Positions 1 to 64,000 of a stretch of 64,000 bases of DNA are shown here, piece by piece. The position numbers and the translations under genes are program-made. Numbering within the stretch: position 1 is the first letter of the stretch; each line of letters starts with the position of its first letter. The DNA is from an uncultured Candidatus Saccharibacteria bacterium (GTDB lineage Bacteria > Patescibacteriota > Minisyncoccia > Phycocordibacterales > Phycocordibacteraceae), in the NCBI GenBank assembly GCA_964402535.1, contig CAYOCH010000003.1:1825-65824 (forward strand). The letters are read 5' to 3'. The notes under the pieces were generated by a model, which was not told where the DNA came from, did no database searches, and was given only the letters and a program-made list of their open reading frames with translations.

Positions 1-160
1 CGAACTTGCGAAGCACCTCAAGAAGAATCCTAAGGATTTCCACTCTCGCCGCGGCCTCCTGCAGATGGTCGCCGACCGTCGCTCGCACCTGCGCTATCTC
101 GAGACGAACGACAAGCGCCGCTATAACGCGGTGATCAAGAAGCTCGGGTTGAAGAAATAA
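1..160 (+). CDS. rpsO: 30S ribosomal protein S15, C-terminal part (5' truncated by window edge)
   Basis: Frame 2 translates ELAKHLKKNPKDFHSRRGLLQMVADRRSHLRYLETNDKRRYNAVIKKLGLKK*, which matches the conserved S15 C-terminus; stop at 158-160. Confidence 0.85.
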   Translation, partial: ELAKHLKKNPKDFHSRRGLLQMVADRRSHLRYLETNDKRRYNAVIKKLGLKK

Positions 161-242
161 ATCCGGCCTCCTGCTGGTATCATGAAGGGGTGGCGGTTGC
201 CGCCCAGATTTAATAGGTTTTCATTTCTATAAGCATATTTTT

Positions 243-758
243 ATGGCAGTTATCAAACATCCGGCCCAGCGTGTGGGCGTATTCATCGACACGCAGAACC
301 TCTATCACAGCGCGAAGCACCTCTATAAGGCGCGCGTCAACTTTGGCAAGATCCTCGAAGAGGCGGTCGGCGGCCGCACGCTCGTGCGCGCCATCGCCTA
401 CGTGATCTCGACGGAGGGCGGTGAGGAGAAGAACTTCTTCGAGGCGCTCACCAAGATGGGCATCGAGACCAAGGTGAAGGATCTCCAGATCTTCGCCGAC
501 GGCGCGAAGAAGGCAGACTGGGACGTCGGTCTCGCGATCGACGCGGTCAAGCTCGCTCCCAAGCTCGACACGGTCGTGCTCGTGACGGGCGACGGCGACT
601 TCGTCCCGCTTATCGAGTATCTCGATATGAACATGGGCTGTCAGGTGGAGGTGATCTCATTCGGCAAGTCCTCATCGGCCAAGCTGAAGGAGGCTGCGCA
701 CGCGTTCACCGACATGTGCGACGATCCGCGCAAGTTCACCATCGCCTCGCGCGCATAA
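243..758 (+). CDS. NYN domain (LabA-like, PIN-like RNase fold) protein
   Basis: 171 aa. N-terminal VGVFIDTQNLY... and VLVTGDGDFVPLIEYL motifs are typical of the LabA/NYN family. Confidence 0.75.
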   Translation: MAVIKHPAQRVGVFIDTQNLYHSAKHLYKARVNFGKILEEAVGGRTLVRAIAYVISTEGGEEKNFFEALTKMGIETKVKDLQIFADGAKKADWDVGLAIDAVKLAPKLDTVVLVTGDGDFVPLIEYLDMNMGCQVEVISFGKSSSAKLKEAAHAFTDMCDDPRKFTIASRA

Positions 759-798
759 CGGTCACAAACCGAGGTCTGATGCGTTACACTAGGTAACG

Positions 799-1935
799 AT
801 GGACACGACGCCGACGCCGATCCCCGACGACAAGCCTGAGAAGAGTGGAGCAGGGAAGTTCATCCGCACCTTTGCGGGCGATATGGAGATCCTGAAGTCG
901 GGCGGGACGCCCGATTTCGTGCCGATGGGCGAGCACGGCAACCCGGCCGAGCGATTGGTGAGCGTCTCTCCGGTCGCCGAGACACCGCCGCCCGCGCCCG
1001 CTCCGGCGCCAGAGCCGGCACCCGACACGCTCATGCCGGAGCATAAAGAGACGCTTGTCTCGCCGCTACAGACCTACTCGGCTGATTTCGCCGATCGGGT
1101 CAAGGATACGCACGCCTCGGCGGTGACGATCCTCGCTGCCGAGCAGGACGCCGGCCCGGCGCCCGAGATGCCCGCGCCCGCACCTGTGAAGCAGCCGATG
1201 GTGAGCAACAAGTTCCTCGTGATCACGGGGCTCGTGCTGCTTATGATAGGACTCGCTGGCGCGGGTATCGCCTACGTGCGCTATCAGTCAGCGATCGCAC
1301 CGGTCGCGGTGGCGCCCACGATCACGGCACCGATCTTCGTCGACGACCGCCAGCAAGTCTCGGGAGCGGGTGACGCGCTCCTCGGCATGGTGCAGGCTTC
1401 GGTCGCGCGTCAACTGTCGGCAAACCAGGTGCGTCTTCTCTATATTGCGACTTCGGCGCCCCAGAGCGTGTTCGCGCTCCTGCCGACCGGCGCGCCGTTC
1501 GTCGTCACGCGCAACGTGCAGCCCTTGGGCAGCATGGCAGGCGTCGTGAACGTGAACGGCGCACAGAGCCTCTTTTTCATCTTATCGGTCGACTCCTACA
1601 GCAATACGTTCGCGGGCATGCTTCAGTGGGAGAACACGATGCCGCGCGATCTCGTGAAGATGTATCCGCCGTACCCGACAGACGTCTCACAAGCAAGTGC
1701 GACGACAACCGCCACGACTACCGCGAAGACTGCACCGAATGCTCCTTCTGTCACCGCCGGATTCGTTGATGCAACGGTCTCGAATCATGACGTGCGCGAA
1801 TATCTCGATGGGCAGGGCAGAGTCGTCATGGTCTACGGCTACTGGGATCAGCAGATGCTTGTCCTCGCGCGCGACGAGAGCGCATTTTCAGAGATCATCA
1901 GCCGCCTCGCGACTTCACGAGCGCAAATGCGATAG
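799..1935 (+). CDS. hypothetical membrane-anchored protein with Pro/Ala-rich N-terminal region
   Basis: 378 aa ORF with GC-rich codon usage, a PAPAPEPAP low-complexity stretch and one TM helix (FLVITGLVLLMIGLAGAGIAYV). No recognisable catalytic motif. Confidence 0.6.
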   Translation: MDTTPTPIPDDKPEKSGAGKFIRTFAGDMEILKSGGTPDFVPMGEHGNPAERLVSVSPVAETPPPAPAPAPEPAPDTLMPEHKETLVSPLQTYSADFADRVKDTHASAVTILAAEQDAGPAPEMPAPAPVKQPMVSNKFLVITGLVLLMIGLAGAGIAYVRYQSAIAPVAVAPTITAPIFVDDRQQVSGAGDALLGMVQASVARQLSANQVRLLYIATSAPQSVFALLPTGAPFVVTRNVQPLGSMAGVVNVNGAQSLFFILSVDSYSNTFAGMLQWENTMPRDLVKMYPPYPTDVSQASATTTATTTAKTAPNAPSVTAGFVDATVSNHDVREYLDGQGRVVMVYGYWDQQMLVLARDESAFSEIISRLATSRAQMR

Positions 1936-1953
1936 TCTGGTATCATACCGTTC

Positions 1954-2301
1954 ATGAAGACCGAACAATACAAGAAGAAACTCGAGGAGGAGAAGCAGAA
2001 GCTTGAGAAAGAACTTGCATCGATCGGCCGCCGCAATCCTGCGGTTCCTGATGATTGGGAGGTCGCGCCCTCTGAGATCGGCACCGAGGCCGATCTCGCT
2101 GACCAAGCTGACGTCGTGATGAATATCGAGAGCAACACGGCGATCCTCGCCGATCTCGAGGCTCGCTATGACTCGGTCATCTCGGCGCTGCACCGGATCG
2201 AGAGCCGGACCTACGGGAAGTGCGAGGTGTGCGGCGAAGAGGTCGGCGAAGCGCGGCTCACGGCCGACCCGGCCGCGACCACGTGCGTGAAGCACCTGTA
2301 A
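1954..2301 (+). CDS. DksA/TraR family C4-type zinc-finger protein
   Basis: 115 aa with an N-terminal coiled-coil (KKKLEEEKQKLEKEL) and a C-terminal C-x2-C...C-x2-H-type finger (CEVCGEEV...TCVKH), characteristic of DksA/TraR. Confidence 0.75.
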   Translation: MKTEQYKKKLEEEKQKLEKELASIGRRNPAVPDDWEVAPSEIGTEADLADQADVVMNIESNTAILADLEARYDSVISALHRIESRTYGKCEVCGEEVGEARLTADPAATTCVKHL

Positions 2302-2307
2302 TCCCGC

Positions 2308-3882
2308 ATGACAGCCGCGCGACCGACAGCACCCTCGGTTCGTAGCGCACAGCAGAAATCATTGCCGAAGGCCGGCTACGCCAAGACGCTCGCCGCGCAG
2401 CCGGTCGGCTCTGCAGCCGAGCTTGTCTCGGTCGAAGCGGATTTGACGCGCGGCCTCCACAACTTTACCGTCGTCGGGCTCGCCGACAAGGCGGTCGAAG
2501 AGGCGCGCGATCGGATCTCGGCGGCGATTCGCCACTCGGGCTACAAGCCGCCCAAGCAGCAGAACAAACGCATCGTCCTCTCGCTCTCGCCGGCAGACTT
2601 GAAGAAGGAGGGCTCGCACTACGACCTCGCGCTGGCGCTCGCGTACCTCACGGCCGCGGGCGACGTGCCAGAGCTCGCTGACGAAGCGCTCCTCATCGGC
2701 GAGCTCGCGCTCGACGGCACGCTGCGCGCGGTGAAGGGCGTGCTGCCGCAGGTGCTCGCTGCGAAGCGTCGCGGGACGAAGACCGTCTTCGTGCCGCCGG
2801 ATAATGCGCGTGAGGCGCTTCTCGCCGACGGCATCGCGGTCTTCGCTCCCGAGTCGCTCGCTGACCTGCTCGCGCACGTGAGGGGCGAGAAGAGCCTCCC
2901 GCGCCTTGCGCGCAACCGGCAGACACAGCTCCCGCCGCCGGCGCTCGACCTTGCCGATGTGAAAGGGCAGGAGAGCGCGAAGCGTGCCCTCGAGATCGCC
3001 GCCGCCGGCCGGCACAACATCGTCTTCTACGGGCCGCCCGGCACCGGCAAGACGATGCTCGCTCGTGCGCTCTCCGGCATCTTGCCGCCACTCACCGACG
3101 ACGAGATGCTCGAGGTGACGGCGATCCACTCGACGGCCGGCATCTTGGGCGGGAGCGAGGCGGTGTATTGGCCGCCCTTCCGCGCGCCGCACCACTCGAT
3201 ATCACACGTGGCGATTGTAGGTGGCGGCGCATTCCCTAAGGCTGGCGAGGTGACTTTGGCGCACAAGGGCGTACTCTTTCTTGATGAATTCCCCGAGTTC
3301 GACTCACGCACACTCGAGGCGCTGCGGCAGCCCTTGGAGGATCGCGTCGTGACGGTCTCGCGAGCGCGAGCGACCATCACCTTCCCGGCCGATTGCATGA
3401 TCGTCGCGGCGATGAACCCGGCGAACACGCTCTCCGAGGACATGCGCGTCGCGATCCGCGAAGCGCAGAAACAGGCGCGACGCATCAGCCGCCCGATCGT
3501 CGACCGCCTCGATCTCTGGATCGAGGTGCCTTTGGTGCCGCACGATACGCTCTCTAAGCTCGGGAGCGGCGAGCCGTCGGCAGAGGTGCGTAAGCGCGTC
3601 GTCACGGCGCGCACTCGTGTCGAGAAGCGCACTGGCAGGCGCGGGGCGACCAACGGCGCCCTGACCGGCCGCGAGCTCGACGAGAAGAGCGGCTTCACTG
3701 TCGCCTCTAAGGAGGCGCTCACCACTGCCGCGTCTCGCTTGAACCTCTCGCCTCGCTCGTATCACCGCACGATGCGCGTCGCGCGCACGATCGCCGACCT
3801 CGCGGGCGCAGAGGCAGTCACGCCGGCGCACATCCACGAGGCGCTCCAGTACCGTCCCCGCGGCCTGTTCGGATTCGAGTGA
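2308..3882 (+). CDS. yifB: YifB/ComM family Mg-chelatase-like AAA+ ATPase
   Basis: 524 aa. N-terminal Lon-protease-like fold ([24 protein letters not shown]), Walker [14 protein letters not shown], Walker [10 protein letters not shown] and the C-terminal ChlI-like domain. Confidence 0.85.
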
Positions 3883-3886
3883 AAAG

Positions 3887-3913
3887 CATTTAAATTTTAA
3901 AATATTTAAATAC
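3887..3913. repeat. AT-rich imperfect palindrome ATTTAAAT-TTTAAAAT-ATTTAAAT at the left edge of a low-GC island
   Basis: Seen directly in the sequence. Related TTTAAAT/GTTTAAAC palindromes recur at 4183-4220, 4398-4412 and 15894-15917. Confidence 0.6.
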
Positions 3914-3922
3914 ATAATAAGT

Positions 3923-4393
3923 ATGGCGACGGTCGAACGGTTCGAGGACCTACTGATGTTCAAGAAGGCACGCGAATTGACGAAGGACGTATATCGCTCT
4001 CTCGCGTCGTGCAGAGATGCCGGTTTTCGCGACCAGATCCAGCGCGCATCCGTCTCGATCGTGTCGAACATCGCAGAAGGGTTCGAGAGCGGGACGAGAC
4101 AGGAATTCCTGAATTACCTGTATATCGCTAAAGCGTCAGCAGGTGAGGTGCGAGCGCAGATCTATGTCGGTCACGACATCGGCTATTTCAATATTGAAAT
4201 GTTTAAACATTTGAAGGCTCTCGCGGAGGAGTGCAGCCGCCTCGTCGCGAGCTTCGCAAAGAAGCTAAAAGCGGGAGGTAAGCTCGGCACGCAATTCAAG
4301 CACATGCCGCGTAAGGATGTCGCCCTCGAAATGCTCACCGCCGCCGGCTACGAACGTCTCCCGAACGGGCAGGTAGTCGAGAAAAAGCCTTGA
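3923..4393 (+). CDS. four-helix-bundle protein (23S rRNA intervening-sequence protein family)
   Basis: 156 aa. The FKKARELTKDVY...IVSNIAEGFESGTRQEFLNYLYIAKASAGEVRAQIYV pattern matches the TIGR02436 four-helix-bundle family. GC content is markedly lower than the flanks, which are AT-rich. Confidence 0.75.
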   Translation: MATVERFEDLLMFKKARELTKDVYRSLASCRDAGFRDQIQRASVSIVSNIAEGFESGTRQEFLNYLYIAKASAGEVRAQIYVGHDIGYFNIEMFKHLKALAEECSRLVASFAKKLKAGGKLGTQFKHMPRKDVALEMLTAAGYERLPNGQVVEKKP

Positions 4394-4481
4394 AATATTT
4401 CAATCTTTAAACATGTATATACGGCAAGCCTTGCGCACCACGTAGTGTTGCGAGGGGGAGCAGAAGCGATATGCTTGACCC

Positions 4482-4889
4482 ATGGAAAACCTTGAAAAGC
4501 CGGTCAGTCCTACAAATGCTGATGAAGGTCGCTTGGGAGAAGAAGAAGCTCGTGAACTCGCAAATATGCAACGGGCCGCAATAAATGCCGATCCGGAGAT
4601 GACGGCTAATACATTCGAGGACGGATTATTTGAGGAAACCACGGCTGCAGATTACGATAGTGCGTTGCAGGCGATCGAAGAACTCAAAAAGCTTTCGGCA
4701 GAGGAACCGGCAACTGAAAAAGTACTATCTGCGTTAGCTCGCGCTTCAGAGGTAGGCCGCTTTCTCGTGATGAATGCTATCAGCACGGGCTGGTACGGGG
4801 CATACGATTTTGAGGAGAAGATGCAGAAACTCGAGGATGCGTCAGCGAAACTTCGTGCCCTCAAGGAAAAGGCGAAGCAATATTCATAA
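4482..4889 (+). CDS. hypothetical acidic protein
   Basis: 135 aa ORF in the same low-GC island; acidic, helical-looking, no known motif. Confidence 0.45.
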   Translation: MENLEKPVSPTNADEGRLGEEEARELANMQRAAINADPEMTANTFEDGLFEETTAADYDSALQAIEELKKLSAEEPATEKVLSALARASEVGRFLVMNAISTGWYGAYDFEEKMQKLEDASAKLRALKEKAKQYS

Positions 4890-4943
4890 CAAGAGATGAG
4901 AAGCCCCGCGGCGCGAAGCGCCGCGGGGCTGTTTCATTTCGCG

Positions 4944-5942
4944 TCACTGCGGGTTGCAGACCGCGCCGAGAGAGCAGTCACGGAGGGGGTTTGCGGCGCC
5001 GCGAACCTCGAAGTGGAGGTGTGGGCCGGTCGAAAGACCCGTTGCGCCGACGTAGCCGATCGTCTGTCCGGCGAGGACGGATTGACCCGGCGAGACGATC
5101 GAACGCGACATGTGCGAGTAGAGCGTCTGCGTGCCGTTGTCGTGCGTGATCACGACGTAGTTGCCGTAGCCGCCGTTCCAGCCGCCGTTGTTGCGCGAGA
5201 TGATGACTGTGCCGTCGGCTGCGGCGCGGATCGGCGTACCGCGTGCAGCCGCGAGGTCGACGCCGTTCCAGCCATGGAGACCTTGTGTGAGAATCGCGCC
5301 GGGTAACGGATCAATGTAGTAGTCATCCTGCGCTGCTCCGCTGCCGCCCAAGTACGGCTCCTTGCCGACGCGTCTCACGGGCGTCTTGGCCTTCGGCGCT
5401 ACCGGAGAGATCTCTGCCCCCGGGATGATGATCGTCGAACCGACCGCCAAGGGCGCGGCCGGATCGAGTCCGTTGAACTGCGCGATCTCTTCTGCGTCGG
5501 CGTTGTACTTCTTGGCAATCGACTTGAGCGTGTCTCCCGCGATGATGGTGCGCTTCACGCCAGAGATCGGGAGGATGATGAGCGTATCGCCGACGCGGAC
5601 GTCATTGATACCGGAAAGATTGTTCGCCCAAATGATGGTATTCACGGAAATGTTGAACATCTTCGCGATCACCGAGAGCGTGTCGCCCGGGCGGACCACA
5701 TAGACGGAGATGCGGTCGGACTGCGTCGTGCCGACGATATCGGCCGTCGTGCCGGCGGGGCCAGAGTTGGCTACAAGCGCGTTGTCGCTCGAGGTCTGGA
5801 CGGCGCCGATGCCCTTGTCCGGGTTCGGATCCATATTGATCGCCGCGGCAAGGACCGGAGTGGCCGAGGCTGGCACGGAGGCGGCCACCGCCGCGTCGGC
5901 GTTAGACGAAAAAGGCCAAAACGCGTGGGCGCGCTTCGGCAT
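4944..5942 (-). CDS. M23 family metallopeptidase with two LysM domains
   Basis: Two LysM repeats (YVVRPGDTLSVIAKMFNISVNTIIWANNL; DTLKSIAKKYNADAEEIAQFNGL) and a C-terminal M23 domain (HxxxD...HLHFEVR). An in-frame upstream stretch encodes a TM segment but has no ATG/GTG/TTG, so the true start is uncertain. Confidence 0.85.
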   Translation of the reverse strand: MPKRAHAFWPFSSNADAAVAASVPASATPVLAAAINMDPNPDKGIGAVQTSSDNALVANSGPAGTTADIVGTTQSDRISVYVVRPGDTLSVIAKMFNISVNTIIWANNLSGINDVRVGDTLIILPISGVKRTIIAGDTLKSIAKKYNADAEEIAQFNGLDPAAPLAVGSTIIIPGAEISPVAPKAKTPVRRVGKEPYLGGSGAAQDDYYIDPLPGAILTQGLHGWNGVDLAAARGTPIRAAADGTVIISRNNGGWNGGYGNYVVITHDNGTQTLYSHMSRSIVSPGQSVLAGQTIGYVGATGLSTGPHLHFEVRGAANPLRDCSLGAVCNPQ

Positions 5943-6223
5943 AAAAGAGACCGCGACCGTGATGATCGCAAAGCCGAGTGCAAGCAGGGCGAACTGGCCG
6001 GCTACTTGGTATGTATCCAGGCTCGATCCTTTCGGCTCGGAGCCTGAAACCTGATGGTTGATTTCGATAGGGTAACGGGGCGATTCAGTCGTGCTTCCTA
6101 ATACAAAAATGGCTTACATAAGCCATTTCTTGCGTACTTCCATATCAGCTATACCTCGAGTATATCCAACGAGGTCGCCCCGTCAATGAGGGCTCCCGAT
6201 GCCTGTGGAGAACGCATTTTAGG

Positions 6224-6292
6224 GTACACCCAGCACTAAAATTGCTCAATTTTACGTTGTGCACTTTGCGGAGCGGTTTAGTGCTGGGTATA
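6224..6292. promoter_or_regulatory. long-range inverted repeat in the helicase leader
   Basis: TACACCCAGCACTAAA at 6224-6239 pairs with TTTAGTGCTGGGTATA at 6277-6292 (15/16 complementary, 37-nt loop); the right arm overlaps a TATATT -10-like box. Confidence 0.4.
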
Positions 6293-6300
6293 TTTGGACA

Positions 6301-8235
6301 GTGAAATACCTCGACGGGTTGAATGATGCGCAAAAAAGGGCGGTTCTCGCCAAAGACGGACCGATTTCTGTCTTGGCGGGCGCCGGGAGCGGCAAAACGC
6401 GCGTCCTCACGACCCGGATCTACCACCTGATCCGCGAGGGGGTCGCGCCGCGGGAGATAGTAGCCGTCACCTTCACCAACAAGGCCGCCCGCGAGATGCG
6501 CGAGCGCGTCCGCGCTATGCTTTCTGCTCCGCACGAGGATACACAGAACGAGCGGCGAGATGGATTAATGCCGTTCATCGCCACCTTTCACGGGCTCGGG
6601 CGCGAACTCCTCGAGAGCTACGGGTCAGTGATGGACATCCCGCGCTACTTCAGCGTCTACGACCGCGACGACTCTGAGAAGGCGATCGCGACCGCTTTGA
6701 AAGCTCTCGATGTTGACGCAAAGGAGCTCTCCCCGCGCGCCGTGCTCGGCCGCATCTCGCGGGCGAAGGGCGAGGGGATGACCGCGCAGGAGTTCTCCGA
6801 ACGCTACGGCCGCTCGAGCTTCGGGGGGCGCATCGCGGCGGAGGCGTGGCTCCGCTACGACAAGGTCTTGAAGGCCGAGAAGGCGCTCGACTTCGACGAC
6901 TTGATCGCGCTGCCGCTCCGGATGCTTGAGGAACACGCGGAGGTGCGCGAGGCCGCGCAGAACCGCTGGCACTACATCCATATCGACGAATATCAAGACA
7001 CGAACGCGCTCCAGGGCCGTCTTGCGAACTTGCTCGCCGCGAAGCACAAGAACCTCTTCGTCGTCGGCGACATCGACCAGACGATTTATACCTGGCGCGG
7101 CGCGACGATCGAGAACCTGCTCGAGTTCGACAAGAACTATCCGGAGGCTCAGACGATCATTCTTGAGCAGAACTACCGTTCGACGAAGAATTTGGTCGAC
7201 GCTGCGAACGCGGTGATCGAGAAGAACAAGAACCGCAAGGAGAAGCGCTCGACGACCGAGCAGGGCCGCGGCGAACCGATCAGCATCCATATCGCGCTCT
7301 CGGCAGAGGACGAGGCGCGCTGGATCGCGCTTAAGATCCGCGAGTTGATGCGGCAAGGGACGAAGCCAGAGGATATCGCGATCCTCTTTCGCACCAACTT
7401 CCAGTCGCGAGCGCTCGAGGAGGGGCTCCTGCATGCCGGTGTTCCGTACAAGCTCCTCGGCACGCACTTCTTCGCGCGCAAGGAGGTGAAGGATGCGCTC
7501 GCGTGGGTGCGCCTCGCGATGGATCCGTCGCGTGAACAGGACAAGATCCGCGCGGCCGCAGCGCCCGCGCGCGGGATCGGCAAGGTCACGCTCGGCAAGC
7601 TTGCGGCGGGTGACCGTGCGGCGCTTCGTGCTGGAGAGCTCGCGAAGGTCGAGGCGTTCGAACGCATTGTCGCCGAACTTGCAGCAGCGACTGAGCAGCT
7701 CGCGCCATCGGAGTTCGTGAAGCTCGTGATCGAGAAGAGCGGCATGCGCCGCGTGCTCCTTGACGAGGGTTCGGCAGAGGACCGAGAGCGCTTTGAGAAC
7801 GTCGAGGAGCTCGCCTCGGTCGCCGCGCGCTACGATGCGACGCCGGGGAAGGGCGGCATCGCCGCTTTCCTCGCCGAGGCGGCGCTCGCGAGCGATCAGG
7901 ACGAGCTCGATCAAGGCGAGAAGACGGGTGTGACGCTCATGACGGTGCATGCCGCGAAAGGGCTCGAGTTCGGCACGGTGTTCGTCGCCGGCATGGAGGA
8001 AGGGCTCTTCCCCCACCAGGGGATGGGCAACGACGCCGACCGCGACGAAGAGGAGGAGCGGCGGCTCTTCTATGTCGCGATGACGCGCGCCAAAGCGCGG
8101 CTCTATCTCACGCTCGCGCGCGTGCGCAAGATCTACGGCACCGACTACGTCTCTGACCCGTCGTCGTTCATCGCCGATATCGACTCGTCGCTCTTGCTCT
8201 ATGATGAGACCGAAGGCTATGTCATCAACTATTAA
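6301..8235 (+). CDS. pcrA: ATP-dependent DNA helicase, UvrD/PcrA/Rep family
   Basis: Motifs AGAGSGKTRVLTTRI (Walker A), TFTNKAAREMRERV, DEYQDTN and VHAAKGLEF. The GTG at 6301 gives MKYLDGLNDAQKRAV, matching the PcrA N-terminus; the longest ORF starts at GTG 6259. Confidence 0.9.
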   Translation: MKYLDGLNDAQKRAVLAKDGPISVLAGAGSGKTRVLTTRIYHLIREGVAPREIVAVTFTNKAAREMRERVRAMLSAPHEDTQNERRDGLMPFIATFHGLGRELLESYGSVMDIPRYFSVYDRDDSEKAIATALKALDVDAKELSPRAVLGRISRAKGEGMTAQEFSERYGRSSFGGRIAAEAWLRYDKVLKAEKALDFDDLIALPLRMLEEHAEVREAAQNRWHYIHIDEYQDTNALQGRLANLLAAKHKNLFVVGDIDQTIYTWRGATIENLLEFDKNYPEAQTIILEQNYRSTKNLVDAANAVIEKNKNRKEKRSTTEQGRGEPISIHIALSAEDEARWIALKIRELMRQGTKPEDIAILFRTNFQSRALEEGLLHAGVPYKLLGTHFFARKEVKDALAWVRLAMDPSREQDKIRAAAAPARGIGKVTLGKLAAGDRAALRAGELAKVEAFERIVAELAAATEQLAPSEFVKLVIEKSGMRRVLLDEGSAEDRERFENVEELASVAARYDATPGKGGIAAFLAEAALASDQDELDQGEKTGVTLMTVHAAKGLEFGTVFVAGMEEGLFPHQGMGNDADRDEEEERRLFYVAMTRAKARLYLTLARVRKIYGTDYVSDPSSFIADIDSSLLLYDETEGYVINY

Positions 8236-9013
8236 AGCGAACCCTTCAACTCCGTTCAGGGCGAGAAAATCGTTGGGGCAGAATTTCCTGATGCATGCGC
8301 GGATCGCGGAGCGGATCGCGAAGGCCGCGGCGCTTCCGGCAGACGCGACCGTGTTCGAGATCGGTCCCGGCACGGGGATGCTCACCCGCGAGCTCCTGGA
8401 CGTCACGAAGAAGGTGATCGCCCTCGAGGCGGATGGCGAGCTCTATGCCCAACTGCGCGAGACGTTCGCCGACGAGATCGCGCACAAACGCCTCGAACTT
8501 ATTCACGGCGACATTCGCAGCTATCCACTAACTTTCACGGCCGTTAGGAATAGTGGATACCATGTTGTGGCGAACATCCCGTATTACCTCACCGGCGAAA
8601 TCTTTCGGATGCTTCTCGCTGCACGGCATCAGCCGCGCTCGATGACGCTCTTGGTGCAGAAAGAGGTTGCCGAGCGTGTCGCACGGTCGAAAAAAGAAAG
8701 CATTCTCTCGCTGTCAGTAAAAGCATTCGGCGTACCGACGTACGAATTCACCGTCCCGCGAGGCGCGTTCAGACCTGCGCCGAAGGTAGACTCGGCCGTC
8801 CTCTCTATACGCGACATTTCTCGCGCTGCCTTCACGAAGAAGGGGAGCGAGGAGCGCTTTTTCACGCTGCTGCATGCGGCGTTCGCGCACAAGCGCAAAT
8901 TCGTGCGCAATAACTTGGCCGAAGCAGGACTCGATGCCGGCGTTATCCCAGAAAAAGCGCGAGCAGAGGATGTCCCGCTCGCAGTGTGGCTCAAACTTTC
9001 AAGCGAGCATTAG
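8219..9013 (+). CDS. rsmA: 16S rRNA (adenine1518/1519-N6)-dimethyltransferase RsmA/KsgA
   Basis: SLGQNFL, EIGPGTGMLT and NIPY motifs. The ATG at 8219 overlaps the helicase stop; the longest ORF starts at 8201. Confidence 0.88.
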   Translation: MSSTIKANPSTPFRARKSLGQNFLMHARIAERIAKAAALPADATVFEIGPGTGMLTRELLDVTKKVIALEADGELYAQLRETFADEIAHKRLELIHGDIRSYPLTFTAVRNSGYHVVANIPYYLTGEIFRMLLAARHQPRSMTLLVQKEVAERVARSKKESILSLSVKAFGVPTYEFTVPRGAFRPAPKVDSAVLSIRDISRAAFTKKGSEERFFTLLHAAFAHKRKFVRNNLAEAGLDAGVIPEKARAEDVPLAVWLKLSSEH

Positions 9014-9396
9014 ATGCTCGTGCCGTAAAACCACGCCGAGGCGGGTACGGTAAAGCCTGTGTTCGGGCTCGTGAGGCAGAATGCCGGCGCCGAATAGCGC
9101 ATCCCTAGCACGCTCTGACCCGGATGCGACATAATATAGAAGAGGAATGGCGACGGATACACGGCAACGTCGATCGGGAACCCGAATGGCGCAAGTGCGA
9201 TGGTCGCAGTCACGAACCCGACGCCGAGACAGGGCCGGATCGCCACCACTTTTCCACCGAACGGCGCGACGAAGGTGTCGGCGCCGGTCGACCCTTCCGC
9301 CCAATCGCTCGCGTGAGCGACTGGATCGGTCGTGACCAAGAAAGAGGTACCGAGAAGGAGGATTGCAGTGAAGAAAACAATAAGAACAGTGCGCAT
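9010..9396 (-). CDS. small secreted/membrane protein (hypothetical)
   Basis: 128 aa with a convincing N-terminal signal peptide (MRTVLIVFFTAILLLGTSFLVTTDPVAHA); sits in a lower-GC patch and ends convergently with rsmA. Confidence 0.4.
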   Translation of the reverse strand: MRTVLIVFFTAILLLGTSFLVTTDPVAHASDWAEGSTGADTFVAPFGGKVVAIRPCLGVGFVTATIALAPFGFPIDVAVYPSPFLFYIMSHPGQSVLGMRYSAPAFCLTSPNTGFTVPASAWFYGTSI

Positions 9397-9436
9397 AGGG
9401 TCATAGTAGCACGCAGCTGCTATACTTTATAGCGAT

Positions 9437-10471
9437 ATGGGGGAACCGATCCAAGCCAATTGGCGCGTCCTGGCCGCATCACTCGTTGCCGCCGTTCTCG
9501 TGATCGGTGCCTACGTCCTTGCGCGGGGCGTCGAGTCGTCGGATGTCGCACAAGCCTCGACCGAGACGGCGCTCCTGCAGGCGATCGCGGCGAAAGATTC
9601 TGACAACGACGGCCTCCCCGACTGGGAGGAGGCGCTCTACGGCACCGATCCGTACGCGGTCGACACCTTCAACCTCGGGATGACCGACGGCGCCGCTGTC
9701 GCCAAAGGGCTCATCGTCCCGAAGGCGATCGCCACCATCTCCTCGGCGACCTCGACGGCGCCTCTTTCAAGCGACGTGGACTACAAGAAGCTCGGCATCG
9801 CGGCGCCGAATGAGGGCTCACTGACCGACGCATTCGCCAAGAGCTTCTTCACCTACTACGCCGAGACCAAAAAGACCAAGGGCGGCGACCTCTCGCAGGC
9901 GGACATCGACGCGATCGAGCAGCAGGCGCTCGACTCGCTCTCCTCCACAATAGCCAAGGCGCCGGATTACAAATCGGCGAGCGATCTTGCTGTCTCGGGC
10001 TCCGGGCCGGACGCGCTCCGCGCCTTTGCCGTGCAGGCCGAGGCGATCTTCAAGAAGAACACGAGCATGGCGACGACGAGCGAGCTCGTGTATCTGCAAT
10101 ATGCGGCAGAGAGCAACGATGCAAAGGCGGTTGCAGCGCTCGAGTCGATCGCGCAGGCGTATCGTGCAGCGGCTGCCGGGCTCGCCGTGCTGCCGGTGCC
10201 GCGCGAGCTCGCGTCAGCGGACCTCGCGCTCATCAATGCGATGGCGCGCGTGAGCGGGATCGTCGAGAACTTCGCCCAAGTGAACAGCGACCCCTTGGTC
10301 GCGATGATGGCGCTCGAACAGTACACGGCGGCGGCGCAAGACCTGGGTGCAGCGTTTGCGAATATCGCAAATGATTATGCGGTTGCCGGTGTTACGCTCG
10401 ACAAGGGGGCGCCCGGCGCCTCGTTCGTGGGCGTGAGCGCGGCTGCCGCGCGTATCCAGCCTGCACCATGA
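9437..10471 (+). CDS. membrane-anchored protein with a DSDNDGLPDWEE (TSP3/dockerin-like Ca-binding) motif
   Basis: 344 aa: N-terminal TM helix, then the D-x-D-x-D-G motif and an Ala-rich extracellular region. Its stop overlaps the next gene (ATGA). Confidence 0.6.
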   Translation: MGEPIQANWRVLAASLVAAVLVIGAYVLARGVESSDVAQASTETALLQAIAAKDSDNDGLPDWEEALYGTDPYAVDTFNLGMTDGAAVAKGLIVPKAIATISSATSTAPLSSDVDYKKLGIAAPNEGSLTDAFAKSFFTYYAETKKTKGGDLSQADIDAIEQQALDSLSSTIAKAPDYKSASDLAVSGSGPDALRAFAVQAEAIFKKNTSMATTSELVYLQYAAESNDAKAVAALESIAQAYRAAAAGLAVLPVPRELASADLALINAMARVSGIVENFAQVNSDPLVAMMALEQYTAAAQDLGAAFANIANDYAVAGVTLDKGAPGASFVGVSAAAARIQPAP

Positions 10472-12132
10472 ACACGCGCTTCGCATCAAGGGTGATCGTC
10501 GCACTGCTCGCCGTCGGCATCATCGCTCCGGCGTTCCTCGTGCCGCAGCGCGCGTCGGCACAGGTGGCGAGCGCAGCAGGGGCGGCATCGTGCTTTGCCG
10601 CCGGCGGTGTCGGTCTCGCAGGCGGCGCGGCCTCTGCAGTGCTCTCGGTGCCTGTGAATGACATGGCGAACCTGGCGCAGAACACGTTCACCGCCGGCGC
10701 GACGCAAGGCGACTGCATCAAGAACAACATCATCACGCCGCTCGCACGGCTCATGGCGCGCATCGTGATCCAGCAGATCACGGCGAGCACAATCAACTGG
10801 ATCACCGGGCGTAACGGCACCGGCCAGCCGACGTTCGTGACGAATCTCTCCCTCAATCTGCAGGCCGTCGGCGACGCGGTCGCGCTCTCGTATATCTCTC
10901 GCGTGACGACTGCCTTCAACTCGCCCTTCGGCCCGATGATCGCGCAGTCGCTCCAGCTCCAGTACAACCAGCAGTCGAGCCTCGCAGGCTTCTTCGCAGC
11001 GAATCAGTCCACGCTCAACCGGTGGTCGCCGAATCCGAATGCCTTCCTTTCCGGACAGTGGGCGCAGGGCGGGATCCCTGCGTGGTTCGCGCTCACGACG
11101 CAGACGCAGAACAACCCGTACACGCTGTATCAGGCAGCAGAAGGGCAGCTCAGATCGAACCTCTCTCAAGCAGAGACGAACCGCCGCCAGGACATCGCGC
11201 AAGGGGGCGGCTTCCTCTCGTGGTGCGGCGTGACGGACGCGGCAGCGCAGGATCAGAGCTCCGCAGCCGGCGGAGGCGCCAATCCGGGTGATGCCTGCAC
11301 CAACAGCGACGGAACGCCGGGGACCGTTCAGACACCGGGTTCGGCGATCCACGACTATGCGCAGAAAGCGATCGTCGGCGCCGGGCTCGACCAGCTCGTC
11401 TCGGTGACCGACATAGATCAGGCGCTCGGCGCGATCGCGATGGCGCTCGTCAACCAGGTACTCGGGAATGGCGGTCTCTTGGGCGCCGGCACGCCGCTGC
11501 CGGGGCGGCCGCCGATAACAAACCAGCTCCAGGCCTACTCGGGTGATACGTCCGCGAACACGGGATCCTCGTCGTCGTTCGCCGGCGCGATGCTCTCGCG
11601 CATCACTGCCTACAAGGCCGCGTGGGGGACTATCACCTCCTCGGCGGACGTCGCCTCCTCGAGCCTCAACAGGCTCGTGACCTACTGCAACTCGCAGGCG
11701 ACGGATCCGAACGCGCTGCAGGGGGTGATCAACGCGAATGTCGCAGCGGCGCAGGCGGCGCTCGCGACCGAGGTCGCGCCGATCTACACTCAAGCCGGGC
11801 AGGCGATCGCCGCGACCGACCCGACGAAGGCGCTCGCGCTCAAGGTGCAGGCAGAGTCCTCGAGCGTGACCTCGACAACGACAGCCGCGACGATCGCGGC
11901 GGACACGGGCGTCTTGGCGACCGCCGCCCCGACCGTGAGCGACCTCACATCCGTGCAGCAGAACGCCTCGGTGATGAACGGCGCCAAGGCGAACCCAGCG
12001 GGCTCGCTCACGGTCGCGGGCGGCTCGCTCGTCGATCAGATGAACCTGATCACGACGAACGCGGCGGCGCTCCAGGCCGCCTGCACGCCGAATGCAGCGA
12101 ACGGACCAAGTGTCATCACTCCGACAGGATAA
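10468..12132 (+). CDS. large secreted Ala/Thr/Gln/Asn-rich protein (hypothetical surface protein)
   Basis: 554 aa with a signal peptide (MNTRFASRVIVALLAVGIIAPAFLVPQRASAQVAS) and low-complexity hydrophilic composition; translationally coupled to its neighbours. Confidence 0.6.
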   Translation: MNTRFASRVIVALLAVGIIAPAFLVPQRASAQVASAAGAASCFAAGGVGLAGGAASAVLSVPVNDMANLAQNTFTAGATQGDCIKNNIITPLARLMARIVIQQITASTINWITGRNGTGQPTFVTNLSLNLQAVGDAVALSYISRVTTAFNSPFGPMIAQSLQLQYNQQSSLAGFFAANQSTLNRWSPNPNAFLSGQWAQGGIPAWFALTTQTQNNPYTLYQAAEGQLRSNLSQAETNRRQDIAQGGGFLSWCGVTDAAAQDQSSAAGGGANPGDACTNSDGTPGTVQTPGSAIHDYAQKAIVGAGLDQLVSVTDIDQALGAIAMALVNQVLGNGGLLGAGTPLPGRPPITNQLQAYSGDTSANTGSSSSFAGAMLSRITAYKAAWGTITSSADVASSSLNRLVTYCNSQATDPNALQGVINANVAAAQAALATEVAPIYTQAGQAIAATDPTKALALKVQAESSSVTSTTTAATIAADTGVLATAAPTVSDLTSVQQNASVMNGAKANPAGSLTVAGGSLVDQMNLITTNAAALQAACTPNAANGPSVITPTG

Positions 12133-12133
12133 T

Positions 12134-14479
12134 ATGCGACGCTTCCTTTCAACACTCATCGTGATGGTCGCGCTCATGGGCGCGGCCGGCGCAGCGCCGG
12201 CCGCGTATGCACAGGCCACGGCAGACCCGGGGCTGGACGGCTATGCGACTGACGAGTCAGGCAACGCGTATACGCAAGCGCAAATCGATGCGACCAATGC
12301 GGCCGGCCAAGCCGGCGTCGCGCAGACAGTGCAGCAGATGACGAATCCGAGCGATGCAAAGAAGTCGATCGATCCGAATGCTAGCAAAGACGCCGGCTCC
12401 CAGTACGGCTCTGTGATGACGTGGATCATGACGCTCTTCGCCTGGCTCGTCGGCGTCGCGGCGCTCCTCCTCGACAACGCGGTCTACTTCACCGTCGTGA
12501 AGATGGGCGATTACATCCGCAACCTATCGGCCGTCGGCGTCACGTGGCGGATCCTCCGGGATATCGGGAACATATTCCTCATCTTCGGCTTCATCTTCGG
12601 CGGCATCGCGACGATCCTGAACATGGATATCTACGGCTGGGGCAAGAAGATGCTCCCGATGCTCATCGTCGGTGCCGTGTTCATCAACTTCTCGCTCTTC
12701 TTCGCCGAGGCGGTGATCGACGTCGGCAACCTCTTTGCGACGCAATTCTATACGCAGATCAATGGGGGGCGTGCTTCGAGCCCGCAATCATTCGGTTCCG
12801 GTTTCGGCGTCCGGCTGCAGAATGAAGGGATATCAAACGTGCTGATGGCAAAACTCGGGCTGCAGACCATCTACGGCGATGCAGCGAAGAATACCAAGCT
12901 GTTCAAGGCGGATAACACCTGGGTGATCGGCTTCATGGGCATCCTCCTGTTCATCGTCACGGCTTTCGTCCTCTTCTCGCTCTCGTTCGTGCTTATCGCG
13001 CGCTTCGTGATGCTCCTCTTCATCATAATATTTTCGCCGATCGGGATCGTAGGCCTCGCGGTGCCCAAGCTCGGCAAGCTCGCGAAACAGTGGTGGGATA
13101 CGCTCTTCGAACAGACTGTCACGGCGCCGCTCCTGCTCTTGTGCCTCTATATCGCACTCGCCGTCATCTCTGACGCGTCCTTTCTCTCGAGCGACACGAG
13201 CGCGGTGGGTTGGGTGAACGGCGACTTCCAGGGCTTCGCGAGCTTTATCCTCTCGTTCCTCATCGCGATGGGGCTCTTGCTTGCCGTGGTACTCATCGCT
13301 AAGAAGCTCTCTGCCGCCGGCGCCGACTGGGCATCGCGAACTGCTGGCACGCTCACGTTCAGCGCTACCGCGCTAGGGCTCCGTTATACGGCGGGGAAGG
13401 GTTCGGATGCGCTTGCGCGCAAAGTGCGTGAGAGCAAGACGCTTAACAGCACGGCGCTCGGACGATTCGCTAGTCGGAAAGTTGCAGGCGCGTTCGACTA
13501 TGGCGCGACCGCGAACTATCATATCGGGGCAGCGGCGAACAAGATCCCGGCTCTCTCTGGCATCGACTACGGCAAGACCCACGAGGGTGGGTATCGTGCG
13601 GAGAAGAAGATCACGGAGGAGTACAAGAAGTCTGCCGAGGACGCGCAGAAGGAGGCTGCGAAGAAGGAACGTGCAGCAGAGGTCAAGAGAGCGATGGAGA
13701 GCGCTGATGCGGAGCTGGACGCAGGCACGATTACTCACGACGAGTATGATGCACGAATCTCCCCGCATCTCGCCAAGATGTCAGCAAAAGAGATAGAGGA
13801 TCTCGACGGGATCAAGAAGGGTACTGAAGAACTCGTCAGGAACCTGTCACCACAGCAGTTCGAGGCACTAATGAAGAGCGATAATTTGAGCCAGTCGCAG
13901 AAAGACGGTATCAAAGAGGCTCGCTTTAGGGACGTTACTGCAAAGATTGCGGCGGCGACCGCGCCTGGCGCGGCACCAGCTGTGATCGCGGATGCACAAG
14001 CGGCCGTTGTGAAGTTGAGTAACAAGGAGCTCGCGCATTTGGACTCAAATACCCTCACGAAAGATTTCGTAGCAGATAACCTGACGAATGATCAGTACGA
14101 ATATATCGGTAAGGAAGGCATACTGAGCGGTGCGCAAAAGACGGCGCTCGATGCACGTCGTAAAAACCGGTTCGATCCCGCAATCACGCCGCACAGTGAC
14201 GTGGCGAACGCGATAAGGTCTCTTAAGTGGAATCGAGATCAGATAAGAAAACTTCCGTCCGCGACTGTTACCAATACCGACGTCTTAAATGACCTGGGTT
14301 CGGAAGCGCTTAACCTTATCGATATTGTTCGGACCGGGAACCTTTCCCCGACAGATCGCCGTCGCCTCGGTACGTACTTCGAAGACATAGCAACTCACCC
14401 GACTGACCCGCGACAGGCAGATTTTGCGGCCTACCTTGCGGCCGATCCACGCATAAAGAGAGATCTTCTCATCACGTAA
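12134..14479 (+). CDS. polytopic membrane protein with long charged C-terminal domain (possibly VirB6/TrbL-like; unverified)
   Basis: Signal peptide MRRFLSTLIVMVALMGAAGAAPAAYA, about 6-7 TM helices over residues ~110-420, then a ~370-aa Lys/Glu/Ala-rich coiled-coil-like tail. The ATG is 1 nt after the upstream stop. Confidence 0.6.
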   Translation: MRRFLSTLIVMVALMGAAGAAPAAYAQATADPGLDGYATDESGNAYTQAQIDATNAAGQAGVAQTVQQMTNPSDAKKSIDPNASKDAGSQYGSVMTWIMTLFAWLVGVAALLLDNAVYFTVVKMGDYIRNLSAVGVTWRILRDIGNIFLIFGFIFGGIATILNMDIYGWGKKMLPMLIVGAVFINFSLFFAEAVIDVGNLFATQFYTQINGGRASSPQSFGSGFGVRLQNEGISNVLMAKLGLQTIYGDAAKNTKLFKADNTWVIGFMGILLFIVTAFVLFSLSFVLIARFVMLLFIIIFSPIGIVGLAVPKLGKLAKQWWDTLFEQTVTAPLLLLCLYIALAVISDASFLSSDTSAVGWVNGDFQGFASFILSFLIAMGLLLAVVLIAKKLSAAGADWASRTAGTLTFSATALGLRYTAGKGSDALARKVRESKTLNSTALGRFASRKVAGAFDYGATANYHIGAAANKIPALSGIDYGKTHEGGYRAEKKITEEYKKSAEDAQKEAAKKERAAEVKRAMESADAELDAGTITHDEYDARISPHLAKMSAKEIEDLDGIKKGTEELVRNLSPQQFEALMKSDNLSQSQKDGIKEARFRDVTAKIAAATAPGAAPAVIADAQAAVVKLSNKELAHLDSNTLTKDFVADNLTNDQYEYIGKEGILSGAQKTALDARRKNRFDPAITPHSDVANAIRSLKWNRDQIRKLPSATVTNTDVLNDLGSEALNLIDIVRTGNLSPTDRRRLGTYFEDIATHPTDPRQADFAAYLAADPRIKRDLLIT

Positions 14480-14490
14480 CAGAGATTAAT

Positions 14491-15420
14491 ATGAAAAGTT
14501 ATTCGGATGACGAAATAATTCAGCTGCTCGATCGCATCCCGCCGATTGTTCGGGAGCGCATCACTCGTCCTGAAACAGCACGAATCATTGCATCGATAGG
14601 AAAGAGCAAACAGCTGCATATCGATAAGATCGGCAAGATAGCCGAACTGAATCGAAATGCGCTTCTCGGGCTTATCGGACCGGCTGAATTCGTTCAAGAG
14701 CTCATCGCTTCTGGAATTTCTGACGCAGATGCAAAGAATATTGTCCAACAGATTAACGAACAGATCTTTAAGCCGTTGCGGGACGAGGAGCTGAAGCGAG
14801 GTATTGATGCAGAACCGAAACCGGTAACGCCAGCTCCTGCACCGGCTCCAGCTCCCGCATCGGCGGCGCCACAGGCACCTGTAGCGCAGACGCCAGCGGG
14901 GCAGACAGGCTCATTCTTCCGCCTGCAGAACAAGATTCAGCCGGCGCCCGGTCCGCGAGCGTACACGCCGCCGCCGCAGTCACCGATGTATCGGCGTCCC
15001 GATCAAGAAGATAGCCCGCTGATCATCAAGGTGTCACCGCCCCCGGTCGTGCAGCAGAAGCGGATAGTGCCCGTCTCGAGCGTGCCTGTAGTACCTGTGG
15101 CGGACAAGACAGAAGTGCCGCCGAACCTGCCTGGCGCAATGCCGCCGCGTCCTGTCGCGCCTGCCGCCCCTGCGGTGCCAGTAACACCGGCGTCGTCGGC
15201 TGTGCTTCCGTCAGCGCGGATTGTTGCTCCCGCTGTACCCGCTATGCCCGTCGCTCCGGTCGCACCGCGGCCGGGCACGCCCGCGGCCCCCGTGGCGCCT
15301 CGCCCGATGCAACCGGTGATGCCCGCTGCACCCGCAGCGCCCAAGCCGCCAGCTCCCGCGCCAGCTGCACCTGCGAAGCCCTACGGCGTCGACCCGTACC
15401 GCGAACCGATCGAGCCGTAG
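14491..15420 (+). CDS. hypothetical protein with Pro/Ala-rich C-terminal half
   Basis: 309 aa: structured N-terminal ~110 aa followed by PAPAPAPA.../PVAP repeats. Confidence 0.5.
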   Translation: MKSYSDDEIIQLLDRIPPIVRERITRPETARIIASIGKSKQLHIDKIGKIAELNRNALLGLIGPAEFVQELIASGISDADAKNIVQQINEQIFKPLRDEELKRGIDAEPKPVTPAPAPAPAPASAAPQAPVAQTPAGQTGSFFRLQNKIQPAPGPRAYTPPPQSPMYRRPDQEDSPLIIKVSPPPVVQQKRIVPVSSVPVVPVADKTEVPPNLPGAMPPRPVAPAAPAVPVTPASSAVLPSARIVAPAVPAMPVAPVAPRPGTPAAPVAPRPMQPVMPAAPAAPKPPAPAPAAPAKPYGVDPYREPIEP

Positions 15421-15424
15421 GTGT

Positions 15425-15453
15425 TTGCATTTCCAGCGCTATTCATTTATATT
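15425..15453 (+). promoter_or_regulatory. sigma70-like promoter upstream of rpsL
   Basis: TTGCAT (15425-15430), 17-nt spacer, TATATT (15448-15453). It is followed by a short hairpin GACCCACCGCGGGTC plus a T-tract before the rpsL ATG. Confidence 0.45.
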
Positions 15454-15485
15454 GCACCTGACCCACCGCGGGTCTTCTTTTTCTA

Positions 15486-15893
15486 ATGGCCACCATCAAT
15501 CAGCTCTCACGCAAGGGACGCAAGAACAAGACCTCGAAGACGAGCGTACCGGCGCTCGCTCGCGGCTTTAACGCTCTCAAGAACCGCCCGACTTTCTATG
15601 CGTCGCCCTTCAAGCGCGGCGTCTGCACCAAGGTGACCACCAAGACCCCGCGCAAGCCGAACTCGGCTATCCGCAAGATCGCTCGTGTCCGCCTCACGAA
15701 CGGCATGGAGGTCACGGCTTACATCCCGGGCGAGGGCCACAACCTCCAGGAACACTCGGTGGTGATGCTCCGCGGCGGCCGCGTGAAGGACATCGGCGTG
15801 CAGTACACGATCGTCCGCGGCAAGCTCGACACGGCCGGCCTCGAGAAGCGCCGCCGCTCCCGCTCGCGCTACGGCGCGAAGCGCCCTAAGTAA
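15486..15893 (+). CDS. rpsL: 30S ribosomal protein S12
   Basis: [12 protein letters not shown]...PKKPNSA[I]RK...[15 protein letters not shown], the canonical S12 sequence. Confidence 0.97.
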
Positions 15894-15917
15894 GTTTAAA
15901 TATTTAAACGTTTAAAT
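15894..15917. repeat. perfect 16-bp palindrome GTTTAAATATTTAAAC plus an extra GTTTAAAT in the rpsL-rpsG spacer
   Basis: Seen directly; same motif family as the palindromes flanking the four-helix-bundle island. Confidence 0.6.
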
Positions 15918-15924
15918 TTTTATC

Positions 15925-16389
15925 ATGCGTCGTCCCCTTAAGAAGCAGCGCACCTGGAAGCCGGATCTCAAGTACGGATCTGAGACGCTGACCCGTTTCA
16001 TCAACGCCGTCATGTGGAGCGGCAAGAAGGATGTCGCGCGCGCCGTCGTCTACGATGCGCTCGCCGTGATCGAGAAGGAGGGTGCGAACCCGCTCGAGAC
16101 GTTTGAATCGGCATTGCGAAACGTCTCTCCCTTGATGGAGGTGCGTTCTCGCCGCGTCGGCGGTGCCAACTACCAGGTGCCCCGCGAGGTGCCGCAGGCC
16201 CGCCGCCTCGCACTCTCGTTCCGCTGGCTCATCAACGCCGCCCGCTCGAAGAAGGGTAAGCCGATGGCAGAGAAGCTCGCCGCGGAGCTCCTCCTCGCCG
16301 CCAAGAACGAGGGCGATGCGATCAAGAAGAAGGACGAGATGCACCGCATGGCGGATGCGAACAAGGCTTTCGCCCACTTCGCCTGGTAG
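15925..16389 (+). CDS. rpsG: 30S ribosomal protein S7
   Basis: 154 aa with a conserved S7 core (SPLMEVRSRRVGGANYQVP). Confidence 0.95.
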   Translation: MRRPLKKQRTWKPDLKYGSETLTRFINAVMWSGKKDVARAVVYDALAVIEKEGANPLETFESALRNVSPLMEVRSRRVGGANYQVPREVPQARRLALSFRWLINAARSKKGKPMAEKLAAELLLAAKNEGDAIKKKDEMHRMADANKAFAHFAW

Positions 16390-16457
16390 CCGTCTTCAAC
16401 CGGCGCTTGTCGGTCCCTGTCGAGTTCAAGGTCGAGTCGTGAGTGTTCGGCAATCAA

Positions 16458-16484
16458 AAGGCGGGAGCGATCCCGCCTTTTCTA
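16458..16484 (+). terminator. intrinsic terminator after rpsG
   Basis: GGCGGGAGCGATCCCGCC stem followed by TTTTCT. Confidence 0.7.
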
Positions 16485-16490
16485 TTTAGT

Positions 16491-16520
16491 AAAAAAGAGC
16501 GGCTCCACAGAGCCGCTTTA
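16491..16520 (-). terminator. intrinsic terminator of the opposite-strand orphan gene
   Basis: GAGCGGCTC-caca-GAGCCGCTT stem with an A-run on + (a U-run on the minus transcript), 13 nt past the minus-strand stop. Confidence 0.6.
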
Positions 16521-16532
16521 TGTGATCGAACA

Positions 16533-17039
16533 TCATTCGAGGATTCTCCCGCCGCTCTCTTCGAGCGAGACATATGTGTAGAGGGCGTCGAGCTGGTCTT
16601 GGGTCCTGGTGCTCGAGTTCCCGTTTGCTGCCCGCGCTTTGCCGATCGTTTCGATCACACCCGGTATGTTCTTTGCGAGCGCATCCCTGAGCTCCTTCGT
16701 CACCGCGTCGAGCCCATAGCGATGCCAGACTTGCAGCAGCGGCTTCAGGTCGACGGCGATGATCGGGACGATCACATTTGTCTCGGCGCGGCAGAGCCAG
16801 AGCTGGCCGAAACGGCGTTCGATGCCATAGTTTTCGCGCGGGTCGGAGCCGGCCGGGTACGGCACGATCGTCATGAAGATCTCGATGGCTAGCGGGGCTG
16901 GGAGCGCGATCTCCTGCAGCGCTTTGTGGAGCGGGCTGAAGACGTTCGGCCCTGGCGGTACGGTGAACGTATCCCGCGCCATACTCTCGACGGTGATGAC
17001 GTCTTCGGCATGGTAGTTCTGTCTGCGCACGAGTCGCAT
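16533..17039 (-). CDS. hypothetical protein (orphan gene inserted between rpsG and fusA on the opposite strand)
   Basis: 168 aa with GC3-rich codon usage, a strong SD (GAAGGAGGG) 4 nt upstream of the ATG on the minus strand, and its own terminator. No recognisable family. Confidence 0.65.
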
Positions 17040-17162
17040 GGTCCCTCCTTCGGTTGGTGTGTAGGTGCAGCCGCCTCGACTCTACCAGCTCCTTGGCATT
17101 TTCGCCATCTTCAGGTATTCTTCACTCGACGCCCAAGCGGCTTTTATTTTTATTCATCACTT

Positions 17163-19310
17163 ATGACCCGCGACTATCCTCTCGAACGAGTGCGCAACTT
17201 CGGCATCATCGCCCACATCGACGCCGGCAAGACGACGACCTCCGAGCGCGTCCTCTACTACACTGGCGCGCAGCACAAGATCGGCGAGGTGCACGAGGGC
17301 GAGACGACGACCGACTGGATGGAGCAGGAGCGTGAGCGCGGCATCACGATCACGGCGGCCGCCATCACCTGCTTCTGGAGCAAGACGGCCGAGAAGGATA
17401 AGAAGGACACCTCCAAGAAGTTCCGTTTCAATATCATCGACACGCCGGGACACATCGACTTCACCGCCGAGGTGAAGCGTTCGATGCGCGTGCTTGACGG
17501 CGCGGTCGTCGTGTTCGACGGCGTCGCGGGCGTCGAGCCGCAGTCCGAGACGAACTGGCGCTACGCCGACGAGGCGAACGTGCCGCGCATCTGCTTTATC
17601 AACAAGCTCGACCGCACGGGCGCATCCTTCGAGAAGTCGTACGCCTCGATCCTTGACCGGCTCTCGCCGAAGGCGATCCGCATGCAGATCCCGATCGGCG
17701 AAGAGGCGCAGCACGAAGGCGTCGTCGACCTCCTCACGATGAAGGCGTTCCGCTTTGAGGGCTCGATGGGCGACGAGGTGATCGAGGGCGAAATCCCCGA
17801 GAATCTGCTCGAGGACGCTAAGAAGTACCGCGCCGAGCTCGTGGAGCGCATCGTCGAGCAGGACGACGCCGCGATGAACGCCTACCTCGAGGGCAAGGAG
17901 CCGTCAGTTGATGAGCTCAAGGCGATCCTGCGCAAGGCCGTGATCGTGAACGCCGTCTTCCCGGTTTACACCGGCTCGGCGCTTAAGAACAAGGGCGTGC
18001 AGCTCGTCCTCGACGCTGTCGTCGACTTCCTCCCGTCACCGCTCGAGCTCCCGGCTGTGACCGGCACCAACCCGAAGACCGGTGAGGCGATCGAGCGCCA
18101 CGCGAATGACGACGAGCCATTCTGCGCGCTCGCCTTCAAGCTTCAGACCGACCCGTTCGTCGGCGCGCTGACCTTCTTCCGCGTCTACTCGGGCTCTGTC
18201 TCGGCAGGTTCGTATATCTACAACTCGACGACCGGCACCAAGGAGCGCTTGGGCCGCATTGTCCGCCTCCAGGCCGACAAGCGCGAGGAGGTGCAGCAGG
18301 TCTTCACCGGCGAGATCGCCGCTGCCGTGGGCCTCAAGGACACCAAGACCTCGCACACGCTCTGCGACGAGGCGAACCCGATCGTGCTCGAGGAGATCAA
18401 GTTCCCCGAGCCGGTGGTGTCGCTCCGCATCGAGCCCAAGACGAAGGCCGACCAGGAGAAGATGGGCGTCGCGCTCAGGAAGCTTAGCGACGAGGACCCG
18501 ACCTTCCGCATCAAGACCGACGAAGAGACCAACGAGACGATCATCTCGGGCATGGGCGAGCTCCATCTCGAGATCCTCGTGGACCGCATGAAGCGCGAGT
18601 TCAACGTCGAGGCGAATGTGGGCAAGCCGCAGGTGGCCTACCGCGAGACGATCCAGGGCGCTGCAGACGCCGAGGGCAAGTACATCAAGCAGACCGGCGG
18701 CCGCGGCCAGTACGGTCACGTGAAGATCAAGATGAAGAAGCTCGAGCCGATCGAGGAGGGCGCCAAGATCGCCAAGAACACGACGCGCGAGGATCACTTC
18801 GAGTTCATCAACAACATCAAGGGCGGCGTGGTGCCGCAGGAGTACATCCCGGCGGTAGAGAAGGGCGTCCGCGAGGCGATGTCGCGCGGCTTCTTGGCCG
18901 GCTTCCCGATGGTGGATATCTCGATCGACCTCTACGACGGCTCCTATCACGATGTAGACTCCTCCGAGATCGCCTTCAAGATCGCGGCGTCGATGGCGTT
19001 CCAGGAGGCGGCCGGCAAGGCCAAGGCGGTCATCCTCGAGCCGATCATGCGCGTCGAGGTGGTGGTGCCGGAGCAGTTCATGGGCGACGTCACAGGCTCG
19101 CTCTCGGGCAAGCGCGGTCAGATAGAAGGGATGGAAGATAGGGGGATGAACAAGGCGATCCACGCCAAGGTGCCGCTCTCGGAGATGTTCGGCTACACGA
19201 CGACGCTCCGCTCGATGACCGAGGGCCGCGGCTCGATGACGATGGAGTTCGACCACTACGACGTGGTCCCGAACAACGTCGCGACCGAGATCATCGCCAG
19301 CCGCAAGTAG
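17163..19310 (+). CDS. fusA: elongation factor G
   Basis: [31 protein letters not shown]... with G-domain motifs ([12 protein letters not shown]). The ORF extends upstream to 16926, but the conserved N-terminus starts at the ATG at 17163. Confidence 0.96.
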
Positions 19311-19321
19311 CTCATACAAGA

Positions 19322-19358
19322 AACAACCCGGCGCCCTTTGGGCGCCGGGTTGTTGTGT
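19322..19358 (+). terminator. hairpin after fusA
   Basis: AACAACCCGGCGCCC-tttg-GGCGCCGGGTTGTT. Confidence 0.6.
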
Positions 19359-19463
19359 GCTACACTGCCCGCACATGCAGACAAGGAACTTCTTTGGCGC
19401 GTATTACTTTACCGGCTCGTCCGGAAGGTTGATCCGCGCGTAGGAAGATTCCCACCCACAGAT

Positions 19464-19496
19464 CAGCCCTCCGGACGGAGGGCTGAGTTCTTTTTA
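19464..19496 (+). terminator. hairpin plus U-tract immediately upstream of a small zinc-ribbon gene (terminator or attenuator)
   Basis: CAGCCCTCCG-gac-GGAGGGCTG followed by AGTTCTTTTT, 13 nt before the SD of the 19509 gene. Confidence 0.55.
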
Positions 19497-19508
19497 GGGA
19501 GGTTCGGT

Positions 19509-19694
19509 ATGGAGATAGAGAAGGACGAGAAGCACTGCCCGCAGCATGGGCCGATGACACACTTCGATCATGTGACGGATACGGAGACCGGCGCGATGCG
19601 GAAATATCGCTGCCAGTCGTGCGCGTTTACCGCCACCGTCGAAGTGCCGCTGCCGTCGTACGTACGGCGCAAAGAGAAGGCACAATGCGCCTGA
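19509..19694 (+). CDS. small zinc-ribbon protein (hypothetical, 61 aa)
   Basis: SD GGGAGG 7 nt upstream of the ATG. C-x2-H...C-x2-C (HCPQHG...CQSC). Followed by hairpin ACACCCCGC-ttcg-GCGGGGTG plus a T-tract at 19698-19730. Confidence 0.55.
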   Translation: MEIEKDEKHCPQHGPMTHFDHVTDTETGAMRKYRCQSCAFTATVEVPLPSYVRRKEKAQCA

Positions 19695-19794
19695 CCTACA
19701 CCCCGCTTCGGCGGGGTGCTTTCTTTACTTTCATGAGAAGGGGAGTAAGGTCATAGATACCCATATTCTGGGTCAACAACGAAGGAGGTGCATC

Positions 19795-20034
19795 TTGAAG
19801 AAAATCCTTTTTTCGCTCTTTTCCGTCATCGCTGCACTCGCCATCGCCTTGCCCGCGCTCGCCGCGAACCACGCGAGCGGCACCATAACTGCCGCGGCGC
19901 CTACGGTCATCGCCGCTGCCGAGAAGGCAAAGCCCGCCGCGAAAGCGACGAAAGCTAAACCCGCCACGGCCAAGAAGGCCAAGGCCGGCAAGTCGAAGGC
20001 CAAGGCAAAAGCGAAGCCAAAAGCGAAGGCCTGA
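19795..20034 (+). CDS. small secreted Lys/Ala-rich (histone-H1-like tail) protein
   Basis: TTG start with SD GAAGGAGGTG 5 nt upstream; signal peptide MKKILFSLFSVIAALAIALPALA; C-terminal KAKPAAKATKAKPATAKKAKAGKSKAKAKAKPKAKA; strong terminator just downstream. Confidence 0.6.
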   Translation: MKKILFSLFSVIAALAIALPALAANHASGTITAAAPTVIAAAEKAKPAAKATKAKPATAKKAKAGKSKAKAKAKPKAKA

Positions 20035-20055
20035 CGCGGCGATCAGGCGAGCAAC

Positions 20056-20090
20056 AAAAAGCGGAGGTCATGCACCTCCGCTTTTTCTTA
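20056..20090 (+). terminator. intrinsic terminator
   Basis: AAAAAGCGGAGGT-catgc-ACCTCCGCTTTTTCTTATC. Confidence 0.8.
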
Positions 20091-20243
20091 TCTTGCGTTT
20101 TTATGAAGGGTCGGTTACCTTTAATCCCAACGCATCTTGGCGTCGCTCTTTGGCTCGTCGGCTGAATTCTCACTGCGGGCCGGGGGTGTTTTCCGACTCG
20201 CGTCGGATTATTAATTCGTGATTTAGAAACGTAATTACCGATT

Positions 20244-21443
20244 ATGGCAGAATTCAATCGTGCGAAGCCGCACATGAACGTGGGCACCATCGGCCACGTC
20301 GACCACGGCAAGACGACTCTCACCGCCGGCATCCTCCACGTCCTCGATATGTTGAAGGGCGAGGGCTATGGCGCCCGCGTCGAAGGCGTCGACAAGATCG
20401 ACAGCGCTCCTGAAGAGAAGGCGCGCGGTATCACTATCGCGCTCCACCACTCGGAGTATGAGTCGCCGAACCGCCACTACGCGCACATCGACGCTCCGGG
20501 CCACGCAGACTACATCAAGAACATGATCACGGGAGCCGCCCAGATGGACGGCGCAGTCCTCGTGGTCGCCGCGACCGACGGCGTGATGCCGCAGACGCGC
20601 GAGCACATCCTCCTCGCGAAGCAGGTGGGCCTTAAGAAGCTCATCGTCTTCCTCAACAAGGTGGACATGGTCGCCGAGGCAGACCTCATCGACCTCGTCG
20701 AAGAGGAGATCCGCGAGCTTCTCACGAAGCAGGGCTACGACGGCGCGAACACACCGATCATCCGCGGCTCGGGCTTGAAGGCCCTCGAGTCGAAGGACGT
20801 GAACGATGAATACGCTAAGAAGGCGAAGGAGCTCGTCGACACGATGGACTCCTACTTCGACCTCCCGAAGCGTGAGACGGATAAGCCGTTCCTCATGCCG
20901 ATCGAGGACATCTTCTCGATCGAAGGCCGCGGCACCGTGGTGACCGGCCGCATCGAGCGCGGCGTGATCAAGGTCGGCGAGGAAGTCGAGATCGTCGGCA
21001 TCAAGCCGACGGCCAAGACGACCGTCACCGGCATCGAGATGTTCAACAAGCAGCTCCAGGAGGGCCAGGCAGGCGACAACGCCGGCATCCTCCTGCGCGG
21101 CACGAAGAAGGAGGACGTGCACCGCGGCCAGGTGCTCGCGAAGACCGGTTCGGTCACGCCGCACACGGACTTCGAGGCAGAGGTCTTCGTCCTCTCGAAG
21201 GATGAAGGCGGCCGCCACACGCCGTTCTTCTCGGGCTACAAGCCGCAGTTCTACATCCGCACGACGGACGTGACCGGCGAGGTCACCCTGCCGGACGGCA
21301 AGGAGATGGTGATGCCGGGCGACACGGTCACCTTCAAGGTGAAGCTCACCGCGCCGGTCGCGCTCGAAGAGCAGCAGCACTTCGCGATCCGCGAAGGCGG
21401 CAAGACCGTTGGCGCCGGCGTCGTGACCAAGATCACCGCCTAA
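20244..21443 (+). CDS. tuf: elongation factor Tu
   Basis: 399 aa with [20 protein letters not shown] and NKVD motifs. Confidence 0.98.
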
Positions 21444-21465
21444 GCGTGTAACAACCAGTACTCGT

Positions 21466-21831
21466 ATGGCTACGGAATCGAAACCCAAGGCGAAGCGCGC
21501 CGCAAAGAAGGCGGCGCCTGCGACGGAGCACAAGCTCCGCATCCGGGTCCGCGCCTATGAGCACAAGATCCTCGACCTCTCGGTGAAGCAGATCATGGAC
21601 ACCGCGGCGCGCTTCGACGCTGTCGTCGTCGGCCCGGTGCCGCTCCCCACCGAGATCAAGCGCTGGACCGTGAACCGCTCGACCTTCGTCCACAAGGACG
21701 CTCGCGAGCAGTTCGAGATGCGCATCCACAAGCGCCTGATCGACATCATGAATCCGTCGCCTAAGGTGATCGAGGCCCTCACGAACCTCAATCTCCCCTC
21801 GGGGGTGACGATCGACGTCAAGATGGTTTAA
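21466..21831 (+). CDS. rpsJ: 30S ribosomal protein S10 (with Lys/Ala-rich N-terminal extension)
   Basis: Conserved S10 core KLRIRVRAYEHKILD...; ~20-aa KAKRAAKKAAPA extension. Confidence 0.93.
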   Translation: MATESKPKAKRAAKKAAPATEHKLRIRVRAYEHKILDLSVKQIMDTAARFDAVVVGPVPLPTEIKRWTVNRSTFVHKDAREQFEMRIHKRLIDIMNPSPKVIEALTNLNLPSGVTIDVKMV

Positions 21832-21849
21832 CCCGAGCGCAGTCGAGGG
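21832..21849. repeat. 18-nt repeat CCCGAGCGCAGTCGAGGG (copy 1, immediately after the rpsJ stop)
   Basis: An identical 18-mer recurs at 36923-36940. Confidence 0.6.
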
Positions 21850-21866
21850 TTCTAACCGCCAAGAGA

Positions 21867-21906
21867 ACACGCAACCGCCCCTCGGGGCGGTTGCGTGTTT
21901 TATTTG
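21867..21906 (+). terminator. intrinsic terminator after rpsJ
   Basis: ACACGCAACCGCCCC-tcg-GGGCGGTTGCGTGT followed by TTTATTT. Confidence 0.8.
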
Positions 21907-21943
21907 GTGCTATCCTACCGGCAGATGTCACGAGGAGATTCAC

Positions 21944-22126
21944 ATGGATTGGATCGACTACGCGCTTGAAGAAGAGAAGAGCCGGGAGCGGAAGAAAGCG
22001 GAAGCGAAAAGAGGCGGCGTGAAGAAGCAGCAGAACCCGGTGCCAGTTGCGCCCGTCGAAACGCTCCCTGATGTTCCCGATTTGTCCCATAACCACATCG
22101 ATTGGATCCCAGTCGACGAACAGTAA
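21944..22126 (+). CDS. small hypothetical protein (60 aa)
   Basis: SD GAGGAG upstream of the ATG; charged KKAEAKR core; begins DWIDYA and ends DWIPVDEQ; followed by a hairpin at 22128-22160. Confidence 0.4.
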   Translation: MDWIDYALEEEKSRERKKAEAKRGGVKKQQNPVPVAPVETLPDVPDLSHNHIDWIPVDEQ

Positions 22127-22214
22127 CCAAGGCCGCGTCTGGAGCACGCGGCCTTTGCATTTGGCGCTCTGCGTCCGGCCTGGTACACTCGCTCGCGGAA
22201 AGGGGGGCACACCT

Positions 22215-22484
22215 ATGCCTATCAGTTGGATGGAACAGCTGGAACTTGACGAGACGCACACAACCTCGAGGGAGACTGCATTGGCTAAAGAACAACCGTA
22301 CATTGTCGCTGGGATCAAGAACTACTTCGGCGGTACTGGCGAGCTTGGCGTAGAGCTCGGCACATTTCGCACTGTTGAGTTTGCGCTCCACGCGCGCGAA
22401 GCGATACTCAAGCTCGCGATAAAAAAGGGCTGGTCGGGCCGTCGCGGAATATTCCAGAACGGGAAGCTGATCAAAGAGATCTGA
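22215..22484 (+). CDS. small hypothetical protein (89 aa)
   Basis: ATG preceded by GAAAGGGGGG; followed by a strong terminator at 22501-22530 (AAAGGCAGGCCCCGGCCTGCCTTTTTTATT). Confidence 0.45.
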   Translation: MPISWMEQLELDETHTTSRETALAKEQPYIVAGIKNYFGGTGELGVELGTFRTVEFALHAREAILKLAIKKGWSGRRGIFQNGKLIKEI

Positions 22485-22500
22485 CAGCACATTCGCAGTG

Positions 22501-22530
22501 AAAGGCAGGCCCCGGCCTGCCTTTTTTATT
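22501..22530 (+). terminator. intrinsic terminator
   Basis: GGCAGGCC-ccg-GCCTGCC stem followed by TTTTTTATT. Confidence 0.8.
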
Positions 22531-22557
22531 GACAGCGTACTCAGACTATTTTATAAT
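22529..22557 (+). promoter_or_regulatory. consensus sigma70 promoter (TTGACA-17-TATAAT)
   Basis: TTGACA at 22529-22534, exact 17-nt spacer, TATAAT at 22552-22557; it drives the small gene at 22589. Confidence 0.6.
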
Positions 22558-22588
22558 AGTCAAACCATGTTCCTTTCGGAGTCATAGC

Positions 22589-22882
22589 ATGTCGAGAAAT
22601 CGATTTAGGGAGGCGCAGGCCTCGCAGTCATTGGTGCGCGTTGGAGGAATAATGTCGGCGTATATGTTGACCGCTCGCCTGAATGCTCTGGGCGGGACCT
22701 CAGCAATCCGTCCGAAGTTCTGGGGAAACGAGCAATTGCTTCAGGAGTATGCACGGCGGAGGGCTGCGTTGAGCTGGCCAGAGCAGAGTCTCGTCGTGCA
22801 GGAAGTTCTCGAAAACGCCAGGCACAATCTCAAACTAATCGAAAAAGAAATCTTGCGTCGCATGAATGCGAAAGCCCGCTGA
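22589..22882 (+). CDS. small hypothetical protein (97 aa)
   Basis: The ATG at 22589 has GGAG 8 nt upstream and a consensus promoter ~30 nt upstream; lower GC; no known motif. Confidence 0.45.
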   Translation: MSRNRFREAQASQSLVRVGGIMSAYMLTARLNALGGTSAIRPKFWGNEQLLQEYARRRAALSWPEQSLVVQEVLENARHNLKLIEKEILRRMNAKAR

Positions 22883-23008
22883 TCGGCGGGTTTTCTGTTT
22901 CCTTGCATGATTTTTCGTTCTCGTGTAGAGTGCCTCCATCGCTACGACCCCATGCGGGTCCTCCAGCAAATCGCGCACCAGCGATTGCTGGCGCGCGATT
23001 TCTATCAA

Positions 23009-23623
23009 ATGAAATTCATCCTCGCCAAGAAAGAGAAAATGACCCGCATCTTCGCGGATGACGGCCGCGCGCTCGCCGGCACGATCCTCAAGGCGGAGCC
23101 GATTACCGTCACGCAGGTGAAGTCGGCCGACGGCAAGGACCAGTACTCGGCCGTCCAGGTCGGGATGGGGGAGCGCCGCGCCACGACGGTCTCTAAGGCC
23201 GTCCTCGGCCACGGCAAGGGCAAGGCCTACGAGGCCGTGCGCGAGTTCCGCGACGCATCCGGCCTCTCCGTGGGTGCTGCGATCGACGCGTCCGTCTTCG
23301 CGGTGGGCGATGTGGTCCGCGTCTCGGGCATCACCAAGGGCAAGGGCTTCGCCGGTGTGGTGAAGCGCCACGGCTTCCACGGCGGTCCGCGCACTCACGG
23401 CCAGAAGCACACCGAGCGCGCCCCGGGCTCGATCGGCGGCTCGGGCGGCCGCGCAGGCGGTCGCGTCGTGAAGGGCAAGCGCATGGCGGGCCGCATGGGC
23501 TCTGACCGCGTCACGGTCAAGAACCTCAAGGTGCTCGCGATCGACCTTGCAGCCGGCGAGATCATCGTCTCGGGCGCCGTCCCGGGCCGCCGCGGCACCG
23601 TGCTCGAGGTAGCCGCCGCATAA
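23009..23623 (+). CDS. rplC: 50S ribosomal protein L3
   Basis: MKFILAKKEKMTRIFADDG aligns with the L3 N-terminus (KKVGMTRIF); the longest ORF starts at 22907. Confidence 0.93.
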   Translation: MKFILAKKEKMTRIFADDGRALAGTILKAEPITVTQVKSADGKDQYSAVQVGMGERRATTVSKAVLGHGKGKAYEAVREFRDASGLSVGAAIDASVFAVGDVVRVSGITKGKGFAGVVKRHGFHGGPRTHGQKHTERAPGSIGGSGGRAGGRVVKGKRMAGRMGSDRVTVKNLKVLAIDLAAGEIIVSGAVPGRRGTVLEVAAA

Positions 23624-23633
23624 TTTCCGTACT

Positions 23634-24338
23634 ATGGCTACCACTAAGACTATGAAGACTAAGAAAGAAGCCCCGAAGGAGGCCCCGATCTACTCGATGG
23701 AGGGCAAGCAGGTGGGCACGATCGCGCTCCCGGAGACGCTCTTCGCGCAGCCGTGGCGCGTCGACCTGGTGCACCAGGTCTCGACCGCGATCCAGGCGAA
23801 CCTCCGCCAGAACCGCGCCCACACCAAGGACCGCTCTGAGGTCTCGGGCGGCGGCAAGAAGCCGTGGAAGCAGAAGGGCACCGGCCAGGCGCGTCACGCG
23901 TCGACCCGCTCGCCGATCTGGCGCCATGGCGGCATCACCTTCGGTCCGCGCACCGAGCGCGACTACAGCGAGAAGATCAACAAGAAGATGCGCGTCGGCG
24001 CGCTCATGAGCGCCCTCTCAAAGAAGGCGAAGGACGGCGAGCTGATCCTCGTCGACTCACTGAGCTTCGCTGCGCCGAAGGCCGCGACGGCCAAGAAGGC
24101 GATCGCCGCGATCGCCAAGGGCGCCGGCGCCGACACCCTCGCCTCGAAAAAGAAGAACGCCGCGCTCCTCGCGCTCGCCTCCTACGACACGAACGCGATC
24201 AAGAGCTTCGGCAACTTCGGCAACGTGATGACCGAGGAGCTGCGCAATTTGAACTTGCTCGACGTGCTCACGCACAAGTACCTCGTGATCGAGAAGCCGG
24301 AGGCTGCGTTTGCAGCGCTCGCCGCCCGCGCGAAGTAA
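23634..24338 (+). CDS. rplD: 50S ribosomal protein L4
   Basis: 234 aa with a conserved L4 core (GGGKKPWKQKGTGQARHAS). Confidence 0.95.
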   Translation: MATTKTMKTKKEAPKEAPIYSMEGKQVGTIALPETLFAQPWRVDLVHQVSTAIQANLRQNRAHTKDRSEVSGGGKKPWKQKGTGQARHASTRSPIWRHGGITFGPRTERDYSEKINKKMRVGALMSALSKKAKDGELILVDSLSFAAPKAATAKKAIAAIAKGAGADTLASKKKNAALLALASYDTNAIKSFGNFGNVMTEELRNLNLLDVLTHKYLVIEKPEAAFAALAARAK

Positions 24339-24348
24339 CAGAACTACC

Positions 24349-24717
24349 ATGGCACTCTTTAGCTCAACCAAGAAGGAGAAGAAGGAAGGCGCGGTGAAGG
24401 CCAAGCGCGTCGCCCGCTCGAAGAAGCCGGTCGCCGGCTCTGCGCACGACGCGATCATCGCGCCGTGGTTCTCGGAGAAGGCGCTCATCGCGACCGAGAA
24501 GGGCGTCTACGCGTTCGCCGTCCCGACGCGCGCGACCAAGGCCGAGATCGCCGGTGCGATCAAGGAGATCTACAACGTCGCGCCGCGCGCGATCCGCATC
24601 GTGAACCTCCCGGCGAAGCGCAAGATGATGCGCACCCGCCGCGGGATCGGCACGCGCGCTGCGCGCCGCAAGGCCTACGTCTACCTGAACGCGGGCGACA
24701 CGATCCAGTTCGCGTAA
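24349..24717 (+). CDS. rplW: 50S ribosomal protein L23 (Lys-rich N-terminal extension)
   Basis: The ATG at 24349 gives MALFSSTKKEKKEGAVKAKRVARSKKP... followed by the L23 core (APWFSEKAL...YAFAVP...AKAEIAGAIKEIYNV). Confidence 0.9.
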   Translation: MALFSSTKKEKKEGAVKAKRVARSKKPVAGSAHDAIIAPWFSEKALIATEKGVYAFAVPTRATKAEIAGAIKEIYNVAPRAIRIVNLPAKRKMMRTRRGIGTRAARRKAYVYLNAGDTIQFA

Positions 24718-24727
24718 TCATCGCCGT

Positions 24728-25570
24728 ATGAAAACCTACAAGCCTACATCCAAGAGCCGCCGCTTCATGACTACGCTCCCGTACAAGGAGCTCCTCTCAG
24801 GCGACGAGCCGTACAAGCCGCTCCTCGGCAAGAAGAAGCGTCAGGGCGGCCGCAACGCGTTCGGCCGGATCACGACGCGCCACCAGGGCGGCGGCCACAA
24901 GCGCCGTCTGCGCGACGTTGATTTCTCGTACAACAAGAAGGACATCCCGGCGAAGATCGAGACCGTCGAGTACGACCCGTTCCGCTCCGCATTCATCGGC
25001 CTCGCGCTCTATCGCGACGGCGAGCGCCGTTACCATATCCTCCCCAAGGAGGTGAAGGTGGGGAGCACGTTCATCGTCTCGGAGAAGGCGCCTTTGACGG
25101 CCGGCAACCGTCTCCCGCTCGGCTCGATCCCCGTGGGCACGTTTATCTACAACATCGAGATCGCCCCGGGCGCCGGCGCCTCGCTCGTCCGCTCGGCCGG
25201 CAGCTACGCCGAGGTGGTCGCACACGACGCGGGCTACGCCCAGATCAAGCTCCCATCGACTGAAGTCCGCAAGGTCTCTGACCTCGCGTGGGCCTCGGTC
25301 GGCGCGGTCGGCAACGAGGAGTACAACCTCGTCGTGATCGGCAAGGCAGGCCGCAGCCGCTGGCTCGGTATCCGTCCGACGGTGCGCGGCACCGCCATGA
25401 ACCCGGTCGACCACCCGCACGGCGGCGGCGAAGGCAAGCAGGGTCGCGGTCTCCGCCGCGCCAAGAGCAAGTGGGGCAAGCCCACCGGCAAGGGTCAGAA
25501 GACCCGCACGCCGAAGAAGTACTCGAACGTCTTCATCGTCTCCCGCCGCAAGGTCGGCAAGCGCAAGTAA
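24728..25570 (+). CDS. rplB: 50S ribosomal protein L2
   Basis: 280 aa with conserved GRNxxGxITxRHxGGGHKR and the C-terminal VRGTAMNPVDHPHGGGEG. Confidence 0.98.
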   Translation: MKTYKPTSKSRRFMTTLPYKELLSGDEPYKPLLGKKKRQGGRNAFGRITTRHQGGGHKRRLRDVDFSYNKKDIPAKIETVEYDPFRSAFIGLALYRDGERRYHILPKEVKVGSTFIVSEKAPLTAGNRLPLGSIPVGTFIYNIEIAPGAGASLVRSAGSYAEVVAHDAGYAQIKLPSTEVRKVSDLAWASVGAVGNEEYNLVVIGKAGRSRWLGIRPTVRGTAMNPVDHPHGGGEGKQGRGLRRAKSKWGKPTGKGQKTRTPKKYSNVFIVSRRKVGKRK

Positions 25571-25579
25571 GACAAAAGC

Positions 25580-25618
25580 AAATCGCCCGCGGCGTCCGCC
25601 GCGGGCGATTTCTTTTAC
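25580..25618. terminator. bidirectional intrinsic terminator after rplB
   Basis: AAATCGCCCGCGG-cgtc-CGCCGCGGGCGATTT with T-tracts on both sides. Confidence 0.75.
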
Positions 25619-26376
25619 TATCGGTACGCCGGTTTGAGGACTGAAGAGAGCTCGGAGAGGGGGATACGGACTGTCTGGGGGCCGGCAGCATAGGGGCCAG
25701 CCTGATAGGGGGCGAAGAGGATCACGAATTCGCGGTTGTCGAAGAAGAAATCGGCAAAATTCTTAGCATCTGGCGCGGTGCCGGCGTTGATCTGCTCGGT
25801 ATCGGCGTTGGGCGCCTGTGCGGCGGCGATCTGGCTGCGCGAGATCGAAGAGAGCGTGTCCAGGTAGTCGCCCTGGAAGATGTCGGAGAGCGCGAGCGCC
25901 TTGCCGGTCTTGGTGTCGAAGGTGAAGGTCGCGAACGTCGTGTTGCCGTGCGCGCCGAGCGTGTCGGCGTAGACCGTGAAGATGTACGAGATGGTGCGTG
26001 ACGACGAGCCGATCAGGTAGACGATGTTCAAGGTCTGTTTGCGTCCCCGATCGTAGCCCATCACGCGGATGTCGCGCGGCGAGAGGTTGTCGAAACGACC
26101 GTCGGTCTTGAACTGCGCGATCGTGTCGCGGATGAAGGTATACAGCTGCGAGCGCGCTGCGGCGTCTGCTGCTGGTGCAAGCGGCGTTGAGGTCGCGTAA
26201 TTTGCCGAGATATCGTAGTACTTCGCGCTCTCTTCGTAGTGGCCGGGCGGGAGCACTATCGCGGACGGGTTCTCGCCCGGGGCGACGGCCGGGGCAGGGC
26301 GGAGGAATGCGTAGGCGGCCAAGAGGGCGGCGATGACGATGGCAAAGATGGTCAGGAGGGTGGTTTTCTGCGGCAT
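25618..26376 (-). CDS. membrane-anchored hypothetical protein (possibly DUF3298/RsiV-like fold), opposite-strand insertion between rplB and rpsS
   Basis: About 252 aa with an N-terminal TM helix (TLLTIFAIVIAALLAAYAFL) and GC3-rich codons. Possible starts are the ATG at 26376 or the GTG at 26394. Family assignment is weak. Confidence 0.55.
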   Translation of the reverse strand: MPQKTTLLTIFAIVIAALLAAYAFLRPAPAVAPGENPSAIVLPPGHYEESAKYYDISANYATSTPLAPAADAAARSQLYTFIRDTIAQFKTDGRFDNLSPRDIRVMGYDRGRKQTLNIVYLIGSSSRTISYIFTVYADTLGAHGNTTFATFTFDTKTGKALALSDIFQGDYLDTLSSISRSQIAAAQAPNADTEQINAGTAPDAKNFADFFFDNREFVILFAPYQAGPYAAGPQTVRIPLSELSSVLKPAYR

Positions 26377-26398
26377 ATGAGGCGAGTGTACCACCGGG

Positions 26399-26427
26399 TT
26401 GCATAAGTTCCAGACATCTTGTATCTT
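26399..26427 (+). promoter_or_regulatory. putative promoter for rpsS and the downstream r-protein genes
   Basis: TTGCAT (26399-26404), 17-nt spacer, TATCTT; followed by a short CGCGCTTGCGCG hairpin plus a T-tract. Confidence 0.35.
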
Positions 26428-26464
26428 TGAGCTATCTCGCGCTTGCGCGGGCTTTTAATTACTT

Positions 26465-26806
26465 ATGGCACGCTCACTCAAGAAGGGACCATTCGTGGAC
26501 GCAAAGCTCCTCAAGAAGGTCGCTCTCAAGAAACCGGCATCCGCCGGGGTCATCAAGACGTGGGCGCGCCGGAGTCAGATCAGCCCGGAAATGGTCGGAT
26601 TCACCTTCGGCGTCCACAACGGCAAGAGCCATGTGGAGGTCCTCGTCTCTGAGGAGATGGTGGGACACCGCCTCGGCGAATTCTCGCCGACCAAGAAGTT
26701 CATGCGCCACGGCGGCAAGATGCAGAAGGAGCTCGAGGCCAAGAAGCAGCAGGCCGAAATCACCGCAGCCAAGGCCGCCAAGGAGGCGCCGGCCGCTAAG
26801 AAATAA
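26465..26806 (+). CDS. rpsS: 30S ribosomal protein S19 (Lys/Ala-rich C-terminal extension)
   Basis: [12 protein letters not shown]...[10 protein letters not shown] core plus a [21 protein letters not shown] tail. Confidence 0.95.
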
Positions 26807-26808
26807 CC

Positions 26809-27129
26809 ATGGCCACAGCATCCCTCAAGAGCTATAACCAGACCCCGCGCAAAGTCCGCCTCGTGACGGACCTCGTGAAGGGCAAGACGGTCACCGAGGC
26901 GCTCACGGCGCTCACGTTCCTCCCGCGCCGCGCAGCCGAGCCGATCGCCAAGCTCATCCGGAGCGCAGCCGCAAACGCCAAGGAGCAGGGCGCCGACGTC
27001 GCGACGCTCCGCGTGAAGTCGATCACCGTCGACAGCGCCGGCATGCTGAAGAAGTACATGCCGCGCGCCTTCGGCCGTGCCTCGATGATCCGCCGCCGCA
27101 AGAGCCAGGTCAACGTGACGCTCGCCTAA
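26809..27129 (+). CDS. rplV: 50S ribosomal protein L22
   Basis: 106 aa with the L22 fold signature; follows rpsS in operon order. Confidence 0.92.
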   Translation: MATASLKSYNQTPRKVRLVTDLVKGKTVTEALTALTFLPRRAAEPIAKLIRSAAANAKEQGADVATLRVKSITVDSAGMLKKYMPRAFGRASMIRRRKSQVNVTLA

Positions 27130-27135
27130 CTTTAT

Positions 27136-27843
27136 ATGACACACATCGTCCATCCGTACGCGCACCGTCTCGGCATCATCCGGGATTGGAAGAGTCGCTG
27201 GTTCGCCGGCGATAAGAAGAGCTACCGCGAGAACATCAAGGTGGACGAGACGATCCGCACCTTCCTCACCAAGCGCCTGCGCGGCACCTACACCTCGAAC
27301 ATCGAGATCGAGCGCGCCGAGGGCGAGCTCCGTGTCGTCGTCTCGACTGCGCGCCCGGGCCTCGTGATCGGCCGCTCCGGCGAGAACGCAACCAAGCTGC
27401 GCGCCGAGCTCACCGAGGTCGTCCGCAAGGCATCCGCCGCCGCGCTCCCCTCCGGGAAGCAGGTCAAGCTCGACATCAACGAGATCCGCCAGCCGGAGAC
27501 CGATGCAGCCGTCGTCGCCTACATGGTCGCCGAGGGCCTTGAGAAGCGCATGCCGTTCCGCCGCGTCCTCAAGCAGACGGTAGAGAAGGTGATCGCTGCC
27601 CGCGAGGTCGAGGGCGTGCGCATCGCGATTTCCGGGCGCTTGGGCGGCGCCGAGATGAGCCGCAAGGAGGAGCTCAAGAAGGGGCGCATCCCGCTCCAGA
27701 CCTTCCGTGCGGACATCGACTTCGCCCGCGAACAGGCCTACCTCCCGTACGGCGTGATCGGCATCAAGGTGTGGATCTATCGCGGCAACATCTATCAGGA
27801 CAAGACGGCGCCGGTGCGCCTTAACGAGCCCGTCCGCGGCTAA
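27136..27843 (+). CDS. rpsC: 30S ribosomal protein S3
   Basis: 235 aa with a KH domain and conserved GRLGGAEM. Confidence 0.96.
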   Translation: MTHIVHPYAHRLGIIRDWKSRWFAGDKKSYRENIKVDETIRTFLTKRLRGTYTSNIEIERAEGELRVVVSTARPGLVIGRSGENATKLRAELTEVVRKASAAALPSGKQVKLDINEIRQPETDAAVVAYMVAEGLEKRMPFRRVLKQTVEKVIAAREVEGVRIAISGRLGGAEMSRKEELKKGRIPLQTFRADIDFAREQAYLPYGVIGIKVWIYRGNIYQDKTAPVRLNEPVRG

Positions 27844-27852
27844 CCGACTACC

Positions 27853-28272
27853 ATGCTTTTCCCGAAGAAGGTCAAACATCGTAAGTGGCAGACGCAGCGG
27901 ATGAGCCCCAAGGCGCTCAGCCGTCCTGAGACGCGCGGCACGACGGTCGCGTTCGGCTCGTTCGCGCTCAAGGCGCTCACGCCGGCGCGCGTGACGAGCA
28001 ACCAGATCGAGTCCGCCCGCAAGGTGCTCACGCGTGCGACCGCCAAGACCGGCAAGCTCTGGATCCGCATCTTCCCTGACCGCCCGGTCACGGCGAAGCC
28101 GGCAGAAGTGGGCATGGGCTCCGGCAAGGGCGACCCGAAGCACTACGTCTTCCAGGTGCGGCCGGGCCGCATCCTCTTCGAGATGGACGGCGTCGACGAG
28201 AAGATCGCTCGTGCGCACCTGCGCCAGGCGGGCATGAAGCTCCCGGTCAAGACGTCGATCGTGACGCGCTAA
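27853..28272 (+). CDS. rplP: 50S ribosomal protein L16
   Basis: MLFPKKVKHRK...FGSFALKA..., canonical L16. Confidence 0.96.
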   Translation: MLFPKKVKHRKWQTQRMSPKALSRPETRGTTVAFGSFALKALTPARVTSNQIESARKVLTRATAKTGKLWIRIFPDRPVTAKPAEVGMGSGKGDPKHYVFQVRPGRILFEMDGVDEKIARAHLRQAGMKLPVKTSIVTR

Positions 28273-28291
28273 TTGCTTTTTCGTACCGGAT

Positions 28292-28495
28292 ATGACAAAA
28301 GTAGAAAACATGACGACGAAGAACGATCAGGAGCTCGCAAAGCTCCTCGCTGACACGCGCGCCGAGCTCCGCTCGGAGCGTTTCTCTGCCGCCGGCGCTC
28401 GCGCCAAGGACACGAACGCGAAGGGGAAGCACCGCGCGACGATCGCCCGCGTCCTCACCGAGCAGCGCCGCCGCGCACTCGCCGCCGCAAACTAA
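28292..28495 (+). CDS. rpmC: 50S ribosomal protein L29
   Basis: 67 aa in operon position; the ELAKLLADTRAELRSERF helix is typical of L29. The start could be the ATG at 28310. Confidence 0.85.
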   Translation: MTKVENMTTKNDQELAKLLADTRAELRSERFSAAGARAKDTNAKGKHRATIARVLTEQRRRALAAAN

Positions 28496-28496
28496 T

Positions 28497-28769
28497 ATGG
28501 AAACGAAACTCACCCGCCCGCAGTCCTTCACCGGCACCGTCGTCAAGACGGCGATGCAGGAGACTGCCACGGTCAAGGTCGACCGCTACGTCAAGAACGC
28601 CAAGTACAAGAAGTACTTCGTGCGCTCCAAGAAGTACCTCGCGCACAATGCCGGCAACGCGGCGAAGGTCGGCGACACGGTGACGATCGTCGCCACGCGC
28701 CCCATCTCCAAGATGAAGCGCTTCGCGATCGACGCTGCGAAGACGGTGAGCTCGGAGACTAACGACTAA
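28497..28769 (+). CDS. rpsQ: 30S ribosomal protein S17
   Basis: GTVVKTAMQETATVKVDRYVKNAKYKKY, typical of S17. Confidence 0.93.
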   Translation: METKLTRPQSFTGTVVKTAMQETATVKVDRYVKNAKYKKYFVRSKKYLAHNAGNAAKVGDTVTIVATRPISKMKRFAIDAAKTVSSETND

Positions 28770-28771
28770 GT

Positions 28772-29149
28772 ATGTTGCAGGATCGCTCCATCGTCACAGT
28801 TGCAGACAACACCGGCGGTCAGGTCGCCCGCATCTTCAAGGTGCTCGGCGGCTCTAAGCGCCGCTACGCCGGCATCGGCGACACGGTCGTCGTCTCGATC
28901 CAGACCGCGCAGCCGCGCAAGGCGGTGAAGAAGAAGGATATCTTCCGCGCGGTGGTCGTCCGCCAGGTGAAGCCCTTCGCCCGCAAGGACGGCAGCTATA
29001 TCCGCTTCGACGAGAACGCCGTCGTGCTGATCGAGAAGCAGGGCAAGGAGATGGGCCCCAAGGGCAACCGCATCTTCGGTCCGGTCCCGCGCGAGCTCTC
29101 GGAGCGCGGCTGGCACAACATCGTCGCATTGGCGCCGGAGGTCGTCTAA
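28772..29149 (+). CDS. rplN: 50S ribosomal protein L14
   Basis: MLQDRSIVTVADNTGGQVARIFKVLGGSKRRYAGIGD, canonical L14 (MIQ..T.L.V.DNSGA). Confidence 0.96.
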   Translation: MLQDRSIVTVADNTGGQVARIFKVLGGSKRRYAGIGDTVVVSIQTAQPRKAVKKKDIFRAVVVRQVKPFARKDGSYIRFDENAVVLIEKQGKEMGPKGNRIFGPVPRELSERGWHNIVALAPEVV

Positions 29150-29159
29150 CTATTTACGT

Positions 29160-29417
29160 ATGAAGGTCAAGAAAGGAGACAAGGTAAAGGTGATCACGGG
29201 CAAGGACAAGGGCAAGTCCGGCGTCGTGCTGCACGCCTACCCCAAGAAGAACGCGGTCGTCGTCGAGGGCGTCGCGCTCTACAAGCGCCACCTGAAGACG
29301 CGCACCGATCAATCCGGTCGCATCATCGAGCGTCCGCGCGCGATCGACGCGTCGAACGTCGCAGTCGTCGAGTCCGCTAAGTCCGCCAAAGGCGGATCCG
29401 CCTCCGGTGGAAAATAA
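29160..29417 (+). CDS. rplX: 50S ribosomal protein L24 (C-terminal tail ends ...KGGSASGGK)
   Basis: KVKKGDKVKVITGKDKGKSGVV, canonical L24 KOW motif; the last 8 codons encode GGSASGGK. Confidence 0.94.
   Translation: MKVKKGDKVKVITGKDKGKSGVVLHAYPKKNAVVVEGVALYKRHLKTRTDQSGRIIERPRAIDASNVAVVESAKSAKGGSASGGK
29391..29414 (+). repeat. 24-nt GGSASGGK-coding segment, copy 1 (rplX tail)
   Basis: GGCGGATCCGCCTCCGGTGGAAAA; near-identical segments at 30440-30463 and 31432-31455. Confidence 0.7.
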
Positions 29418-29425
29418 TCATCTGT

Positions 29426-29977
29426 ATGTCGATCACCAAACAGCGCCAGCAGACCGCCTATCAGGCACTCTCACAGGACTTCGGGTACACGAGCCCGATG
29501 CAGGGTCCGCGCCTCTCGAAGGTCGTGGTCTCGACCGGCGTCGGCAAGAAGCGCGACAAGAAACAGATCGAGCTCATCTCTGATCGTCTCGCTAAGATCA
29601 CGGGGCAGAAGGCGGCGCCGCGCGCCGCGCGCCTCTCGATCGCATCCTTCAAGGTGCGCGAGGGCGACACGGTCGGTCTCCAGGTCACGCTCCGCGGCGC
29701 GCGGATGTACGACTTCCTCGACAAGCTGATCCATATCACGCTCCCGCGTACGCGCGACTTCCGCGGCCTCTCGGCTAAGGCGATCGACGACATGGGCAAC
29801 ATGACGATCGGCATCAAGGAGCACACCATCTTCCCGGAGACCGCAGATGAGGACTTGAAGGACGTGTTCGGGCTCGCCGTGACGATCGTCACGACGGCTA
29901 AGTCGAAGAGTGAGGCCGAGGCGTTCCTGCGCCACATCGGGCTCCCGCTTATCGTTGACGGAGGCGTAAAACGCTGA
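29426..29977 (+). CDS. rplE: 50S ribosomal protein L5
   Basis: 183 aa with the conserved L5 C-terminal TIVTTAK... Confidence 0.95.
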
Positions 29978-30011
29978 TAATCTCAAGGTACGCTCCCCGG
30001 AGCATTTTTTT

Positions 30012-30281
30012 ATGGCTAAAACATCCCAGCTGGCGCGCCTCGCAAAGAAGGCGAAACTCGTCAAGAAGTACGCGGCAAAGCGTGCTGCCTTGAAGGCTGC
30101 CGGGGATTCAGAAGGCCTCCAGAAGCTCCCCCGCAACTCCTCGCCGGTCCGCTTGAAGAACCGCTGCGCTATCACCGGCCGCTCGCGCGGCTATATGCGC
30201 ACGTTCGGCCTCTCGCGCATCAAGTTCCGCGAGCTCGCACGCGAGGGCAAGATCCCGGGCGTTAAGAAAGCATCATGGTAA
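30012..30281 (+). CDS. rpsN: 30S ribosomal protein S14 (long, non-zinc type)
   Basis: 89 aa with the [42 protein letters not shown]-terminus. Confidence 0.93.
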
Positions 30282-30691
30282 CTGACCGCGTCGGCGATTT
30301 CATCATCCGTCTCCAGAATGCCGCCCTTATCGGCAAGGCAGACGTCGTTGTCGCGCACTCGAGCCATCTCGAGGCGATCGCACGCAAGCTCCGTGAGCTC
30401 GGTTTCATCACCGTAGTCGAGGTCGTCGCGCCCGCCGCAGGCGGGTCCGCCTCCGGCGGAAAGCGGACGCTGGTTGCAAAACTTGCCTACGACGAGCGCG
30501 GCGTCGCCAAGCTCCGCGGCGTGAAGCGCATCTCGAAGCCGGGCCGCCGCCTCTATGTCGGCGCAGCCGACGCGCACACGGTGAAGGGCGGCACGGGCGC
30601 GCGCCTCATCTCGACCTCTGCTGGCGTGATTTCCGACAAGGAGGCGCGCAAGGAGGGCAAGGGCGGCGAGAATCTCTTCGAGATCTGGTAA
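30275..30691 (+). CDS. rpsH: 30S ribosomal protein S8 (internal GGSASGGK loop)
   Basis: [16 protein letters not shown] and the C-terminal GGENLFEIW match S8; a loop between beta-strands carries [11 protein letters not shown]. Confidence 0.94.
30440..30463 (+). repeat. 24-nt GGSASGGK-coding segment, copy 2 (rpsH loop)
   Basis: GGCGGGTCCGCCTCCGGCGGAAAG. Confidence 0.7.
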
Positions 30692-30701
30692 CTGTTTACG
30701 T

Positions 30702-31232
30702 ATGTCCCGCCTCGCTAAGAAACCTATAGCAGTCGGAAAGGCCGAAGTCTCGGTCGCCGGAGGCGTGCTCACCGTGAAGGGCCCGAAGGGCACCCTCACG
30801 AAGCGCGTCCATCCGACCGTCTCGGTCACGGTCGAGAACGGCGGGGTCATGATCGCGCCGAAGGACAGCTCACGCCTCGCAAAGGCACTCACGGGCACCT
30901 TCGCCTCGCATGTGAAGAACATGATCACGGGCGTCGAGACGCCGTATGTGAAGAAGCTCGTCCTCGACGGCGTCGGCTACCGCATGGAGGTGAAAGGGAA
31001 GGAGGTCGTCCTCACGGTCGGCTTCTCGCACACGGTGCCGGTCGCGATCCCCGAGGACATCACCGCCAAGGTCGAGAAGAACGTGATGACGCTCGAGTCG
31101 ATCAACAAGGAGTCCGTCGGCCAGTTCGCCGCCGATATCCGTCGCATCAAGCCGCCGGAGCCGTACCTCGGCAAGGGCATCCATTATGAGGGCGAGGTGA
31201 TCCGCCGCAAGCAGGGCAAGAAGGCCGTCTAA
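30702..31232 (+). CDS. rplF: 50S ribosomal protein L6
   Basis: MSRLAKKPIAVGKAEVSVAGGVLTVKGPKG, canonical L6. Confidence 0.96.
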   Translation: MSRLAKKPIAVGKAEVSVAGGVLTVKGPKGTLTKRVHPTVSVTVENGGVMIAPKDSSRLAKALTGTFASHVKNMITGVETPYVKKLVLDGVGYRMEVKGKEVVLTVGFSHTVPVAIPEDITAKVEKNVMTLESINKESVGQFAADIRRIKPPEPYLGKGIHYEGEVIRRKQGKKAV

Positions 31233-31236
31233 TACC

Positions 31237-31620
31237 ATGAACCGCAAACCCACGACCAAGAGCGAACTCCGCGACCGCCGCCACGAGCGCATCCGCGCTA
31301 TCGTGCAGGGCACTGCGGCGCGCCCGCGCCTCGCGGTCTACAAGAGCAACCGCTTCGTCTCGGCGCAGCTTATCGACGACGCAGCAAGGAAGACGCTCGC
31401 ATCCGTGCACGGCCGCGAGTTCTCCACCAAAGGCGGATCCGCCTCTGGCGGGAAGGGCCTGTCGCAGTCGGTGCAGGCGAGTTCGGTGGGTGAGGCTATC
31501 GCCACGAAGGCGAAGGGTCTCGGCGTCTCCTCGGTCGTGTTCGACCGCGGTGGCTACCGCTATGCCGGCCTCGTGAAGACGCTCGCGGATGCCGCGCGCG
31601 CTGCAGGACTCGCGTTTTAA
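31237..31620 (+). CDS. rplR: 50S ribosomal protein L18 (internal GGSASGGK loop)
   Basis: C-terminal VFDRGGYRYAGLVKTLADAARAAGLAF is canonical L18; a loop carries [11 protein letters not shown]. Confidence 0.94.
   Translation: MNRKPTTKSELRDRRHERIRAIVQGTAARPRLAVYKSNRFVSAQLIDDAARKTLASVHGREFSTKGGSASGGKGLSQSVQASSVGEAIATKAKGLGVSSVVFDRGGYRYAGLVKTLADAARAAGLAF
31432..31455 (+). repeat. 24-nt GGSASGGK-coding segment, copy 3 (rplR loop)
   Basis: GGCGGATCCGCCTCTGGCGGGAAG. Confidence 0.7.
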
Positions 31621-31624
31621 TGCT

Positions 31625-32209
31625 ATGACTACGATGATGGAACAGGACAAGGCAGTAGGGAACGCACCGGATACGGCAGCAGCGCCCTCCGGCGAGATGC
31701 GCGAGCGCGCAGGGCGTGGCTCGCTCCGCGGCCGTGCGCCGCGCGGCGGCGGCCGTGCACGCCCTGCGCGCGAGCGCGGCGAGTTCGATCAGGTGACGAT
31801 CGATGCGCGCCGCGTGGCTCGCGTCATGGCCGGCGGCCGTCGCTTCAACTTCTCGCTCGTCGTCGTGATCGGCGACCATAAGGGTCGCGTCGGCGTCGGT
31901 CTCGGCAAGGGCGTCGACACGGCGCTCGCGATCGACAAGGCGACCCGAGACGCCAAGAAGAACCTCATCACCGTCCCGCGCACCTCTTCGGGCTCGATCC
32001 CGCACCAGGTCTCCAAGAAGTACGCCTCCTCGATCATCGAGATCATGCCGTCGAAGGGCCGCGGTCTCGTCGCCGGCTCGGCGATGCGCACCGTGCTCGA
32101 TCTCGCCGGCGTGACCGACGTAGTGACCAAGATCCACTCGCGCTCTAAGAACAAGCTCACGATCGCGCGCGCGACGATCGGCGCCCTGAAGAAGCTCCGC
32201 ACGGCCTAA
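31625..32209 (+). CDS. rpsE: 30S ribosomal protein S5 (Arg/Gly-rich N-terminal extension)
   Basis: The ATG at 31625 follows the rplR stop; S5 core VIGDHKGRVGVGLGKG...GSAMRTVLDLAGV. Confidence 0.93.
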   Translation: MTTMMEQDKAVGNAPDTAAAPSGEMRERAGRGSLRGRAPRGGGRARPARERGEFDQVTIDARRVARVMAGGRRFNFSLVVVIGDHKGRVGVGLGKGVDTALAIDKATRDAKKNLITVPRTSSGSIPHQVSKKYASSIIEIMPSKGRGLVAGSAMRTVLDLAGVTDVVTKIHSRSKNKLTIARATIGALKKLRTA

Positions 32210-32219
32210 CCGCTTTACC

Positions 32220-32699
32220 ATGCAGCTCAACACGATCTCTCCTCGCACGAAGAACACCAAGCGCCCGGCTGTCGGACGCGGCGGCAAGCGCGGCAAGACC
32301 TCGGGCCGTGGCGGCAAGGGCCAGACGGCGCGCGCCGGCCACAAGATCCGCCCGGCCGTCCGTGACCTGATCTGGAAGCTCCCGAAACGCCGCGGCCACG
32401 GCAAGAACCGCTCGCGCACCGTCCGCACGAACCGCATCGCGGCCTCGGTCGTGAACCTCGCAGCGCTCGAGGCAGCCTATAACGCAGGTGAGACGGTCAC
32501 GCCGGCGTCGCTTCTCGCTAAGGGGCTCGTCCGTCGCGCTAAGGGCCGCGCGCCTGAGGTGAAGATCCTCGGCACCGGCACCATCTCTAAGGCACTCATC
32601 GTGAAGGGTTGTGCAGTCTCTGAAAACGCGGCAAAGGCGATACTAGCGGCAGGCGGTTCATCCAGCACTGACATTAGAGCTGGACAAGGCCATGCTTAA
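32220..32699 (+). CDS. rplO: 50S ribosomal protein L15
   Basis: MQLNTISP...GRGGKRGKTSGRGGKGQ, canonical L15. It directly follows rpsE, with no rpmD/L30 gene between them. Confidence 0.95.
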   Translation: MQLNTISPRTKNTKRPAVGRGGKRGKTSGRGGKGQTARAGHKIRPAVRDLIWKLPKRRGHGKNRSRTVRTNRIAASVVNLAALEAAYNAGETVTPASLLAKGLVRRAKGRAPEVKILGTGTISKALIVKGCAVSENAAKAILAAGGSSSTDIRAGQGHA

Positions 32700-33966
32700 T
32701 TCTTTCGTACACAAGCTCAAGCTCGCATTCGGCGATTCCGAGATCCGCTTCCGCATCCTCTTCTTGATCGGCGCCTTGGCGCTCTTCCGCCTCCTGGCGT
32801 CGATCCCGGTCCCGGGCGTCGACAAGAACGCGCTCGCCGCGTTCTTCGCGAACAACCAGTTCTTCGGTCTCTTGAATATCTTCTCGGGCGGCGGGCTCTC
32901 GCGCCTCTCGATCGTGATGCTCGGCGTCGGCCCCTACATCACCGCCTCGATCATCATGCAGCTCGGAACGATCATCTTCCCGCAGGTGAAGCAGGCCTAC
33001 TTTGAAGAGGGTGAGGCCGGCCGCGCCAAGTTCATCGGCTGGAGCCGCCTTCTCACGATCCCTATCGCGATCCTGCAGGGCATCGGCTTTCTCTTCCTCC
33101 TCGAGAGCCAGGGCGTGATCGCGCAGCTCTCGACCCTCGCACTTGTCGCGAACATCGCGGTCATCGCCGCCGGTTCGATGCTCCTCATGTGGCTCGGTGA
33201 GCTCGTGACCGAGTTCGGTATCGGCAACGGCGTCTCGCTTATCATCCTCGCGGGCATCCTCGCGCGCGTGCCGACCTCGATCTCTGAGACCCTCTTCGCA
33301 GCGACCGCGGCGAACATTCCTGCCTTCGTTGGATTCGCCGCGCTCTCACTCGCGATGATCTATGCGGTCGTGGTCGTCTCTGACGCAGAGCGCTCGATTC
33401 CGATCGCGTACGCACGCGCTGTCCGCGGCGCCGCGCTCTCGCAGGGCGCAGCCACCTATCTCCCGATCCGCCTCCTCCAGGCCGGCGTGATCCCAATCAT
33501 CTTCGCGCTCTCGCTCCTCCTCTTGCCGCAGATGGCGCTCTCGGCGCTCGGCGCGTTCAAGATCTCGTTCGCCTCTTCGGCGGCGCTCTGGTACAGCACG
33601 TTCCTCGCTGACCCGTGGAAGTACGGCGCGGTCTACTTCGTCCTCGTCGTCCTCTTTACCTACTTCTACACGGCCGTCACCTTCGAGCCGCACCGCGTCG
33701 CAGAGAACCTGCAGAAGACCGGCGCCTTCGTCCCCGGTGTGCGACCGGGCCGCGAGACTGAGGAGTATATCGGCAAGGTCGTTACGCGCATCACCTTCCC
33801 GGGTGCGTGCTTCCTCGGTCTCCTCGCGGTCGCGCCGTCGGTGATCCAGGGGCTCACGGGCGTCACGACGCTCGTGCTTGGCGGTACGGCGCTCCTCATC
33901 GCCGTCCAGGTGGCTCTCGACCTTGCGCAGAAGATCAACGCTCAGGTCTCGCTCCGCGAATACTAA
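32692..33966 (+). CDS. secY: preprotein translocase subunit SecY
   Basis: 424 aa with 10 TM helices and conserved SIVMLGVGPYITASIIMQL. Confidence 0.97.
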   Translation: MLNSFVHKLKLAFGDSEIRFRILFLIGALALFRLLASIPVPGVDKNALAAFFANNQFFGLLNIFSGGGLSRLSIVMLGVGPYITASIIMQLGTIIFPQVKQAYFEEGEAGRAKFIGWSRLLTIPIAILQGIGFLFLLESQGVIAQLSTLALVANIAVIAAGSMLLMWLGELVTEFGIGNGVSLIILAGILARVPTSISETLFAATAANIPAFVGFAALSLAMIYAVVVVSDAERSIPIAYARAVRGAALSQGAATYLPIRLLQAGVIPIIFALSLLLLPQMALSALGAFKISFASSAALWYSTFLADPWKYGAVYFVLVVLFTYFYTAVTFEPHRVAENLQKTGAFVPGVRPGRETEEYIGKVVTRITFPGACFLGLLAVAPSVIQGLTGVTTLVLGGTALLIAVQVALDLAQKINAQVSLREY

Positions 33967-33977
33967 AGGCAGAAGGG

Positions 33978-34012
33978 GACAGCGCCGGCTCGCGCCGGCG
34001 CTGTTTACTTTT
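33978..34012 (+). terminator. intrinsic terminator after secY
   Basis: ACAGCGCCGGC-tcg-GCCGGCGCTGT followed by TTACTTTTAT. Confidence 0.75.
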
Positions 34013-34091
34013 ATAGAATATATGGTATCATAGTCACAGACTTACGGCATGCGCATGGGGCGCACGTTACGGGTCTTTCAAGGAGATAGTC

Positions 34092-34754
34092 ATGCAACGT
34101 AAGAGAATCGATCCGATTGCCCAATTGCTCGGGACATACTTCAACGCAGCACAGGTGATGAGCGAGGCGGTTTCGGCTTGTGGTGGCAACATGGCGCAAG
34201 CCATTATGCTCATCGGCAGGGAGCCGCGCGTGCACAAGACCGAAATCGATGACATTGCAGCAATTCTCGCGAGAATGTCGCCGCAACAACAAATCTTCAC
34301 GATCCAGCGCGGCATGGGCTGGACCAATCCGGAATTGCTCCTCAACTCGAGTCTCGAGGAGGTGCCCGACGAGGTTGTCGACTATATCAGGTCCGAAGAC
34401 TTCGTCGTGTCATTACCCGAGGAGTCCGCAGATATCGTGCTCCTGGATTTCGGGCGCCATGTCCATACTCGCGCGGTGCTCGACGCATGCAAAGGTCACC
34501 TGTATGAGTGGCCATGGGCAGAAGATGCACTCCATTTCGCGCGGACGTACCCTGCGGAGCTGCAGCGCGGCAGGATCATCTTCCTCCACCGCGCGTGGCG
34601 CATGAATAATGATAACCACGTGCTCGCGCTCGACATGCACGACGGCAAGCGCCGGCTACGTTTCGTCCAGCTCGAGGAACGGGCCTGGGGTGAGAACGAT
34701 CGCTTCGCGGTCATCAAGCCGCGACACTACGAAACGCGCACTGCACAAGACTAA
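34092..34754 (+). CDS. hypothetical protein (orphan gene inserted between secY and adk)
   Basis: 220 aa; SD AAGGAG 8 nt upstream of the ATG; its own terminators before and after; moderately lower GC; no recognisable motif. Confidence 0.6.
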   Translation: MQRKRIDPIAQLLGTYFNAAQVMSEAVSACGGNMAQAIMLIGREPRVHKTEIDDIAAILARMSPQQQIFTIQRGMGWTNPELLLNSSLEEVPDEVVDYIRSEDFVVSLPEESADIVLLDFGRHVHTRAVLDACKGHLYEWPWAEDALHFARTYPAELQRGRIIFLHRAWRMNNDNHVLALDMHDGKRRLRFVQLEERAWGENDRFAVIKPRHYETRTAQD

Positions 34755-34769
34755 ATGCACGTTCGCTTC

Positions 34770-34804
34770 ACGCCGCCTCTTCGGAGGCGGCGTTTTGTTT
34801 TTAT
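34770..34804 (+). terminator. intrinsic terminator
   Basis: ACGCCGCCTC-ttcg-GAGGCGGCGT followed by TTTGTTTTTAT. Confidence 0.8.
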
Positions 34805-34828
34805 CGCTCCGCTTGCTAGAGTGAGCCG

Positions 34829-35398
34829 ATGGATAAACCAATCGTATTTTTCATAGGCAAGCCCGGGAGCGGGAAGGGGACCCAAGCCGAGCTCCTCGCC
34901 AAGGCGACAGGCTGGCCGGTCTTCGGCACGAGCGGCGGGCTGCGCGAGATCGTCGCGACCGGCACCTCTGCCGGGCACAAGCTCAAGCAGGAGATGGACA
35001 GCGGCGGCCTCACGCCCTACTGGGTCGCCTCCTACGTCTACCTGAAGGCGATATTCGGCGTCGGCGACGACAGCACGATCATCTTCGACGGCACGAGCCG
35101 CACGGTCGCCGAGACCAAGATCGTGGCCGACTCCTTGAAGTGGCTGGGCCGCCCGTACCGCATCTTCCATCTCACCGTGCCCGACGAGGAGGTGCACAAG
35201 CGCATCGCGCTGCGCAAAGAGACCGGCGGCCGCGCCGACGACCACCCAGAGGCGGTTGCGCGTCGGCTTGAGGCCTACTACGCCGATACCGACGGATCCA
35301 TCAATCTTCTCCGCGACGAAGGGATGCTGACCGACATCGACGGTCACCGCCCGCCCGAGGTAATCGCGGCAGAGGTGCGGCAGATCCTCAATATCTGA
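34829..35398 (+). CDS. adk: adenylate kinase (short-lid type)
   Basis: P-loop IGKPGSGKGTQ; 189 aa. Confidence 0.9.
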   Translation: MDKPIVFFIGKPGSGKGTQAELLAKATGWPVFGTSGGLREIVATGTSAGHKLKQEMDSGGLTPYWVASYVYLKAIFGVGDDSTIIFDGTSRTVAETKIVADSLKWLGRPYRIFHLTVPDEEVHKRIALRKETGGRADDHPEAVARRLEAYYADTDGSINLLRDEGMLTDIDGHRPPEVIAAEVRQILNI

Positions 35399-36162
35399 TG
35401 ACAATCACGAGCGACAGGCAGCGAGAGAGCCTCATCGAAGCGGGCAAGCGCCTTGCCGCTGTGCTGCGCGCGCTCGAGGCTGCGGTCGCGCCTGGCGTGA
35501 CTGCTGAAGAGCTCGACGACCTGGCCGAGCGGCTCATACGCGATGGCGGTGATGAGCCGTGCTTCCTCGGCTACACGCCAGAGGGAGCCAATCGGCCGTA
35601 TCCGGCGACCTTGTGCGTCTCAGTGAACGACGAGATCGTGCACGGCATCCCGAACGAGTCGGTGAAGACCTTGAAAGAGGGCGACATCGTCGGACTCGAC
35701 CTCGGCCTTAAGCACGATGGCGTGATCGTCGACGCAGCGATCACGGTGCCGGTGGGGAACGTGAGCGAGGAGACGAAGCGGCTCCTCTACGCGACCGAGA
35801 ATGCGCTCGCCGCGGGCATTGCCGCCACCGCGCCCGGCAAGCATGTGGGTGATATCGGTGCTGCGATCCAGAAGGAGATCGAGGCCGCCGGATTCAAGGT
35901 GGTGAAGGAGCTCGGCGGCCACGGCGTGGGCGAGTTCGTGCACGAGGAGCCGTTCATTCCCAACTACGGCAAGGCGGGCGAGGGCGAACTTCTCGTCGAG
36001 GGCATGGTGCTCGCGCTCGAGCCGATCTCTGCTGCCGGCAAGGCGTCAGTCATCCTCGCTCCCGACGGCTACACCTTCCGCACCAAGGACGGCTCACGCT
36101 CGGCACACTTCGAGCACACCATCTTGCTCGAGAAGTCGGGTGCGCGTATCATTACCGCATAG
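35398..36162 (+). CDS. map: type I methionine aminopeptidase
   Basis: 254 aa with pita-bread-fold motifs (VHGIP, GDIVGLDLG, HGVGEFVHEEP). Confidence 0.93.
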   Translation: MTITSDRQRESLIEAGKRLAAVLRALEAAVAPGVTAEELDDLAERLIRDGGDEPCFLGYTPEGANRPYPATLCVSVNDEIVHGIPNESVKTLKEGDIVGLDLGLKHDGVIVDAAITVPVGNVSEETKRLLYATENALAAGIAATAPGKHVGDIGAAIQKEIEAAGFKVVKELGGHGVGEFVHEEPFIPNYGKAGEGELLVEGMVLALEPISAAGKASVILAPDGYTFRTKDGSRSAHFEHTILLEKSGARIITA

Positions 36163-36189
36163 CCGCACCGGCTCTTATTTTTTATATCC

Positions 36190-36666
36190 ATGGCACACGC
36201 AAAAGAAGAGAAGACGCTTATCATCCTCAAGCCGGACGCGGTGCACCGCGGTCTCGTAGGCGAGGTCGTGAGCCGCTTCGAGCGCAAGGGCCTCAAGATC
36301 GTCGGCATGAAGATGATCCAGCTCGGCGACGCGCTCATCGACGCGCACTACGCGCATATCAAGGACAAGCCGTTCTTCGGCGGGATTAAGGATTTTATGA
36401 AGCGCGCGCCGGTCATCGTGATGGTGCTCTCGGGTATCGGTGCCGTCGCAGCGACGCGCATCATCGTCGGCCCGACGAAGGGCTACGAGGCGGCCGCCGG
36501 TACGATCCGCGGCGACCTCTCGCTCTCGACCCAGTCGAACATCGTGCACGCCTCTGACAGCGTCGAAACAGCGCAGGTCGAGGTGGCGCGCTTCTTTGCT
36601 GACAGCGAGCTCCTGGACTACGAGCGGAACGATTTCGGTTTCATCTACGCGGACGAGGTAGCATAA
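36190..36666 (+). CDS. ndk: nucleoside-diphosphate kinase
   Basis: ILKPDAV...GLKIVG...NIVHASDS contains the active-site His motif. Confidence 0.93.
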   Translation: MAHAKEEKTLIILKPDAVHRGLVGEVVSRFERKGLKIVGMKMIQLGDALIDAHYAHIKDKPFFGGIKDFMKRAPVIVMVLSGIGAVAATRIIVGPTKGYEAAAGTIRGDLSLSTQSNIVHASDSVETAQVEVARFFADSELLDYERNDFGFIYADEVA

Positions 36667-36668
36667 GC

Positions 36669-36699
36669 AAAAACCCCGCAAAGATGCGGGGTTTTTCGT
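36669..36699 (+). terminator. intrinsic terminator after ndk
   Basis: AAAAACCCCGC-aaagat-GCGGGGTTTTTCGTT. Confidence 0.85.
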
Positions 36700-36886
36700 T
36701 GTCCACATGGTTTCTTCACTAGCGGTCGGTATACTCGCTATAGGGTCGTTCCTTTTCAAGCAACTTGCCTAACGAACGGGAAGCTCGACATTGAGGCAGC
36801 CTTGGTGAATTCCGAAGAGGAGATCCGATAGATGCCGTTGCGGCGCCCACCTGGCAAGATAAAGTTGCATTTGGGAACGACTCTAC

Positions 36887-36918
36887 GAAAACGCCTCTCC
36901 TTCGGGAGAGGCGTTTTC
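36887..36918. terminator. strong symmetric hairpin with U-tracts on both sides in a 290-nt non-coding region
   Basis: GAAAACGCCTCTCC-ttcg-GGAGAGGCGTTTTC. Confidence 0.5.
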
Positions 36919-36922
36919 GTAC

Positions 36923-36940
36923 CCCGAGCGCAGTCGAGGG
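36923..36940. repeat. 18-nt repeat CCCGAGCGCAGTCGAGGG (copy 2, 18 nt upstream of the beta-CASP gene start)
   Basis: Identical to 21832-21849. Confidence 0.6.
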
Positions 36941-36957
36941 GTTGTGCATGCTAGAGT

Positions 36958-38358
36958 TTGCCTATGTCATTGCGCGTGAGCTTCTACGGCGGAGCAGGGA
37001 AAGTGACCGGCTCCAATTTTTTAGTCGAAACTGACAAAGCGAAGGTACTCGTGGACTGCGGTATCGAGCAGGGTGCGGACTACGCGGTCGAGGAGGTTTA
37101 CGGACCATTCCCATATGACGTCTCTGCGATCGACGCGCTCGTGGTGACGCACGCGCACCTCGACCACGTGGGCAGGATCCCCAAGCTCATGCGGGACGGC
37201 TTCAGGGGCAAGATATACATGACGCCGCCGACCAAAGATTTGGCGACACTGATCCTTCTTGATTCGCTGAATATCCTCACGCAGGAGGCGATCCGGCTCG
37301 GGCGCCAGCCCCTCTACACCGACGTGGACGTCGAGGCGGCGATGCTCGCGACCGAGTCACTCGACTATCACGTCGAGAAGGAGATCGCTCCCGGTCTCTC
37401 GCTCTACTTGCGCAACACGGGGCACATCCTCGGCTCTGCGAGCGTGCGGCTCAAGGATTCAGACGGTACGTCGGTCGCCTTCACGGGCGACATCGGCAAC
37501 TCACCGTCACCTTTGCTGCCGAACTGGGAGGCGGTTCCAGATGCCGACGCGCTCATTATGGAGAGCACCTACGGCAACAAGGTTCACACCGAGCGGGCGA
37601 CGCGCGACCTGCTGCTGAAGGGTCGTTTGCAACTCGCGATACAACGCGGCGGGACGATCCTCATCCCCGCATTCTCGGTCGAGCGCACGCAGCTGATGCT
37701 CTATGAGCTCTCTAATTTCTTCTCGGCAAGAGACTTGCCCCAGATACCGGTCTTTCTCGACTCACCGCTCGCGATCAACGTGACCAAGATCTACGAGAAG
37801 TGGGGGATGACGTACTTCAAGCCCGAAGCCGAGGACGAGATGCAGCGCGAGGGGAGCCTCTTCGAGTTCCCGTTCTTGCAGAAGACTGCGGCGCACCAGG
37901 ACTCTGAGGCGATCGCGGCTATCCCGGGGCCGAAGATCATCATCGCCGGCGCCGGGATGAGCCACGGCGGCCGCATCGGCCGCTGGGAGACGCGCTATCT
38001 GCCGGACCCCAAGTCGACCATCTTCATGGTCGGCTACCAGGCGCCGGGTACGCCCGGTCGCCGCATACTCGACGGAGAGCCGAGAGCGCAGATTAATGGC
38101 GAAGAGGTGAACGTACGTGCGAAAGTCGAAAAGCTCGAGGGCTGGTCTGCGCACGCCGATCGCGACGGTCTCATCCGCTTTGCTGAGGCGGCGCTCAAGG
38201 AGAAGCGCCCCAAGGCGATCTTCACCGCGCATGGCGAGCCCGCTGCAGAGCGCTTCTTGGCGCAGCGCATCCACGACTACCTCGGCGCTCGCGCCATCGT
38301 CCCCGACATGGGCTCGACATGGGAGGTATCTAAAGAGTCGGTGGTTAACGTTGCTTGA
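36958..38358 (+). CDS. MBL-fold beta-CASP family ribonuclease/hydrolase (CPSF/RNase J-like)
   Basis: 466 aa with the HAHLDH metallo-beta-lactamase motif, then beta-CASP motifs and a C-terminal RNA-metabolising MBL domain. Confidence 0.8.
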   Translation: MPMSLRVSFYGGAGKVTGSNFLVETDKAKVLVDCGIEQGADYAVEEVYGPFPYDVSAIDALVVTHAHLDHVGRIPKLMRDGFRGKIYMTPPTKDLATLILLDSLNILTQEAIRLGRQPLYTDVDVEAAMLATESLDYHVEKEIAPGLSLYLRNTGHILGSASVRLKDSDGTSVAFTGDIGNSPSPLLPNWEAVPDADALIMESTYGNKVHTERATRDLLLKGRLQLAIQRGGTILIPAFSVERTQLMLYELSNFFSARDLPQIPVFLDSPLAINVTKIYEKWGMTYFKPEAEDEMQREGSLFEFPFLQKTAAHQDSEAIAAIPGPKIIIAGAGMSHGGRIGRWETRYLPDPKSTIFMVGYQAPGTPGRRILDGEPRAQINGEEVNVRAKVEKLEGWSAHADRDGLIRFAEAALKEKRPKAIFTAHGEPAAERFLAQRIHDYLGARAIVPDMGSTWEVSKESVVNVA

Positions 38359-38403
38359 CTGATAGGTTAACATTTGTTAACCTAATGATTGCATAGGGTT
38401 AAC
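38343..38403. promoter_or_regulatory. operator array of GGTTAAC half-sites
   Basis: AGGTTAAC-ATTT-GTTAACCT perfect palindrome (38364-38383), extra GGTTAAC copies at 38343 and 38397, TTGACT at 38355; immediately upstream of an HTH gene. Confidence 0.6.
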
Positions 38404-38414
38404 AACAGAATCGC

Positions 38415-38690
38415 ATGGAAAACAAAGGTAGAAAGGCCATCTTCATATCAGTAACCGAGCTTGCAAACATGCTCGGTGTGAGCCGTGTCGCCGTCTTTAA
38501 GAGGATTAAGAAGGGCCAGATTCCGGCGGAGAAGATCGGGCGGGCCTACGCGATATCGATGGAACACGTCACCGAACTCATCAATGGTACGAAGGTGTTG
38601 ACCGAAAGCAAGAAAGCTGAGATACGGGAGGCCGTCGAGAAGGTCGTAAGGGAATACGGCGAGACGCTCCGTCTGCTTGGTAAAGAGTAG
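38415..38690 (+). CDS. excisionase-family HTH DNA-binding protein (probable antitoxin of a Doc-type TA pair)
   Basis: 91 aa; the ISVTELANMLGVSRVAVFKRIKKGQIPAEKIGRAYAI HTH_17/excisionase motif; 3 nt upstream of the Doc-like gene; low GC. Confidence 0.7.
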   Translation: MENKGRKAIFISVTELANMLGVSRVAVFKRIKKGQIPAEKIGRAYAISMEHVTELINGTKVLTESKKAEIREAVEKVVREYGETLRLLGKE

Positions 38691-38692
38691 AT

Positions 38693-39115
38693 ATGCGTGT
38701 CGGACGTCTTACTATCGCAGATATCGAATATGTCGCTCATCGTCTCGCCCGCGAGACGATGACATGGTCTGAACCGATCCCCGACTTCAGCACGCGCTAC
38801 ACGCATGCACTCGAGCGTACGATTGACCAGCCGTTTCAGTCATATGGCGGCAAGCAGCTGTACCAGGGTCTGCTCAAGAAGGCTTCGATACTCTTTTATC
38901 TGATGATCAAGAATCATCCGTTTCAAAACGGCAACAAGCGAATCGCGATGGCAGCTCTCTTCTGGTTCCTCTTTGAAAACAAGAAGTGGCTTCGCGTCGA
39001 TAACCAAGAACTCTACAACTTCGCAAAATGGGTCGCAGAAAGCAATCCGAAGCTCAAGGACGCGACCGTCAGTGCCGTTGAGACGTTTCTGAAAGGGTAT
39101 ATGGTTGATCGCTAG
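38693..39115 (+). CDS. doc: Fic/Doc family protein, Doc (death-on-curing)-type toxin
   Basis: 140 aa with HPFQNGNKR, matching the Doc signature HxFx(D/N)(A/G)NKR. Confidence 0.8.
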   Translation: MRVGRLTIADIEYVAHRLARETMTWSEPIPDFSTRYTHALERTIDQPFQSYGGKQLYQGLLKKASILFYLMIKNHPFQNGNKRIAMAALFWFLFENKKWLRVDNQELYNFAKWVAESNPKLKDATVSAVETFLKGYMVDR

Positions 39116-39117
39116 TT

Positions 39118-39339
39118 ATGACCGTCAAACCGGGCATCTACGAACACTACAAAGGAGAGAAGTATCGTGTGCTTGGTGTCGCGAAACACAGCGAGACGCT
39201 TGAAGACATGGTTGTCTATGAGGCGCTCTACGATAATGAATTGTCGAAATTATGGGTGCGTCCGGCGGCTCTATTTCAGGAATCTGTTAGCGTCGGTGGG
39301 AAAACTGTTCCGCGATTCCAATTTGTCGGCACAAACTAG
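39118..39339 (+). CDS. DUF1653 domain protein
   Basis: 73 aa; the YEHYKGEKYRVLGVAKHSETLEDMVVYEALYDN...LWVRP pattern is typical of DUF1653. Confidence 0.65.
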   Translation: MTVKPGIYEHYKGEKYRVLGVAKHSETLEDMVVYEALYDNELSKLWVRPAALFQESVSVGGKTVPRFQFVGTN

Positions 39340-39343
39340 ACGA

Positions 39344-39376
39344 AACGAAACCGCCCCGAGAGGGGCGGTTTCGATT
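39344..39376. terminator. bidirectional terminator between the TA island and rplT
   Basis: CGAAACCGCCCC-gaga-GGGGCGGTTTCG. Confidence 0.7.
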
Positions 39377-39391
39377 GAGGGAGAAGGTAGC

Positions 39392-39739
39392 TTAGGCGAC
39401 CTTCTTGGCGATCCGGGCGAAGACCGCGGGGTGCTCTGCCGCGAACGTCGCGAGGACCTTGCGGTCGAGGGCGAAGCCGTTCTTCTTGAGCTTTGCGATG
39501 AACGTCGAGTACGACTTGTGGCCGTTCTCGCGGACGGCGGCGTTCAAGCGAACGATCCACAGCTGGCGAAAGACCGTCTTCTTGTCGCGACGATGCGCGA
39601 ACGCGTAGCGCCCGGCGCGCATAAGCGCCTCGTGCGCATAGTTCTTCTTCTTCGAGCGGAGGCCGCGGTATCCCTTGGCGCGCTCCAAGACGTTCTTGCG
39701 CTTCTTGTTCGCCATCACCCCTCCTTTGATTCGTGTCAT
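39392..39739 (-). CDS. rplT: 50S ribosomal protein L20
   Basis: MTRIKGGVMANKKRKNVLERAKGYRG...FRQLWIVRLNAAVRENG, canonical L20. Confidence 0.95.
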   Translation of the reverse strand: MTRIKGGVMANKKRKNVLERAKGYRGLRSKKKNYAHEALMRAGRYAFAHRRDKKTVFRQLWIVRLNAAVRENGHKSYSTFIAKLKKNGFALDRKVLATFAAEHPAVFARIAKKVA

Positions 39740-39758
39740 GTCTAAATAGTTAAACGGA

Positions 39759-39950
39759 TTACGCGCTCGTAGCCGGGAGGAAGCGGCGGCGGACCTTGGC
39801 GGTCAGGTGGATCGCGACCGCGCGGCGCTTGCCCGAGCGCTCAGAGCCGCTCTGCTTGGCGTTGAAGTGGTTCTGTCCCGGCTTGCGCGCCATGAGCTTC
39901 CCGTTCTTGGTGACGCGGATGCGCTTCGTATAAGATTTATTGGTTTTCAT
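39759..39950 (-). CDS. rpmI: 50S ribosomal protein L35
   Basis: 63 aa; KRIRVTKNGKLMARKPGQNH, typical of L35. Confidence 0.88.
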   Translation of the reverse strand: MKTNKSYTKRIRVTKNGKLMARKPGQNHFNAKQSGSERSGKRRAVAIHLTAKVRRRFLPATSA

Positions 39951-40503
39951 GGTTTGGTTTTGCTTCCTTGTCGCGTTTCGCCTGCGCGGCCTGGTCGCGC
40001 TCGATCACTCCGGCGAACCCCTTAGGGCTCTTGGCGATCGGCTCGGCGACCTTGTACGCGTAGGGGATGCGGAGCAGGAACTTCTCGAGCCGGTCTTTGA
40101 GGAATTTCTCCTCCATGCCCTTGTAGCGCCCTTTCAGGAAGAGCTCGGCGCGCACGCGGTGCCCCTCGGCGAGCCACTCGGCGGCTTTCTTGGCCTTGAG
40201 GGCCATATCGTTGTCGCCGGTGCCGACCTTGATCTGCACCTCCTTGGTCTCGGATACCTTGACCTTGGCTTTTACGGCCTTTTCCTTCTTGCTACGCTCG
40301 TACTCGAATTTACCATAATCTACGATCTTCGCAACGGGCGGGACGGCAGAGGGCGAGATCTCGATCAGGTCGAGACCGGCCTGTTTGGCGGCCGCCAAGG
40401 CGGCCGAGAGGGAGAGGACGCCCAGGTTCTCGCCCTGTGCGCCAACGACGCGCAGCTCCGCTGCGCGTATCTCATTATTGATGCGGAGTCGTTCTGTAGC
40501 CAC
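39937..40503 (-). CDS. infC: translation initiation factor IF-3
   Basis: INNEIRAAELRVVGAQGENLGVLS... and the C-terminal domain match IF-3. Confidence 0.93.
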   Translation of the reverse strand: MATERLRINNEIRAAELRVVGAQGENLGVLSLSAALAAAKQAGLDLIEISPSAVPPVAKIVDYGKFEYERSKKEKAVKAKVKVSETKEVQIKVGTGDNDMALKAKKAAEWLAEGHRVRAELFLKGRYKGMEEKFLKDRLEKFLLRIPYAYKVAEPIAKSPKGFAGVIERDQAAQAKRDKEAKPNHENQ

Positions 40504-40546
40504 TGGAAGTGAGCTGACTATAGCACAAAATGGCGTCCTTGCGCAA

Positions 40547-41491
40547 TTATTTCGCGATCTGGCTCGGGTCGGAGAGGATCATCTCGGCCTGGCCCTGATA
40601 GGAGGTGATCTTGCCGGTCACGGTGATGGCTCGCCCGGCGTAGCGCGAGAGGTCGCCGAAGGCCTTCGCATCATCGGCGAAGATGACACCCGAGAACGGG
40701 CAGGACTTGTAGCTCGCGCAGAAGTCGAGAAAGACGGTCCCGGAGGCCGAGGTATAGGCCTTCACCAAGGTGCCCTGCACCGAGGCCTGCTCGCCGATGT
40801 GCTTCGGCGCCTCGGAGTAGGGGATCGTGCCGGCTGAAACAGTCGCGGCCGCTCCCGCGGCCGCGCGATTGCCCTTGTATGCCTCAAGCAATTTGAGCAG
40901 GATATTCTCGTACGCTTGGCGGATCGCCGGGTCGGTGCCGATCTCGAGGAGCTCGTCGTTCTTGGTCGTCGCCGATCCGGTCCAGTTGTAACTGCCCATC
41001 GCGTAGGCCGAGTCGGTGACGAGCGCCTTGATGTGCATGATGCCGTTGCCGTCGGCGTGCTTCTCGGTGACGACGGGGATCTTGGCCGCGAGCAGCTCCG
41101 CGATGATCGGCCGGTCGTAGCTCGAAGCGCTCTCGCCAGAATCCACGAGGCCGCGTACCTCCACGCCGCGCTCTTTCGCCCGCACGAGCGCATCGGCGAC
41201 ATCTTTCAAAGTGAATTCGTAGATCGCGAAGTAAATGTGCGTCTTTGCGCCATCGATGAGCGCGATGAGCTCTTTATCGTTCTGTTTTTGATCGAGACTG
41301 TAGATGATGCGGATGGAATCCGCGGGCGGCGCTGTGACCGTCTGCACCGGGATCGCGACGCTTGCAGCACCAGACCCCGTCTGGCCGCTCCCGAGTCCGT
41401 ACCCGGCGCCGCCCGCGGCGAGAGCGAGGATAAGCGCAGCGATCGAGCGGATGAGTTTCTGGTTCATGAAGAGCAGTATACCCTTATCCAC
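40547..41491 (-). CDS. secreted phospholipase-D-like (HKD) nuclease family protein
   Basis: Signal/TM segment LIRSIAALILALAAGG; single HKD motif MHIKALVTDSAYAMGSYNWT; C-terminal OB-like region. An alternative ATG lies at 41467. Confidence 0.75.
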   Translation of the reverse strand: MDKGILLFMNQKLIRSIAALILALAAGGAGYGLGSGQTGSGAASVAIPVQTVTAPPADSIRIIYSLDQKQNDKELIALIDGAKTHIYFAIYEFTLKDVADALVRAKERGVEVRGLVDSGESASSYDRPIIAELLAAKIPVVTEKHADGNGIMHIKALVTDSAYAMGSYNWTGSATTKNDELLEIGTDPAIRQAYENILLKLLEAYKGNRAAAGAAATVSAGTIPYSEAPKHIGEQASVQGTLVKAYTSASGTVFLDFCASYKSCPFSGVIFADDAKAFGDLSRYAGRAITVTGKITSYQGQAEMILSDPSQIAK

Positions 41492-41544
41492 ACCGGCACC
41501 GTATTTCTGGTACGCTACGCTTCACGAGTAATCACACCAACACC

Positions 41545-42078
41545 ATGCATATCATCGCACTCTCCGGGAGCATCAGATCCAAGTCCTCGAACACGGCAAT
41601 CCTGCGCGCCATGCAGCAGCTTGCGCCGGCAGGCATGACGATCGAGATCGTCCCGATCGACACTCTCCCGCTCTACAACTCCGACCTCGAGGCGTCCTTC
41701 CCGCAGTCGGCGCAGGAACTCAAGTCTAAAATCGAGGGCGCCGATGGCGTCATCATCGCGACGCCGGAGTACAACCGCTCGATTCCGGGTGTCTTGAAGA
41801 ACGCAATCGATTGGGCGAGCCGACCTTACGGCAAGAATTCGTTCAAGAGAAAGCCCCTCCTCGCCCTCGGCGTCTCGGGCGGCAAGATTGGCACCGCGGT
41901 CGCGCAGAGTCACTTGAAGCAGATCATGACCTATCTCGACGCGGACGTGATCGGCCAGCCGGAGCTCTACATCGGCCCCGCCTCGGACGTCTTCGACGAG
42001 AACGACAACATCATCGATGACTCCACGAAAGAGCATCTCGCGAAGGCGCTCGAGGTGCTCGCTTCACGCAAGGCGTGA
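41545..42078 (+). CDS. NAD(P)H-dependent FMN reductase family oxidoreductase
   Basis: MHIIALSGSIRSKSSNTAILRA...IIATPEYNRSIPGVLKNAIDWAS, flavodoxin-like fold. Confidence 0.85.
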   Translation: MHIIALSGSIRSKSSNTAILRAMQQLAPAGMTIEIVPIDTLPLYNSDLEASFPQSAQELKSKIEGADGVIIATPEYNRSIPGVLKNAIDWASRPYGKNSFKRKPLLALGVSGGKIGTAVAQSHLKQIMTYLDADVIGQPELYIGPASDVFDENDNIIDDSTKEHLAKALEVLASRKA

Positions 42079-42091
42079 TACCCTGGGGAGG

Positions 42092-42583
42092 ATGGATATT
42101 CTCCCCACGACCAAAGACGAGCGAGAGCGGGACATCCTCTGGTTCTTCGACCTCGCGCTCATAGTGAAGGTGATCAACGGCGCGCTCGAGATGCTCGGCG
42201 CGCTCTTGATCCTCCTTGTGCCGCCCTCGCTCGTGCTTAAGGTCGCCGAGTTCGCGACCTCTGGAGAGGTGGGACGGGACTCTGGCGACGTGGTCGCGAC
42301 GTGGATCCGTACCACGGCGCAGTCGTTCGCCGTACAATCGCACTACCTCCTCGCGGCCTACCTCGCTTCGCATGGGCTTATCAAGGTACTCCTCGTCATC
42401 GGCATCTTCGCCGGCAAGAAGATCGCGTACCCGCTCTTCATGCTGGCGCTCGCGATCTTCGGCGCATACGAGGCATACCGCGGCTTCTTCCGCAACGAGC
42501 TCTTGCTCCAGGCGCTCGCGGTGTTCGACCTCGCCCTCCTCGTGCTCACCTCATACGAATACCGTCGCCGGTATCCGCGTTAG
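42092..42583 (+). CDS. DUF2127 family membrane protein
   Basis: The ATG at 42092 is preceded by GGGGAGG; 4 TM helices; LWFFDLALIVKVINGALEMLGALLIL pattern. Confidence 0.7.
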   Translation: MDILPTTKDERERDILWFFDLALIVKVINGALEMLGALLILLVPPSLVLKVAEFATSGEVGRDSGDVVATWIRTTAQSFAVQSHYLLAAYLASHGLIKVLLVIGIFAGKKIAYPLFMLALAIFGAYEAYRGFFRNELLLQALAVFDLALLVLTSYEYRRRYPR

Positions 42584-43179
42584 CTCTCCGCGTTGCGGTT
42601 CTTGAACTCCCTAAACGAACGCAGGTTGTGACGCGCGATGAAGAAGAGCGCGAGGACGAAGAGGATCGCGATCCCCCAACGAGCTGTGTATTCCCACTTC
42701 GACGTGAATGCGCCGAACCAGTACGAGGCAGAGAAGAGGACAGTAGTCCAGATCGAGGTCGCGACGATCGCCGTGAAGATGAAGGTCGAGAGCGGCGAGC
42801 GGAAGAACCCGCTCGCGGTATAGGTCGGCATCCTCGAGCCGGGGATGAAGCGCGCCGAGAAGACCGTCAGCACGAAACGGTTCTCAAGCCAGGCGCGGAA
42901 GGGCGCGATGAAGTCGTGGTCGACGTATCTCCCGAGGCGAGGGTGCGTGCTCGCGAGATAGCCGAGGAAGTAGAGCGCTAGGTCGCCGACGACGATCCCC
43001 AGATAGAGCGAGGAGAGGGCGAGCGGGACGCTGATCAGTCCGTCTGCGGCAAGCACGCCGACGATCACCGTCGTCGTGTCCTCGAGGAAGAAGGTTCCGA
43101 GCGCGATTGTGAGCATCACGAGGATCGTGCTGCCGAGCGAGCCGCCGATCAAGTTCGAGATGAAGAGTGCGGGGGACAT
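42580..43179 (-). CDS. DedA/SNARE-associated (VTT domain) membrane protein
   Basis: 199 aa, polytopic; ...RFIPGSRMPTYTASG... matches the DedA signature. Confidence 0.8.
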   Translation of the reverse strand: MSPALFISNLIGGSLGSTILVMLTIALGTFFLEDTTTVIVGVLAADGLISVPLALSSLYLGIVVGDLALYFLGYLASTHPRLGRYVDHDFIAPFRAWLENRFVLTVFSARFIPGSRMPTYTASGFFRSPLSTFIFTAIVATSIWTTVLFSASYWFGAFTSKWEYTARWGIAILFVLALFFIARHNLRSFREFKNRNAES

Positions 43180-43266
43180 GAGCGCCTTAATCTTAGCAGA
43201 TTTCCTTATGCACAGGGTGCTTCTACTGGCGTCTTGTCTCCCGCTCCCGGCGGTATCATTGTCCGT

Positions 43267-43656
43267 ATGTCCCGACGATTGTCACTCCTCTTCGGCGCTA
43301 TCCTCGCGCTCCTCGGCGCGCTCGGATTCGTGTCGAACCCGCTCATAGGCACGAACGCCATCTTTGCGGCTGACACGGCGCATAACCTCATCCATATCAT
43401 TCTTGGCGCCGTTCTGCTCGGCATCGGCCTATGGCGGCCGGCACGGGCGGAGTTCTGGCTCAAGGTTGTGGGCGCGATCACGTTCCTCATGGGACTCATC
43501 GGCCTCCTCACGGTGCCCTCGACCGGCGGCTCGCTCCTGGGTCTCGCCTACACGAACGGCGCGATCGACTGGTTCCATGTCATCATCGGTTTGATCCTCT
43601 TTTTTGCTCTGATGGTGGTCGGAGACGACTACCCGGAACCTCGAGCAGCCGCCTGA
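43267..43656 (+). CDS. DUF4383-like small membrane protein
   Basis: The ATG at 43267 gives MSRRLSLLFGAILALLGALGFV; 4 TM helices. Confidence 0.6.
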   Translation: MSRRLSLLFGAILALLGALGFVSNPLIGTNAIFAADTAHNLIHIILGAVLLGIGLWRPARAEFWLKVVGAITFLMGLIGLLTVPSTGGSLLGLAYTNGAIDWFHVIIGLILFFALMVVGDDYPEPRAAA

Positions 43657-43701
43657 ACAGGGCATTTGCGCACTCTCGGTGATGCGCGTATCCTGGGCAT
43701 C

Positions 43702-44166
43702 ATGAAACGGGCCGGTGTCATAGCGATTCTCGTGCTCGCCTTCTTCGGCCTTGCGGATTCAGCCTATCTGACGCAGCACGTGATCTCCGGCACACCGCTC
43801 GTCTGCAACATTCAGAGCCTTTCAGGCTGCAATATCGTCGCCTCGAGCCAGTACTCGAAGATTCTCGGCATCCCGCTCGCCGAGCTCGGCGTCCTCTTCT
43901 ACGGCGTGCTGTTCATCCTCGCGGCGCTCGAGCTCGTCCTTTTTGACCAGCTCCTGCGCCGCGTGATCCAGGTTGCCGCGGTCGTCGGGGCGCTCGCCTC
44001 GATCTATTTCACCTCCGTGCAGGTGTTCCTCATCGGCGCGCTCTGCATCTACTGTTCCGTCTCCGCCGGTATCTCCATCCTCATCCTCCTCATCGCGAGT
44101 TTCCTCGAGCCGCTCCGGCGGCGTACGCACGTTCTCTCCCCGCATCTGCCGATGCCGCCTCGGTAG
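43702..44166 (+). CDS. vitamin K epoxide reductase (VKOR) family protein
   Basis: CNIQSLSGC loop cysteines and the CIYC active-site CxxC in a TM helix. Confidence 0.75.
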   Translation: MKRAGVIAILVLAFFGLADSAYLTQHVISGTPLVCNIQSLSGCNIVASSQYSKILGIPLAELGVLFYGVLFILAALELVLFDQLLRRVIQVAAVVGALASIYFTSVQVFLIGALCIYCSVSAGISILILLIASFLEPLRRRTHVLSPHLPMPPR

Positions 44167-44172
44167 CCGCCT

Positions 44173-45339
44173 ATGCACCGCACGTTCTTCATCGCCACTG
44201 CGCTCCTCCTCCTGCCGGCGAGTGCGCTTGCGGCACGCGCGCCGTCGACCTTCGAGGCGGCGAATTCGCTCCTTATGGCGAGCTCGTCGCCGGGCAACGC
44301 GTACGTCGCTGGCGCGTCGGTCGTTGTAACTGCAACGGTCGCCGGCGACCTCTCGGCAGCCGGCGGGTCGGTCGTCGCAGCCGCACCCGTCACGGGTGAC
44401 AGCCTCCTCTTCGGCGGTTCGGTGAGTTCGCGGGCGCGGGTCGGCGGCGATCTGCGCACAGCGGGCGGGACGATCACGGTCGAAGAGCCGGTCGCAGGCG
44501 ACATCGTCGCATTCGGCTACGCCGTGCATGATTTGAATCGTGCGGGCGGGAGCGTGTTTATCGCCGCTGTCGATGCCGACCTCGAGGACGGCGCTGCCGG
44601 TCCTGTGACGGTTTACGGCAACAATGTCGTGCTCGCCGGCACCTACGGCGGCGATGTGACGGTCGTCGCGAGCAATCATCTTACGCTCGCGGCAAGCACG
44701 ACTATCGTCGGCAAGCTCGTCTATCAGGCGCCGGAGCAGGCGACAATTCCCGCCTCTGCTACGATCATGGGCGGGATCCAGTTCGAGAACGCGTCCTATC
44801 TACCGCCCGCGGGGACATCGCGGGTGCTCGCGGCCGTGAGCCTCGGCTTCTTCCTTTTTGCCCGCATCCTGGGTGCGCTCATCATCGCGGGCCTCGTGGC
44901 CGGCCTCTTCCCGCGGCTGTCTGAAGTCGTGACCGACCGCGCGTACAGCGCTCGCGTGCGGAGCGTCCTGCTCGCGCTGCTTCTTGGATTCGGGATCCTC
45001 GTCGCAACGCCGGTGCTGCTCGTCCTCCTCTCGCTCACGTTCGTCGGCATCGGGCTCGCCATCATCCTCTTCCTCCTCTATGCGCTCCTCGTGCTGCTCT
45101 CGCTCGCATACGCAGGCATCCTGCTCGGGAGCGTCGGCGCGCGGCGCTTCATGGGGCGCGAGGCAGTCTATTGGTATGACGGCGTCTTCGGCATGCTCGC
45201 GCTCTCGCTCGTCTCGCTTATCCCGATCCTTGGGCCGCTCGTGATCGGCCTCCTGATGATCTTTACTGCCGGCGTGCTGCTACAGCTCTTCTTCTCCTTC
45301 GCATTCCCTCACGAAGACCGCACCGCGCAGATGCTATAA
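44173..45339 (+). CDS. bactofilin-like beta-helical repeat protein fused to a C-terminal polytopic membrane domain
   Basis: Signal peptide; repeated V/A-x-GD...G-G-S-V units typical of the bactofilin/polymer-forming cytoskeletal fold; then ~5 TM helices. Confidence 0.6.
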   Translation: MHRTFFIATALLLLPASALAARAPSTFEAANSLLMASSSPGNAYVAGASVVVTATVAGDLSAAGGSVVAAAPVTGDSLLFGGSVSSRARVGGDLRTAGGTITVEEPVAGDIVAFGYAVHDLNRAGGSVFIAAVDADLEDGAAGPVTVYGNNVVLAGTYGGDVTVVASNHLTLAASTTIVGKLVYQAPEQATIPASATIMGGIQFENASYLPPAGTSRVLAAVSLGFFLFARILGALIIAGLVAGLFPRLSEVVTDRAYSARVRSVLLALLLGFGILVATPVLLVLLSLTFVGIGLAIILFLLYALLVLLSLAYAGILLGSVGARRFMGREAVYWYDGVFGMLALSLVSLIPILGPLVIGLLMIFTAGVLLQLFFSFAFPHEDRTAQML

Positions 45340-45348
45340 TCGCCGCCG

Positions 45349-45819
45349 ATGGAGATACCGAAGGCCGCGACGCCCGCGCATCATTTCTCTCTCCCAGATC
45401 AGGACGGGCAGGTGCATGCGCTTGCCGACTATCGTGGCAAATGGGTGCTCCTCTATTTCTACCCCAAGGACGACACGCCCGGCTGCACGATCGAGGCGTG
45501 CACGATCCGCGACCAGTTCAAGGATTTCACCGCTATCAATGCCGCAGTTCTCGGCGTTTCGACGGACTCTGTGGCGAGCCACAAGCGCTTCGCGACGACC
45601 TACGCGCTTCCGTTCACACTCCTCGCTGACGAGCATAAGGAGGTGGTGGGGCGCTACGGCGTCTTCGGCGAGAAGAAGTTCATGAGCAAGACCTACATGG
45701 GCACGAAACGAACGTCGTTTCTCATCAGTCCGGACGGAATGATCGCCAAGGTCTATGAGAACGTGAAGCCCGAGATGCATGCGGCCGAGGTGATCGCAGA
45801 CTTGCGCGCGCTCGTATGA
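45349..45819 (+). CDS. bcp: thioredoxin-dependent peroxiredoxin Bcp
   Basis: FYPKDDTPGCTIEAC matches the Bcp active site. Confidence 0.9.
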   Translation: MEIPKAATPAHHFSLPDQDGQVHALADYRGKWVLLYFYPKDDTPGCTIEACTIRDQFKDFTAINAAVLGVSTDSVASHKRFATTYALPFTLLADEHKEVVGRYGVFGEKKFMSKTYMGTKRTSFLISPDGMIAKVYENVKPEMHAAEVIADLRALV

Positions 45820-46484
45820 CAAGCGCGAAGAAAGCGGAGCGTGCAGCGCGCGCGAAGAAGATCGTCGCGTACCTGAAGAAGGCGTACCCGGAGCCGAAGA
45901 GCGAGCTCAAGCACGCGACCCCCCTTCAGTTCGTCGTCGCGGTCGTGCTCTCGGCGCAATGTACCGACAAAGCAGTGAACAAGCTTACCGCGACGCTCTT
46001 CAAGAAATATAGGAAGCCCAAAGATTTTGCGAACGCGAGGCTCGCGACGTTCACGAAAGAGATCTCCTCGATCCCGTTCTTCAGGAATAAAGCCAAAAAC
46101 ATCATCGCCGCGGCGAAGAAGATCGAATCTGATTATGCCGGGCGCGTGCCCCGTAACGAGAAGGATCTGGTCTCGTTACCTGGGGTCGGCTACAAGACCG
46201 CGCACGTGATCCTCGGCGAGCTGCACGATATCTGGGAGGGGATCGCGACCGACACGCACGTGAAGCGCTTTGCCAAGCGATTCGACCTAACAGACAACGA
46301 CGACCTGACCAAGATCTCGAAGGACTTGGAGGCTCTGATACCGAAAAAGGACTGGAAATACGTGAACAACGGCCTCGTCCTCTACGGCCGGTACGTCTGC
46401 CCGGCGCGCCCGCACGACTGCACCGACCATCCGCTCACCAAGCTGTATCCGCAAGCTGCAACCCGATGGCCCAAAGCGAAATAA
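45816..46484 (+). CDS. nth: endonuclease III
   Basis: HhH-GPD fold, LPGVGYKTAHVIL, and the C-terminal 4Fe-4S cysteines CPARPHDCTDHPL. Confidence 0.9.
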   Translation: MTSAKKAERAARAKKIVAYLKKAYPEPKSELKHATPLQFVVAVVLSAQCTDKAVNKLTATLFKKYRKPKDFANARLATFTKEISSIPFFRNKAKNIIAAAKKIESDYAGRVPRNEKDLVSLPGVGYKTAHVILGELHDIWEGIATDTHVKRFAKRFDLTDNDDLTKISKDLEALIPKKDWKYVNNGLVLYGRYVCPARPHDCTDHPLTKLYPQAATRWPKAK

Positions 46485-47308
46485 CCGTATTCCGAAGATC
46501 AGTGTGGAGGCACTACCAAGTGCACGGGCGGCACGATCTGCCGTGGCGTCAGACGCATGACGTCTACAAGATACTAGTTTCGGAAGTGATGCTCCAGCAG
46601 ACACAAGTTGAGCGGGTGATCCCTTTTTATCGGGCATTCTTGAAGAAGTTCCCGACAGCCAAGAAGCTTGCGGCAGCACCGCTTGCCGACGTCCTCACTG
46701 CGTGGCAGGGGCTCGGCTATAACCGACGCGCCAAGATGCTGCAGCAGGCGGCCAAAGTGCTTGCGACGAAGAATGTGACGACGATTGAAGAGCTTGAGGC
46801 GTTACCGGGCGTCGGCCCGTACACGGCGCGAGCCGTCGCTGCCTTCGCCTGGAACAAAGGCGGCATCGTGATCGAGACCAATATCCGCACAGCCGTGATT
46901 GAACATTTCTTCACGCCAGCAAAGAATAGAAACACTATCATATATGATAGTGTTTCTGACGCGGAGATTGAAAAGAGTTTAGCGAAATGCTTGCCGAAGG
47001 GGAGGGCGCGCGAGTGGTACAGCGCGCTCATGGACTATGGCGCGTCACTGAAGCGCTCGGGCATCTCGCACAACGCGAAGTCTGCGGCGCATACCAAGCA
47101 GCCCAAGTTCGCTGGCTCGCTGCGCCAGGCGCGCGGCGCGATCTTGCGTGAATTAGCTAAAGATTCGCAGACGAAAAAGCGCCTTGTCGGTTTGCTGGGT
47201 GATGTCCGTACTGCGCAACTGACGCACGCACTTTCTGCATTGGTCGCTGAAGGATTGGTTGAGGAGAGACGAAGAAGTCGATACGCACTGGCGGGTTCAC
47301 CCCGTTAG
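46466..47308 (+). CDS. HhH-GPD base-excision glycosylase, MutY/adenine-glycosylase-like
   Basis: LVSEVMLQQTQVERVIPFYRAFLKKFP...LPGVGPYTARAVAAFAW matches the MutY N-terminal domain; no obvious C-terminal Fe-S/NUDIX region. Confidence 0.75.
   Translation: MAQSEITVFRRSVWRHYQVHGRHDLPWRQTHDVYKILVSEVMLQQTQVERVIPFYRAFLKKFPTAKKLAAAPLADVLTAWQGLGYNRRAKMLQQAAKVLATKNVTTIEELEALPGVGPYTARAVAAFAWNKGGIVIETNIRTAVIEHFFTPAKNRNTIIYDSVSDAEIEKSLAKCLPKGRAREWYSALMDYGASLKRSGISHNAKSAAHTKQPKFAGSLRQARGAILRELAKDSQTKKRLVGLLGDVRTAQLTHALSALVAEGLVEERRRSRYALAGSPR
46926..46949. repeat. perfect 24-bp AT-rich palindrome AACACTATCATATATGATAGTGTT inside the MutY-like CDS
   Basis: Seen directly; encodes NTIIYDSV; local GC is far below the gene average. 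Confidence 0.7.
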
Positions 47309-47327
47309 AATCTGATTTCTAACGGGG
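47300..47327. terminator. convergent bidirectional terminator
   Basis: CCCCGTTAGAA-tctgat-TTCTAACGGGG. Confidence 0.7.
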
Positions 47328-48482
47328 CTAACGGAAGTCGCGGATGAAGAGCGTAGCGCCCGCGCCCGCGATCGCGACGAAGCCGCCAGCGAACAAGAAG
47401 AAATACGCGTAGGTGCCGAAGGATAAGACGAAGCTCGCGAGGATCGGTCCGACGAAGTAGGCGATCGGCCATGACGCGCGGAAGATGCTCATCGAGTTCA
47501 CGTCGCGCGCCGACACGCGGCGAAAGAAGTGCCCCTCGGTCGTGCTCTCGACAAGTGCCGCGCCCGTGCGGGTGAGGAGCAGGATGACGAGTACAAGGAT
47601 CGGCGTGCTGACAGAGGTGACGAGCGAGAGCGCGGCGAGTGAGCCACCCGCGATGAGGAAACCGACGAACATCATCTCCTTGTCGCCCAAGTAGCGGTCG
47701 GCAATCCAGCCGGCCGGATATTCGACGAGCGCATAGGGGATGAGCATGATAGCGAATATCCAGCTCAGATCGGACCATGGCATGCCGAGCACGGTGTGCA
47801 GATAGACCGGCACGTAGAAGGGCGCCCAGACGTAGAAGAACCACAAGACCTGGTGACAGAACGTGACGGCGAAAAGGTCGCGGTTGTTGCCGATGCGCGC
47901 GAGCGTCTCTTTGAAGTGAGAGAGCTGCGGCGGCTCGCCCTTGGGGAGCTTGCGCACAGCGAAAAGGATGATGAATGGCGCGAGGACGGCCGCTGCGGCG
48001 AGGAATCCGCGCGCGTAGTCGTTCGTACTGTCCAAGAGAGCTCCGATGAGGAGCGGTGCCGCGAAGACGCCGACGTTCCACGCGGTGAGAAAGAGGGAGC
48101 GCACGCGCCCGACTGCGCCCGACTCGGTGCCTGTCGCCTCGAGCAAGAGGTCGAGAGAATAGGAGATGAACGGCTGGACTGCGATCGTCACCGCGACGAG
48201 GAAGATGCCGGTAACGGCGCCCGGCGCGGTGGCGAGCGCGAAGAGCGCAATCATGAGCGCGATTGCAGAGGCGAGGGAGAGCTCCTGCGCGCCGTAGCGT
48301 TCGACGAGCGCGGGGAGGGAGGGGAAGACAAGCATCGCCAGGAGGCCGCCCGCCGCGATCGCGAGGCCGGTGTATGTCGCCGGCATCACGGTCGAGAGGT
48401 AGGGCAGGAGGATATAGATGATCAGCGTCGAGAAGATCGAGAAGAAGAAATTCGCGACGTAGAGCGTAACGCGCGGGTGCAT
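47328..48482 (-). CDS. MFS transporter
   Basis: About 12 TM helices, typical MFS topology. The longest-ORF ATG (48524) sits in the loop of the upstream terminator hairpin, so the start is placed at ATG 48482. Confidence 0.8.
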   Translation of the reverse strand: MHPRVTLYVANFFFSIFSTLIIYILLPYLSTVMPATYTGLAIAAGGLLAMLVFPSLPALVERYGAQELSLASAIALMIALFALATAPGAVTGIFLVAVTIAVQPFISYSLDLLLEATGTESGAVGRVRSLFLTAWNVGVFAAPLLIGALLDSTNDYARGFLAAAAVLAPFIILFAVRKLPKGEPPQLSHFKETLARIGNNRDLFAVTFCHQVLWFFYVWAPFYVPVYLHTVLGMPWSDLSWIFAIMLIPYALVEYPAGWIADRYLGDKEMMFVGFLIAGGSLAALSLVTSVSTPILVLVILLLTRTGAALVESTTEGHFFRRVSARDVNSMSIFRASWPIAYFVGPILASFVLSFGTYAYFFLFAGGFVAIAGAGATLFIRDFR

Positions 48483-48504
48483 ATTATTTGAAACGATACC
48501 ACAA

Positions 48505-48542
48505 GAAAAAACGCGGCCCGCCATGGCGGGTCGCGTTTTTTC
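48505..48542 (-). terminator. intrinsic terminator after rnj
   Basis: AACGCGGCCCGCC-atg-GGCGGGTCGCGTT with a U-run on the minus transcript. Confidence 0.7.
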
Positions 48543-48557
48543 TTGTGCGCGATGTGA

Positions 48558-50522
48558 TTACATCCCGATCAAGACAGGGATCACCATCGGCGCCTTGTTG
48601 GTGCGAGTGAAAAGGAATCCAGCCATCACGTCGGTGAGGTTGTTCTTGACGTAGTCGAGGTCGATCGGGTTCATGCCGCGCGTCGAGTCCTCGATCGTCT
48701 TCTTGATCAGCACGCGGCCCTCGTTCAAGAGGCTCTGCGACTCGCGCAGGTAGACGAAGCCGCGGCTGATGATGTCCGGCGACTTGCGCAGCTTGCCGGT
48801 CTTGAGGTTGACCGAGGCGATGATCACGAACATGCCGTCCTTGGCGAGCGACTGGCGGTCGCGGATCACGACCTCCTGGATATCGCCGATCGTGAAGCCG
48901 TCCACGACCATCGGGGCAGAGGGGACCTTGTGCTTGTGGATCTCCATCTTGTCACCGTCGATAATGTCGATCACCGTGCCGTTGTCGGCGAGGACGATAT
49001 TCTCACGCGGGAATCCCGACTGCTGCACGGCACGCGCGTGGCAGGTCGTCATCGAGCGGTAGCCGTAGCCCGGCATGAAGAAGTTCGCGTGCACCTGCTT
49101 GTTGATCCATACGAGCTCGCCCGTGTTGCCGTGGCCGGTCGAGTGCACGTCCGAGGAGCGGTAGTGGATCAGCGTCACGTTGTGGCGGTAGAGATTGTCC
49201 TTGAGCTTCTGCACCGAGATCTCGTTGCCCGGGATCACCGATGAGGAGAGCACGATCGTGTCGCGCTCGTTAAGCGTGATGTACTTATGCTGGTGCGTCG
49301 CGATGCGCATGAGTGCGGCGAACTCCTCGCCCTGCGCGCCGGTCGAGAGGATCACGATCTTCTCGGGCGGATAATTGGCGATATCCTGCGCCGGGATGAG
49401 CGTGTCCTTCTTGATCTTCAGGAGCCCCGTCTTCTCGGCGATCTCGAGGTTGTTCTTGATCGAGCGGCCCTCCGTCACGACCTTCTTGCCGAGCTTCTCG
49501 GCGGCCTCGATGATCTTGACCATGCGCTCGAACTGCGAGGCGAAGGTGCCGATGATGAGGCGGCCGGACACCGTCTTGATGATGTCCTCAAGCGTCTGGA
49601 TCACGCGCTTCTCAGGGATCGAGAAGCCGTCCTTCTCAGCGTTCGTCGAGTCGGCGATAAAGAAGATGTTCTTGTCCTTCGAGATGTCGCCCCAGGTCTT
49701 CTGCTCGCGCTCCGCCGGCGTGCCGTCGTCGTGGTCGAGCTTCAAGTCGCCGGTGATCACGACGTTGCCCTGCGGCGTCTCGATCGAGACGCCCATCGAG
49801 TCGGGGATCGAGTGCGTCACCGGGAAGAACTTCACGCGCGTCGAGCCGATCGTGACGGTCTGGCCGACCTCGACCTCGACCATCTCGGGCTTGGGGACGT
49901 CCGGATACTCCTCCTGACGTCGCTGGATCATGATCGACGTGAGCCTTTGGGTGTAGACGGGCGGAGTGCCGAAGCGAGGCAGGGTGAAGGGGATGCCGCC
50001 GATGTGGTCGAGGTGGCCGTGCGTGATCACGACGCCCTTCACGCGGTCGGCGTTCTTCTCGAGGAACTTGGTGTTGGGGAGGATATAGTCGACGCCCGGG
50101 CTCGAGTCCTCAGAGACGAACTGGAAGCCTGCATCGAAGACGAGGATGTCGCCGGTGGCGCCAACCTCGACGGCGGTCATGTTGCGGCCCACCTCCTCGA
50201 CGCCGCCCAAGGGGATGATACGGACGACGTTCGGTGCTGCGCGCTCCGGGAAGTAGTCTGCGCCGGGCGCGGTGCGCGTCGGCATCGCGGTCGGACGGCG
50301 CAGGATCCGCTGGATCCGGCGCGTCGCCGCGCCCGGACGGCCGCTGCCGCCACGGCCTCGGCCGCCGCCAGAGGGCTTGCCGCCCTCGCTCCTGCCGCCG
50401 AAGCGGCGTCCGCGGCCGCCGCGCGGCGGGCGATCGCCGCCACGGCGCGGTGCCGCTGCTGCCGGTCGCGCCTCGCCTGGCTCGTGTCGCGGAGCGGGGG
50501 CTGGTGCTGGTGCTTGATTCAT
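48558..50522 (-). CDS. rnj: ribonuclease J (Arg/Gly-rich N-terminal extension)
   Basis: MBL HGHLDHIGG motif, beta-CASP and C-terminal domains; the first ~90 aa are an RGG/PRGG-rich low-complexity tail. Confidence 0.92.
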   Translation of the reverse strand: MNQAPAPAPAPRHEPGEARPAAAAPRRGGDRPPRGGRGRRFGGRSEGGKPSGGGRGRGGSGRPGAATRRIQRILRRPTAMPTRTAPGADYFPERAAPNVVRIIPLGGVEEVGRNMTAVEVGATGDILVFDAGFQFVSEDSSPGVDYILPNTKFLEKNADRVKGVVITHGHLDHIGGIPFTLPRFGTPPVYTQRLTSIMIQRRQEEYPDVPKPEMVEVEVGQTVTIGSTRVKFFPVTHSIPDSMGVSIETPQGNVVITGDLKLDHDDGTPAEREQKTWGDISKDKNIFFIADSTNAEKDGFSIPEKRVIQTLEDIIKTVSGRLIIGTFASQFERMVKIIEAAEKLGKKVVTEGRSIKNNLEIAEKTGLLKIKKDTLIPAQDIANYPPEKIVILSTGAQGEEFAALMRIATHQHKYITLNERDTIVLSSSVIPGNEISVQKLKDNLYRHNVTLIHYRSSDVHSTGHGNTGELVWINKQVHANFFMPGYGYRSMTTCHARAVQQSGFPRENIVLADNGTVIDIIDGDKMEIHKHKVPSAPMVVDGFTIGDIQEVVIRDRQSLAKDGMFVIIASVNLKTGKLRKSPDIISRGFVYLRESQSLLNEGRVLIKKTIEDSTRGMNPIDLDYVKNNLTDVMAGFLFTRTNKAPMVIPVLIGM

Positions 50523-50584
50523 AGATGTTGGTATTAATCGGGCTTAAGAAAGTAATGTTGAAACCCGTACGAAAATGTCGAACG

Positions 50585-52309
50585 CTACTTCGCGAAGATC
50601 GGCCACACGGCGTCCGTCGTGCGATACCACGTCGCGACCGTCGCGAAGCGGTCAGACGGCGTGATGATCTGCGGCAGCACGACCCCCTTCAAGTCGGCCG
50701 GCACCGTGTAGGTGAAGTCCGGCGCGTAAATGAAGGCAGCTGGGTAGTCCGCGGCGACCGTATCCTCGATCTTCTGCAGGTCGGCTGCGCGCTGGTTGGC
50801 GTCGGTCGTGCTGCGCGCGTCCTCGAGCAGGGCGTCCACGGCCTTATTCGCATAGAGCGCGATATTGAGACCAGGGTCGTTGCGCTCCTGCGAATCCCAG
50901 AACGCGTAGAGGTCCTGGTCGCGGCCGATCACCATCCCGTAGAGCAGCGCCTCGTACTTGCGCGGGCGGATCACGTTCTGCGAGAGGTCGCCCGGCTCGT
51001 AGAGCTCGATATCCACGGGGATGCCGAGCTTCTCCCAGTCAGCCTTGACTGCCGAAGCGACATTCTTCAACTCCGGTACGTTGCTCGTGCGGATCGTGAT
51101 CCCATCGAGCGTCTGCTTGGCGAGGGCGTTCTTCCATACGCGTGCCGTGCCGTCATACGTCCAGCCGCCGGTCTGCAGCGCTGCCGCCGCCGCCGCTGTC
51201 GGATTGGCCGACTGCGGGACGGCCGCCTGGCGGACGTTCTCGCCCGGCGGCACGGGGCCCATGATCGGCGTCGCGTAGCCGCCAAGCACCGTGTTGACGA
51301 TCGCGTCGCGGTCGAGCGCGATCGAGAGCGCCTTGCGCACCTCGGCGCGCGCGTAGACCTGCTTCTCGCTCGGATTGAAGAACACACCGAAGACGCGCGC
51401 GTAGGGCGCAGTGAGCGCGTCAGTCGTGCCGACGTCGTAGGCGCTCTCGTCGGCGCCGCTCTTCATCGCGCTCTCGAGGTCGACGCTCTGCGAGTAGAAG
51501 TCGAAGCGGATGCTGTCGAGGTACGGGCGGCCAAGCACGTAGTTGGGGTTCTCGGCGAGCTCCACGCTCTTGATGAGCCCCGAGGCATCGCGCGAGACGC
51601 TCGCTACCTTGAAGGGGCCCGCGCCGACCGGATTGGTCTCGAGGGTAGAGAAGGGGAACTCCTCATTCGAGATGCCCTGCCACAATCGCGCCGGGAGGAT
51701 CCCGAGCGTCGTCAGGCCGAGGAAGGGCGCGTAGGGCTTCGTGAGCGAGAAGCGGACGGTACGTGCGTCGACGGCGACCGCGCCGACGCCCGTCCAATCG
51801 GCGTATTTGGGACTCTTCAAGGCTGCGTTCTTCGCCTTGTTGACCGTGAAGACGACGTCGTCGGCCGTGACCGGCGAGCCGTCGGCGAACGTGGCGTTCT
51901 TGCGCAAGATGAAGGTGTAGGACTTGCCGTCGGGGCTCATCGTGTAGCCCTCAGCGAGTACGGGAACGAGCTTGCCCGAGCCGTCGAGACCCATGAGGCC
52001 TGCGTAGACGAGCGCCGAGAGATCGCGGTCGGCGTCGCTGATCGCCAAGAGCGGGTTGATGAACTGCGGGCTGCCGACCTCGCCCTCGGTGAGGCTCCCG
52101 CCGTAGGCAGGCACCTCGACGAGGAGCGAGCGCTCGAGCGAGTAGAGCCCGAGAATGCTCGCGGCTGCAAAAAGCACGACGAGCGTATAGAAGATCGCCC
52201 GATCGCCGCTCGAATAGGAGCGCACGCGCCCCTCGATCCGCTCCAGCAGCGGCACCGTCCAGGAACGTTCTAATCGAGCCCGCAACGCCTCTGCGTTAGA
52301 ATCTGTCAT
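50585..52309 (-). CDS. ABC transporter substrate-binding protein, family 5 (OppA/DppA-like)
   Basis: 574 aa; N-terminal TM anchor; conserved SBP_bac_5 core. Confidence 0.85.
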   Translation of the reverse strand: MTDSNAEALRARLERSWTVPLLERIEGRVRSYSSGDRAIFYTLVVLFAAASILGLYSLERSLLVEVPAYGGSLTEGEVGSPQFINPLLAISDADRDLSALVYAGLMGLDGSGKLVPVLAEGYTMSPDGKSYTFILRKNATFADGSPVTADDVVFTVNKAKNAALKSPKYADWTGVGAVAVDARTVRFSLTKPYAPFLGLTTLGILPARLWQGISNEEFPFSTLETNPVGAGPFKVASVSRDASGLIKSVELAENPNYVLGRPYLDSIRFDFYSQSVDLESAMKSGADESAYDVGTTDALTAPYARVFGVFFNPSEKQVYARAEVRKALSIALDRDAIVNTVLGGYATPIMGPVPPGENVRQAAVPQSANPTAAAAAALQTGGWTYDGTARVWKNALAKQTLDGITIRTSNVPELKNVASAVKADWEKLGIPVDIELYEPGDLSQNVIRPRKYEALLYGMVIGRDQDLYAFWDSQERNDPGLNIALYANKAVDALLEDARSTTDANQRAADLQKIEDTVAADYPAAFIYAPDFTYTVPADLKGVVLPQIITPSDRFATVATWYRTTDAVWPIFAK

Positions 52310-52545
52310 CAGCCGACAAGAAGGAAGTTGACGACGGCAGCAAGCACGAGCGCGATAGCGACGACGACCGTCGCATTGAACAGGAATTTCTCAGCGCCAC
52401 GACGCTTATAAAAGGTAGACGCGAAATTATCGCCTCCGAAGGCTCCCCCGAGGGTGGCGCCGCGCTGCTGGAGCGCAATGCCGACGATGAGGAGTATTGC
52501 GAGGATGATTTCCGCGTATGGCAGTGCCGATACGAGTGCCTCCAT
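52309..52545 (-). CDS. secG: preprotein translocase subunit SecG
   Basis: 78 aa, two TM helices with a Gly-rich loop (GATLGGAFGGDNFASTF). Confidence 0.75.
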   Translation of the reverse strand: MEALVSALPYAEIILAILLIVGIALQQRGATLGGAFGGDNFASTFYKRRGAEKFLFNATVVVAIALVLAAVVNFLLVG

Positions 52546-52586
52546 TTGTCCCCAGAGGATACCACGGGCGGGACCGCTGCTGCAAG

Positions 52587-52615
52587 TTGCACAGCCGCGC
52601 GCGGTTCACTATAGT
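52587..52615 (+). promoter_or_regulatory. sigma70-like promoter for groES-groEL (no CIRCE element found)
   Basis: TTGCAC (52587-52592), 17-nt spacer, TATAGT (52610-52615). Confidence 0.5.
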
Positions 52616-52657
52616 AGCGGCACACGGGCGTTCATTATCCCTTTATCTGATACGCAT

Positions 52658-54599
<1,942 letters not shown>

Positions 54600-54649
54600 C
54601 ATCCATATGTTCGCGCTATAGCGTGAAGATTTGGATAGTGTGCGCAAAC

Positions 54650-54686
54650 AAAAAAGCCCCGCGCGAGCGGGGCTTTTTGTTTGATT
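54650..54686 (+). terminator. intrinsic terminator after groEL
   Basis: AAAAAAGCCCCGC-gcga-GCGGGGCTTTTTGTTTG. Confidence 0.85.
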
Positions 54687-54727
54687 GTGTAATGCGCAAG
54701 ACATGTCGCAGTGCTACACTCAATCCA

Positions 54728-56200
54728 ATGAACTTCTCTTTGAGCCGCTTTGCGTTTGCCGGATGGAAGTATGCGGCAGCCGCCGTCGCGATCGTCGCAC
54801 TTCTTTTCACCTATTACGCGACCAAGGCGCCCAACTACGGCGCAACGATGGTGATAGTGCCCGGCAACTTCGACGAGCAGGTGAGCGTCTCGGGCACGGT
54901 CGTCGCCGCACAGAACGTCGCGCTCGGCTTCGCGGCGAACGGCCGCATCGCTGCGACCTACGCACGAGTGGGGCAGCAGGTCGGCGCCGGTACGGTGCTC
55001 GCTGAGATCGAGAACGGCGACCTCGCGGCCGCCGTCGCGCAGAAGAAGGCGACCCTCGCCTCGCTCCTCGCCGGCACGCGGCCCGAGCAGGTCGCGGTCG
55101 CGCAGGCCGCGGTGGCGAACGCGCAGGCCGCGCTCATAAACGCGATCCAGAGCGCCTACACCTCCTCGGACGACGCGGTGCACAACAAGGCCGACACGCT
55201 CTTCCAGAATCCACGCGTGCAGCCCCAGCTCTCGTTCTCGGTCACGAGCGCGACGCTTAAGGCGACGGCAGAGCGCGAGCGCGCTGCGCTCGAGCCGGTC
55301 TTCGCTTCGTGGAACGCGCTCGCCTCTGGCGCGACAAGCGACACCGCGCTTAGCGCGGCGAGGCAGACCCAGGCCTATCTCGCGCAGGTCGCGACCCTGC
55401 TCGCCGACACGAACGCAGCCTTGAACTCTGGCGCTCCCGACCAGACCACGACCGCAGCGACCCTCGCCTCGTATGCGACGACGCTCGCGACCGCGCGCAC
55501 GAACGTGAACGCGGCATCGACCGCGGTCACAAATGCGGTCTCGGCGCTCATCGATGCGCAGAAGACCTTGACCCTCGACGAGGCGGGGCCGACTGCGGCC
55601 GACGTCGCCGCCGCGCAGGCGGACGTGCAGAACGCGCAGGCCGCGCTCGCCAAGACGCGCGTCGTTGCTCCATTCAGCGGCGTCGTGACCCAGATGGACG
55701 CTAAGGTGGGCGAGATCGTCTCGCCCTCGACCTCAGAGATCTCGATGCAGAGCGACGGCGTGTTCGAGATCGAGACCTATATCCCCGAGGTGTCGATCGC
55801 GCGCGTGGCGGTCGGCAACTTGGCGACCACCACGCTCGACGCCTATGGTTCAGCCGTTCCCTTCGGCGCCAAGGTCATCTCGGTCGACCCGGCCGAGACG
55901 GTCAAGGACGGCGTCCCGACCTATAAGACCACGCTCATTTTCAATACGGCCGACCCGCGCATCCGGAGCGGCATGACGACAAGCGTGCTGATCGAGACCG
56001 GTGTACTCACGAACGCGATCGTCGTCCCGGCGGGCGCAGTCGCCAAGGCCGGCACGCCAGACGCCTATGTGACGGCGGTTGAGGGCGGCAAGCTTGTGAA
56101 CCGGAGCGTCACTACCGGCACCGCGCCCTCGCTCGGCCGGCTCGAGATCGTCACCGGCGTCTCTAAGGGCGACGTGATCCTCTTGACCCCGTCGACGTAA
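54728..56200 (+). CDS. efflux transporter periplasmic adaptor (membrane fusion protein, MacA/HlyD-like)
   Basis: N-terminal TM anchor, coiled-coil (QAAVANAQAALINA...), beta-barrel and lipoyl-like domains. Confidence 0.8.
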   Translation: MNFSLSRFAFAGWKYAAAAVAIVALLFTYYATKAPNYGATMVIVPGNFDEQVSVSGTVVAAQNVALGFAANGRIAATYARVGQQVGAGTVLAEIENGDLAAAVAQKKATLASLLAGTRPEQVAVAQAAVANAQAALINAIQSAYTSSDDAVHNKADTLFQNPRVQPQLSFSVTSATLKATAERERAALEPVFASWNALASGATSDTALSAARQTQAYLAQVATLLADTNAALNSGAPDQTTTAATLASYATTLATARTNVNAASTAVTNAVSALIDAQKTLTLDEAGPTAADVAAAQADVQNAQAALAKTRVVAPFSGVVTQMDAKVGEIVSPSTSEISMQSDGVFEIETYIPEVSIARVAVGNLATTTLDAYGSAVPFGAKVISVDPAETVKDGVPTYKTTLIFNTADPRIRSGMTTSVLIETGVLTNAIVVPAGAVAKAGTPDAYVTAVEGGKLVNRSVTTGTAPSLGRLEIVTGVSKGDVILLTPST

Positions 56201-56203
56201 ACA

Positions 56204-57463
56204 ATGTTTTCGTTCACGAATATCCGCGTCGGCTTCTACCTCGCACTCCGCCAGCTGCGCCGCGCGAGCATCTGGACGACGAGCTTGATCGTCTTCGTGA
56301 TGCTGCTCACGTTCTTGAACCTCGTGGTCGTGACCGGCATCCTGGTCGGCATCGTGCAGGGTATCACCGACCAATTCCGCGTGCTCGAGACGGGTGACGT
56401 GGTCGTCTCCTCGCTCGACACCAAGAACTATATCGACAACAGCCAAGAGATCATCAGCCTCATCAGGGGGCTGCCGGGCGTCGAGCGCGTCACGGCGCGC
56501 TCAAGCGCTGGCGGCACGATCGAGGCGAACTATCACGATCGCACTGACCTGGCCGAGAAGCCTAACGAGACGGCCGCGACTATCACCGGTGTCGATCCGA
56601 CGGACGAGATGACCTTCTCGGGGCTAGAGAAGGATGTCCGCGAGGGCACCTTCCTCGCCGAGGGCGACTACGACGCGGTCGTGCTCGGATCGCAGTTCGT
56701 CGACCGCTACTCTTTCGGCGAGATGCCCGGCCTCACGCCCTTGAAGAACGTCTATCCGGGCACCAAGATCCGCCTCACGGTCGGCGGCTCGACGCGCGAG
56801 GTGGTGGTGAAGGGCATCCTCGTGACGAAGGCCAACTCGCCCTTGGCGCTTAAGGTGTTCATGCCTGAGACGGAGCTGCAGCAGCTCATCGGCCGCACCG
56901 ACCAGAACGTGAACCAGATCGCGATCAAGCTCACGCGGGGCGCAGACGCGGTCGCCTTCCGCGACCTCCTGAAGCGCAGCGGGGTAGGAGCGAACGCTAA
57001 GGTGCAGACCTTCGAGGATGCGATCCCGAACGGCATCGCCGAGGTTACAGGTACGTTCGCGACGATCGGCAACGGCATCAGCTCGATCGGGCTCGTCGTC
57101 GCCGCGATCACGATCTTCATCGTGATCTTCATCAACGCGATCACGCGGCGCAAGTTCATCGGCATCCTGAAAGGGATCGGTATCTCGGGCGAGGCGATCG
57201 AGCTCTCCTACATCATCCAATCCCTCTTCTACGCCCTCATCGGCTCGGGGATCGGCTTCGCGGTCATCTACGGATTCATGGTTCCTTACATCAGCGCGCA
57301 CCCGATCAGCCTGCCGATCAGCGACACGATCCTCGTCGCCCCCCTCTCGGGCACGGTGATCCGTGTCGTGATCCTCATCGTCACGACCGTGATCGCCGGC
57401 TATCTGCCCTCGCGCATGATCGTGCGCAAGAATACGCTCGACTCGATCCTCGGGCGCAACTGA
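56204..57463 (+). CDS. ABC transporter permease (FtsX/MacB-like)
   Basis: 419 aa: N-terminal TM, large periplasmic domain, then 3 C-terminal TM helices (FtsX fold). Confidence 0.85.
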   Translation: MFSFTNIRVGFYLALRQLRRASIWTTSLIVFVMLLTFLNLVVVTGILVGIVQGITDQFRVLETGDVVVSSLDTKNYIDNSQEIISLIRGLPGVERVTARSSAGGTIEANYHDRTDLAEKPNETAATITGVDPTDEMTFSGLEKDVREGTFLAEGDYDAVVLGSQFVDRYSFGEMPGLTPLKNVYPGTKIRLTVGGSTREVVVKGILVTKANSPLALKVFMPETELQQLIGRTDQNVNQIAIKLTRGADAVAFRDLLKRSGVGANAKVQTFEDAIPNGIAEVTGTFATIGNGISSIGLVVAAITIFIVIFINAITRRKFIGILKGIGISGEAIELSYIIQSLFYALIGSGIGFAVIYGFMVPYISAHPISLPISDTILVAPLSGTVIRVVILIVTTVIAGYLPSRMIVRKNTLDSILGRN

Positions 57464-57470
57464 CATCCAT

Positions 57471-58144
<674 letters not shown>

Positions 58145-58148
<4 letters not shown>

Positions 58149-58318
58149 GCCGCAAGAACTTCATCTGGGGCGGGATGATCGCGGGCTCGACGAGCGGCGG
58201 CCTCCTGCCGTACCTCTGGAACGGCGACATCATGGCGACGACCGTCTGGGGCGCCGTTGGCGGCTTCGCCGGCATCTGGGCGGGCTTCAAGCTCGCTAAG
58301 GCGACGGGCGCGCTATAA
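58145..58318 (+). CDS. small glycine-zipper membrane protein (GlsB/YeaQ/YmgE-like), 57 aa
   Basis: GTG overlaps the upstream stop (GTGA); translates VSRKNFIWGGMIAGSTSGGLLPYLWNGDIMATTVWGAVGGFAGIWAGFKLAKATGAL. Absent from the ORF track (under 60 aa). Confidence 0.45.
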
Positions 58319-58330
58319 ACGACTCGGGAC

Positions 58331-58359
58331 TTGCATAATACCCCCAGGGGGGTATACTG
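58331..58359 (+). promoter_or_regulatory. promoter with embedded GC-rich palindromic CsoR-type operator
   Basis: TTGCAT (58331-58336), spacer containing ATACCCCC-A-GGGGGGTAT (58338-58356), overlapping -10 TATACT. Confidence 0.6.
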
Positions 58360-58365
58360 GGGTGC

Positions 58366-58641
58366 ATGGAACACCCAGATGCAACGACCAAGAAGAAGCT
58401 CGTGCGGCGATTGAAGATTATCGAAGGGCAGGTGCGCGGACTCGTCTCGATGCTCGAGAAGGATACGTATTGCATCGACGTGATCGCGCAGACGTCGGCG
58501 GCGAAGCAGGGGCTGTCGAACGTTGAAGACCTCCTCCTGGTGCATCACCTGAAGGGCTGCGTGCGCCACCAGATGTCCTCGGGCCAGACCGCGACCGCAG
58601 TGAAGGAGGTGCTCAAGGTGTATCAGCTTAAGCGCAGATAA
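58366..58641 (+). CDS. csoR: CsoR family copper-sensing transcriptional repressor
   Basis: 91 aa; RLKIIEGQVRGL helix; C-H-C metal-ligand triad (YCIDV...HHLKGC). Confidence 0.85.
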   Translation: MEHPDATTKKKLVRRLKIIEGQVRGLVSMLEKDTYCIDVIAQTSAAKQGLSNVEDLLLVHHLKGCVRHQMSSGQTATAVKEVLKVYQLKRR

Positions 58642-58642
58642 C

Positions 58643-60913
58643 ATGACAACCGGAACGTATCCCATCATCGGCATGCACTGCGCCTCCTGCGCAGCGACGA
58701 TCGAGAAGCGTCTCTCGAAGGTTGACGGCGTCGCATCAGTGCAGGTGAATTTCGGCACCGAGGCGGCCAAGATCGCCTATGACGAGTCCAAGACGGATCT
58801 CAAACGACTTTCAAGCGTTATTTCACCGCTCGGCTATACGATCGCTCTGCCGCAGCCGGCAGCCGGCGCAAGCACGCCGGACAGCGAGCACGCAGCGCAC
58901 GTCGGGTCGCACCAGTCGAAGCAGGAGAAGCTCGCGGAGATCGCGGCGATGCGCCGCACCGTCTTCGCGCTCATTCCGCTCGCGGTGCTCGCCTCAGCCT
59001 ATCTAATCGACATCGTCTTCTTCGGACTGCCGCCGGCCCTATCGTGGATCACGGAGTACGCCATGCCGCTCCTTGCGACCGTGTCGTTCGTCGTGGGCGG
59101 CCGGCCCTACCTCCTCGGGCTCTTCCGATTCCTCCGCCACGGTACGGCGAACATGGATACGCTCATCGGGCTCGGCACCTTGGCAGCCTACCTTTACAGC
59201 CTGGCTGTCACGTTCTTCGGCTCAGCGCTCGGATCCTACGTGGACACCACGGCGACCTACTTCGACGTGACGGTCATTGTCATCACGTTCATCACGATTG
59301 GCAAATACCTTGAGGCGCAGGCCAAGGTGAAGACCGGCGATGCGATCGAAAAGCTCTTGAACCTCCAGGCCAAGACCGCGCTCGTCGTGCGCGACGGCAA
59401 GGAGGTCGAGATCCCAGTCTCGGAGGTCGTGCATGGCGACCGGATCATCGTGAAGCCGTCGGCGCGGATCCCTGTCGACGGTACGGTCGCCGACGGCTCC
59501 TCGTATGTCGACGAGTCGATGGTGACCGGCGAGCCGATGCCGGTCAAGAAAGAGGCGGGCGATACGGTCGTCGCTGGGACGATGAATACGAGCGGGACGT
59601 TCACGTTTATGGCGACCAAGGTCGGCAGCGAGACGATGCTCGCGCATATCATCACGATGGTCGAAGAGGCGCAGGGGAGCCGCGCGCCAATCCAGGCGCT
59701 CGTGGATCGGATCTCTGCGGTCTTCGTTCCGACCGTGCTCGTGCTCGCGTTCGTCGCGCTCGGCGCATGGCTCTACTTCGGCACCGGACCGCTCGGCTTC
59801 CCGCAGGCCTTGGCCTATGGCCTCACCTCGTTCATCGGCATCCTCGTCATTGCCTGCCCGTGTGCCCTCGGTCTTGCAACGCCGACGGCGATCATCGTGG
59901 GCGTCGGGAAGGGTGCGCGCGAGGGGATCCTCATCAAGGACGCCGCAACGCTCGAGAAGCTTCACAAGGTCTCGGTGGTGGTAGTCGACAAGACCGGGAC
60001 CCTCACTCGCGGCAAGCCGGACATCGTGTCGACCGAGAACCGCTCGAACCTCAGCGACGATGAGGTCATCTCTGTCCTGGCGTCACTCGAGGATCGATCG
60101 GAGCATCCTATCGCGCACGCGATCGTCTCTTACGCGAAAGGGAAGGATATCGCGCTCTTGAACGTGAGCGACTTCGAGCAGATCAAGGGCATGGGCGTGA
60201 CCGGGATTATCGGCGGCGTGACTTATCACGCGGGCAGCGCGAAGCTGGCGGCATCGCTCGGCGCGCCGCTCGAATCGCTCGACAACGACACGAAGCAGGG
60301 GAGGACGCCGGTCGTGCTCGTGACCGGGGCGAAGGTGATCGCCATCGTGATGGTCGCCGACGCGATCAAGCCGGAATCGATCCAGGCCGTGAAGGATCTG
60401 CACGCGCTCGGGATCCGCGTCGTGATGCTCACGGGCGACGATGCGAACACGGCGCGGGCGATCGCGAAGGAGGCGGGCATCGATGACGTGGTCGCCGAAG
60501 TGATGCCGGCCGACAAGCTTGCGAAGATCAAGGCGCTGCAGCAGGAGGGCGCGATCGTCGCGATGGCCGGCGACGGCGTGAACGACGCACCGGCCTTGGC
60601 GCAGGCGGACGTCGGGATCGCGATGGCGACCGGCACGGACGTCGCGATCGAGTCGGCTGGCATCACGCTCTTGCATGGAGACATCGGCAAGCTCGTGAAG
60701 GCGGTTCATCTGTCGAAGTTCACGATGCGCGGCATCAAGCAGAACCTCTTCTGGGCCTTCGTCTACAACGTGGTCGGTATCCCGCTCGCCGGCGGCGCCC
60801 TGTACCCGCTCTTCGGCTGGCTCCTCTCGCCGGTCTTCGCCGGATTCGCGATGGCGGCCTCGAGCGTGTCGGTCGTAGGTAACTCGCTCCGGATCAAGGC
60901 AAAGGCGCTATGA
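58643..60913 (+). CDS. copA: copper-translocating P-type ATPase
   Basis: N-terminal HMA domain GMHCASCAATIEKRL, TM CPC motif, DKTGTLT, GDGVNDAPAL. Confidence 0.95.
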   Translation: MTTGTYPIIGMHCASCAATIEKRLSKVDGVASVQVNFGTEAAKIAYDESKTDLKRLSSVISPLGYTIALPQPAAGASTPDSEHAAHVGSHQSKQEKLAEIAAMRRTVFALIPLAVLASAYLIDIVFFGLPPALSWITEYAMPLLATVSFVVGGRPYLLGLFRFLRHGTANMDTLIGLGTLAAYLYSLAVTFFGSALGSYVDTTATYFDVTVIVITFITIGKYLEAQAKVKTGDAIEKLLNLQAKTALVVRDGKEVEIPVSEVVHGDRIIVKPSARIPVDGTVADGSSYVDESMVTGEPMPVKKEAGDTVVAGTMNTSGTFTFMATKVGSETMLAHIITMVEEAQGSRAPIQALVDRISAVFVPTVLVLAFVALGAWLYFGTGPLGFPQALAYGLTSFIGILVIACPCALGLATPTAIIVGVGKGAREGILIKDAATLEKLHKVSVVVVDKTGTLTRGKPDIVSTENRSNLSDDEVISVLASLEDRSEHPIAHAIVSYAKGKDIALLNVSDFEQIKGMGVTGIIGGVTYHAGSAKLAASLGAPLESLDNDTKQGRTPVVLVTGAKVIAIVMVADAIKPESIQAVKDLHALGIRVVMLTGDDANTARAIAKEAGIDDVVAEVMPADKLAKIKALQQEGAIVAMAGDGVNDAPALAQADVGIAMATGTDVAIESAGITLLHGDIGKLVKAVHLSKFTMRGIKQNLFWAFVYNVVGIPLAGGALYPLFGWLLSPVFAGFAMAASSVSVVGNSLRIKAKAL

Positions 60914-60949
60914 TGCAAGCGGGGTTCGCTGATGATTATTACATAACAG

Positions 60950-61372
60950 ATGCCCATGATGCAGGGATATAACGACGAGCTCCCGGGAAAGAGCTACACG
61001 ATCAAGAAGAAGGTCCAGGATTCGTTCGCAGATGCTGTCGCGAAGACGAAAGAGGCGCTCGCGAGGGAAGGGTTCGGGATCCTGCACGAGCACGACGTCC
61101 AAGCGACGCTTAAGAAGAAGATCGACGCAGCGATCGGCGGGTACGTCATCCTCGGCGCCTGCAACCCGCCGCTCGCGCGCGACGCGCTCCAGCTCGACAA
61201 GGACGTCGGGGTCTTCTTGCCGTGCAACGTGGTCGTCTACGAGGACGAGGACGCCGTCGTCGTCGCGGCGGTGCGTCCGAGCGCGGTGATGGGGAGCATC
61301 GGCTCCTCGGGGATCGCATCGATCGCGCAGGAAGTAGAGGAGAAATTAACACGTGCTGTCGATAACATATAA
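60950..61372 (+). CDS. DUF302 domain protein
   Basis: FGILHEHDVQATLKKK...ILGACNPPLA...VFLPCNVVVYED, typical of DUF302; often linked to metal-resistance loci. Confidence 0.7.
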   Translation: MPMMQGYNDELPGKSYTIKKKVQDSFADAVAKTKEALAREGFGILHEHDVQATLKKKIDAAIGGYVILGACNPPLARDALQLDKDVGVFLPCNVVVYEDEDAVVVAAVRPSAVMGSIGSSGIASIAQEVEEKLTRAVDNI

Positions 61373-61375
61373 CGC

Positions 61376-61549
61376 ATGAATTCGAATACTCATCCGGTCA
61401 AGATGGTCACTGATGTCGTGTGCGGCATGGAGTTGAACCTAGAAGAAGTACGCTATGCGTACGAACATGGCGGCACGGAATATTACTTCTGTTCCGAAAC
61501 GTGCAAAGACCACTTCGTCGATGATCCCGAGGCGTATGTGGGAGAATAA
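61376..61549 (+). CDS. YHS/TRASH domain metal-binding protein (57 aa)
   Basis: VCGMEL...YYFCSETCKDHF matches the YHS/TRASH domain; below the ORF-track size cutoff. Confidence 0.6.
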   Translation: MNSNTHPVKMVTDVVCGMELNLEEVRYAYEHGGTEYYFCSETCKDHFVDDPEAYVGE

Positions 61550-61552
61550 GAA

Positions 61553-61783
61553 GTGGGATCTGACTCATATATGAAATCATCGACGTTCATACACGGTGTC
61601 GCGATATTCGCCGGGATATGGGGAATGCTCGCACTCATTGCCGCGTGGGCTGCCGGCGATAGGGGGACGGCGCTTGGATTCTCGCAACTGCATCTGTATA
61701 TAGACGCGATTGTCCTGGTCCTCATCTCGATTTCCGCTGGCGTCTGCGCGATCTACCGTCGTCAGCTCGAGCACGAGACTTAG
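61553..61783 (+). CDS. small two-TM membrane protein (hypothetical)
   Basis: 76 aa, lower GC; an alternative ATG lies at 61571. Confidence 0.4.
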   Translation: MGSDSYMKSSTFIHGVAIFAGIWGMLALIAAWAAGDRGTALGFSQLHLYIDAIVLVLISISAGVCAIYRRQLEHET

Positions 61784-61803
61784 TAACATCACACATACAA
61801 GAT

Positions 61804-62094
61804 ATGCACGGTAACAAAAATGAAACCAACGGGAGGTCGATGTCCTGGATGATGCTATTTTTCGCCATCCCGCTCGTACTTCTGTTGATCTTCGGGCTCG
61901 GCGGGCAGGCAGCAGGACTGCCTTCTTGGGCGGTATGGGGATTCGTCATCCTCATGGCCGCGGGTCACCTCTTCACGATGCGGTCGCATAATCCGGACGC
62001 AGAGCGCTCTGCGGAGAGCAGTGACGATACACAACAGCAGCAGCAGCCTGACAAGCACAACGACGCTCCTGCCGGCCGCAGCTGCTGCCATTAG
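61804..62094 (+). CDS. DUF2933-like small membrane protein
   Basis: WMMLFFAIPLVLLLIFGLGG...WGFVILMAAGHLFTMRSHN matches the DUF2933 pattern; C-terminal CCH. An alternative start lies at 61840. Confidence 0.5.
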   Translation: MHGNKNETNGRSMSWMMLFFAIPLVLLLIFGLGGQAAGLPSWAVWGFVILMAAGHLFTMRSHNPDAERSAESSDDTQQQQQPDKHNDAPAGRSCCH

Positions 62095-62098
62095 CGTC

Positions 62099-62557
62099 AT
62101 GAGCACAAAACAAAAAGCCACGATATTCGGGAGCGGCATCATCGCGGTCGTCGCGCTCATGACCGTCTACTTCGGTGTCGTGTCGGCTGTTTCCGGCTTC
62201 CAGTTCGCCAACGCGCAATGGGAGCAGTATTGGCCGTATCTCGGGGCGCTCGTGCTCGGCTTCGGCATCCAGATCATGCTCTACACGTATCTGCGCGAAC
62301 TCGTGCGGACGGCCGGCACGCAGATGTCCGGCGGCACTGTCGCCGCCACCGGGACGACGTCGACGCTCGCGATGATCTCGTGCTGCACGCACTATCTGGT
62401 GAACATCATCCCGATCCTCGGCGTTACCGGCCTCGTCACGATCGTCTCCCAATATCAGGTGAAGATCTTCTGGGTCGGTATCGCGTTCAACGTGCTCGGC
62501 ATGCTCTTCATCGGCAGCCGAATCAGAAAGCTTAAGAAACACGCCTATGCAGCATAA
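62099..62557 (+). CDS. polytopic membrane protein with CC motif (hypothetical, in a metal-resistance context)
   Basis: The ATG at 62099 follows the upstream stop; ~4 TM helices; SCCTHY motif. Confidence 0.55.
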   Translation: MSTKQKATIFGSGIIAVVALMTVYFGVVSAVSGFQFANAQWEQYWPYLGALVLGFGIQIMLYTYLRELVRTAGTQMSGGTVAATGTTSTLAMISCCTHYLVNIIPILGVTGLVTIVSQYQVKIFWVGIAFNVLGMLFIGSRIRKLKKHAYAA

Positions 62558-63005
62558 AGGAATCATCATCGCGTACGTCATCGTGTCCCTCATCGGCGCG
62601 GCGGTCGTCTATCGGATCGTCGCCGGTTCGGGGAGCGGTGCGCCGGTATCGCCGCAGGCGAGCGGCGTGAGCAGCCAATCGCAATGGGAATCGAAGTCAG
62701 ACGATCAGGCGAACGTGACAGTCATCGTGAAGCCTCTCGATCTCCGACCGGAATCAAAGGTGTGGACATTCGATATCGGAATGAACACGCATTCGGTAGA
62801 ATTGAATCAAGATATGACAAAAATCGCCGTGCTGGTCGACGATACCGGGAAGGAATACCAACCGCTCGGGTGGGAGGGCGATGCGGGCGGCCACCACCGC
62901 GAGGGCACCCTCTCTTTCTCGAGCATCTCGCCCACGCCGAAGTCCGTGACGCTTCGGGTGAGCGGCATCGCCGACGTCGTTCGGACGTTCACATGGTCGA
63001 TATAG
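62547..63005 (+). CDS. membrane-anchored hypothetical protein (periplasmic beta-rich domain)
   Basis: 152 aa: N-terminal TM, then a domain with GGHH. Confidence 0.5.
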   Translation: MQHKGIIIAYVIVSLIGAAVVYRIVAGSGSGAPVSPQASGVSSQSQWESKSDDQANVTVIVKPLDLRPESKVWTFDIGMNTHSVELNQDMTKIAVLVDDTGKEYQPLGWEGDAGGHHREGTLSFSSISPTPKSVTLRVSGIADVVRTFTWSI

Positions 63006-63012
63006 CGCTGCC

Positions 63013-64000
63013 ATGACCACTAAAAAGGATATCGCTCGCACGTTACTGGCCACAGCCGGCGTCGAGCTGGACGGCTCCCATCCGTGGGATATGCGCGTGC
63101 ATGACGAGCGCACGTTTGCTCGCGTCTTCCGCGACGGTTCTCTCGGGCTCGGCGAGTCGTATATGGACGGCTGGTGGGAATGCGATGCGCTTGACGGGTT
63201 CTTCTATCGCATTTTGCACTCACGACTCGACGATACGGTGAAGAAGAGTTGGCCGGTGCTCTGGCGAGCCGCCGTGTCGCAGTTGTCGAATCAGCAATCC
63301 CGCAGGCGAGCATTCATCATCGGTGAGCGGCACTACGACACGGGGAATGACCTGTTCGTCCCGATGCTGGGGAGCTCGATGGCCTATTCATGCGGCTACT
63401 GGAGCGGCAATCCGCCGGCAACGGATCTCGACAAGGCGCAAGAGGCGAAGTTCGACCTCATCTGCCGGAAACTCGGCTTGAAGAAGGGGATGACGGTGCT
63501 CGATATCGGGTGCGGTTGGGGAGGATTCATGAAATATGCCGCTACGGTGTACGGTGTCCGCGCGGTCGGCGTCACCGTCTCTAAGGAGCAGGCGGCGTTT
63601 GCGAAAGAGGCATGCAAGGGTTTGCCGGTCGAGGTCAGGCTGCAGGACTACCGGGATATCGATGAGACGTTCGATCGCGTCGTTTCGGTCGGGATGGTTG
63701 AGCATGTGGGGTATAAGAATTACCGCACGTACCTGCAGACCGCATCCCGCGCCTTGAACGAGGATGGGTTGTTCCTGCTCCACACCATCGGCAGCAACGA
63801 ATCCACCACCATGACCGATCCCTGGATCGAGAAATATATCTTCCCCAACGGCCAACTGCCGTCTATCGCGCAGCTCGGGAAGGCGGCTGAGGGACTCTTC
63901 GTCGTAGAGGATTGGCACAACTTCGGTGCGGATTATGATCGTACGCTTGTCGCATGGCACGAGAACTTCGAGAAGGCGTGGCCCGACCTGAAGCAGGCCT
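63013..64000 (+). CDS. cfa: cyclopropane-fatty-acyl-phospholipid synthase family SAM-dependent methyltransferase (3' truncated by window edge)
   Basis: VLDIGCGWGGF SAM-binding motif; ...YIFPNGQLPS...; the open frame continues to the window end. Confidence 0.85.
   Translation, partial: MTTKKDIARTLLATAGVELDGSHPWDMRVHDERTFARVFRDGSLGLGESYMDGWWECDALDGFFYRILHSRLDDTVKKSWPVLWRAAVSQLSNQQSRRRAFIIGERHYDTGNDLFVPMLGSSMAYSCGYWSGNPPATDLDKAQEAKFDLICRKLGLKKGMTVLDIGCGWGGFMKYAATVYGVRAVGVTVSKEQAAFAKEACKGLPVEVRLQDYRDIDETFDRVVSVGMVEHVGYKNYRTYLQTASRALNEDGLFLLHTIGSNESTTMTDPWIEKYIFPNGQLPSIAQLGKAAEGLFVVEDWHNFGADYDRTLVAWHENFEKAWPDLKQA

Follow-up and report, generated by a model that had tools for sequence, protein, structure and literature searches.

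A four-helix-bundle gene embedded in arrays of TTTAAA-like hexamers in Candidatus Kaiserbacteria: a possible gene-plus-iteron module

What are the TTTAAA-like motifs which surround, and enter, a small four-helix-bundle (4HB) gene carried by a low-GC island of a Candidatus Kaiserbacteria (CPR) contig of 62% GC? The island spans positions 3885-4900 of the window, by which we mean the whole stretch of 64,000 nucleotides analyzed. The original prediction, made from the letters of this stretch, had singled the island out for its composition, and it is in fact the lowest-GC kilobase of the window, with a GC content of 0.50 against a mean of 0.62 (sd 0.034, 1-kb windows). Its flanks were also correctly recognized: on the left lies a gene for a yifB/ComM-type ATPase of the Mg-chelatase AAA+ family (2308-3882, forward strand; Pfam Mg_chelatase, ChlI and Mg_chelatase_C), and on the right a convergent LysM-M23 peptidase gene (4944-5942, reverse strand). 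Both are conserved borders of the insertion site, and the order NYN, orf378, dksA, yifB, M23 (in opposite orientation) and pcrA is kept in 80 relatives.

Two unrelated small genes are inserted between these flanks: the 4HB gene (3923-4393, forward strand), encoding 156 aa, and orf135 (4482-4889, forward strand), encoding a small, acidic, all-helical protein (pI 4.5). GC content at third codon positions is 0.69 in the former and 0.47 in the latter, against 0.77-0.88 in the neighbours. orf135, which has no match in Pfam, NCBIfam, PADLOC or PHROG and is absent from the yifB-M23 gaps of all relatives examined, entered the island more recently, as a second passenger; 59 sequences among 1.8e9 representatives are homologous to it at E<=1e-3, 4 close homologues share its N-terminus, and the AF2 model (pLDDT 51) is too poor for use as a structure-search query. 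Beyond it lies a GC-rich hairpin with a 13-bp stem and a T-tract (4902-4930), an intrinsic terminator common to both convergent transcription units. Comparable hairpins occupy the 55-60 bp gap in the closest relatives lacking the 4HB gene (L003 and L057), and the hairpin is a resident element of the empty site. Neither orf135 nor the hairpin figured in the original prediction.

All the motifs listed in that prediction are present, but their description as separate palindromes was not retained: they are better described as TTTAAA-like hexamers in register, with a strict 8-bp period and three to four units per site. Arrays are found before the ATG of the 4HB gene, within its coding sequence (CDS) and across its stop codon, and a fourth one lies in the rpsL-rpsG spacer. 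The upstream array (3889-3918; ATTTAAAT-TTTAAAAT-ATTTAAAT at 3888-3911) consists of TTTAAA (3889), TTAAAA (3897), TTTAAA (3905) and a degenerate CATAAT (3913), and is followed by the ATG at 3923. The intragenic array (4186-4215; TTTCAATATTGAAA and ATGTTTAAACAT) is made of TTTCAA, TTGAAA, TTTAAA and TTTGAA, separated by ta, tg and ca, and encodes residues Y88-L97, at the turn between helices 3 and 4. In the downstream array (4390-4419; TTGAAATATTTCAA..TTTAAACA at 4390-4413) the units are TTGAAA, TTTCAA and TTTAAA (then TGTATA), with spacers ta, tc and ca, and the TGA stop codon (4391-4393) lies inside the first unit. The solo array (15895-15916) fills the rpsL-rpsG spacer with three TTTAAA units separated by ta and cg: GTTTAAATATTTAAAC at 15894-15909 is followed by a third unit at 15911-15916, which ends 8 nt before the rpsG ATG (15925).

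Such clustering is genuine and by no means a product of chance: the 64 kb contain 8 TTTAAA hexamers, every one of them within the four clusters, and TTTAAATATTTAAA, with up to 2 mismatches, is matched 10 times in the window, against 0.00 expected from 100 shuffles. Only four of the 14 AT-rich patches in the window are array clusters, and no arrays are found in front of its other ~60 genes. A role of the motifs as borders of the island, as first suggested, does not fit their positions, since they bracket and penetrate the 4HB gene alone and orf135 lies outside them.

The assignment of the 4HB product to PF05635 was confirmed (E 2.7e-29; 101.9 bits, cutoff 33.8), and the protein also matches TIGR02436 (93.2 bits, cutoff 24). 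It is confidently predicted to adopt a four-helix-bundle fold like that of PDB entries 2GSC and 2RLD, each of which contains 5 chains: the AF2 model (pLDDT 87) features helices at residues 11-26, 33-55, 59-86 and 91-116, followed by a helix and hairpin tail, and Foldseek TM scores are 0.90 to 2GSC, 0.83-0.89 to 2RLD and 0.83-0.86 to Avd (4DWL). The C-terminal extension, residues 113-156, is basic (pI 10.1). The protein has no PADLOC match, so that a known defence system is not indicated. Proteins of the PF05635/TIGR02436 family are very common, at least 7964 being found at E<=0.001 among the 8000 scored candidates to which the search extended. We know of no function for them outside the Avd proteins of diversity-generating retroelements (DGRs), and of no demonstrated sequence-specific DNA binding by a PF05635 protein; Avd binds nucleic acid non-specifically.

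The island is polymorphic among relatives, a comparison which the original prediction had proposed: in most of them yifB and the M23 gene are separated by 0-80 bp, and the 4HB gene is absent. On the yifB tree, genomes with the gene are scattered, sister taxa differing (L003 and L083, L018 and L096, L007 and L088), and the pairwise identities of 4HB and yifB show no correlation (rho 0.03, 91 pairs). As in a genomic island, a conserved site is thus filled in some relatives and empty in others, and the composition is deviant; the 4HB module is an accessory one, which comes and goes at the yifB-M23 gap in Kaiserbacteria. The gap is a cargo hotspot, hosting TA-like pairs, a Fic-like protein, an enolase and lipoproteins, and 24 of the 64 gaps without a 4HB gene hold 0.3-4 kb of other cargo. 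In other Paceibacteria the module lies behind other genes, and in all loci examined the 4HB gene is co-directional with the gene upstream. A viral or phage origin was rejected, as a protein search found no relative on viral contigs; the internal-array pattern has a single match, in a giant-virus MAG, probably by chance.

Wherever the gene is found, arrays tend to be found with it. At the loci of 82 distinct homologous genes (484 kb), which are 55-81% identical and come from several genomic contexts, we counted 250 arrays, of which 229 are inside the 4HB gene or no more than 150 nt from it: 97 upstream, 80 in the CDS and 52 downstream. Several of the 21 arrays found elsewhere adjoin neighbouring cassette ORFs or a second 4HB copy. 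The linkage is kept in unrelated contexts, after secA and after genes for an LTD protein, cupredoxin proteins and LamG-like proteins. At the yifB-M23 gap, arrays occur in 6 out of 6 cases when the 4HB gene is present, and in 3 out of 64 when it is not (Fisher p 6e-7). The strict pattern TTTAAA-N2-TTTAAA is found 25 times within the gaps (46 kb) and never in the other 804 kb of the 80 relatives' loci, a figure which, together with the presence of only four clusters in the window, rules out a general intergenic or promoter motif. Randomly distributed AT-rich spacers, a condition against which the original prediction was to be judged, are equally at odds with the counts at the relatives' loci, which delineate a specific motif family tied to the 4HB gene.

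Each of the three positions is recurrent. With the strict pattern, an array is seen before the ATG in 53 of the 82 distinct homologues, and a relaxed pattern extends this to nearly all of them; the intragenic array comprises four in-register units in 54 out of 74 genes; and about 50 of 74 homologues have a downstream array, with two or more units, no further than 120 nt from the stop codon. In L171, a PDDEXK_3 gene and two 4HB paralogues of 119 and 121 aa, which have no tail, are without arrays, and so is a 33%-identical paralogue in L040. Their absence at tail-less or distant paralogues points to subfamily specificity, which we count in favour of the arrays being binding sites. A literature search returned nothing on an association between TTTAAA arrays and 4HB genes.

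Within the CDS, codons 88-97 have a normalised synonymous entropy of 0.22, against 0.89 elsewhere (76 homologous genes; p 1e-7), and an AT3 of about 0.95. Codon counts along the array are TAT 70:4, TTA 59:2, ATT 51:1, GAA 71:0, TTT 73:3, AAA 70:1 and TTA 72:3, and this choice is conserved across hosts of 31 to 60% GC, with variable 2-nt spacers. Judged by codon usage, the intragenic array is under selection at the nucleotide level. This constraint and the strict 8-bp register contradict another of the original suggestions, that the motifs are structural AT-tracts.

Across the homologue set, the starts of successive units are 8 nt apart in 91 cases and 16 nt apart in 19; arrays contain 2-10 units, most often 3-4, and spacers are free. 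Spacer similarity within a locus, upstream versus internal, is 0.485 against 0.384 (p 0.0005), a weak difference which may reflect only host base composition. Variants of the hexamer are strand-symmetric (TTGAAA 13, TTTCAA 12; TTTGAA 11, TTCAAA 9), as expected of a palindromic duplex site. Such a geometry, with fixed 8/16-nt spacing, free spacers and symmetric hexamers, suggests protein-bound iterons.

A motif of fixed period, linked to one gene across lineages and contexts, is what an autoregulatory module should display. We propose that the locus is an accessory gene-plus-iteron module, in which a tail-bearing 4HB gene of the Avd/23S-IVS-protein family is embedded in three TTTAAA-like arrays. 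These would be cis-acting binding sites, most probably duplex DNA rather than RNA, for an oligomeric protein, and the binder would most probably be the product of the 4HB gene. Once bound to the array nearest the start codon, it may autoregulate this gene, with the intragenic and 3' arrays assisting through cooperativity or looping. The confident 4HB fold, the basic tail, the five chains of 2GSC and 2RLD and the place of the structural relative Avd in a ribonucleoprotein agree with such a role. We hold this proposal to be quite possible, if somewhat short of an even chance; of the roles initially envisaged, regulator binding sites and mobile-element ends, we favour the former, with the encoded protein as the regulator.

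Much in the distribution of the locus recalls a small mobile cassette, integrating at, or bringing, TTTAAANN arrays, which would be its ends or recombination sites. Patchy presence, differences between sister taxa, the lack of correlation between 4HB and yifB identities, the foreign composition of the island and the hotspot nature of the gap all agree with this explanation, and classical S23p-bearing intervening sequences (IVSs) are regarded as selfish and have a lower GC content (PMC4990558). Arrays stand at both ends of the gene and, in L035, also between neighbouring cassette ORFs, where a ~32-bp junction is repeated three times; the number of units varies, reaching 10 in L050, and L104 features a tandem duplication of array and start codon. 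Tandem 8-bp units could then be accumulated target-site duplications or slippage products, and solo arrays, in the rpsL-rpsG spacer and in empty gaps, scars or secondary targets. However, the island contains no recombinase, transposase or nuclease, neither the 4HB gene nor orf135 resembling a recombinase in Pfam, NCBIfam, PADLOC or PHROG, and the integrase gene closest to it, XerC/D-like and 4 kb off, is conserved and also found in relatives with empty sites. No target-site duplication could be defined, the junctions being arrays with a variable number of units. Other cargo of the same hotspot is devoid of arrays, no closely similar copies mark a recent transposition (two 4HB genes in L139 are 68% identical), and none was found on viral contigs. 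Ends alone would, moreover, leave the constrained four-unit intragenic array unexplained, and we consider a mobile cassette unlikely.

The arrays might alternatively act in RNA, either as AU-rich, unstructured landing pads for ribosomes, initiating without Shine-Dalgarno (SD) motifs on a read-through transcript, or as IVS-like self-complementary ends, whose pairing would let RNase III cut out the 4HB mRNA. The organism is essentially without SD motifs, and arrays are phased with respect to the ATG of 4HB, rpsG and lepA: out of 71 cases, the end of the last unit precedes the ATG by 8-10 nt in 34, and by 1-3 nt in 10. The constant co-directionality of the 4HB gene with the gene upstream points the same way. 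TTTAAA being self-complementary, any two arrays are about 80% complementary, and in the window the arms 3889-3910 and 4390-4411 reach 82%, with AU-only, interrupted pairing. The terminal inverted repeats of classical IVSs are cut by RNase III (PMC4990558), and Avd, a structural relative of the 4HB protein, acts as a ribonucleoprotein component (PDB 8UB7 description). However, cognate 5', internal and 3' arrays are no more complementary to each other than non-cognate ones, spacers are not complementary between the two ends (CA is found 24 times upstream, TG only once downstream), and the predicted fold of 3870-4440 is not better than those of shuffled sequences (z -1.4), the long-range helix being absent from the centroid. 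These results make an IVS-like terminal stem or other long-range pairing improbable. The array as a substitute for the SD motif was also set aside, as neither needed nor informative in a genome lacking such motifs.

The strand symmetry of the hexamers speaks against RNA as well, and so does the lack of arrays at other cassette genes with which the 4HB gene shares its gaps and genomes. Furthermore, some arrays have no ATG after them: they lie beyond the terminator hairpin, beside the M23 stop codon, in L083 and L089, and between two convergent stop codons in L008, L017, L056 and L044. Arrays so placed cannot serve the 4HB mRNA, and we count them in favour of binding sites; action in RNA appears improbable.

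A connection between the rpsL-rpsG motif and those of the 4HB gene had been suspected from the start, and is probably real: in a second genome carrying the 4HB gene (L179), the arrangement recurs as TTTAAAtaTTTAAA, 8 nt and ATG, with identical phasing, a recurrence which we also count in favour of binding sites. The rpsL-rpsG array is absent in L181 and L184, although the latter has a 4HB gene (co-occurrence was assessed in 4 genomes). Other solo arrays precede lepA, in L173, or lie near secA. Such copies would be expected if the arrays were sites of some host factor independent of the 4HB protein, for example a sigma factor, a nucleoid protein or a type of promoter particular to the lineage, for which the 4HB gene merely is the most consistent target. 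In the same direction, TTTACA and TATAAA-like units, present in some arrays in the 8-nt register, form weak -35/-10-like pairs with 18-nt spacing, and one such pair, TTTAAA-18-CATAAT, was called in the window. A host factor hardly accounts, however, for the lack of strict arrays in the 804 kb outside the gap and in front of the ~60 other genes of the window, and synonymous constraint on an intragenic copy is unexpected of a plain promoter. A sigma-70 -10 box, in addition, has A(-11) and T(-7), which are missing from TTTAAA. The probability of this explanation seems to us small.

If the arrays are, as we favour, sites for the 4HB protein, the solo ones, at rpsG in the window (with the same distance from the ATG) and at lepA and near secA in relatives, may be further targets. 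Some features sit less easily with binding sites: an 8-bp period sets them about 86 degrees apart on B-DNA, which is unusual for operators; phasing with the ATG can equally be read as a transcription- or translation-initiation signal; and, besides the 4HB-positive L184 without an rpsL-rpsG array, arrays occur in four "empty" gaps, where absence of the 4HB gene was judged at the gap alone. A broader conjecture, which we regard as rather doubtful, is that orphan 4HB proteins of the Avd/23S-IVS family are sequence-specific iteron binders, and that the tail-bearing Paceibacteria subfamily recognises TTTAAA at 8-bp spacing, controls its own gene by way of the three arrays (5', intragenic and 3'), and also occupies the starts of genes of the translation apparatus (rpsG-fusA, lepA, secA).

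A conserved cis-element, travelling with one 4HB subfamily and kept at synonymous sites, offers in any case a concrete and cheap experimental handle. It also illustrates the self-maintenance of a tiny accessory gene in streamlined CPR genomes, and suggests a possible link to how the rpsG-fusA and lepA start regions are controlled where SD initiation is lacking. If the conjecture is true, a family unexplained since the ORFs of rRNA IVSs were described would acquire its first cis-target and, with it, a function.

Among known systems, the closest by family are the IVSs of 23S rRNA with an S23p ORF, described in Leptospira and Coxiella burnetii (PMC4990558), whose product belongs to the same PF05635/TIGR02436 family. 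Both IVS and 4HB island carry a small ORF, have a lower GC content than the genome and mutually complementary AT-rich flanks, and occur sporadically among relatives. In contrast, IVSs lie in 23S rRNA (helix 25 or 45) and the 4HB locus between protein-coding genes; IVS flanks form a near-perfect 28-bp stem, while those of the 4HB gene are hexamer arrays of 8-bp period without cognate complementarity; and the 4HB module has a third array within the CDS and an extra basic C-terminal tail on the protein. Motifs marking rRNA-IVS boundaries, or homologues sitting in rRNA IVSs, for both of which the original prediction suggested a check, found no counterpart: neither the window nor 19 loci with homologues contain an Rfam family, which excludes for them both an rRNA location and, in the window, a known RNA family, and all 4HB contexts seen are protein-coding.

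Avd (PDB 4DWL, 8UB7) shares with the 4HB protein its four-helix-bundle fold, a weak PHROG match, membership in a pentamer-forming family and, possibly, a nucleic-acid-associated role, with a sequence identity of only 14-15%. The 4HB gene of the window is not the Avd gene of a DGR: no reverse transcriptase was found in the 64 kb (tblastn with a DGR-type enzyme from L089, best E 0.49), nor any TR/VR pair, and there are no long direct repeats in positions 1-7000 of L089. DGR-type reverse transcriptases do occur near rpsO in L089, L090 and L032, uncorrelated with the presence of the 4HB gene. To our knowledge, no TTTAAA arrays are known in DGRs.

In layout, the module recalls RAYT-REP/REPIN systems, in which a single-copy gene is flanked by its own short palindromic repeats, with rare solo copies in other intergenic spacers. 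RAYT, however, is an HUH/Y1 enzyme and REPs are hairpins, whereas the 4HB protein is no such enzyme and its arrays are tandem hexamers, with very few dispersed copies. Fixed-period arrays of short repeats beside the gene for their binder are also found in ParR-parC of plasmid R1 and in TubR-tubC, where they act both as an operator and as a platform for cooperative binding. Those repeats are direct and 11-20 bp long, while the 4HB ones are palindromic, with an 8-bp period; the 4HB protein has an unrelated fold, no partition ATPase and no plasmid context, and its binding is putative. For the array within the CDS, the nearest parallels are lac O2 and gal OI, auxiliary operators located inside coding sequences, which permit looping.

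The island at 3885-4900 has a GC content of 0.50, a minimum among the 1-kb segments of the window, whose overall GC is 62% and whose proteins match metagenome-assembled genomes of Candidatus Kaiserbacteria / Paceibacterota (CPR). Its left neighbour is a plus-strand gene for a yifB/ComM-type AAA+ ATPase (2308-3882), its right neighbour a convergent, minus-strand LysM-M23 peptidase gene (4944-5942), and it holds two genes. The first (3923-4393) encodes a 156-aa four-helix-bundle protein of the PF05635/TIGR02436 family, hereafter 4HB; the second, orf135 (4482-4889), encodes an acidic 135-aa protein with no family assignment, and is followed by a GC-rich terminator hairpin with a 13-bp stem (4902-4930). 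GC3 is 0.69 in the 4HB gene and 0.47 in orf135, against 0.77-0.88 in the neighbouring genes. The orf135 product belongs to a small family of proteins of similar size with a conserved N-terminus. The public gene call (L001:6364-6687) begins at an internal ATG and yields 107 aa; residues 17-34 are conserved in four homologues, which points to the 135-aa ORF beginning at 4482 as the real gene. In a sample of about 30 start codons of the window (e.g. 243, 2308, 15486, 22907, 34092), Shine-Dalgarno-like GGAG/GAGG motifs are almost lacking upstream of ATG, and initiation in this Kaiserbacteria genome appears to be Shine-Dalgarno-independent.

The TTTAAA palindromes described in the original prediction, and there tentatively ascribed to mobile-element ends, regulator sites or AT-tracts, are all present in the sequence: once put in register, each site proves to consist of TTTAAA-like hexamers whose starts follow one another every 8 bp. 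The upstream array (3889-3918: TTTAAA, TTAAAA, TTTAAA, CATAAT) precedes the ATG of the 4HB gene, the intragenic one (4186-4215: TTTCAA, TTGAAA, TTTAAA, TTTGAA) lies wholly within its CDS, and the downstream one (4390-4419: TTGAAA, TTTCAA, TTTAAA) contains the TGA stop in its first unit. In the rpsL-rpsG spacer, three perfect TTTAAA units (15895-15916) end 8 nt before the rpsG ATG. All 8 TTTAAA hexamers of the 64 kb fall within these four clusters, a 14-mer motif allowing up to 2 mismatches finds 10 matches in the window against 0.00 expected, and 4 of the 14 AT-rich patches of the window contain the motif, exactly the four array sites. Two further low-GC 1-kb patches, at about 13500-14100 and 38100-38700 (GC 0.50-0.54), are as low as the island and are free of TTTAAA arrays.

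A yifB scan, restricted to one genome per species, yielded 80 Kaiserbacteria-like loci, in which the synteny NYN-orf378-dksA-yifB-<M23-pcrA is kept; in most of them 0-80 bp separate the stop codons of yifB and M23, and in the closest relatives devoid of 4HB (L003, L057) the gap contains a terminator hairpin and nothing else. Since about one third of the loci hold 0.3-4 kb of unrelated cargo, including toxin-antitoxin-like pairs (HicAB-like), a Fic-like protein, an enolase, lipoproteins and a 1029-aa secreted protein (e.g. L015:7515-11685, L038:7551-11657, L025:7521-9442, L085:4491-6931), the yifB-M23 gap is an insertion hotspot. Six of the 80 species loci have a 4HB homologue (57-81% identity) in the gap, as does every close homologue's contig that was examined; orf135 is absent from the gaps of all relatives examined. 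Loci positive for 4HB are scattered on the yifB neighbour-joining tree, sister taxa differ, and 4HB and yifB pairwise identities are uncorrelated (rho 0.03, 91 pairs). Nearby, in L006, L019, L022, L033, L041, L045, L047 and L060, the distance from M23 to the best pcrA tblastn segment exceeds that in other relatives by about 2 kb, which hints at an inserted element (intein, intron or extra gene) within or ahead of pcrA. Just 5' of rpsO, three loci carry a DGR-type reverse transcriptase (LGNLTSQ motif, 290 aa; L089:899-1771, L090:27-812, L032:100-942), at a site taken up by a XerC/D-like integrase in the window's organism and others; L089:1-7000 was searched for a TR/VR repeat, with none found.

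Arrays follow the 4HB gene. The gaps (46 kb) of the 80 species loci contain 25 occurrences of the strict pattern TTTAAA-N2-TTTAAA, the other 804 kb none; arrays are found in 6/6 gaps with 4HB versus 3/64 without it, cargo-bearing ones included (Fisher p 6e-7). Cargo-bearing gaps of relatives were seen to lack arrays unless a 4HB gene is there. A metagenome scan added 80 more loci, with homologues 55-79% identical: those below about 70% do not adjoin yifB, being found behind secA, LTD-, cupredoxin- or LamG-type genes, and outside the yifB context the gene is always co-directional with the preceding one. Over 82 distinct 4HB genes (484 kb), 97 arrays lie within 150 nt 5' of the ATG, 80 in the CDS, 52 within 150 nt downstream and 21 elsewhere, several of the latter next to a second 4HB gene or to adjacent cassette ORFs. 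From one hexamer start to the next the distance is 8 nt in 91 cases and 16 nt in 19; runs contain 2-10 units (mode 3-4), up to the ten TTTAAACA units immediately 5' of the ATG in L050, and the last unit is 8-10 nt from the ATG in 34/71 cases and 1-3 nt in 10/71. The 2-nt spacers vary freely, and hexamer variants are strand-symmetric. No arrays were found in L171 at a PDDEXK_3 gene and at 4HB paralogues lacking the basic C-terminal tail (residues 113-156), or in L040 at a distant paralogue.

Some loci show rearrangements. In L104 (about 960-1045) a unit of about 36 bp, comprising the array and the first 4HB codons, is tandemly duplicated (TTTAAAtaTTTAAAtttcctATGGCAAC...), which shows the arrays to be prone to slippage or recombination. 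In L139 (4934-5452 and 3380-4102) a hairpin-rich insert, bounded by inverted repeats CCCCGTTAGAAGTC / GACTTCTAACGGGG, takes the place of the NIAEGFESGT segment in a second 4HB copy; an IS200/Y1 (RAYT-like) ORF lies nearby, and similar hairpin repeats occur in L162.

In a codon alignment of 76 distinct 4HB genes, synonymous entropy, normalised by degeneracy, falls to 0.22 at codons 88-97, against an average of 0.89 (Mann-Whitney p 1e-7). These codons encode Y-L-N-I-E-T-F-K-Y/H-L, with near-fixed AT-ending choices (TAT 70:4, TTA 59:2, ATT 51:1, GAA 71:0, TTT 73:3, AAA 70:1, TTA 72:3) and an AT3 of about 0.95, versus about 0.5 elsewhere in the gene. The consensus, TTTAAA-ta-TTGAAA-ca-TTTAAA-ta-TTTAAA, is held across hosts ranging from 31% to 60% in GC; its 2-nt spacers do change, and with them the amino acid at position 96. 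Protein sequence alone cannot account for this conservation, and the intragenic array is under nucleotide-level selection. Such an array is left unexplained if the arrays are the ends of a mobile cassette, a reading backed by the patchy distribution of 4HB and by the array-flanked neighbouring cassettes of L035, but one that we consider unlikely, no recombinase being present.

The rpsL-rpsG spacer was compared in three other genomes. L179, which shares its 73-kb contig with the 4HB-positive locus L085, carries TTTAAAtaTTTAAA 8 nt before the ATG, with phasing identical to that of the window; in L181, whose gap has no 4HB, the spacer is just 1 nt; the 4HB-positive L184 has a 104-nt spacer (L184:9897-10000) with a different repeat of ACGAAT-like units. 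L184 also has two additional small ORFs between rpsG and fusA (L184:10507-11473), and L179 a Y1_Tnp ORF (IS200-like, weak Pfam match) and a zinc-ribbon ORF just 5' of rpsL (L179:871-1536). In the Colwellbacteria locus L173 an array of three units directly adjoins the ATG of lepA, and in L108 an array lies 5' of secA, with the 4HB gene 3' of it. Same-phase arrays recur before translation-related genes in 4HB-bearing genomes, within a small sample. Phasing to the ATG and the lack of Shine-Dalgarno motifs in this genome speak for RNA-level initiation or processing signals; we hold this to be rather improbable, and strand symmetry of the hexamer variants, free spacers and variable unit number make a protein bound to duplex DNA likelier than an RNA structure or ribosome signal, as do arrays sitting beyond terminators or between convergent stop codons.

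The AlphaFold2 model of the 4HB protein (43 homologues, pLDDT 87) features four helices over residues 11-116, then a basic linker that is disordered, and at 133-153 a short helix with a β-hairpin; pI is 6.7 for the neutral core and 10.1 for the basic tail. Foldseek retrieves 2GSC (TM 0.90) and 2RLD (TM 0.83-0.89), entries of five chains each and the only structures matched at sequence level, and next the DGR Avd proteins 4DWL and 8UB7 (TM 0.83-0.86, identity 14-15%). An Avd role at this locus was ruled out, no reverse transcriptase being found in the window. An rRNA intervening sequence (IVS) was likewise discarded, as neither the window nor 19 related loci gave a match to an Rfam family. An IVS-like stem is unsupported: complementarity among cognate arrays (5', internal and 3') does not exceed that among non-cognate ones, upstream CA spacers have no matching downstream TG, and nothing stands out in the RNA fold of 3870-4440 (z -1.4). 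A viral origin of the module and identity of 4HB with a known defence gene were also rejected.

The data call for a factor, linked to the 4HB subfamily, that recognises TTTAAA units sequence-specifically and in 8-bp register. As arrays are linked exclusively to tail-bearing members of that subfamily, the encoded protein is the most economical candidate binder, and we tentatively propose, at somewhat less than even confidence, that the arrays are putative sites read by it on duplex DNA; that they serve a host factor unrelated to 4HB seems to us quite doubtful. More than one of these explanations may hold: a protein that binds iterons might regulate as well as help to maintain a selfish cassette. 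The PF05635/TIGR02436 family and the notion of IVS ORFs as selfish elements (PMC4990558), and the PF05635-Avd relationship (PMC10053308), were already known; for the 8-bp TTTAAA arrays, their linkage to the 4HB subfamily and the synonymous-site constraint, no report was found in the literature searched, an absence of evidence given its incomplete coverage. The three-site array layout of the 4HB gene resembles both operator sets with an intragenic auxiliary site and centromere-like iteron platforms.

Follow-up and report, generated by a model that had tools for sequence, protein, structure and literature searches.

A conserved four-gene unit between rsmA and rpsL in Patescibacteria, probably the membrane and surface half of a split type IV secretion system

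Type IV secretion systems (T4SSs) of Patescibacteria have been described in Southlakia epibionticum (SEML1_0006-0019; Wang et al. 2023, PMC10633639) and in a survey of the phylum (Quinonero-Coronel et al. 2025, PMC12102498). They are chromosomal, mostly lack a relaxase and often lie near dnaA and ksgA, KsgA being frequent within 20 CDS of virB4 (PMC12102498). The Southlakia system is essential, and apart from the T4SS of Patescibacteria none has been reported without which its bearer does not grow. Published inventories portray these systems as Gram-positive-like, with extra VirB2-like pilins and no VirB5. In the survey, VirB6 homologues were recorded in 480 cases only, and VirB5 in a single genome, one with a Gram-negative-type system (PMC12102498). 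In the R388 system, these two subunits form the stalk, a VirB6 pentamer in the membrane carrying a VirB5 pentamer on top (TrwI/TrwJ; PDB 7O3V and 8RT9; Mace et al. 2022, PMC9259494).

The locus analyzed here lies in a stretch of 64 kb, hereafter the window, from an ultra-small bacterium of the Kaiserbacteria type (Patescibacteria). Five ORFs occupy its rsmA-rpsL interval, g1 on the minus strand and g2 to g5 on the plus strand (table 1). The original prediction had placed a six-gene cluster at this site. The site and the genes are real, but there are five ORFs, and four of them make up the conserved unit. The calls of g2 to g5 were reproduced by a public gene caller on contigs of the same organism. 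The translational coupling that had been proposed is present, as an ATGA overlap at the g2/g3 junction and as TAAtATG (g3 stop, g4 start) at the g3/g4 junction; an 11-nt spacer separates g4 from g5. The predicted drop in GC content in the second half was also observed (0.65 in g2 and 0.67 in g3 vs. 0.575 in g4; 0.62 in g5), with a value of 0.53 at positions 14001-15000. This dip corresponds to the Lys/Glu-rich tail of g4 and the start of g5, and g2, g3, and g5 match the genome average. Neither tRNA nor Rfam matches were found in the window. Upstream of it, contig L086 carries XerC, S15, and NYN genes and no T4SS gene; the XerC-type recombinase gene is located just outside the window start, some 9 kb before the cluster.

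Table 1. Genes and protein regions of the rsmA-rpsL interval (positions in the window)
Feature	Position	Strand	Description
rsmA/ksgA	8201..9013	+	Upstream boundary; Pfam RrnaAD on the identical L001 gene
g1	9010..9396	-	128 aa, signal-peptide-like N-terminus; ORF list and gene call on Logan contig L001
g2	9437..10471	+	344-aa bitopic membrane protein; first gene of the four-gene unit
g2, TSP3 repeat	9596-9652	+	Residues 54-72; one copy, calcium-binding type
g3	10468..12132	+	554-aa Sec-type secreted protein; family with TrbJ/VirB5-like N-terminus
g3, degenerate TrbJ motif	10654-10704	+	Residues 63-79; VNDMANLAQNTFTAGAT
g4	12134..14479	+	781-aa extended VirB6/TrbL-like polytopic membrane protein
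g4, hydrophobic segments	12407-13324	+	Residues 92-397; about seven segments (hydropathy)
g4, tail	13325-14476	+	Residues 398-781; 350-380 aa, 30% charged
g5	14491..15420	+	309 aa, without signal peptide or TM segment; last gene of the unit
rpsL (S12), start of str operon	15486..15893	+	Downstream boundary in this lineage; Ribosom_S12_S23

The order g2 to g5 is kept between rsmA and rpsL, and the unit was found in 80 of 80 related species loci. Thus, in the co-occurrence check across related genomes that had been suggested with the prediction, the cluster proved present throughout. Among the 85 loci compared, g2 lies upstream of g3 in 76, missing only where the contig ends, g3 immediately upstream of g4 in 82, and g5 downstream of g4 in 63. 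The rsmA gene precedes g2 in every locus extending that far, and S12 and S7 follow g5 in 71 and 69 loci, respectively. In the 80 species-level genomes, the reading frames of g2 to g5 are intact wherever they are covered by the contig. The cluster is a chromosomal, vertically inherited unit with a fixed position in 80 species.

The g4 product is identical to database protein P0001. It starts with a signal-peptide-like N-terminus followed by a disordered ectodomain of about 60 aa, the hydrophobic region, and the tail. The five or more hydrophobic helices expected of TrbL/VirB6 proteins are therefore present, and the AlphaFold model (pLDDT 84.3) renders the TM segments as long helices with pLDDT values of 85-93. 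The signal peptide, six to seven TM helices, and charged tail previously predicted for this protein are borne out; the simple coiled coil assigned to the tail is not, as this part, probably cytoplasmic, consists of a long helix and a compact helical domain (residues 520-781, pLDDT mostly >90). A similar layout is that of the extended VirB6 proteins, such as F-plasmid TraG and Rickettsia RvhB6, with which g4 shares a hydrophobic core of at least five helices and a large hydrophilic C-proximal domain. Extended VirB6 proteins are large VirB6 homologues with an added hydrophilic domain (PMC12857230). For the g4 tail, the comparisons with solved structures detected nothing similar.

Two orthologues of g4, P0024 and P0066, match the Pfam TrbL model over positions 24-214 of 215 with 25.7 and 24.8 bits (E=1.2e-5 and 2.2e-5). 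The window protein aligns with positions 22-214 of this model (PF04610) at only 10.1 bits (E=0.7); the gathering score of 25.9 bits is reached by no family member scanned. A third orthologue, P0005, matches TrbL_4 (E=1e-4), and 4 of 40 family members reach E<0.01. The predicted structure was checked against VirB6, as had been proposed: in a Foldseek search of 350,542 PDB chains, the first two ranks for the g4 model are occupied by the TrwI/VirB6 stalk chains of R388, 8rt9_F and 8rtd_L (probability 0.96-0.97, TM-score on target 0.38-0.40), with E values of 0.17-0.19 that are not significant. The best match of all PDB chains is TrwI, at a nonsignificant E of 0.17. The TM core is well conserved, with 49-65% identity in 72 of 73 orthologous loci, 36% in L084, and 31 invariant positions. 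Other comparisons were negative. The full-length profile retrieved coiled-coil noise only from PDB sequences and the TM-only profile nothing; tblastn of the TM domain against plasmids gave no match, and no member of the g4 family was recovered with a narrow TrbL HMM, for which six plasmid TrbLs closely related to one another had been used. Alignment of the family profile by hhalign with TrwI (E 0.3) and Pandoraea TrbL (E 0.49), both weak single-sequence templates, was not significant. The orthologue matches to Pfam, the fold ranks, and the hydrophobic helices make g4 a very probable member of the TrbL/VirB6 superfamily, and the VirB6/TrbL-like topology originally proposed for this 781-aa protein is upheld.

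The family of the gene preceding g4 is large: it comprises 4,474 representative clusters (E<=1e-3), with lengths mostly of 500-650 aa. Members of this family match NCBIfam TrbJ NF010448 (E=7e-5, residues 13-74, 22 bits for a cut-off of 225), NF010452 (E=1.2e-3), and Pfam DUF4141 (E=5.2e-7, residues 18-66, 29.4 bits for a cut-off of 30). When the mature N-terminus of a member was used in tblastn against 7.3 Gb of plasmids, 14 of the 16 hits on annotated genes were trbJ (best E 2e-3). Conversely, a TrbJ HMM built from seven plasmids recognized 13 of 249 g3-family members at E<0.01 (best 5.7e-11), with an N-terminal match in the eight domain rows listed for the top four members; at this threshold it matched neither g4 nor VirB4 nor the window ORFs. 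Iteration expanded this HMM to 224 of the 249 members. It did not reach the window copy of g3; in the subfamily of the window the iterated match is carried by the signal peptide and is not counted for this copy. A Sec signal peptide closely followed by the motif I(P)V(F)D..N..Q and helix 1 is clear in members of a subfamily, among them P0227, P0230, and P0240. The sequence ALFGIGDIVFDPTNWIQETITAV of P0227 aligns with ALFGVGDIVLDPTNLVQNTLTAV of Pandoraea TrbJ, the mature parts scoring 100 vs. 24.5+-4.5 for shuffles. The N-terminal motif IV(F/L/Y)DPTN..QN.LTA is common to family members and to TrbJ of MPF_T systems. This likeness is limited to about 50 N-terminal residues, and for the remaining 450 or more no relative was detectable.

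In the window, the g3 protein has a probable signal peptide at residues 1-31. Next comes an insert of some 30 aa, rich in Gly, Ala, and Cys, by which the motif region is disrupted, and then the degenerate TrbJ motif and long helices. After the insert, VPVNDMANLAQNTFTA stands at the position of the I(P)V(F)D..N..Q motif. The local score of the window copy is 41, compared with 25.7+-4.7 for shuffles, and was reached by 10 of 2000 shuffles, that is, p ~0.005 for this targeted shuffle test only. Scans of Pfam and NCBIfam families returned no match for this copy. We obtained no significant match to the PDB with its AlphaFold model (pLDDT 72.7). The best, nonsignificant, matches are elongated helical-bundle surface proteins; among the 50 listed, the R388 stalk chain 8rt9_F ranks 49th, and apart from it there is no VirB5, TraC, or CagL entry. 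Likewise, hhalign of the family profile with TrwJ (E 0.17) and TrbJ (E 0.58) was not significant, these single-sequence templates being weak. The protein had been described as secreted and of low complexity. Secretion and a composition rich in A, T, G, and S agree with our data; low complexity alone does not, since 162 residues are modelled at pLDDT >=90 as long helices. The proposal to compare it with pilin or S-layer folds yielded nothing in favor of either, the family having a TrbJ/VirB5-type N-terminus, and we rejected both identities. Judged from its sequence, g3 belongs to a family in which some members clearly carry the TrbJ/VirB5-like N-terminal signature and the window copy keeps a putative degenerate motif.

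Together, g3 and g4 show the canonical trbJ-trbL/virB5-virB6 order, and they are coupled. As in the stalk module of MPF_T systems, a gene for a secreted TrbJ/VirB5-like protein lies directly upstream of a gene for a polytopic TrbL/VirB6-like protein. Of seven trb plasmids inspected, five have trbJ followed by trbL, as does R388; in one of the remaining plasmids trbL is not annotated, and in the other no gene is annotated between trbJ and trbL. The differences from MPF_T systems are nevertheless considerable. The host is a monoderm, no VirB7, VirB9, VirB10, or VirB11 was found in the loci examined, and, unlike in TrbJ-TrbK-TrbL, no entry-exclusion gene separates g3 from g4. With 554 aa, g3 departs from the small size (~220-260 aa) and three-helix-bundle body of the VirB5 type; it compares with 226-260 aa for VirB5/TrbJ of MPF_T, to which it is unrelated past the N-terminus. 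The g4 protein differs from MPF_T VirB6 by its 781 aa, its cleavable-looking signal peptide, and its 380-aa tail, and both families stay below the curated HMM cut-offs.

The two flanking genes of the unit encode proteins of a different type. A single N-terminal hydrophobic helix (about residues 9-34 by hydropathy) anchors g2, whose ectodomain is Ala-rich and carries the motif KDSDNDGLPDWEE, a match to Pfam TSP3_bac (E=1.5e-5). The prediction of a TM-anchored protein with a calcium-binding-type motif is thereby confirmed. TSP3_bac is present in 42 of 60 g2 orthologues, and no other Pfam family recurs among the 60. The hhalign comparison of the g2 family profile with R388 TrwG/VirB8, a weak single-sequence template, was not significant (E 0.37). 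In agreement with its earlier description as Pro/Ala-rich, g5 contains 21% Pro and 15% Ala, and it has no hydrophobic segment. A conserved N-terminal domain of about 100 aa is followed by a Pro/Ala-rich linker and a C-terminal DPYxE core, DPYREP in the window and DPYREPID in the consensus, with D301, P302, Y303, and E305 invariant in the orthologue alignment. No recurrent Pfam family was found among 57 g5 orthologues, and scans of g5 itself with Pfam and NCBIfam gave no family match.

Conversely, g1 is peripheral and outside the conserved four-gene unit. This small secreted protein had been counted as a member of the cluster, which does not hold: its gene is transcribed divergently from g2, and tblastn detected a clear orthologue in one other species locus only (L029, 47% identity). 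Pfam and NCBIfam scans found no family for g1. Its C-terminal part gives a weak phmmer match (E 0.007, domain E 0.0015) to a domain of minus-strand genes found at this site, the rsmA-g2 gap, in about 20 species; a peptidoglycan-binding-like region is present in some of these genes.

The original prediction had remarked on the absence of an ATPase partner. We confirmed that the window (64 kb of a 68-kb contig) encodes no VirB4- or VirD4-like ATPase according to a Walker-A scan and Pfam searches of ten large ORFs; the Walker-A ORFs are those of the housekeeping proteins ComM, UvrD, EF-G, EF-Tu, and an ABC ATPase, and no others. Searching the window by tblastn with Kaiserbacteria VirB4 gave nothing. 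In four divergent relatives (L022, L038, L075, and L084), g2 to g5 are followed directly by PrgI/VirB3-like and TrsD-like genes, g5 lying between g4 and the PrgI/VirB3-like gene. VirB4 also belongs to the block in L022, L038, and L075, and the L084 contig stops inside the TrsD-like gene. The order in L038 and L022 is g2-g3-g4-g5-PrgI-like-TrsD-like-VirB4-membrane protein-secreted protein-pilin-like, and the L022 block runs on to yidC and dnaA. The VirB4 of these relatives was identified by PDB 4ag5 (E=3e-44) and by precomputed Pfam matches to P-loop_TraG, DUF87, and AAA_10. In the lineage of the window, rpsL takes the place of PrgI, TrsD, and VirB4. The search for VirB4 elsewhere in the genome, as had been advised, located it on the same replicon in relatives with the gene order of the window. 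On the complete chromosome OY969413, g4 lies at about 706 kb and PrgI, TraC-like, VirB4, and T4SS_pilin genes at about 774 kb, adjoining yidC-rnpA-dnaA-dnaN; on a 159-kb contig, the halves are about 48 kb apart. Such a split, with the second half 48-68 kb away in relatives with the same order, would explain why the window has no ATPase gene. On neither of these two replicons does the VirB4 half carry a paralogue of g2-g5 or a match to TrbL. Having no VirB6 candidate by Pfam or by g4 homology, it therefore appears to need one. The published survey scores as VirB4-positive five of the six genomes shared with this analysis.

The T4SS-like module first suggested for this cluster is thus supported by the VirB6-like fold ranks, the TrbL matches, and the contiguity with PrgI, TrsD, and VirB4 in relatives. 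The cluster is probably the membrane and surface half of a T4SS, a VirB6-like base with a TrbJ/VirB5-like secreted partner, separated from the ATPase genes. As such, it would be half of the T4SS known from earlier work on Patescibacteria. The phylum is the same, VirB4 is of the same kind (VirB4/TraC annotations, P-loop_TraG, DUF87, AAA_10), the PrgI/VirB3-like, TrsD-like, and VirB2-like pilin genes match, and the loci are chromosomal, near dnaA and ksgA, with no relaxase in those seen. By comparison with the published systems, a TrbJ/VirB5-like family of the size given above accompanies VirB6 here, and most Kaiserbacteria-type loci are split, with VirB5/VirB6 at rsmA-rpsL and VirB3/VirB4/pilin at oriC; the published work describes neither g2 nor g5. 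The searchable literature on these systems makes no mention of a VirB5-like part. No earlier description appears to exist of the VirB5-like subunit, of the split locus, or of g2 and g5 as partners. The PrgI (PF12666), TraC-like/TrsD, and VirB4 partner set and the monoderm envelope recall the Gram-positive MPF_FATA systems (pCF10 PrgH, PrgI, PrgJ; pGO1 TrsD). According to the literature, these are without VirB5 and VirB2 homologues, whereas a TrbJ-like protein and a T4SS_pilin gene are present here.

Alternatively, g2 to g5 might have nothing to do with type IV secretion and form an envelope complex of their own, in which a TrbL-fold protein and secreted partners were co-opted for surface-layer anchoring, wall remodelling, or uptake; such tasks would explain the site beside the str operon. 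Between rsmA and rpsL, the unit indeed stands apart from any ATPase in about 70 of 80 species, and no T4SS gene occurs in the window. T4SS homology is missing from the whole of g2 and g5, from the g4 tail, and from the greater part of g3, and the cluster genes diverge faster than VirB4 (42-59% vs. 93% identity between L038 and L022). However, in four lineages the unit forms a single co-directional block together with PrgI, TrsD, and VirB4 (the L084 contig ending in TrsD), and TrbJ-like and TrbL-like proteins in canonical order are hard to explain without a T4SS. The VirB4 half, moreover, has no recognized VirB6 candidate, and there are precedents for T4SS genes in separate loci, such as Rickettsia, as cited within the survey (PMC12102498). 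We therefore regard a stand-alone complex as unlikely.

A narrower alternative concerns g3 alone, which could be an independent surface adhesin or coat protein whose TrbJ-like N-terminus is a shuffled secretion or anchoring module rather than part of a T4SS subunit. The TrbJ likeness occupies the first ~50 mature residues only and is clear in 13 of 249 members, the protein is more than twice as long as VirB5, its best (nonsignificant) fold matches are surface proteins, and the window insert disrupts the motif region. Yet g3 invariably adjoins g4, to which it is coupled, and this makes an independent adhesin quite improbable. Finally, decaying mobile DNA left behind by an integrated conjugative element might be suspected from the classical role of TrbJ, TrbL, and VirB6 in conjugation, the GC dips in g4 and g5, and the upstream XerC-type recombinase, but it is highly improbable and was rejected because synteny is fixed, with the same position, order, and orientation and intact frames in 80 species-level genomes, preserved translational coupling, a GC dip that falls on the g4 tail and g5 start, no relaxase-like gene in the annotated neighborhoods examined, no coupling protein or repeat boundary, and relaxases in only 103 of the 3,035 Patescibacteria genomes of the survey.

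For the membrane and surface half of a T4SS, a mechanism can be proposed by analogy with the R388 stalk. The g4 protein would form an oligomer in the cytoplasmic membrane that serves as base and as platform for assembly, and g3, exported by Sec, would dock on the outer face of g4. A filament built from the VirB2-like pilin, whose gene belongs to the other half of the system, might then push g3 outward at its tip and bring it into contact with the host cell. Assembly or transport would be powered by VirB4, the ATPase, with the PrgI/VirB3-like protein as its anchor. With its N-in, C-out topology and calcium-binding TSP3 repeat, g2 may serve as a wall-spanning scaffold, and g5, cytoplasmic, Pro-rich, and with its DPYxE core, may together with the helical g4 tail link the channel to partners in the cytoplasm; from position and topology, we infer these roles of g2, g5, and the g4 tail. 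The system probably serves host-cell interaction and not conjugation, and work on Saccharibacteria suggests, by analogy, a link to episymbiosis.

A more specific reading is tentative, and we consider it possible rather than probable: Patescibacteria would have their true VirB5 in the g3 family, within a Gram-negative-style pilus core placed on a Gram-positive-type VirB3/TrsD/VirB4 motor, with the g3 body as the host-selecting element and the module kept as a separate operon. If so, these monoderm, genome-reduced epibionts would possess a VirB2-like pilin, a VirB5-like tip, and a VirB6-like base, and the large, fast-evolving g3 body would select and breach the host cell, either as a tip adhesin or as an element that inserts into the membrane. 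In the Kaiserbacteria-type lineage, the module would be retained as an operon of its own beside the str ribosomal operon.

These data give a functional context to four widespread families of hypothetical proteins (g2-g5). As the locus is split, inventories restricted to 20 genes on each side of virB4 overlook half of the system in a large clade. The tip and stalk element that is missing from the Patescibacteria T4SS would be provided by a widespread VirB6 partner of the TrbJ/VirB5-like kind; such a partner would strengthen the pilus hypothesis and name a candidate for host recognition.

Five ORFs, g1 to g5, lie between rsmA and rpsL, one fewer than in the six-gene cluster of the original prediction, and an independent gene caller returned the same five when run on short contigs from this organism. 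That description is otherwise largely correct. The membrane-anchored protein with a calcium-binding-type motif, the 554-aa secreted protein, the 781-aa polytopic protein, and the Pro/Ala-rich protein correspond to g2, g3, g4, and g5, respectively. The genes are translationally coupled by an ATGA overlap (g2/g3) and a TAAtATG junction (g3/g4), with an 11-nt spacer between g4 and g5, and the GC content, about 62% in the window, decreases across g4 and g5. An in-frame ATG upstream of g4 (12092–12133) would add 14 codons and overlap g3; the start at 12134 is favored by the TAAtATG junction and by the protein in the database. Homologs of the window carry the names Kaiserbacteria, Paceibacterota, or Parcubacteria, which places its source in this part of the Patescibacteria.

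Genes between rsmA and rpsL and other features of the window
Feature	Position	Strand	Size	Characteristics
Pro-rich protein	799-1935	plus	378 aa	single TM; no Pfam match
DksA/TraR-type protein	1954-2301	plus		zinc finger
ComM/YifB protein	2308-3882	plus		Mg-chelatase-like ATPase
23S_rRNA_IVP family	3923-4393	plus
ORF	4482-4889		135 aa
Wall hydrolase	4944-5942	minus		LysM + Peptidase_M23
rsmA	8201-9013			upstream flank
g1	9010-9396	minus	128 aa
g2	9437-10471		344 aa	N-terminal anchor, TSP3 calcium-binding-type repeat
g3	10468-12132		554 aa	signal peptide
g4	12134-14479		781 aa	signal peptide, ~7 hydrophobic helices, charged tail
g5	14491-15420		309 aa	Pro- and Ala-rich
rpsL	15486-15893			downstream flank
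ORF	26575-28311	minus	578 aa	no Pfam match
ORF	50525-52273	plus	582 aa	no Pfam match
HlyD-like, FtsX-like, ABC-ATPase genes	54623-58148	plus		in series
P-type ATPase	58643-60913			copper type

Upstream, the first three genes of the table keep their order in the related loci L003–L005, where the wall hydrolase gene is also syntenic, two genes upstream of rsmA. As M23 and LysM domains occur in some VirB1-like type IV secretion system (T4SS) hydrolases (Quinonero-Coronel et al. 2025, PMC12102498), this hydrolase could be the T4SS wall-opening enzyme. The 23S_rRNA_IVP-family gene and the 135-aa ORF, which separate comM from the hydrolase gene, are absent from L003–L005 and form a small lineage-specific insertion. 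The coding strand of the two large downstream ORFs is putative, each overlapping a long opposite-strand ORF in high-GC DNA. The HlyD-like, FtsX-like, and ABC-ATPase genes have the look of a MacAB-type exporter and are followed by the copper-type ATPase gene.

Scanning one genome per species, we recovered 80 loci with a g4 relative. The order uvrD-rsmA-g2-g3-g4-g5, sometimes with one extra gene after rsmA, was found in every sufficiently long locus and on longer, separately retrieved contigs. A clear ortholog of g1 was found in just one other species. The conserved unit is accordingly g2–g5, a vertically inherited chromosomal operon rather than a mobile island. In about 20 species, the rsmA-g2 gap contains a minus-strand gene for a secreted protein, of a short (~126 aa) or long (330–380 aa) form (L012:6264-7385, L013:6066-7118, and L031:5565-5942, all minus). 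The long form carries a peptidoglycan-binding-like segment as well as a C-terminal domain that contains Cys and starts with GVPFGG. To this domain g1 shows a weak resemblance (phmmer E 0.007), and by sequence it looks like a short, divergent member of the group.

The g4 protein is VirB6/TrbL-like. The window copy matches Pfam TrbL weakly (E=0.7), co-linearly over positions 22–214 of 215, and orthologs 45–48% identical to it reach 25.7 and 24.8 bits (E about 1e-5), slightly under the gathering score of 25.9 bits; a further ortholog matches TrbL_4. An AlphaFold2 model based on 120 homologs (mean pLDDT 84) was compared with 350,542 PDB chains using Foldseek. The best two matches were chains of 268–272 residues in the R388 stalk complex, with probabilities of 0.96–0.97 but modest E-values (0.17–0.19) and TM-scores (~0.4). 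These chains must be TrwI/VirB6 (342 aa), since TrwJ/VirB5 has only 226 aa. A cleaved signal peptide and seven transmembrane helices would place the 380-aa C-terminal part in the cytoplasm. This part is modeled as one long helix and a compact helical domain, for which sequence and PDB fold comparisons returned no known relative. This architecture agrees with that of the extended VirB6 proteins of the literature.

The g3 family comprises 4,474 representative clusters (E≤1e-3) and is without annotation. One member, P0240, matches Pfam DUF4141 (E=5.2e-7, residues 18–66), which is the N-terminal domain of Bacteroides TraI, encoded directly upstream of the VirB6-like TraJ. Another, P0227, matches two NCBIfam TrbJ models (E=7e-5 and 1.2e-3). 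Its mature N-terminus, without the signal peptide, was compared by tblastn with 7.3 Gb of plasmid DNA and gave 20 matches, the best with 53% identity over 44 residues (E=2e-3). Sixteen fell on an annotated gene, which was trbJ in 14 cases. The segment common to P0227 (ALFGIGDIVFDPTNWIQETITAV) and Pandoraea TrbJ (ALFGVGDIVLDPTNLVQNTLTAV) is striking, and the mature parts of the two proteins align with a score of 100, against 24.5±4.5 for shuffled sequences. An HMM derived from the TrbJ proteins of seven plasmids matches 13 g3-family proteins at E<0.01, N-terminally in the domain rows of the top four members, and no g4 protein, VirB4 protein, or window ORF of the same database at this threshold.

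In the window's g3 subfamily, a Gly/Ala/Cys-rich insert follows the signal peptide. The window copy retains only VNDMANLAQNTFTAGAT, with 9 of 17 residues common to TrbJ, a motif score reached by 10 of 2,000 shuffles. As neither the initial nor the iterated TrbJ profile reaches this copy, its link to TrbJ passes through full-length homology to motif-bearing members (34–38% identity over most of the length, E 1e-62 to 1e-77). Past the first ~50 residues, sequence, profile, and fold comparisons yielded no known relative of the family. From the sequences of its family members, g3 is thus assigned to a TrbJ/VirB5-like family. A role of g3 as a genuine VirB5-like protein at the pilus tip or in host contact is a more tentative proposal, which we consider somewhat less likely than not.

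As originally noted, no secretion ATPase was found in the window. Four loci, L022, L038, L075, and L084, diverge most from the others and lack rpsL after g5. There, g5 is directly followed by genes for a PrgI/VirB3-like protein (137–143 aa) and a TrsD/TraC-like protein and, on contigs of sufficient length, a 606-aa VirB4 (PDB 4ag5, E=3e-44; TrwK, 7e-6). VirB4 is followed by four conserved genes (L038:15825-17368, L022:15962-19813, L090:11814-15809) encoding a small polytopic membrane protein, a ~325-aa secreted protein, a VirB2-type pilin-like protein, and a ~400-aa protein. Pfam identified only T4SS_pilin among them; they are likely additional T4SS parts. In L022, the block runs on to yidC and dnaA. 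Two replicons with the window's arrangement contain both halves apart: in the complete chromosome OY969413, g4 lies at ~706 kb and the PrgI, TraC-like, VirB4, and T4SS_pilin genes at ~774 kb, beside yidC-rnpA-dnaA-dnaN; in a 159-kb contig the halves are ~48 kb apart. No TrbL-like gene or g2–g5 paralog was found in the VirB4 half of genomes with this arrangement; therefore, g4 is the sole recognizable VirB6 candidate. Five of the six genomes common to our set and the published survey were VirB4-positive in the latter.

Patescibacteria T4SSs have been described as chromosomal, mostly devoid of relaxases, often near dnaA and ksgA, and equipped with VirB2-like pilins, with a VirB4 nested within the Gram-positive MPF_FATA class; VirB6 homologs were reported in 480 cases, 304 near virB4, and VirB5 in one genome only, in a Gram-negative-type system (Quinonero-Coronel et al. 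2025, PMC12102498). A 2025 review lists VirB1, B3, B4, B6, B8, D4, and pilins; VirB5 is not among them. The g2–g5 unit is probably part of this known system. In the searchable literature, where only these two sources name VirB5 together with Patescibacteria, the TrbJ/VirB5-like subunit, the split locus, g2, and g5 appear to have no earlier description.

The T4SS-like reading first proposed by analogy is supported by the VirB6/TrbL-like g4, the TrbJ-like g3 family, and the linkage to VirB4, and g2–g5 are probably the half of the Patescibacteria T4SS with the VirB5- and VirB6-type components. In the R388 system, a VirB6 pentamer is embedded in the membrane and carries a VirB5 pentamer on top (Mace et al. 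2022, PMC9259494). By analogy, g4 would form the base in the cytoplasmic membrane and g3 the distal or tip element. The second locus would supply the pilin and the VirB4/PrgI/TrsD motor; g2 may be an accessory spanning the wall, and g5 and the g4 tail may provide cytoplasmic connections. The T4SS is essential for the epibiotic growth of Southlakia (Wang et al. 2023, PMC10633639). Between L038 and L022, identity falls from 93% for VirB4, 77% for TrsD, and 70% for PrgI to 59% for g2, 56% for g3, 44% for g4, and 42% for g5. This faster divergence of g2–g5 than of VirB4 fits surface exposure and host-specific selection.

Follow-up and report, generated by a model that had tools for sequence, protein, structure and literature searches.

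Probable transcription-unit boundaries as sites of gene insertion in the ribosomal gene cluster of a Patescibacteria genome

The ribosomal gene cluster of a small uncultured Kaiserbacteria-like member of Patescibacteria carries eight candidate genes in five of its junctions. We consider it likely, with a probability of about 0.7, that pre-existing transcription-unit boundaries tolerate such insertions and that cargo accumulates there by tolerance and not by targeting. The promoter motifs of rplC, rpsS and adk and the leader hairpin of rplC are kept in related genomes regardless of insertion, which argues that these junctions were already unit boundaries and that insertions are tolerated there for this reason. 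An earlier note on this DNA had proposed that a single polycistron became six or more units through the insertions; the three promoter-like motifs are already in place in tight junctions, and the split appears instead to be older than the insertions and is most likely what allows them.

Gene order and expanded junctions

The window, as we call the whole stretch of 64,000 nucleotides analysed here, holds the genes rpsL-rpsG-fusA-tuf-rpsJ-rplC…secY-adk-map-ndk in the conserved order that had been described, and every backbone gene was identified by an NCBIfam equivalog match. All are on the plus strand: rpsL (15486-15893), rpsG (15925-16389), fusA (17163-19310), tuf (20244-21443), rpsJ (21466-21831), rplC (23009-23623), rplD and rplW between rplC and rplB, rplB (24728-25570), rpsS (26465-26806), rplV through rplO downstream of rpsS (a stretch from which L30 is absent in the window), secY (32692-33966), adk (34829-35398), then map, and ndk (36190-36666). 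The long ORFs of fusA and rplC extend upstream of their family matches, which set in at residue 80 (EF-G model) and residue 38 (L3 model), respectively.

Inserts are present at precisely the five junctions named in the earlier note, with gaps of 773 bp at rpsG|fusA, 933 bp at fusA|tuf, 1177 bp at rpsJ|rplC, 894 bp at rplB|rpsS and 862 bp at secY|adk, while the other 21 junctions, the tight rplE|rpsN (34 bp) among them, measure at most 34 bp, except rplD|rplW, where the start is uncertain. The five gaps contain eight extra ORFs and not five, two of them (O1 and O4) on the minus strand as had been noticed. An assembly artefact was rejected as the source of the inserts: two sequencing runs, assembled independently, yielded O1 and O5 again with identical sequence (100%) and unchanged surroundings.

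A survey of 27 junctions in 80 related loci, whose shared ancestry means that locus counts are not counts of independent events, revealed that only the window's five junctions and rplE|rpsN ever reach 600 bp, in keeping with the proposal that they are preferred sites across the lineage. Gaps of at least 300 bp were found in 23 of 35 loci at rpsG|fusA, 40 of 54 at fusA|tuf, 42 of 59 at rpsJ|rplC, 49 of 72 at rplB|rpsS, 8 of 39 at secY|adk and 19 of 61 at rplE|rpsN. Among the other 21 junctions only three cases attain this length, a tuf|rpsJ gap of 536 bp and two gaps at map|ndk (up to 479 bp), and all remaining cases are at most 190 bp. The preference may mean only that insertions are visible here owing to the conserved backbone.

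Relatives carry heterogeneous cargo: 81 Pfam families are represented in 150 gap ORFs, among them PaaX_M/Cas2-like proteins, HicA, HepT, pilins, sugar transferases, kinases and two rve transposases. Moreover, when synteny was compared, as the earlier note had advised, six of the eight window inserts (O1, O2a, O2b, O3a, O3c and O5) had no relative in 92 related loci, even at 90-92% rplB identity, and only O4 and O3b were common to relatives, each at its own junction. Most cargo is thus variable between genomes and turns over. The earlier alternatives of landing sites or a conserved niche each capture a part of this, the former in the variable, unrelated cargo and the latter in the retention of O4 and O3b.

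The inserted genes and their hairpins

Intrinsic terminators had been claimed for the inserts, and 43 terminator-like sites were indeed counted, compared with 16.2±3.6 in shuffled sequence. Thirteen very stable hairpins lie in the gaps (-14.7 to -33.7 kcal/mol, z -3.7 to -7.5), most of them with a T-run; the hairpin directly after fusA (19322-19354, -32.6 kcal/mol) is without a T-run on the plus strand. At rpsG|fusA, a terminator-like hairpin after rpsG (16456-16481, plus strand, -18.6 kcal/mol, z -4.2) is convergent with one after O1 (16498-16517, minus strand, -14.7 kcal/mol, z -3.9). O1 itself (16533-17039, minus strand) is a 168-aa orphan with a GGAGG Shine-Dalgarno site 4 nt before its ATG, a -10 motif TGgTAGAGT at 17079-17087 (minus strand), a GC3 of 0.79 and a coding-type GC1/GC2/GC3 pattern; it matched only itself among 5.8e9 protein clusters, and searches of Pfam, PADLOC, PHROG and the PDB gave no match. 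Extended -10 motifs of the same form, TGnTAnnnT, also precede O2a, O3b and O5.

In the fusA|tuf gap, a TGcTACACT motif (19358-19366) lies upstream of O2a, and a hairpin with a T-run (19463-19486, plus strand, -21.1 kcal/mol) stands directly 5' of its ribosome-binding site; an Rfam search of 19322-19486 gave sub-threshold matches only. O2a (19509-19694, plus strand, 61 aa) has a GGGAGG Shine-Dalgarno site, a zinc-ribbon-like CxxH…CxxC spacing and a terminator-like hairpin at 19699-19718, and its family search returned only sub-threshold matches (DUF7838, E=0.006). O2b (19795-20034, plus strand, 79 aa) has a TTG start behind AAGGAGGT, a signal-peptide-like N-terminus, a tail rich in Lys/Ala, a pI of 10.9 and a terminator-like hairpin at 20056-20086.

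Three candidates occupy rpsJ|rplC, all on the plus strand. O3a (21944-22126, 60 aa, acidic) carries a GAGGAG Shine-Dalgarno site and a hairpin at 22129-22155, and had no significant family match. O3b (22215-22484, 89 aa) follows a TGgTACACT -10 motif (22181-22189) and is followed by a terminator-like hairpin (22501-22524). Its family is small and unnamed, with only 7 protein clusters, and is missing from most relatives; all context-resolved members (the window and loci L009, L086-L088 and L089-L090) lie between rpsJ and rplC, and O3b is a long-term resident of this junction. O3c (22589-22882, 97 aa, pI 11.3) lies behind a perfect TTGACA-17-TATAAT (22529-22557, plus strand, a 12/12 consensus match) and is followed by a terminator-like hairpin (22870-22895); searches gave no family match. 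The candidate coding status of O2a, O3a and O3c is suggested by Shine-Dalgarno sites, hairpins and composition.

O4 (25618-26376, minus strand) encodes 252 aa, or 258 from a GTG at 26394, with a DUF3298 domain (Pfam PF11738, E=1.3e-14, 55 bits against a cutoff of 24) and an N-terminal membrane anchor, and resembles MPT64, its PDB relatives being 3s5t, 3cyg and MPT64 itself (2hhi). It is without a Shine-Dalgarno site, has a GC3 of 0.83, and is separated from rplB by a bidirectional terminator-like hairpin (25580-25611; -32.1 kcal/mol on the plus and -33.0 on the minus strand, z -6.6) between the two stops at 25570 and 25618. In 35 relatives O4 has this same position and orientation, about half of the related genomes lack it, and its identity follows backbone identity (Spearman 0.77); it is inherited vertically and is a long-term resident of rplB|rpsS.

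At secY|adk, a terminator-like hairpin after secY (33977-34006, plus strand, -30.2 kcal/mol, z -6.0) and a -10 motif TGgTATCAT (34023-34031) precede O5 (34092-34754, plus strand, 220 aa), which has an AAGGAG Shine-Dalgarno site and a terminator-like hairpin at 34770-34793. A word-indexed protein search returned O5 alone; an exhaustive HMMER search found 26 distant relatives at 27-38% identity, a small uncharacterised family with no Pfam match in any member, and one relative sits elsewhere, in a housekeeping contig away from ribosomal genes. An AlphaFold2 model built on the family alignment (pLDDT 88, pTM 0.77) had no Foldseek match in the PDB or BFVD. The earlier note's statement that no insert has a recognisable function was nearly right, O4 being the exception and O5 and O3b falling in small unnamed families.

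A Shine-Dalgarno site precedes 7 of the 8 inserts, whereas only about 3 of 27 backbone genes and hardly any of the roughly 30 other window ORFs have one; lineage-wide, a GGAG/GAGG 4-mer is found at 4.6% of 1251 backbone starts versus 19% of 193 gap ORFs. Together with the lower GC3 of the inserts that bear these sites (0.62-0.79 versus 0.76-0.92 in the backbone), this suggests that they were acquired from elsewhere as foreign cargo. The Shine-Dalgarno contrast could, instead, mirror expression class.

Promoter-like motifs and putative transcription units

The promoter, terminator and leaderless-start calls are sequence-level motifs, which we take to mark active promoters and terminators. So read, the str-S10-spc-adk block would not be one polycistron but about seven consecutive transcription units (rpsL-rpsG, fusA, tuf-rpsJ, rplC-rplB, rpsS-rplE, rpsN-secY and adk-map-ndk). 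A conserved promoter of its own, in which a 17-nt spacer separates TTGCAT or TTGACT from TAnnnT, would stand before each unit, and each would be leaderless or have a short leader, none with a Shine-Dalgarno site.

All seven are on the plus strand. Unit 1 (rpsL-rpsG, 15486-16389) has a promoter-like TTTGCA-18-TATATT at 15424-15453, kept in 26 of 27 relatives, and a 5' hairpin at 15460-15474. Unit 2 (fusA, 17093-19310) begins with a promoter-like TTGGCA-17-TATTCT (17093-17121) and a U-rich leader. This motif is present in 15 of 22 expanded rpsG|fusA junctions versus 1 of 12 tight ones, the single case of an insertion-linked promoter, and here, in line with what the earlier note proposed, a new promoter may have come with the insertion or been needed because of it. 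Unit 3 (tuf-rpsJ, 20087-21897) has a tuf leader of about 150 nt, conserved across 52 loci, and ends in a strong terminator-like hairpin at 21868-21897 (-33.7 kcal/mol, z -7.5).

Unit 4 (rplC-rplD-rplW-rplB, 22903-25570, genes 23009-25570) starts at a promoter-like TTGCAT-17-TAGAGT (22903-22931), kept with at most 2 mismatches in 60 of 66 relatives, including 17 of 17 tight junctions. Its structured leader contains a U-run and a hairpin (22970-22999) that is 94.6% paired, with 4 of 9 pairs compensatory and a covariation score of 0.286 against 0.078 in shuffles, none of 500 of which reached the observed score. Unit 5 (rpsS through rplE, 26399-29977, genes 26465-29977) has a promoter-like TTGCAT-17-TATCTT (26399-26427) and a 5' hairpin with a U-run (26436-26451); the motif recurs with at most 2 mismatches in 61 of 72 relatives, including 21 of 23 tight junctions, usually 36-37 nt from the ATG. 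For these two 12-position motifs about 1% would be expected by chance at that threshold. Unit 6 (rpsN through secY, 29955-33966, genes 30012-33966) has a promoter-like TTGACG-17-TAATCT (29955-29983) that overlaps the end of rplE and is weakly conserved (mean 3.3 mismatches), and a hairpin with U7 at 29992-30003. Unit 7 (adk-map-ndk, 34817-36666, genes 34829-36666) has TAGAGT as its -10 motif (34817-34822), a TG lying two bases upstream of it and the ATG 6 nt downstream (leaderless type); the motif lies 5-8 nt (mostly 6) from the ATG in 27 of 35 loci, including secY|adk gaps of 18-19 bp.

The tight junctions of relatives display the same arrangement in minimal form. In one rplB|rpsS junction (L011) the stop codon is followed directly by the rpsS promoter, leader and ATG, and one rpsJ|rplC junction (L014) reads stop, terminator, promoter and leader, its terminator being equivalent to the post-rpsJ hairpin of the window.

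Tolerance, targeting and function

Were the junctions attachment sites of site-specific mobile elements (integrase-, homing- or integron-like) with the inserts as cargo, repeated hits on six sites would be expected, as would the compact ORF-plus-hairpin form of every window insert, the toxin-antitoxin genes (HicA, HepT/MNT) and transposases of relatives, and the gene of about 200 aa (PaaX_M/Cas2-like with wHTH) that at least 7 genomes carry, spread over three different junctions. However, the window gaps and their immediate surroundings are free of integrase, transposase and homing endonuclease genes, flanking direct repeats do not exceed chance 12-24-mers, no tRNA or tmRNA was found, the gap hairpins all differ, belong to no common sequence family and resemble ordinary terminators, and the unrelated cargo families include plain housekeeping enzymes; we regard targeting as highly improbable. 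It is unlikely, too, that the inserts were selected for the ribosomal locus, whether to work with the translation apparatus or to share its expression pattern, perhaps as ribosome-associated proteins or regulators that have gone unrecognised. The co-divergence of O4 with the backbone, the fixed position of O3b after rpsJ, the very basic O2b and O3c, and the guanylate and cytidylate kinases recurring beside adk at secY|adk are consistent with such a niche. Against it stand the six inserts without relatives, the functionally miscellaneous cargo, the many relatives lacking O4 or O3b and the O5 relative far from ribosomal genes, and a ribosomal role is improbable for O4, which is membrane-anchored, of extracytoplasmic type and encoded on the opposite strand.

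That O2a, O3a, O3c and perhaps O2b are chance ORFs within spacer DNA that is regulatory or in decay, in gaps that would be remnants of old insertions or long structured UTRs, appears quite improbable. These four had no homologue in the searches made and have a lower GC3 (0.62-0.76), 19355-19508 resembles an extended 5' UTR that contains an attenuator-like hairpin, and a GC-rich genome such as this one gives rise to many spurious ORFs (161 ORFs of at least 50 aa in 24 kb). Yet each has a well-spaced Shine-Dalgarno site, rare in this genome, and its own strong T-run hairpin directly after the stop, and the consensus promoter of O3c and the paired Cys/His motifs of O2a also argue for genes.

Tolerance, rather than targeting, is what we infer to lie behind the pattern. 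Since a downstream unit would be independent of read-through, DNA could enter between the upstream stop and the next promoter without polar effects and with translational coupling kept, whereas insertion into any other junction (at most 35 bp) would uncouple essential genes; because of this cost, genes would accumulate and turn over only at unit boundaries. The window would then represent one state of this flux, with O4 and O3b as two old, vertically inherited residents and the other six as lineage-restricted genes that may have arrived or arisen as self-contained promoter-RBS-ORF-terminator units, the foreign DNA having probably entered through illegitimate or homologous recombination and not through a dedicated integrase. 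Genes settling where they are harmless would make this a clear but fairly ordinary case, insertion between operons being already known.

Layout of the ribosomal block and its inserts

The standard markers for placing uncultured bacteria are the genes of the ribosomal-protein block, which is commonly seen as a rigid chain of operons. In the window, the backbone genes of this block (15486-36666) form an unbroken series on the + strand (NCBIfam equivalog models, with ndk assigned by Pfam), which runs through a str part (rpsL, rpsG, fusA, tuf, rpsJ), an L3 part (rplC, rplD, rplW, rplB), an S19 part (rpsS, rplV, rpsC, rplP, (rpmC), rpsQ, rplN, rplX, rplE), an rpsN part (rpsN, rpsH, rplF, rplR, rpsE, rplO, secY) and an adk part (adk, map, ndk); L30 (rpmD) is absent between rpsE and rplO. 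With the starts of fusA and rplC shifted to 17163 and 23009 by profile alignments, the junctions rpsG|fusA, fusA|tuf, rpsJ|rplC, rplB|rpsS and secY|adk measure 773, 933, 1177, 894 and 862 bp, respectively, and the remaining window junctions are all ≤34 bp, rplD|rplW aside, where the start is uncertain. The equivalog map and the measured gaps confirm that the five expanded junctions described in the earlier note, within a conserved rpsL-to-ndk order, are real and non-random.

A base-by-base reading of the gaps bears out the presence of inserted genes at all five junctions and revises their number from five to eight candidates. O1 (16533-17039, - strand, 168 aa) lies at rpsG|fusA; O2a (19509-19694, +, 61 aa) and O2b (19795-20034, +, 79 aa) at fusA|tuf; O3a (21944-22126, +, 60 aa), O3b (22215-22484, +, 89 aa) and O3c (22589-22882, +, 97 aa) at rpsJ|rplC; O4 (25618-26376, -, 252 aa) at rplB|rpsS; and O5 (34092-34754, +, 220 aa) at secY|adk, O1 and O4 being the two on the opposite strand, as had been proposed. 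By the codon usage of the ribosomal genes, most of the gap ORFs, O5 among them, would not be called as genes, and this criterion was dropped. A Shine-Dalgarno core is well placed in seven of the eight inserts, with O4 as the exception. O1 and O5 recur at 100% identity and in unchanged context in independent assemblies of two sequencing runs, and the arrangement is therefore not a chimera; runs SRR5161805 and SRR5161795 contain the genome.

GC-rich hairpins are found 3' of every insert and also of rpsG, fusA, rpsJ, rplB and secY, and the region holds 43 terminator-like sites against 16.2±3.6 in shuffles. Folding yields 13 strong gap hairpins (-14.7 to -33.7 kcal/mol, z -3.7 to -7.5), 12 of which show the sequence signature of intrinsic terminators, a stable GC stem-loop with an immediate U-run 3' of a stop; the one directly after fusA (19322-19354) is without a U-run on the + strand. 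As for promoter motifs, O3c is preceded by a 12/12 match to the consensus, and TGnTAnnnT motifs stand 5' of O1, O2a, O3b and O5. The claim that the inserts carry promoters and terminators of their own hence holds at the level of motifs, for several inserts in the case of promoters. Between this hairpin and O2a (19355-19508), a TGcTACACT -10 motif at 19358-19366 is followed ~95 nt further on by a strong hairpin with a U-run (19463-19486) directly 5' of the O2a ribosome-binding site, and the segment may represent a small RNA or else a 5' UTR of the attenuator type.

That the inserted genes have no recognisable function proves mostly right, with O4 identified as a DUF3298 protein and O5 and O3b as members of small families. 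Searches of the eight inserts against Pfam, PADLOC and PHROGs gave a significant match for O4 alone, which combines a membrane anchor with a DUF3298 domain (PF11738; RsiV/PdaC/MPT64-like) matched over the whole 84-position model at 55.3 bits, against a cutoff of 24.1; its solved relatives in the PDB include 3s5t (DUF3298), 3cyg and 2hhi (M. tuberculosis MPT64), at E=1e-7 to 3e-6. For O5, a word-indexed protein search retrieved the query alone, and exhaustive HMMER searching recovered 26 relatives at 27-38% identity that share a ~130-aa C-terminal domain, none of them with a Pfam match; one lies among housekeeping genes, apart from ribosomal genes. An AlphaFold2 model of O5 built with the alignment reached pLDDT 88 and pTM 0.77 (the single-sequence model only pLDDT 43), and it found no Foldseek match in the PDB or BFVD better than E≈0.4. 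The O3b family comprises only seven protein clusters. O1 matched only itself in the word-indexed search and nothing in Pfam, PADLOC, PHROGs or the PDB, and PDB sequence searches with the O5 family were likewise empty; O2a, O2b, O3a and O3c have no significant match in Pfam, PADLOC, PHROGs or the related loci. Toxin, antitoxin and defence profiles match none of the eight (no PADLOC hits, none in Pfam). O4, O3b and the O5 family make up a small set of conserved "hypotheticals" that deserve tests.

The window has a GC content of 62%, and ordinary chromosomal genes (PcrA, YifB, RNase J, GroEL, CopA) lie elsewhere in it. No tRNA or tmRNA genes occur in the window and nothing across it reaches an Rfam gathering score; at E≤1 the region gives only far-sub-threshold hairpin matches. 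The series infA-rpmJ-rpsM-rpsK-rpsD-rpoA-rplQ, usual after map, is absent from the region and was not seen in a partial annotation of the remaining window. At 36190-38358, map is followed by ndk and a 466-aa RNase of the beta-CASP metallo-beta-lactamase fold; ndk comes directly after map in only 13 of 32 relatives. A 91-aa excisionase-family (MerR-like HTH) DNA-binding protein just 3' of the beta-CASP gene (38415-38690) may signal a mobile element close by. On the 5' side of rpsL (12092-15420), where rpoB/rpoC would be expected, a 795-aa protein has no NCBIfam match, and a 309-aa Pro/Ala-rich protein in the same segment is kept upstream of rpsL in 16 relatives.

Variable junctions and their cargo across relatives

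Searching with RplB brought up 80 related loci at 79-92% RplB identity, all of them from metagenome-assembled genomes that bear the labels Kaiserbacteria, Paceibacteria, Parcubacteria or Patescibacteria. With 28 backbone genes placed in these loci by tblastn, 27 junctions could be measured, and only six ever reach 600 bp. Gaps of at least 300 bp are found at rpsG|fusA in 23 of 35 loci (range 15-2459 bp), at fusA|tuf in 40 of 54 (121-4690 bp), at rpsJ|rplC in 42 of 59 (144-5992 bp), at rplB|rpsS in 49 of 72 (65-4025 bp), at rplE|rpsN, which is tight in the window, in 19 of 61 (34-2729 bp), and at secY|adk in 8 of 39 (12-1070 bp). Seven values of -2121 for fusA|tuf are an artefact, as tuf is outside the locus in these cases and its query matched the GTPase domain of fusA. 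Among the other 21 junctions, tuf|rpsJ attains 300 bp once (536 bp) and map|ndk twice (up to 479 bp), and all else is ≤190 bp. Since only six junctions expand across the 80 loci, the five seen in the window are five of six lineage-wide variable slots, and the synteny comparison supports the idea that such junctions serve as a landing site or niche. A large patescibacterial lineage would appear to have a ribosomal block with a different, well-defined unit structure and six sharply delimited variable slots, and the knowledge that contigs carry cargo there with synteny unbroken is useful for annotation and bin curation.

The cargo itself is diverse. All-against-all clustering of the gap ORFs leaves 772 singletons, and the 150 longest match 81 different Pfam families: HicA, HepT/MNT pairs, type IV pilin-like proteins, PaaX_M/Cas2-like proteins, sugar transferases, response-regulator receivers, guanylate and cytidylate kinases, SAICAR synthetase, a DapD-like enzyme, large surface proteins and two rve transposases. 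HicA, HepT and PaaX_M/Cas2-like genes, for which the window inserts gave no match, do lie in the same junctions in relatives. The PaaX_M/Cas2-like family (PF20803, E down to 2e-20; ~170-210 aa with a winged-helix region) has nine members over three different junctions, rpsJ|rplC, rplE|rpsN (minus strand) and rpsG|fusA, and in some genomes two copies; members in the related loci include L038:1931-2563, L012:6740-7354 and 15107-15688(-), L058:474-1067 and 15712-16302(-), L041:15049-15642(-) and L086:5913-6413. The gene behaves like a mobile or selfish one. Guanylate kinase genes recur at secY|adk (L003:19505-20092, L064:20076-20654), as do cytidylate-kinase-like genes in other cases; these kinases beside adk are the sole case of cargo functionally related to its neighbour.

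The inserts of the window divide along similar lines. O1, O2a, O2b, O3a, O3c and O5 have no relative in the 80 loci, even at 90-92% RplB identity, and the notion that the window inserts are common to its closest relatives was accordingly rejected. O4, on the other hand, stands on the minus strand at rplB|rpsS in 35 loci, and its pairwise identities (25-79%) track those of the backbone (67-98%) with a Spearman rho of 0.77 over 528 pairs, so that it is an old, fast-evolving and vertically inherited gene and no recent insertion; it has since been lost by about half of the lineage. Relatives of O3b occur in one related locus (L009) and in two other sets of metagenome contigs, each time between rpsJ and rplC, and are mostly accompanied by other small ORFs and a PaaX_M gene.

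Unit boundaries, leaders and the origin of the inserts

When the 130 nt ahead of each downstream block's first gene were aligned, strongly conserved non-coding motifs emerged. For rplC, TTGCAT-17-TAGAGT is present with ≤2 mismatches in 60 of 66 loci (17 of 17 tight and 37 of 42 expanded junctions); for rpsS, TTGACT-17-TATCTT, usually 36-37 nt before the ATG, in 61 of 72 (21 of 23 tight); and for rpsL, TTGCAT-17-TATAGT in 26 of 27, likewise with ≤2 mismatches. A TAGAGT with ≤1 mismatch precedes adk in 27 of 35 loci, including those with 18-19-bp gaps, mostly 6 nt before the ATG in a leaderless geometry. Minimal junctions retain these elements: in one locus (L011) the rpsS promoter begins right at the rplB stop and leads through a small hairpin and a U-run to the ATG, and in another (L014) the rpsJ stop is followed by a terminator, the rplC promoter and the leader. 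The hairpin in the rplC leader is paired in 94.6% of cells, with compensatory changes in four of its nine pairs across 49 loci; its covariation score on a trimmed alignment with a structure specified by us was 0.286, a value reached by none of 500 shuffles, against 0.078 when shuffled, and fell to ≤0.05 when the 3' partners were shifted by one to three columns (RNAalifold on the raw alignment, where lengths vary, gave no pairs). Because the rplC, rpsS and adk promoter motifs and the rplC hairpin are kept at tight junctions, the predicted unit boundaries are present irrespective of insertion. The proposal that insertions had split one polycistron into units therefore appears to have the causality reversed.

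Each window insert comes after the stop or terminator upstream and before the conserved promoter that heads the following block. Judged from sequence, the inserts lie between and not within transcription units, clearly so for rplC, rpsS and adk and more weakly for fusA and rpsN. At rpsG|fusA the promoter motif is found in 15 of 22 expanded junctions as against one of 12 tight ones, and it may have arrived with or after the expansion, as an exception to the pattern; the rpsN promoter motif is poorly conserved. A self-terminated cassette would be harmless only where the next essential genes own a promoter, and insertion anywhere else would have a polar effect and break a tight, probably translationally coupled, spacing. 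We favour, with a probability of about 0.7, a reading in which boundaries that already had a promoter behind them passively tolerate insertion; small genes, mostly foreign, would turn over rapidly there, and two, O4 and O3b, would be residents of long standing. The block would then offer a natural experiment in operon evolution, in which insertion is tolerated solely at sites that already have a promoter downstream.

The pattern also points to putative Shine-Dalgarno-independent or leaderless initiation signals in the group and to a candidate regulatory leader 5' of rplC. This leader (22938-23008), which occupies the same position in related loci L001-L079, contains a hairpin (22970-22999) whose arms, 22970-22978 and 22991-22999, form a 9-bp GC stem followed by UUUGCUUU just 5' of the rplC start, and the 12-13-nt loop carries a CGCGAT able in principle to pair with the 5' arm; it resembles an attenuator and may be an autoregulatory leader of the L4 type. 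The first genes of units share one design of promoter, short GC hairpin near the expected transcript start, U-rich run and ATG without a Shine-Dalgarno sequence, as at 15460-15474 (rpsL), 26436-26451 (rpsS), 29992-30003 (rpsN) and ~17128-17160 (fusA), all conserved in relatives, which suggests 5'-terminal stabiliser hairpins and SD-independent initiation at unit-heading genes. The genome as a whole is poor in Shine-Dalgarno sites, in contrast to the junction inserts: in the window, ~3 of 27 backbone genes have a core, and of ~30 other ORFs hardly any do. Many window genes have instead a TGnTAnnnT motif whose distance to the start codon is 6-8 nt, as at 34815-34831 (adk), 36943-36966 (the beta-CASP gene) and near 9410, 41521(-), 43281(-) and 45340. 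The placement of these extended -10 motifs implies that leaderless mRNAs are probably widespread.

Initiation signals and composition also bear on where the inserts come from. Across the 80 loci, a GGAG/GAGG 4-mer precedes 4.6% of 1251 backbone starts as against 19% of 193 gap ORFs, and the 5-mers 0.7% as against 9.8%. Window inserts other than O4 have a GC of 0.54-0.62 and a GC3 of 0.62-0.79, compared with a GC3 of 0.76-0.92 for the backbone, and the gaps, with a GC of 0.55-0.61 against 0.62 for the window, have the atypical composition of islands; O4 looks native, with no SD site and a GC3 of 0.83. These features fit an origin of the variable genes in other genomes or elements, and the contrast in SD and GC3 may alternatively represent a difference in expression class. 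Of the marks of a site-specific integrative element, the atypical composition is present, and recombinase, flanking repeats and tRNA target were not found. The eight window ORFs show no integrase or transposase match in Pfam, PADLOC or PHROGs, the repeats around each gap are chance-level, imperfect and 12-24 nt long, with no att or target-site-duplication candidates, and rve domains occur in just two of 150 gap ORFs of relatives. An integron-like cassette array was rejected in view of the lack of an integrase, the unrelated hairpins with T-runs and the promoter motifs that several cassettes own, and the hairpins have no common sequence that would make them a repeated element. Nothing points to a dedicated integration mechanism, and the pattern reveals no new mechanism. 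In a bolder reading, the unit boundaries of Patescibacteria are a permanent capture zone or "gene nursery", where foreign or newly arisen SD-led minigenes are continually tried in the most transcribed and best-conserved part of a tiny genome and a few become fixed as lineage-specific translation-associated factors; O3b, which has so far been seen at rpsJ|rplC alone, would be an example, as a ribosome-associated protein that has escaped recognition. We consider this improbable.

Comparison with known systems

The literature yielded no description of the pattern for Patescibacteria, in a coverage that is incomplete and hence no proof of novelty. The archaeal and cyanobacterial-type gene order keeps rpsJ with tuf and gives the L3 operon a start of its own. 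The block described here is similar in its tight rpsJ-tuf linkage (median 41 bp) and in that rplC heads a unit with terminator, promoter and leader; it differs in that both parts stay adjacent and the spacer between them is a variable gene slot. The E. coli S10-operon leader is subject to L4-mediated attenuation, and the rplC leader likewise has a conserved, covarying GC hairpin and U-run just 5' of the first gene of the L4-encoding unit. Unlike in E. coli, however, the hairpin precedes rplC and not rpsJ, and it has no sequence or Rfam similarity.

The variable slots also recall chromosomal integration hotspots or genomic islets, where unrelated genes are gained and lost repeatedly at a few fixed intergenic positions and the cargo is compositionally atypical and includes toxin-antitoxin and other selfish genes. 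They depart from these in having no tRNA target, integrase or att repeats, in inserts of 0.2-6 kb that are often a single gene, and in their location inside a ribosomal-protein block.

The closest parallels come from operon organisation itself. Adjacent operons have been described as "concatenated" through overlapping terminators and promoters (PMC8046335; PMC6735719), and comparable arrangements are seen here, with the rpsN promoter overlapping the end of rplE, the rpsS promoter of L011 directly after the rplB stop and the adk -10 after the secY stop. As in inter-operon insertion (Brandis 2021), unrelated genes lie, few per site, at unit boundaries, and gene order inside the units is intact. 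In contrast to that type, the canonical boundaries str|S10 (tuf|rpsJ) and S10|spc (rpsQ|rplN) are unbroken, and the breaks fall within what are canonically the str, S10 and spc operons (rpsG|fusA, fusA|tuf, rpsJ|rplC, rplB|rpsS, rplE|rpsN). A junction is occupied far more often, in 20-75% of genomes, and the cargo is mostly orphan or of narrow families that turn over between genomes at ~90% rplB identity. Overall, the pattern can help annotation and illustrates neatly how operons are constrained; it is the same in kind as known inter-operon insertion and differs from it in its boundaries, occupancy and cargo.
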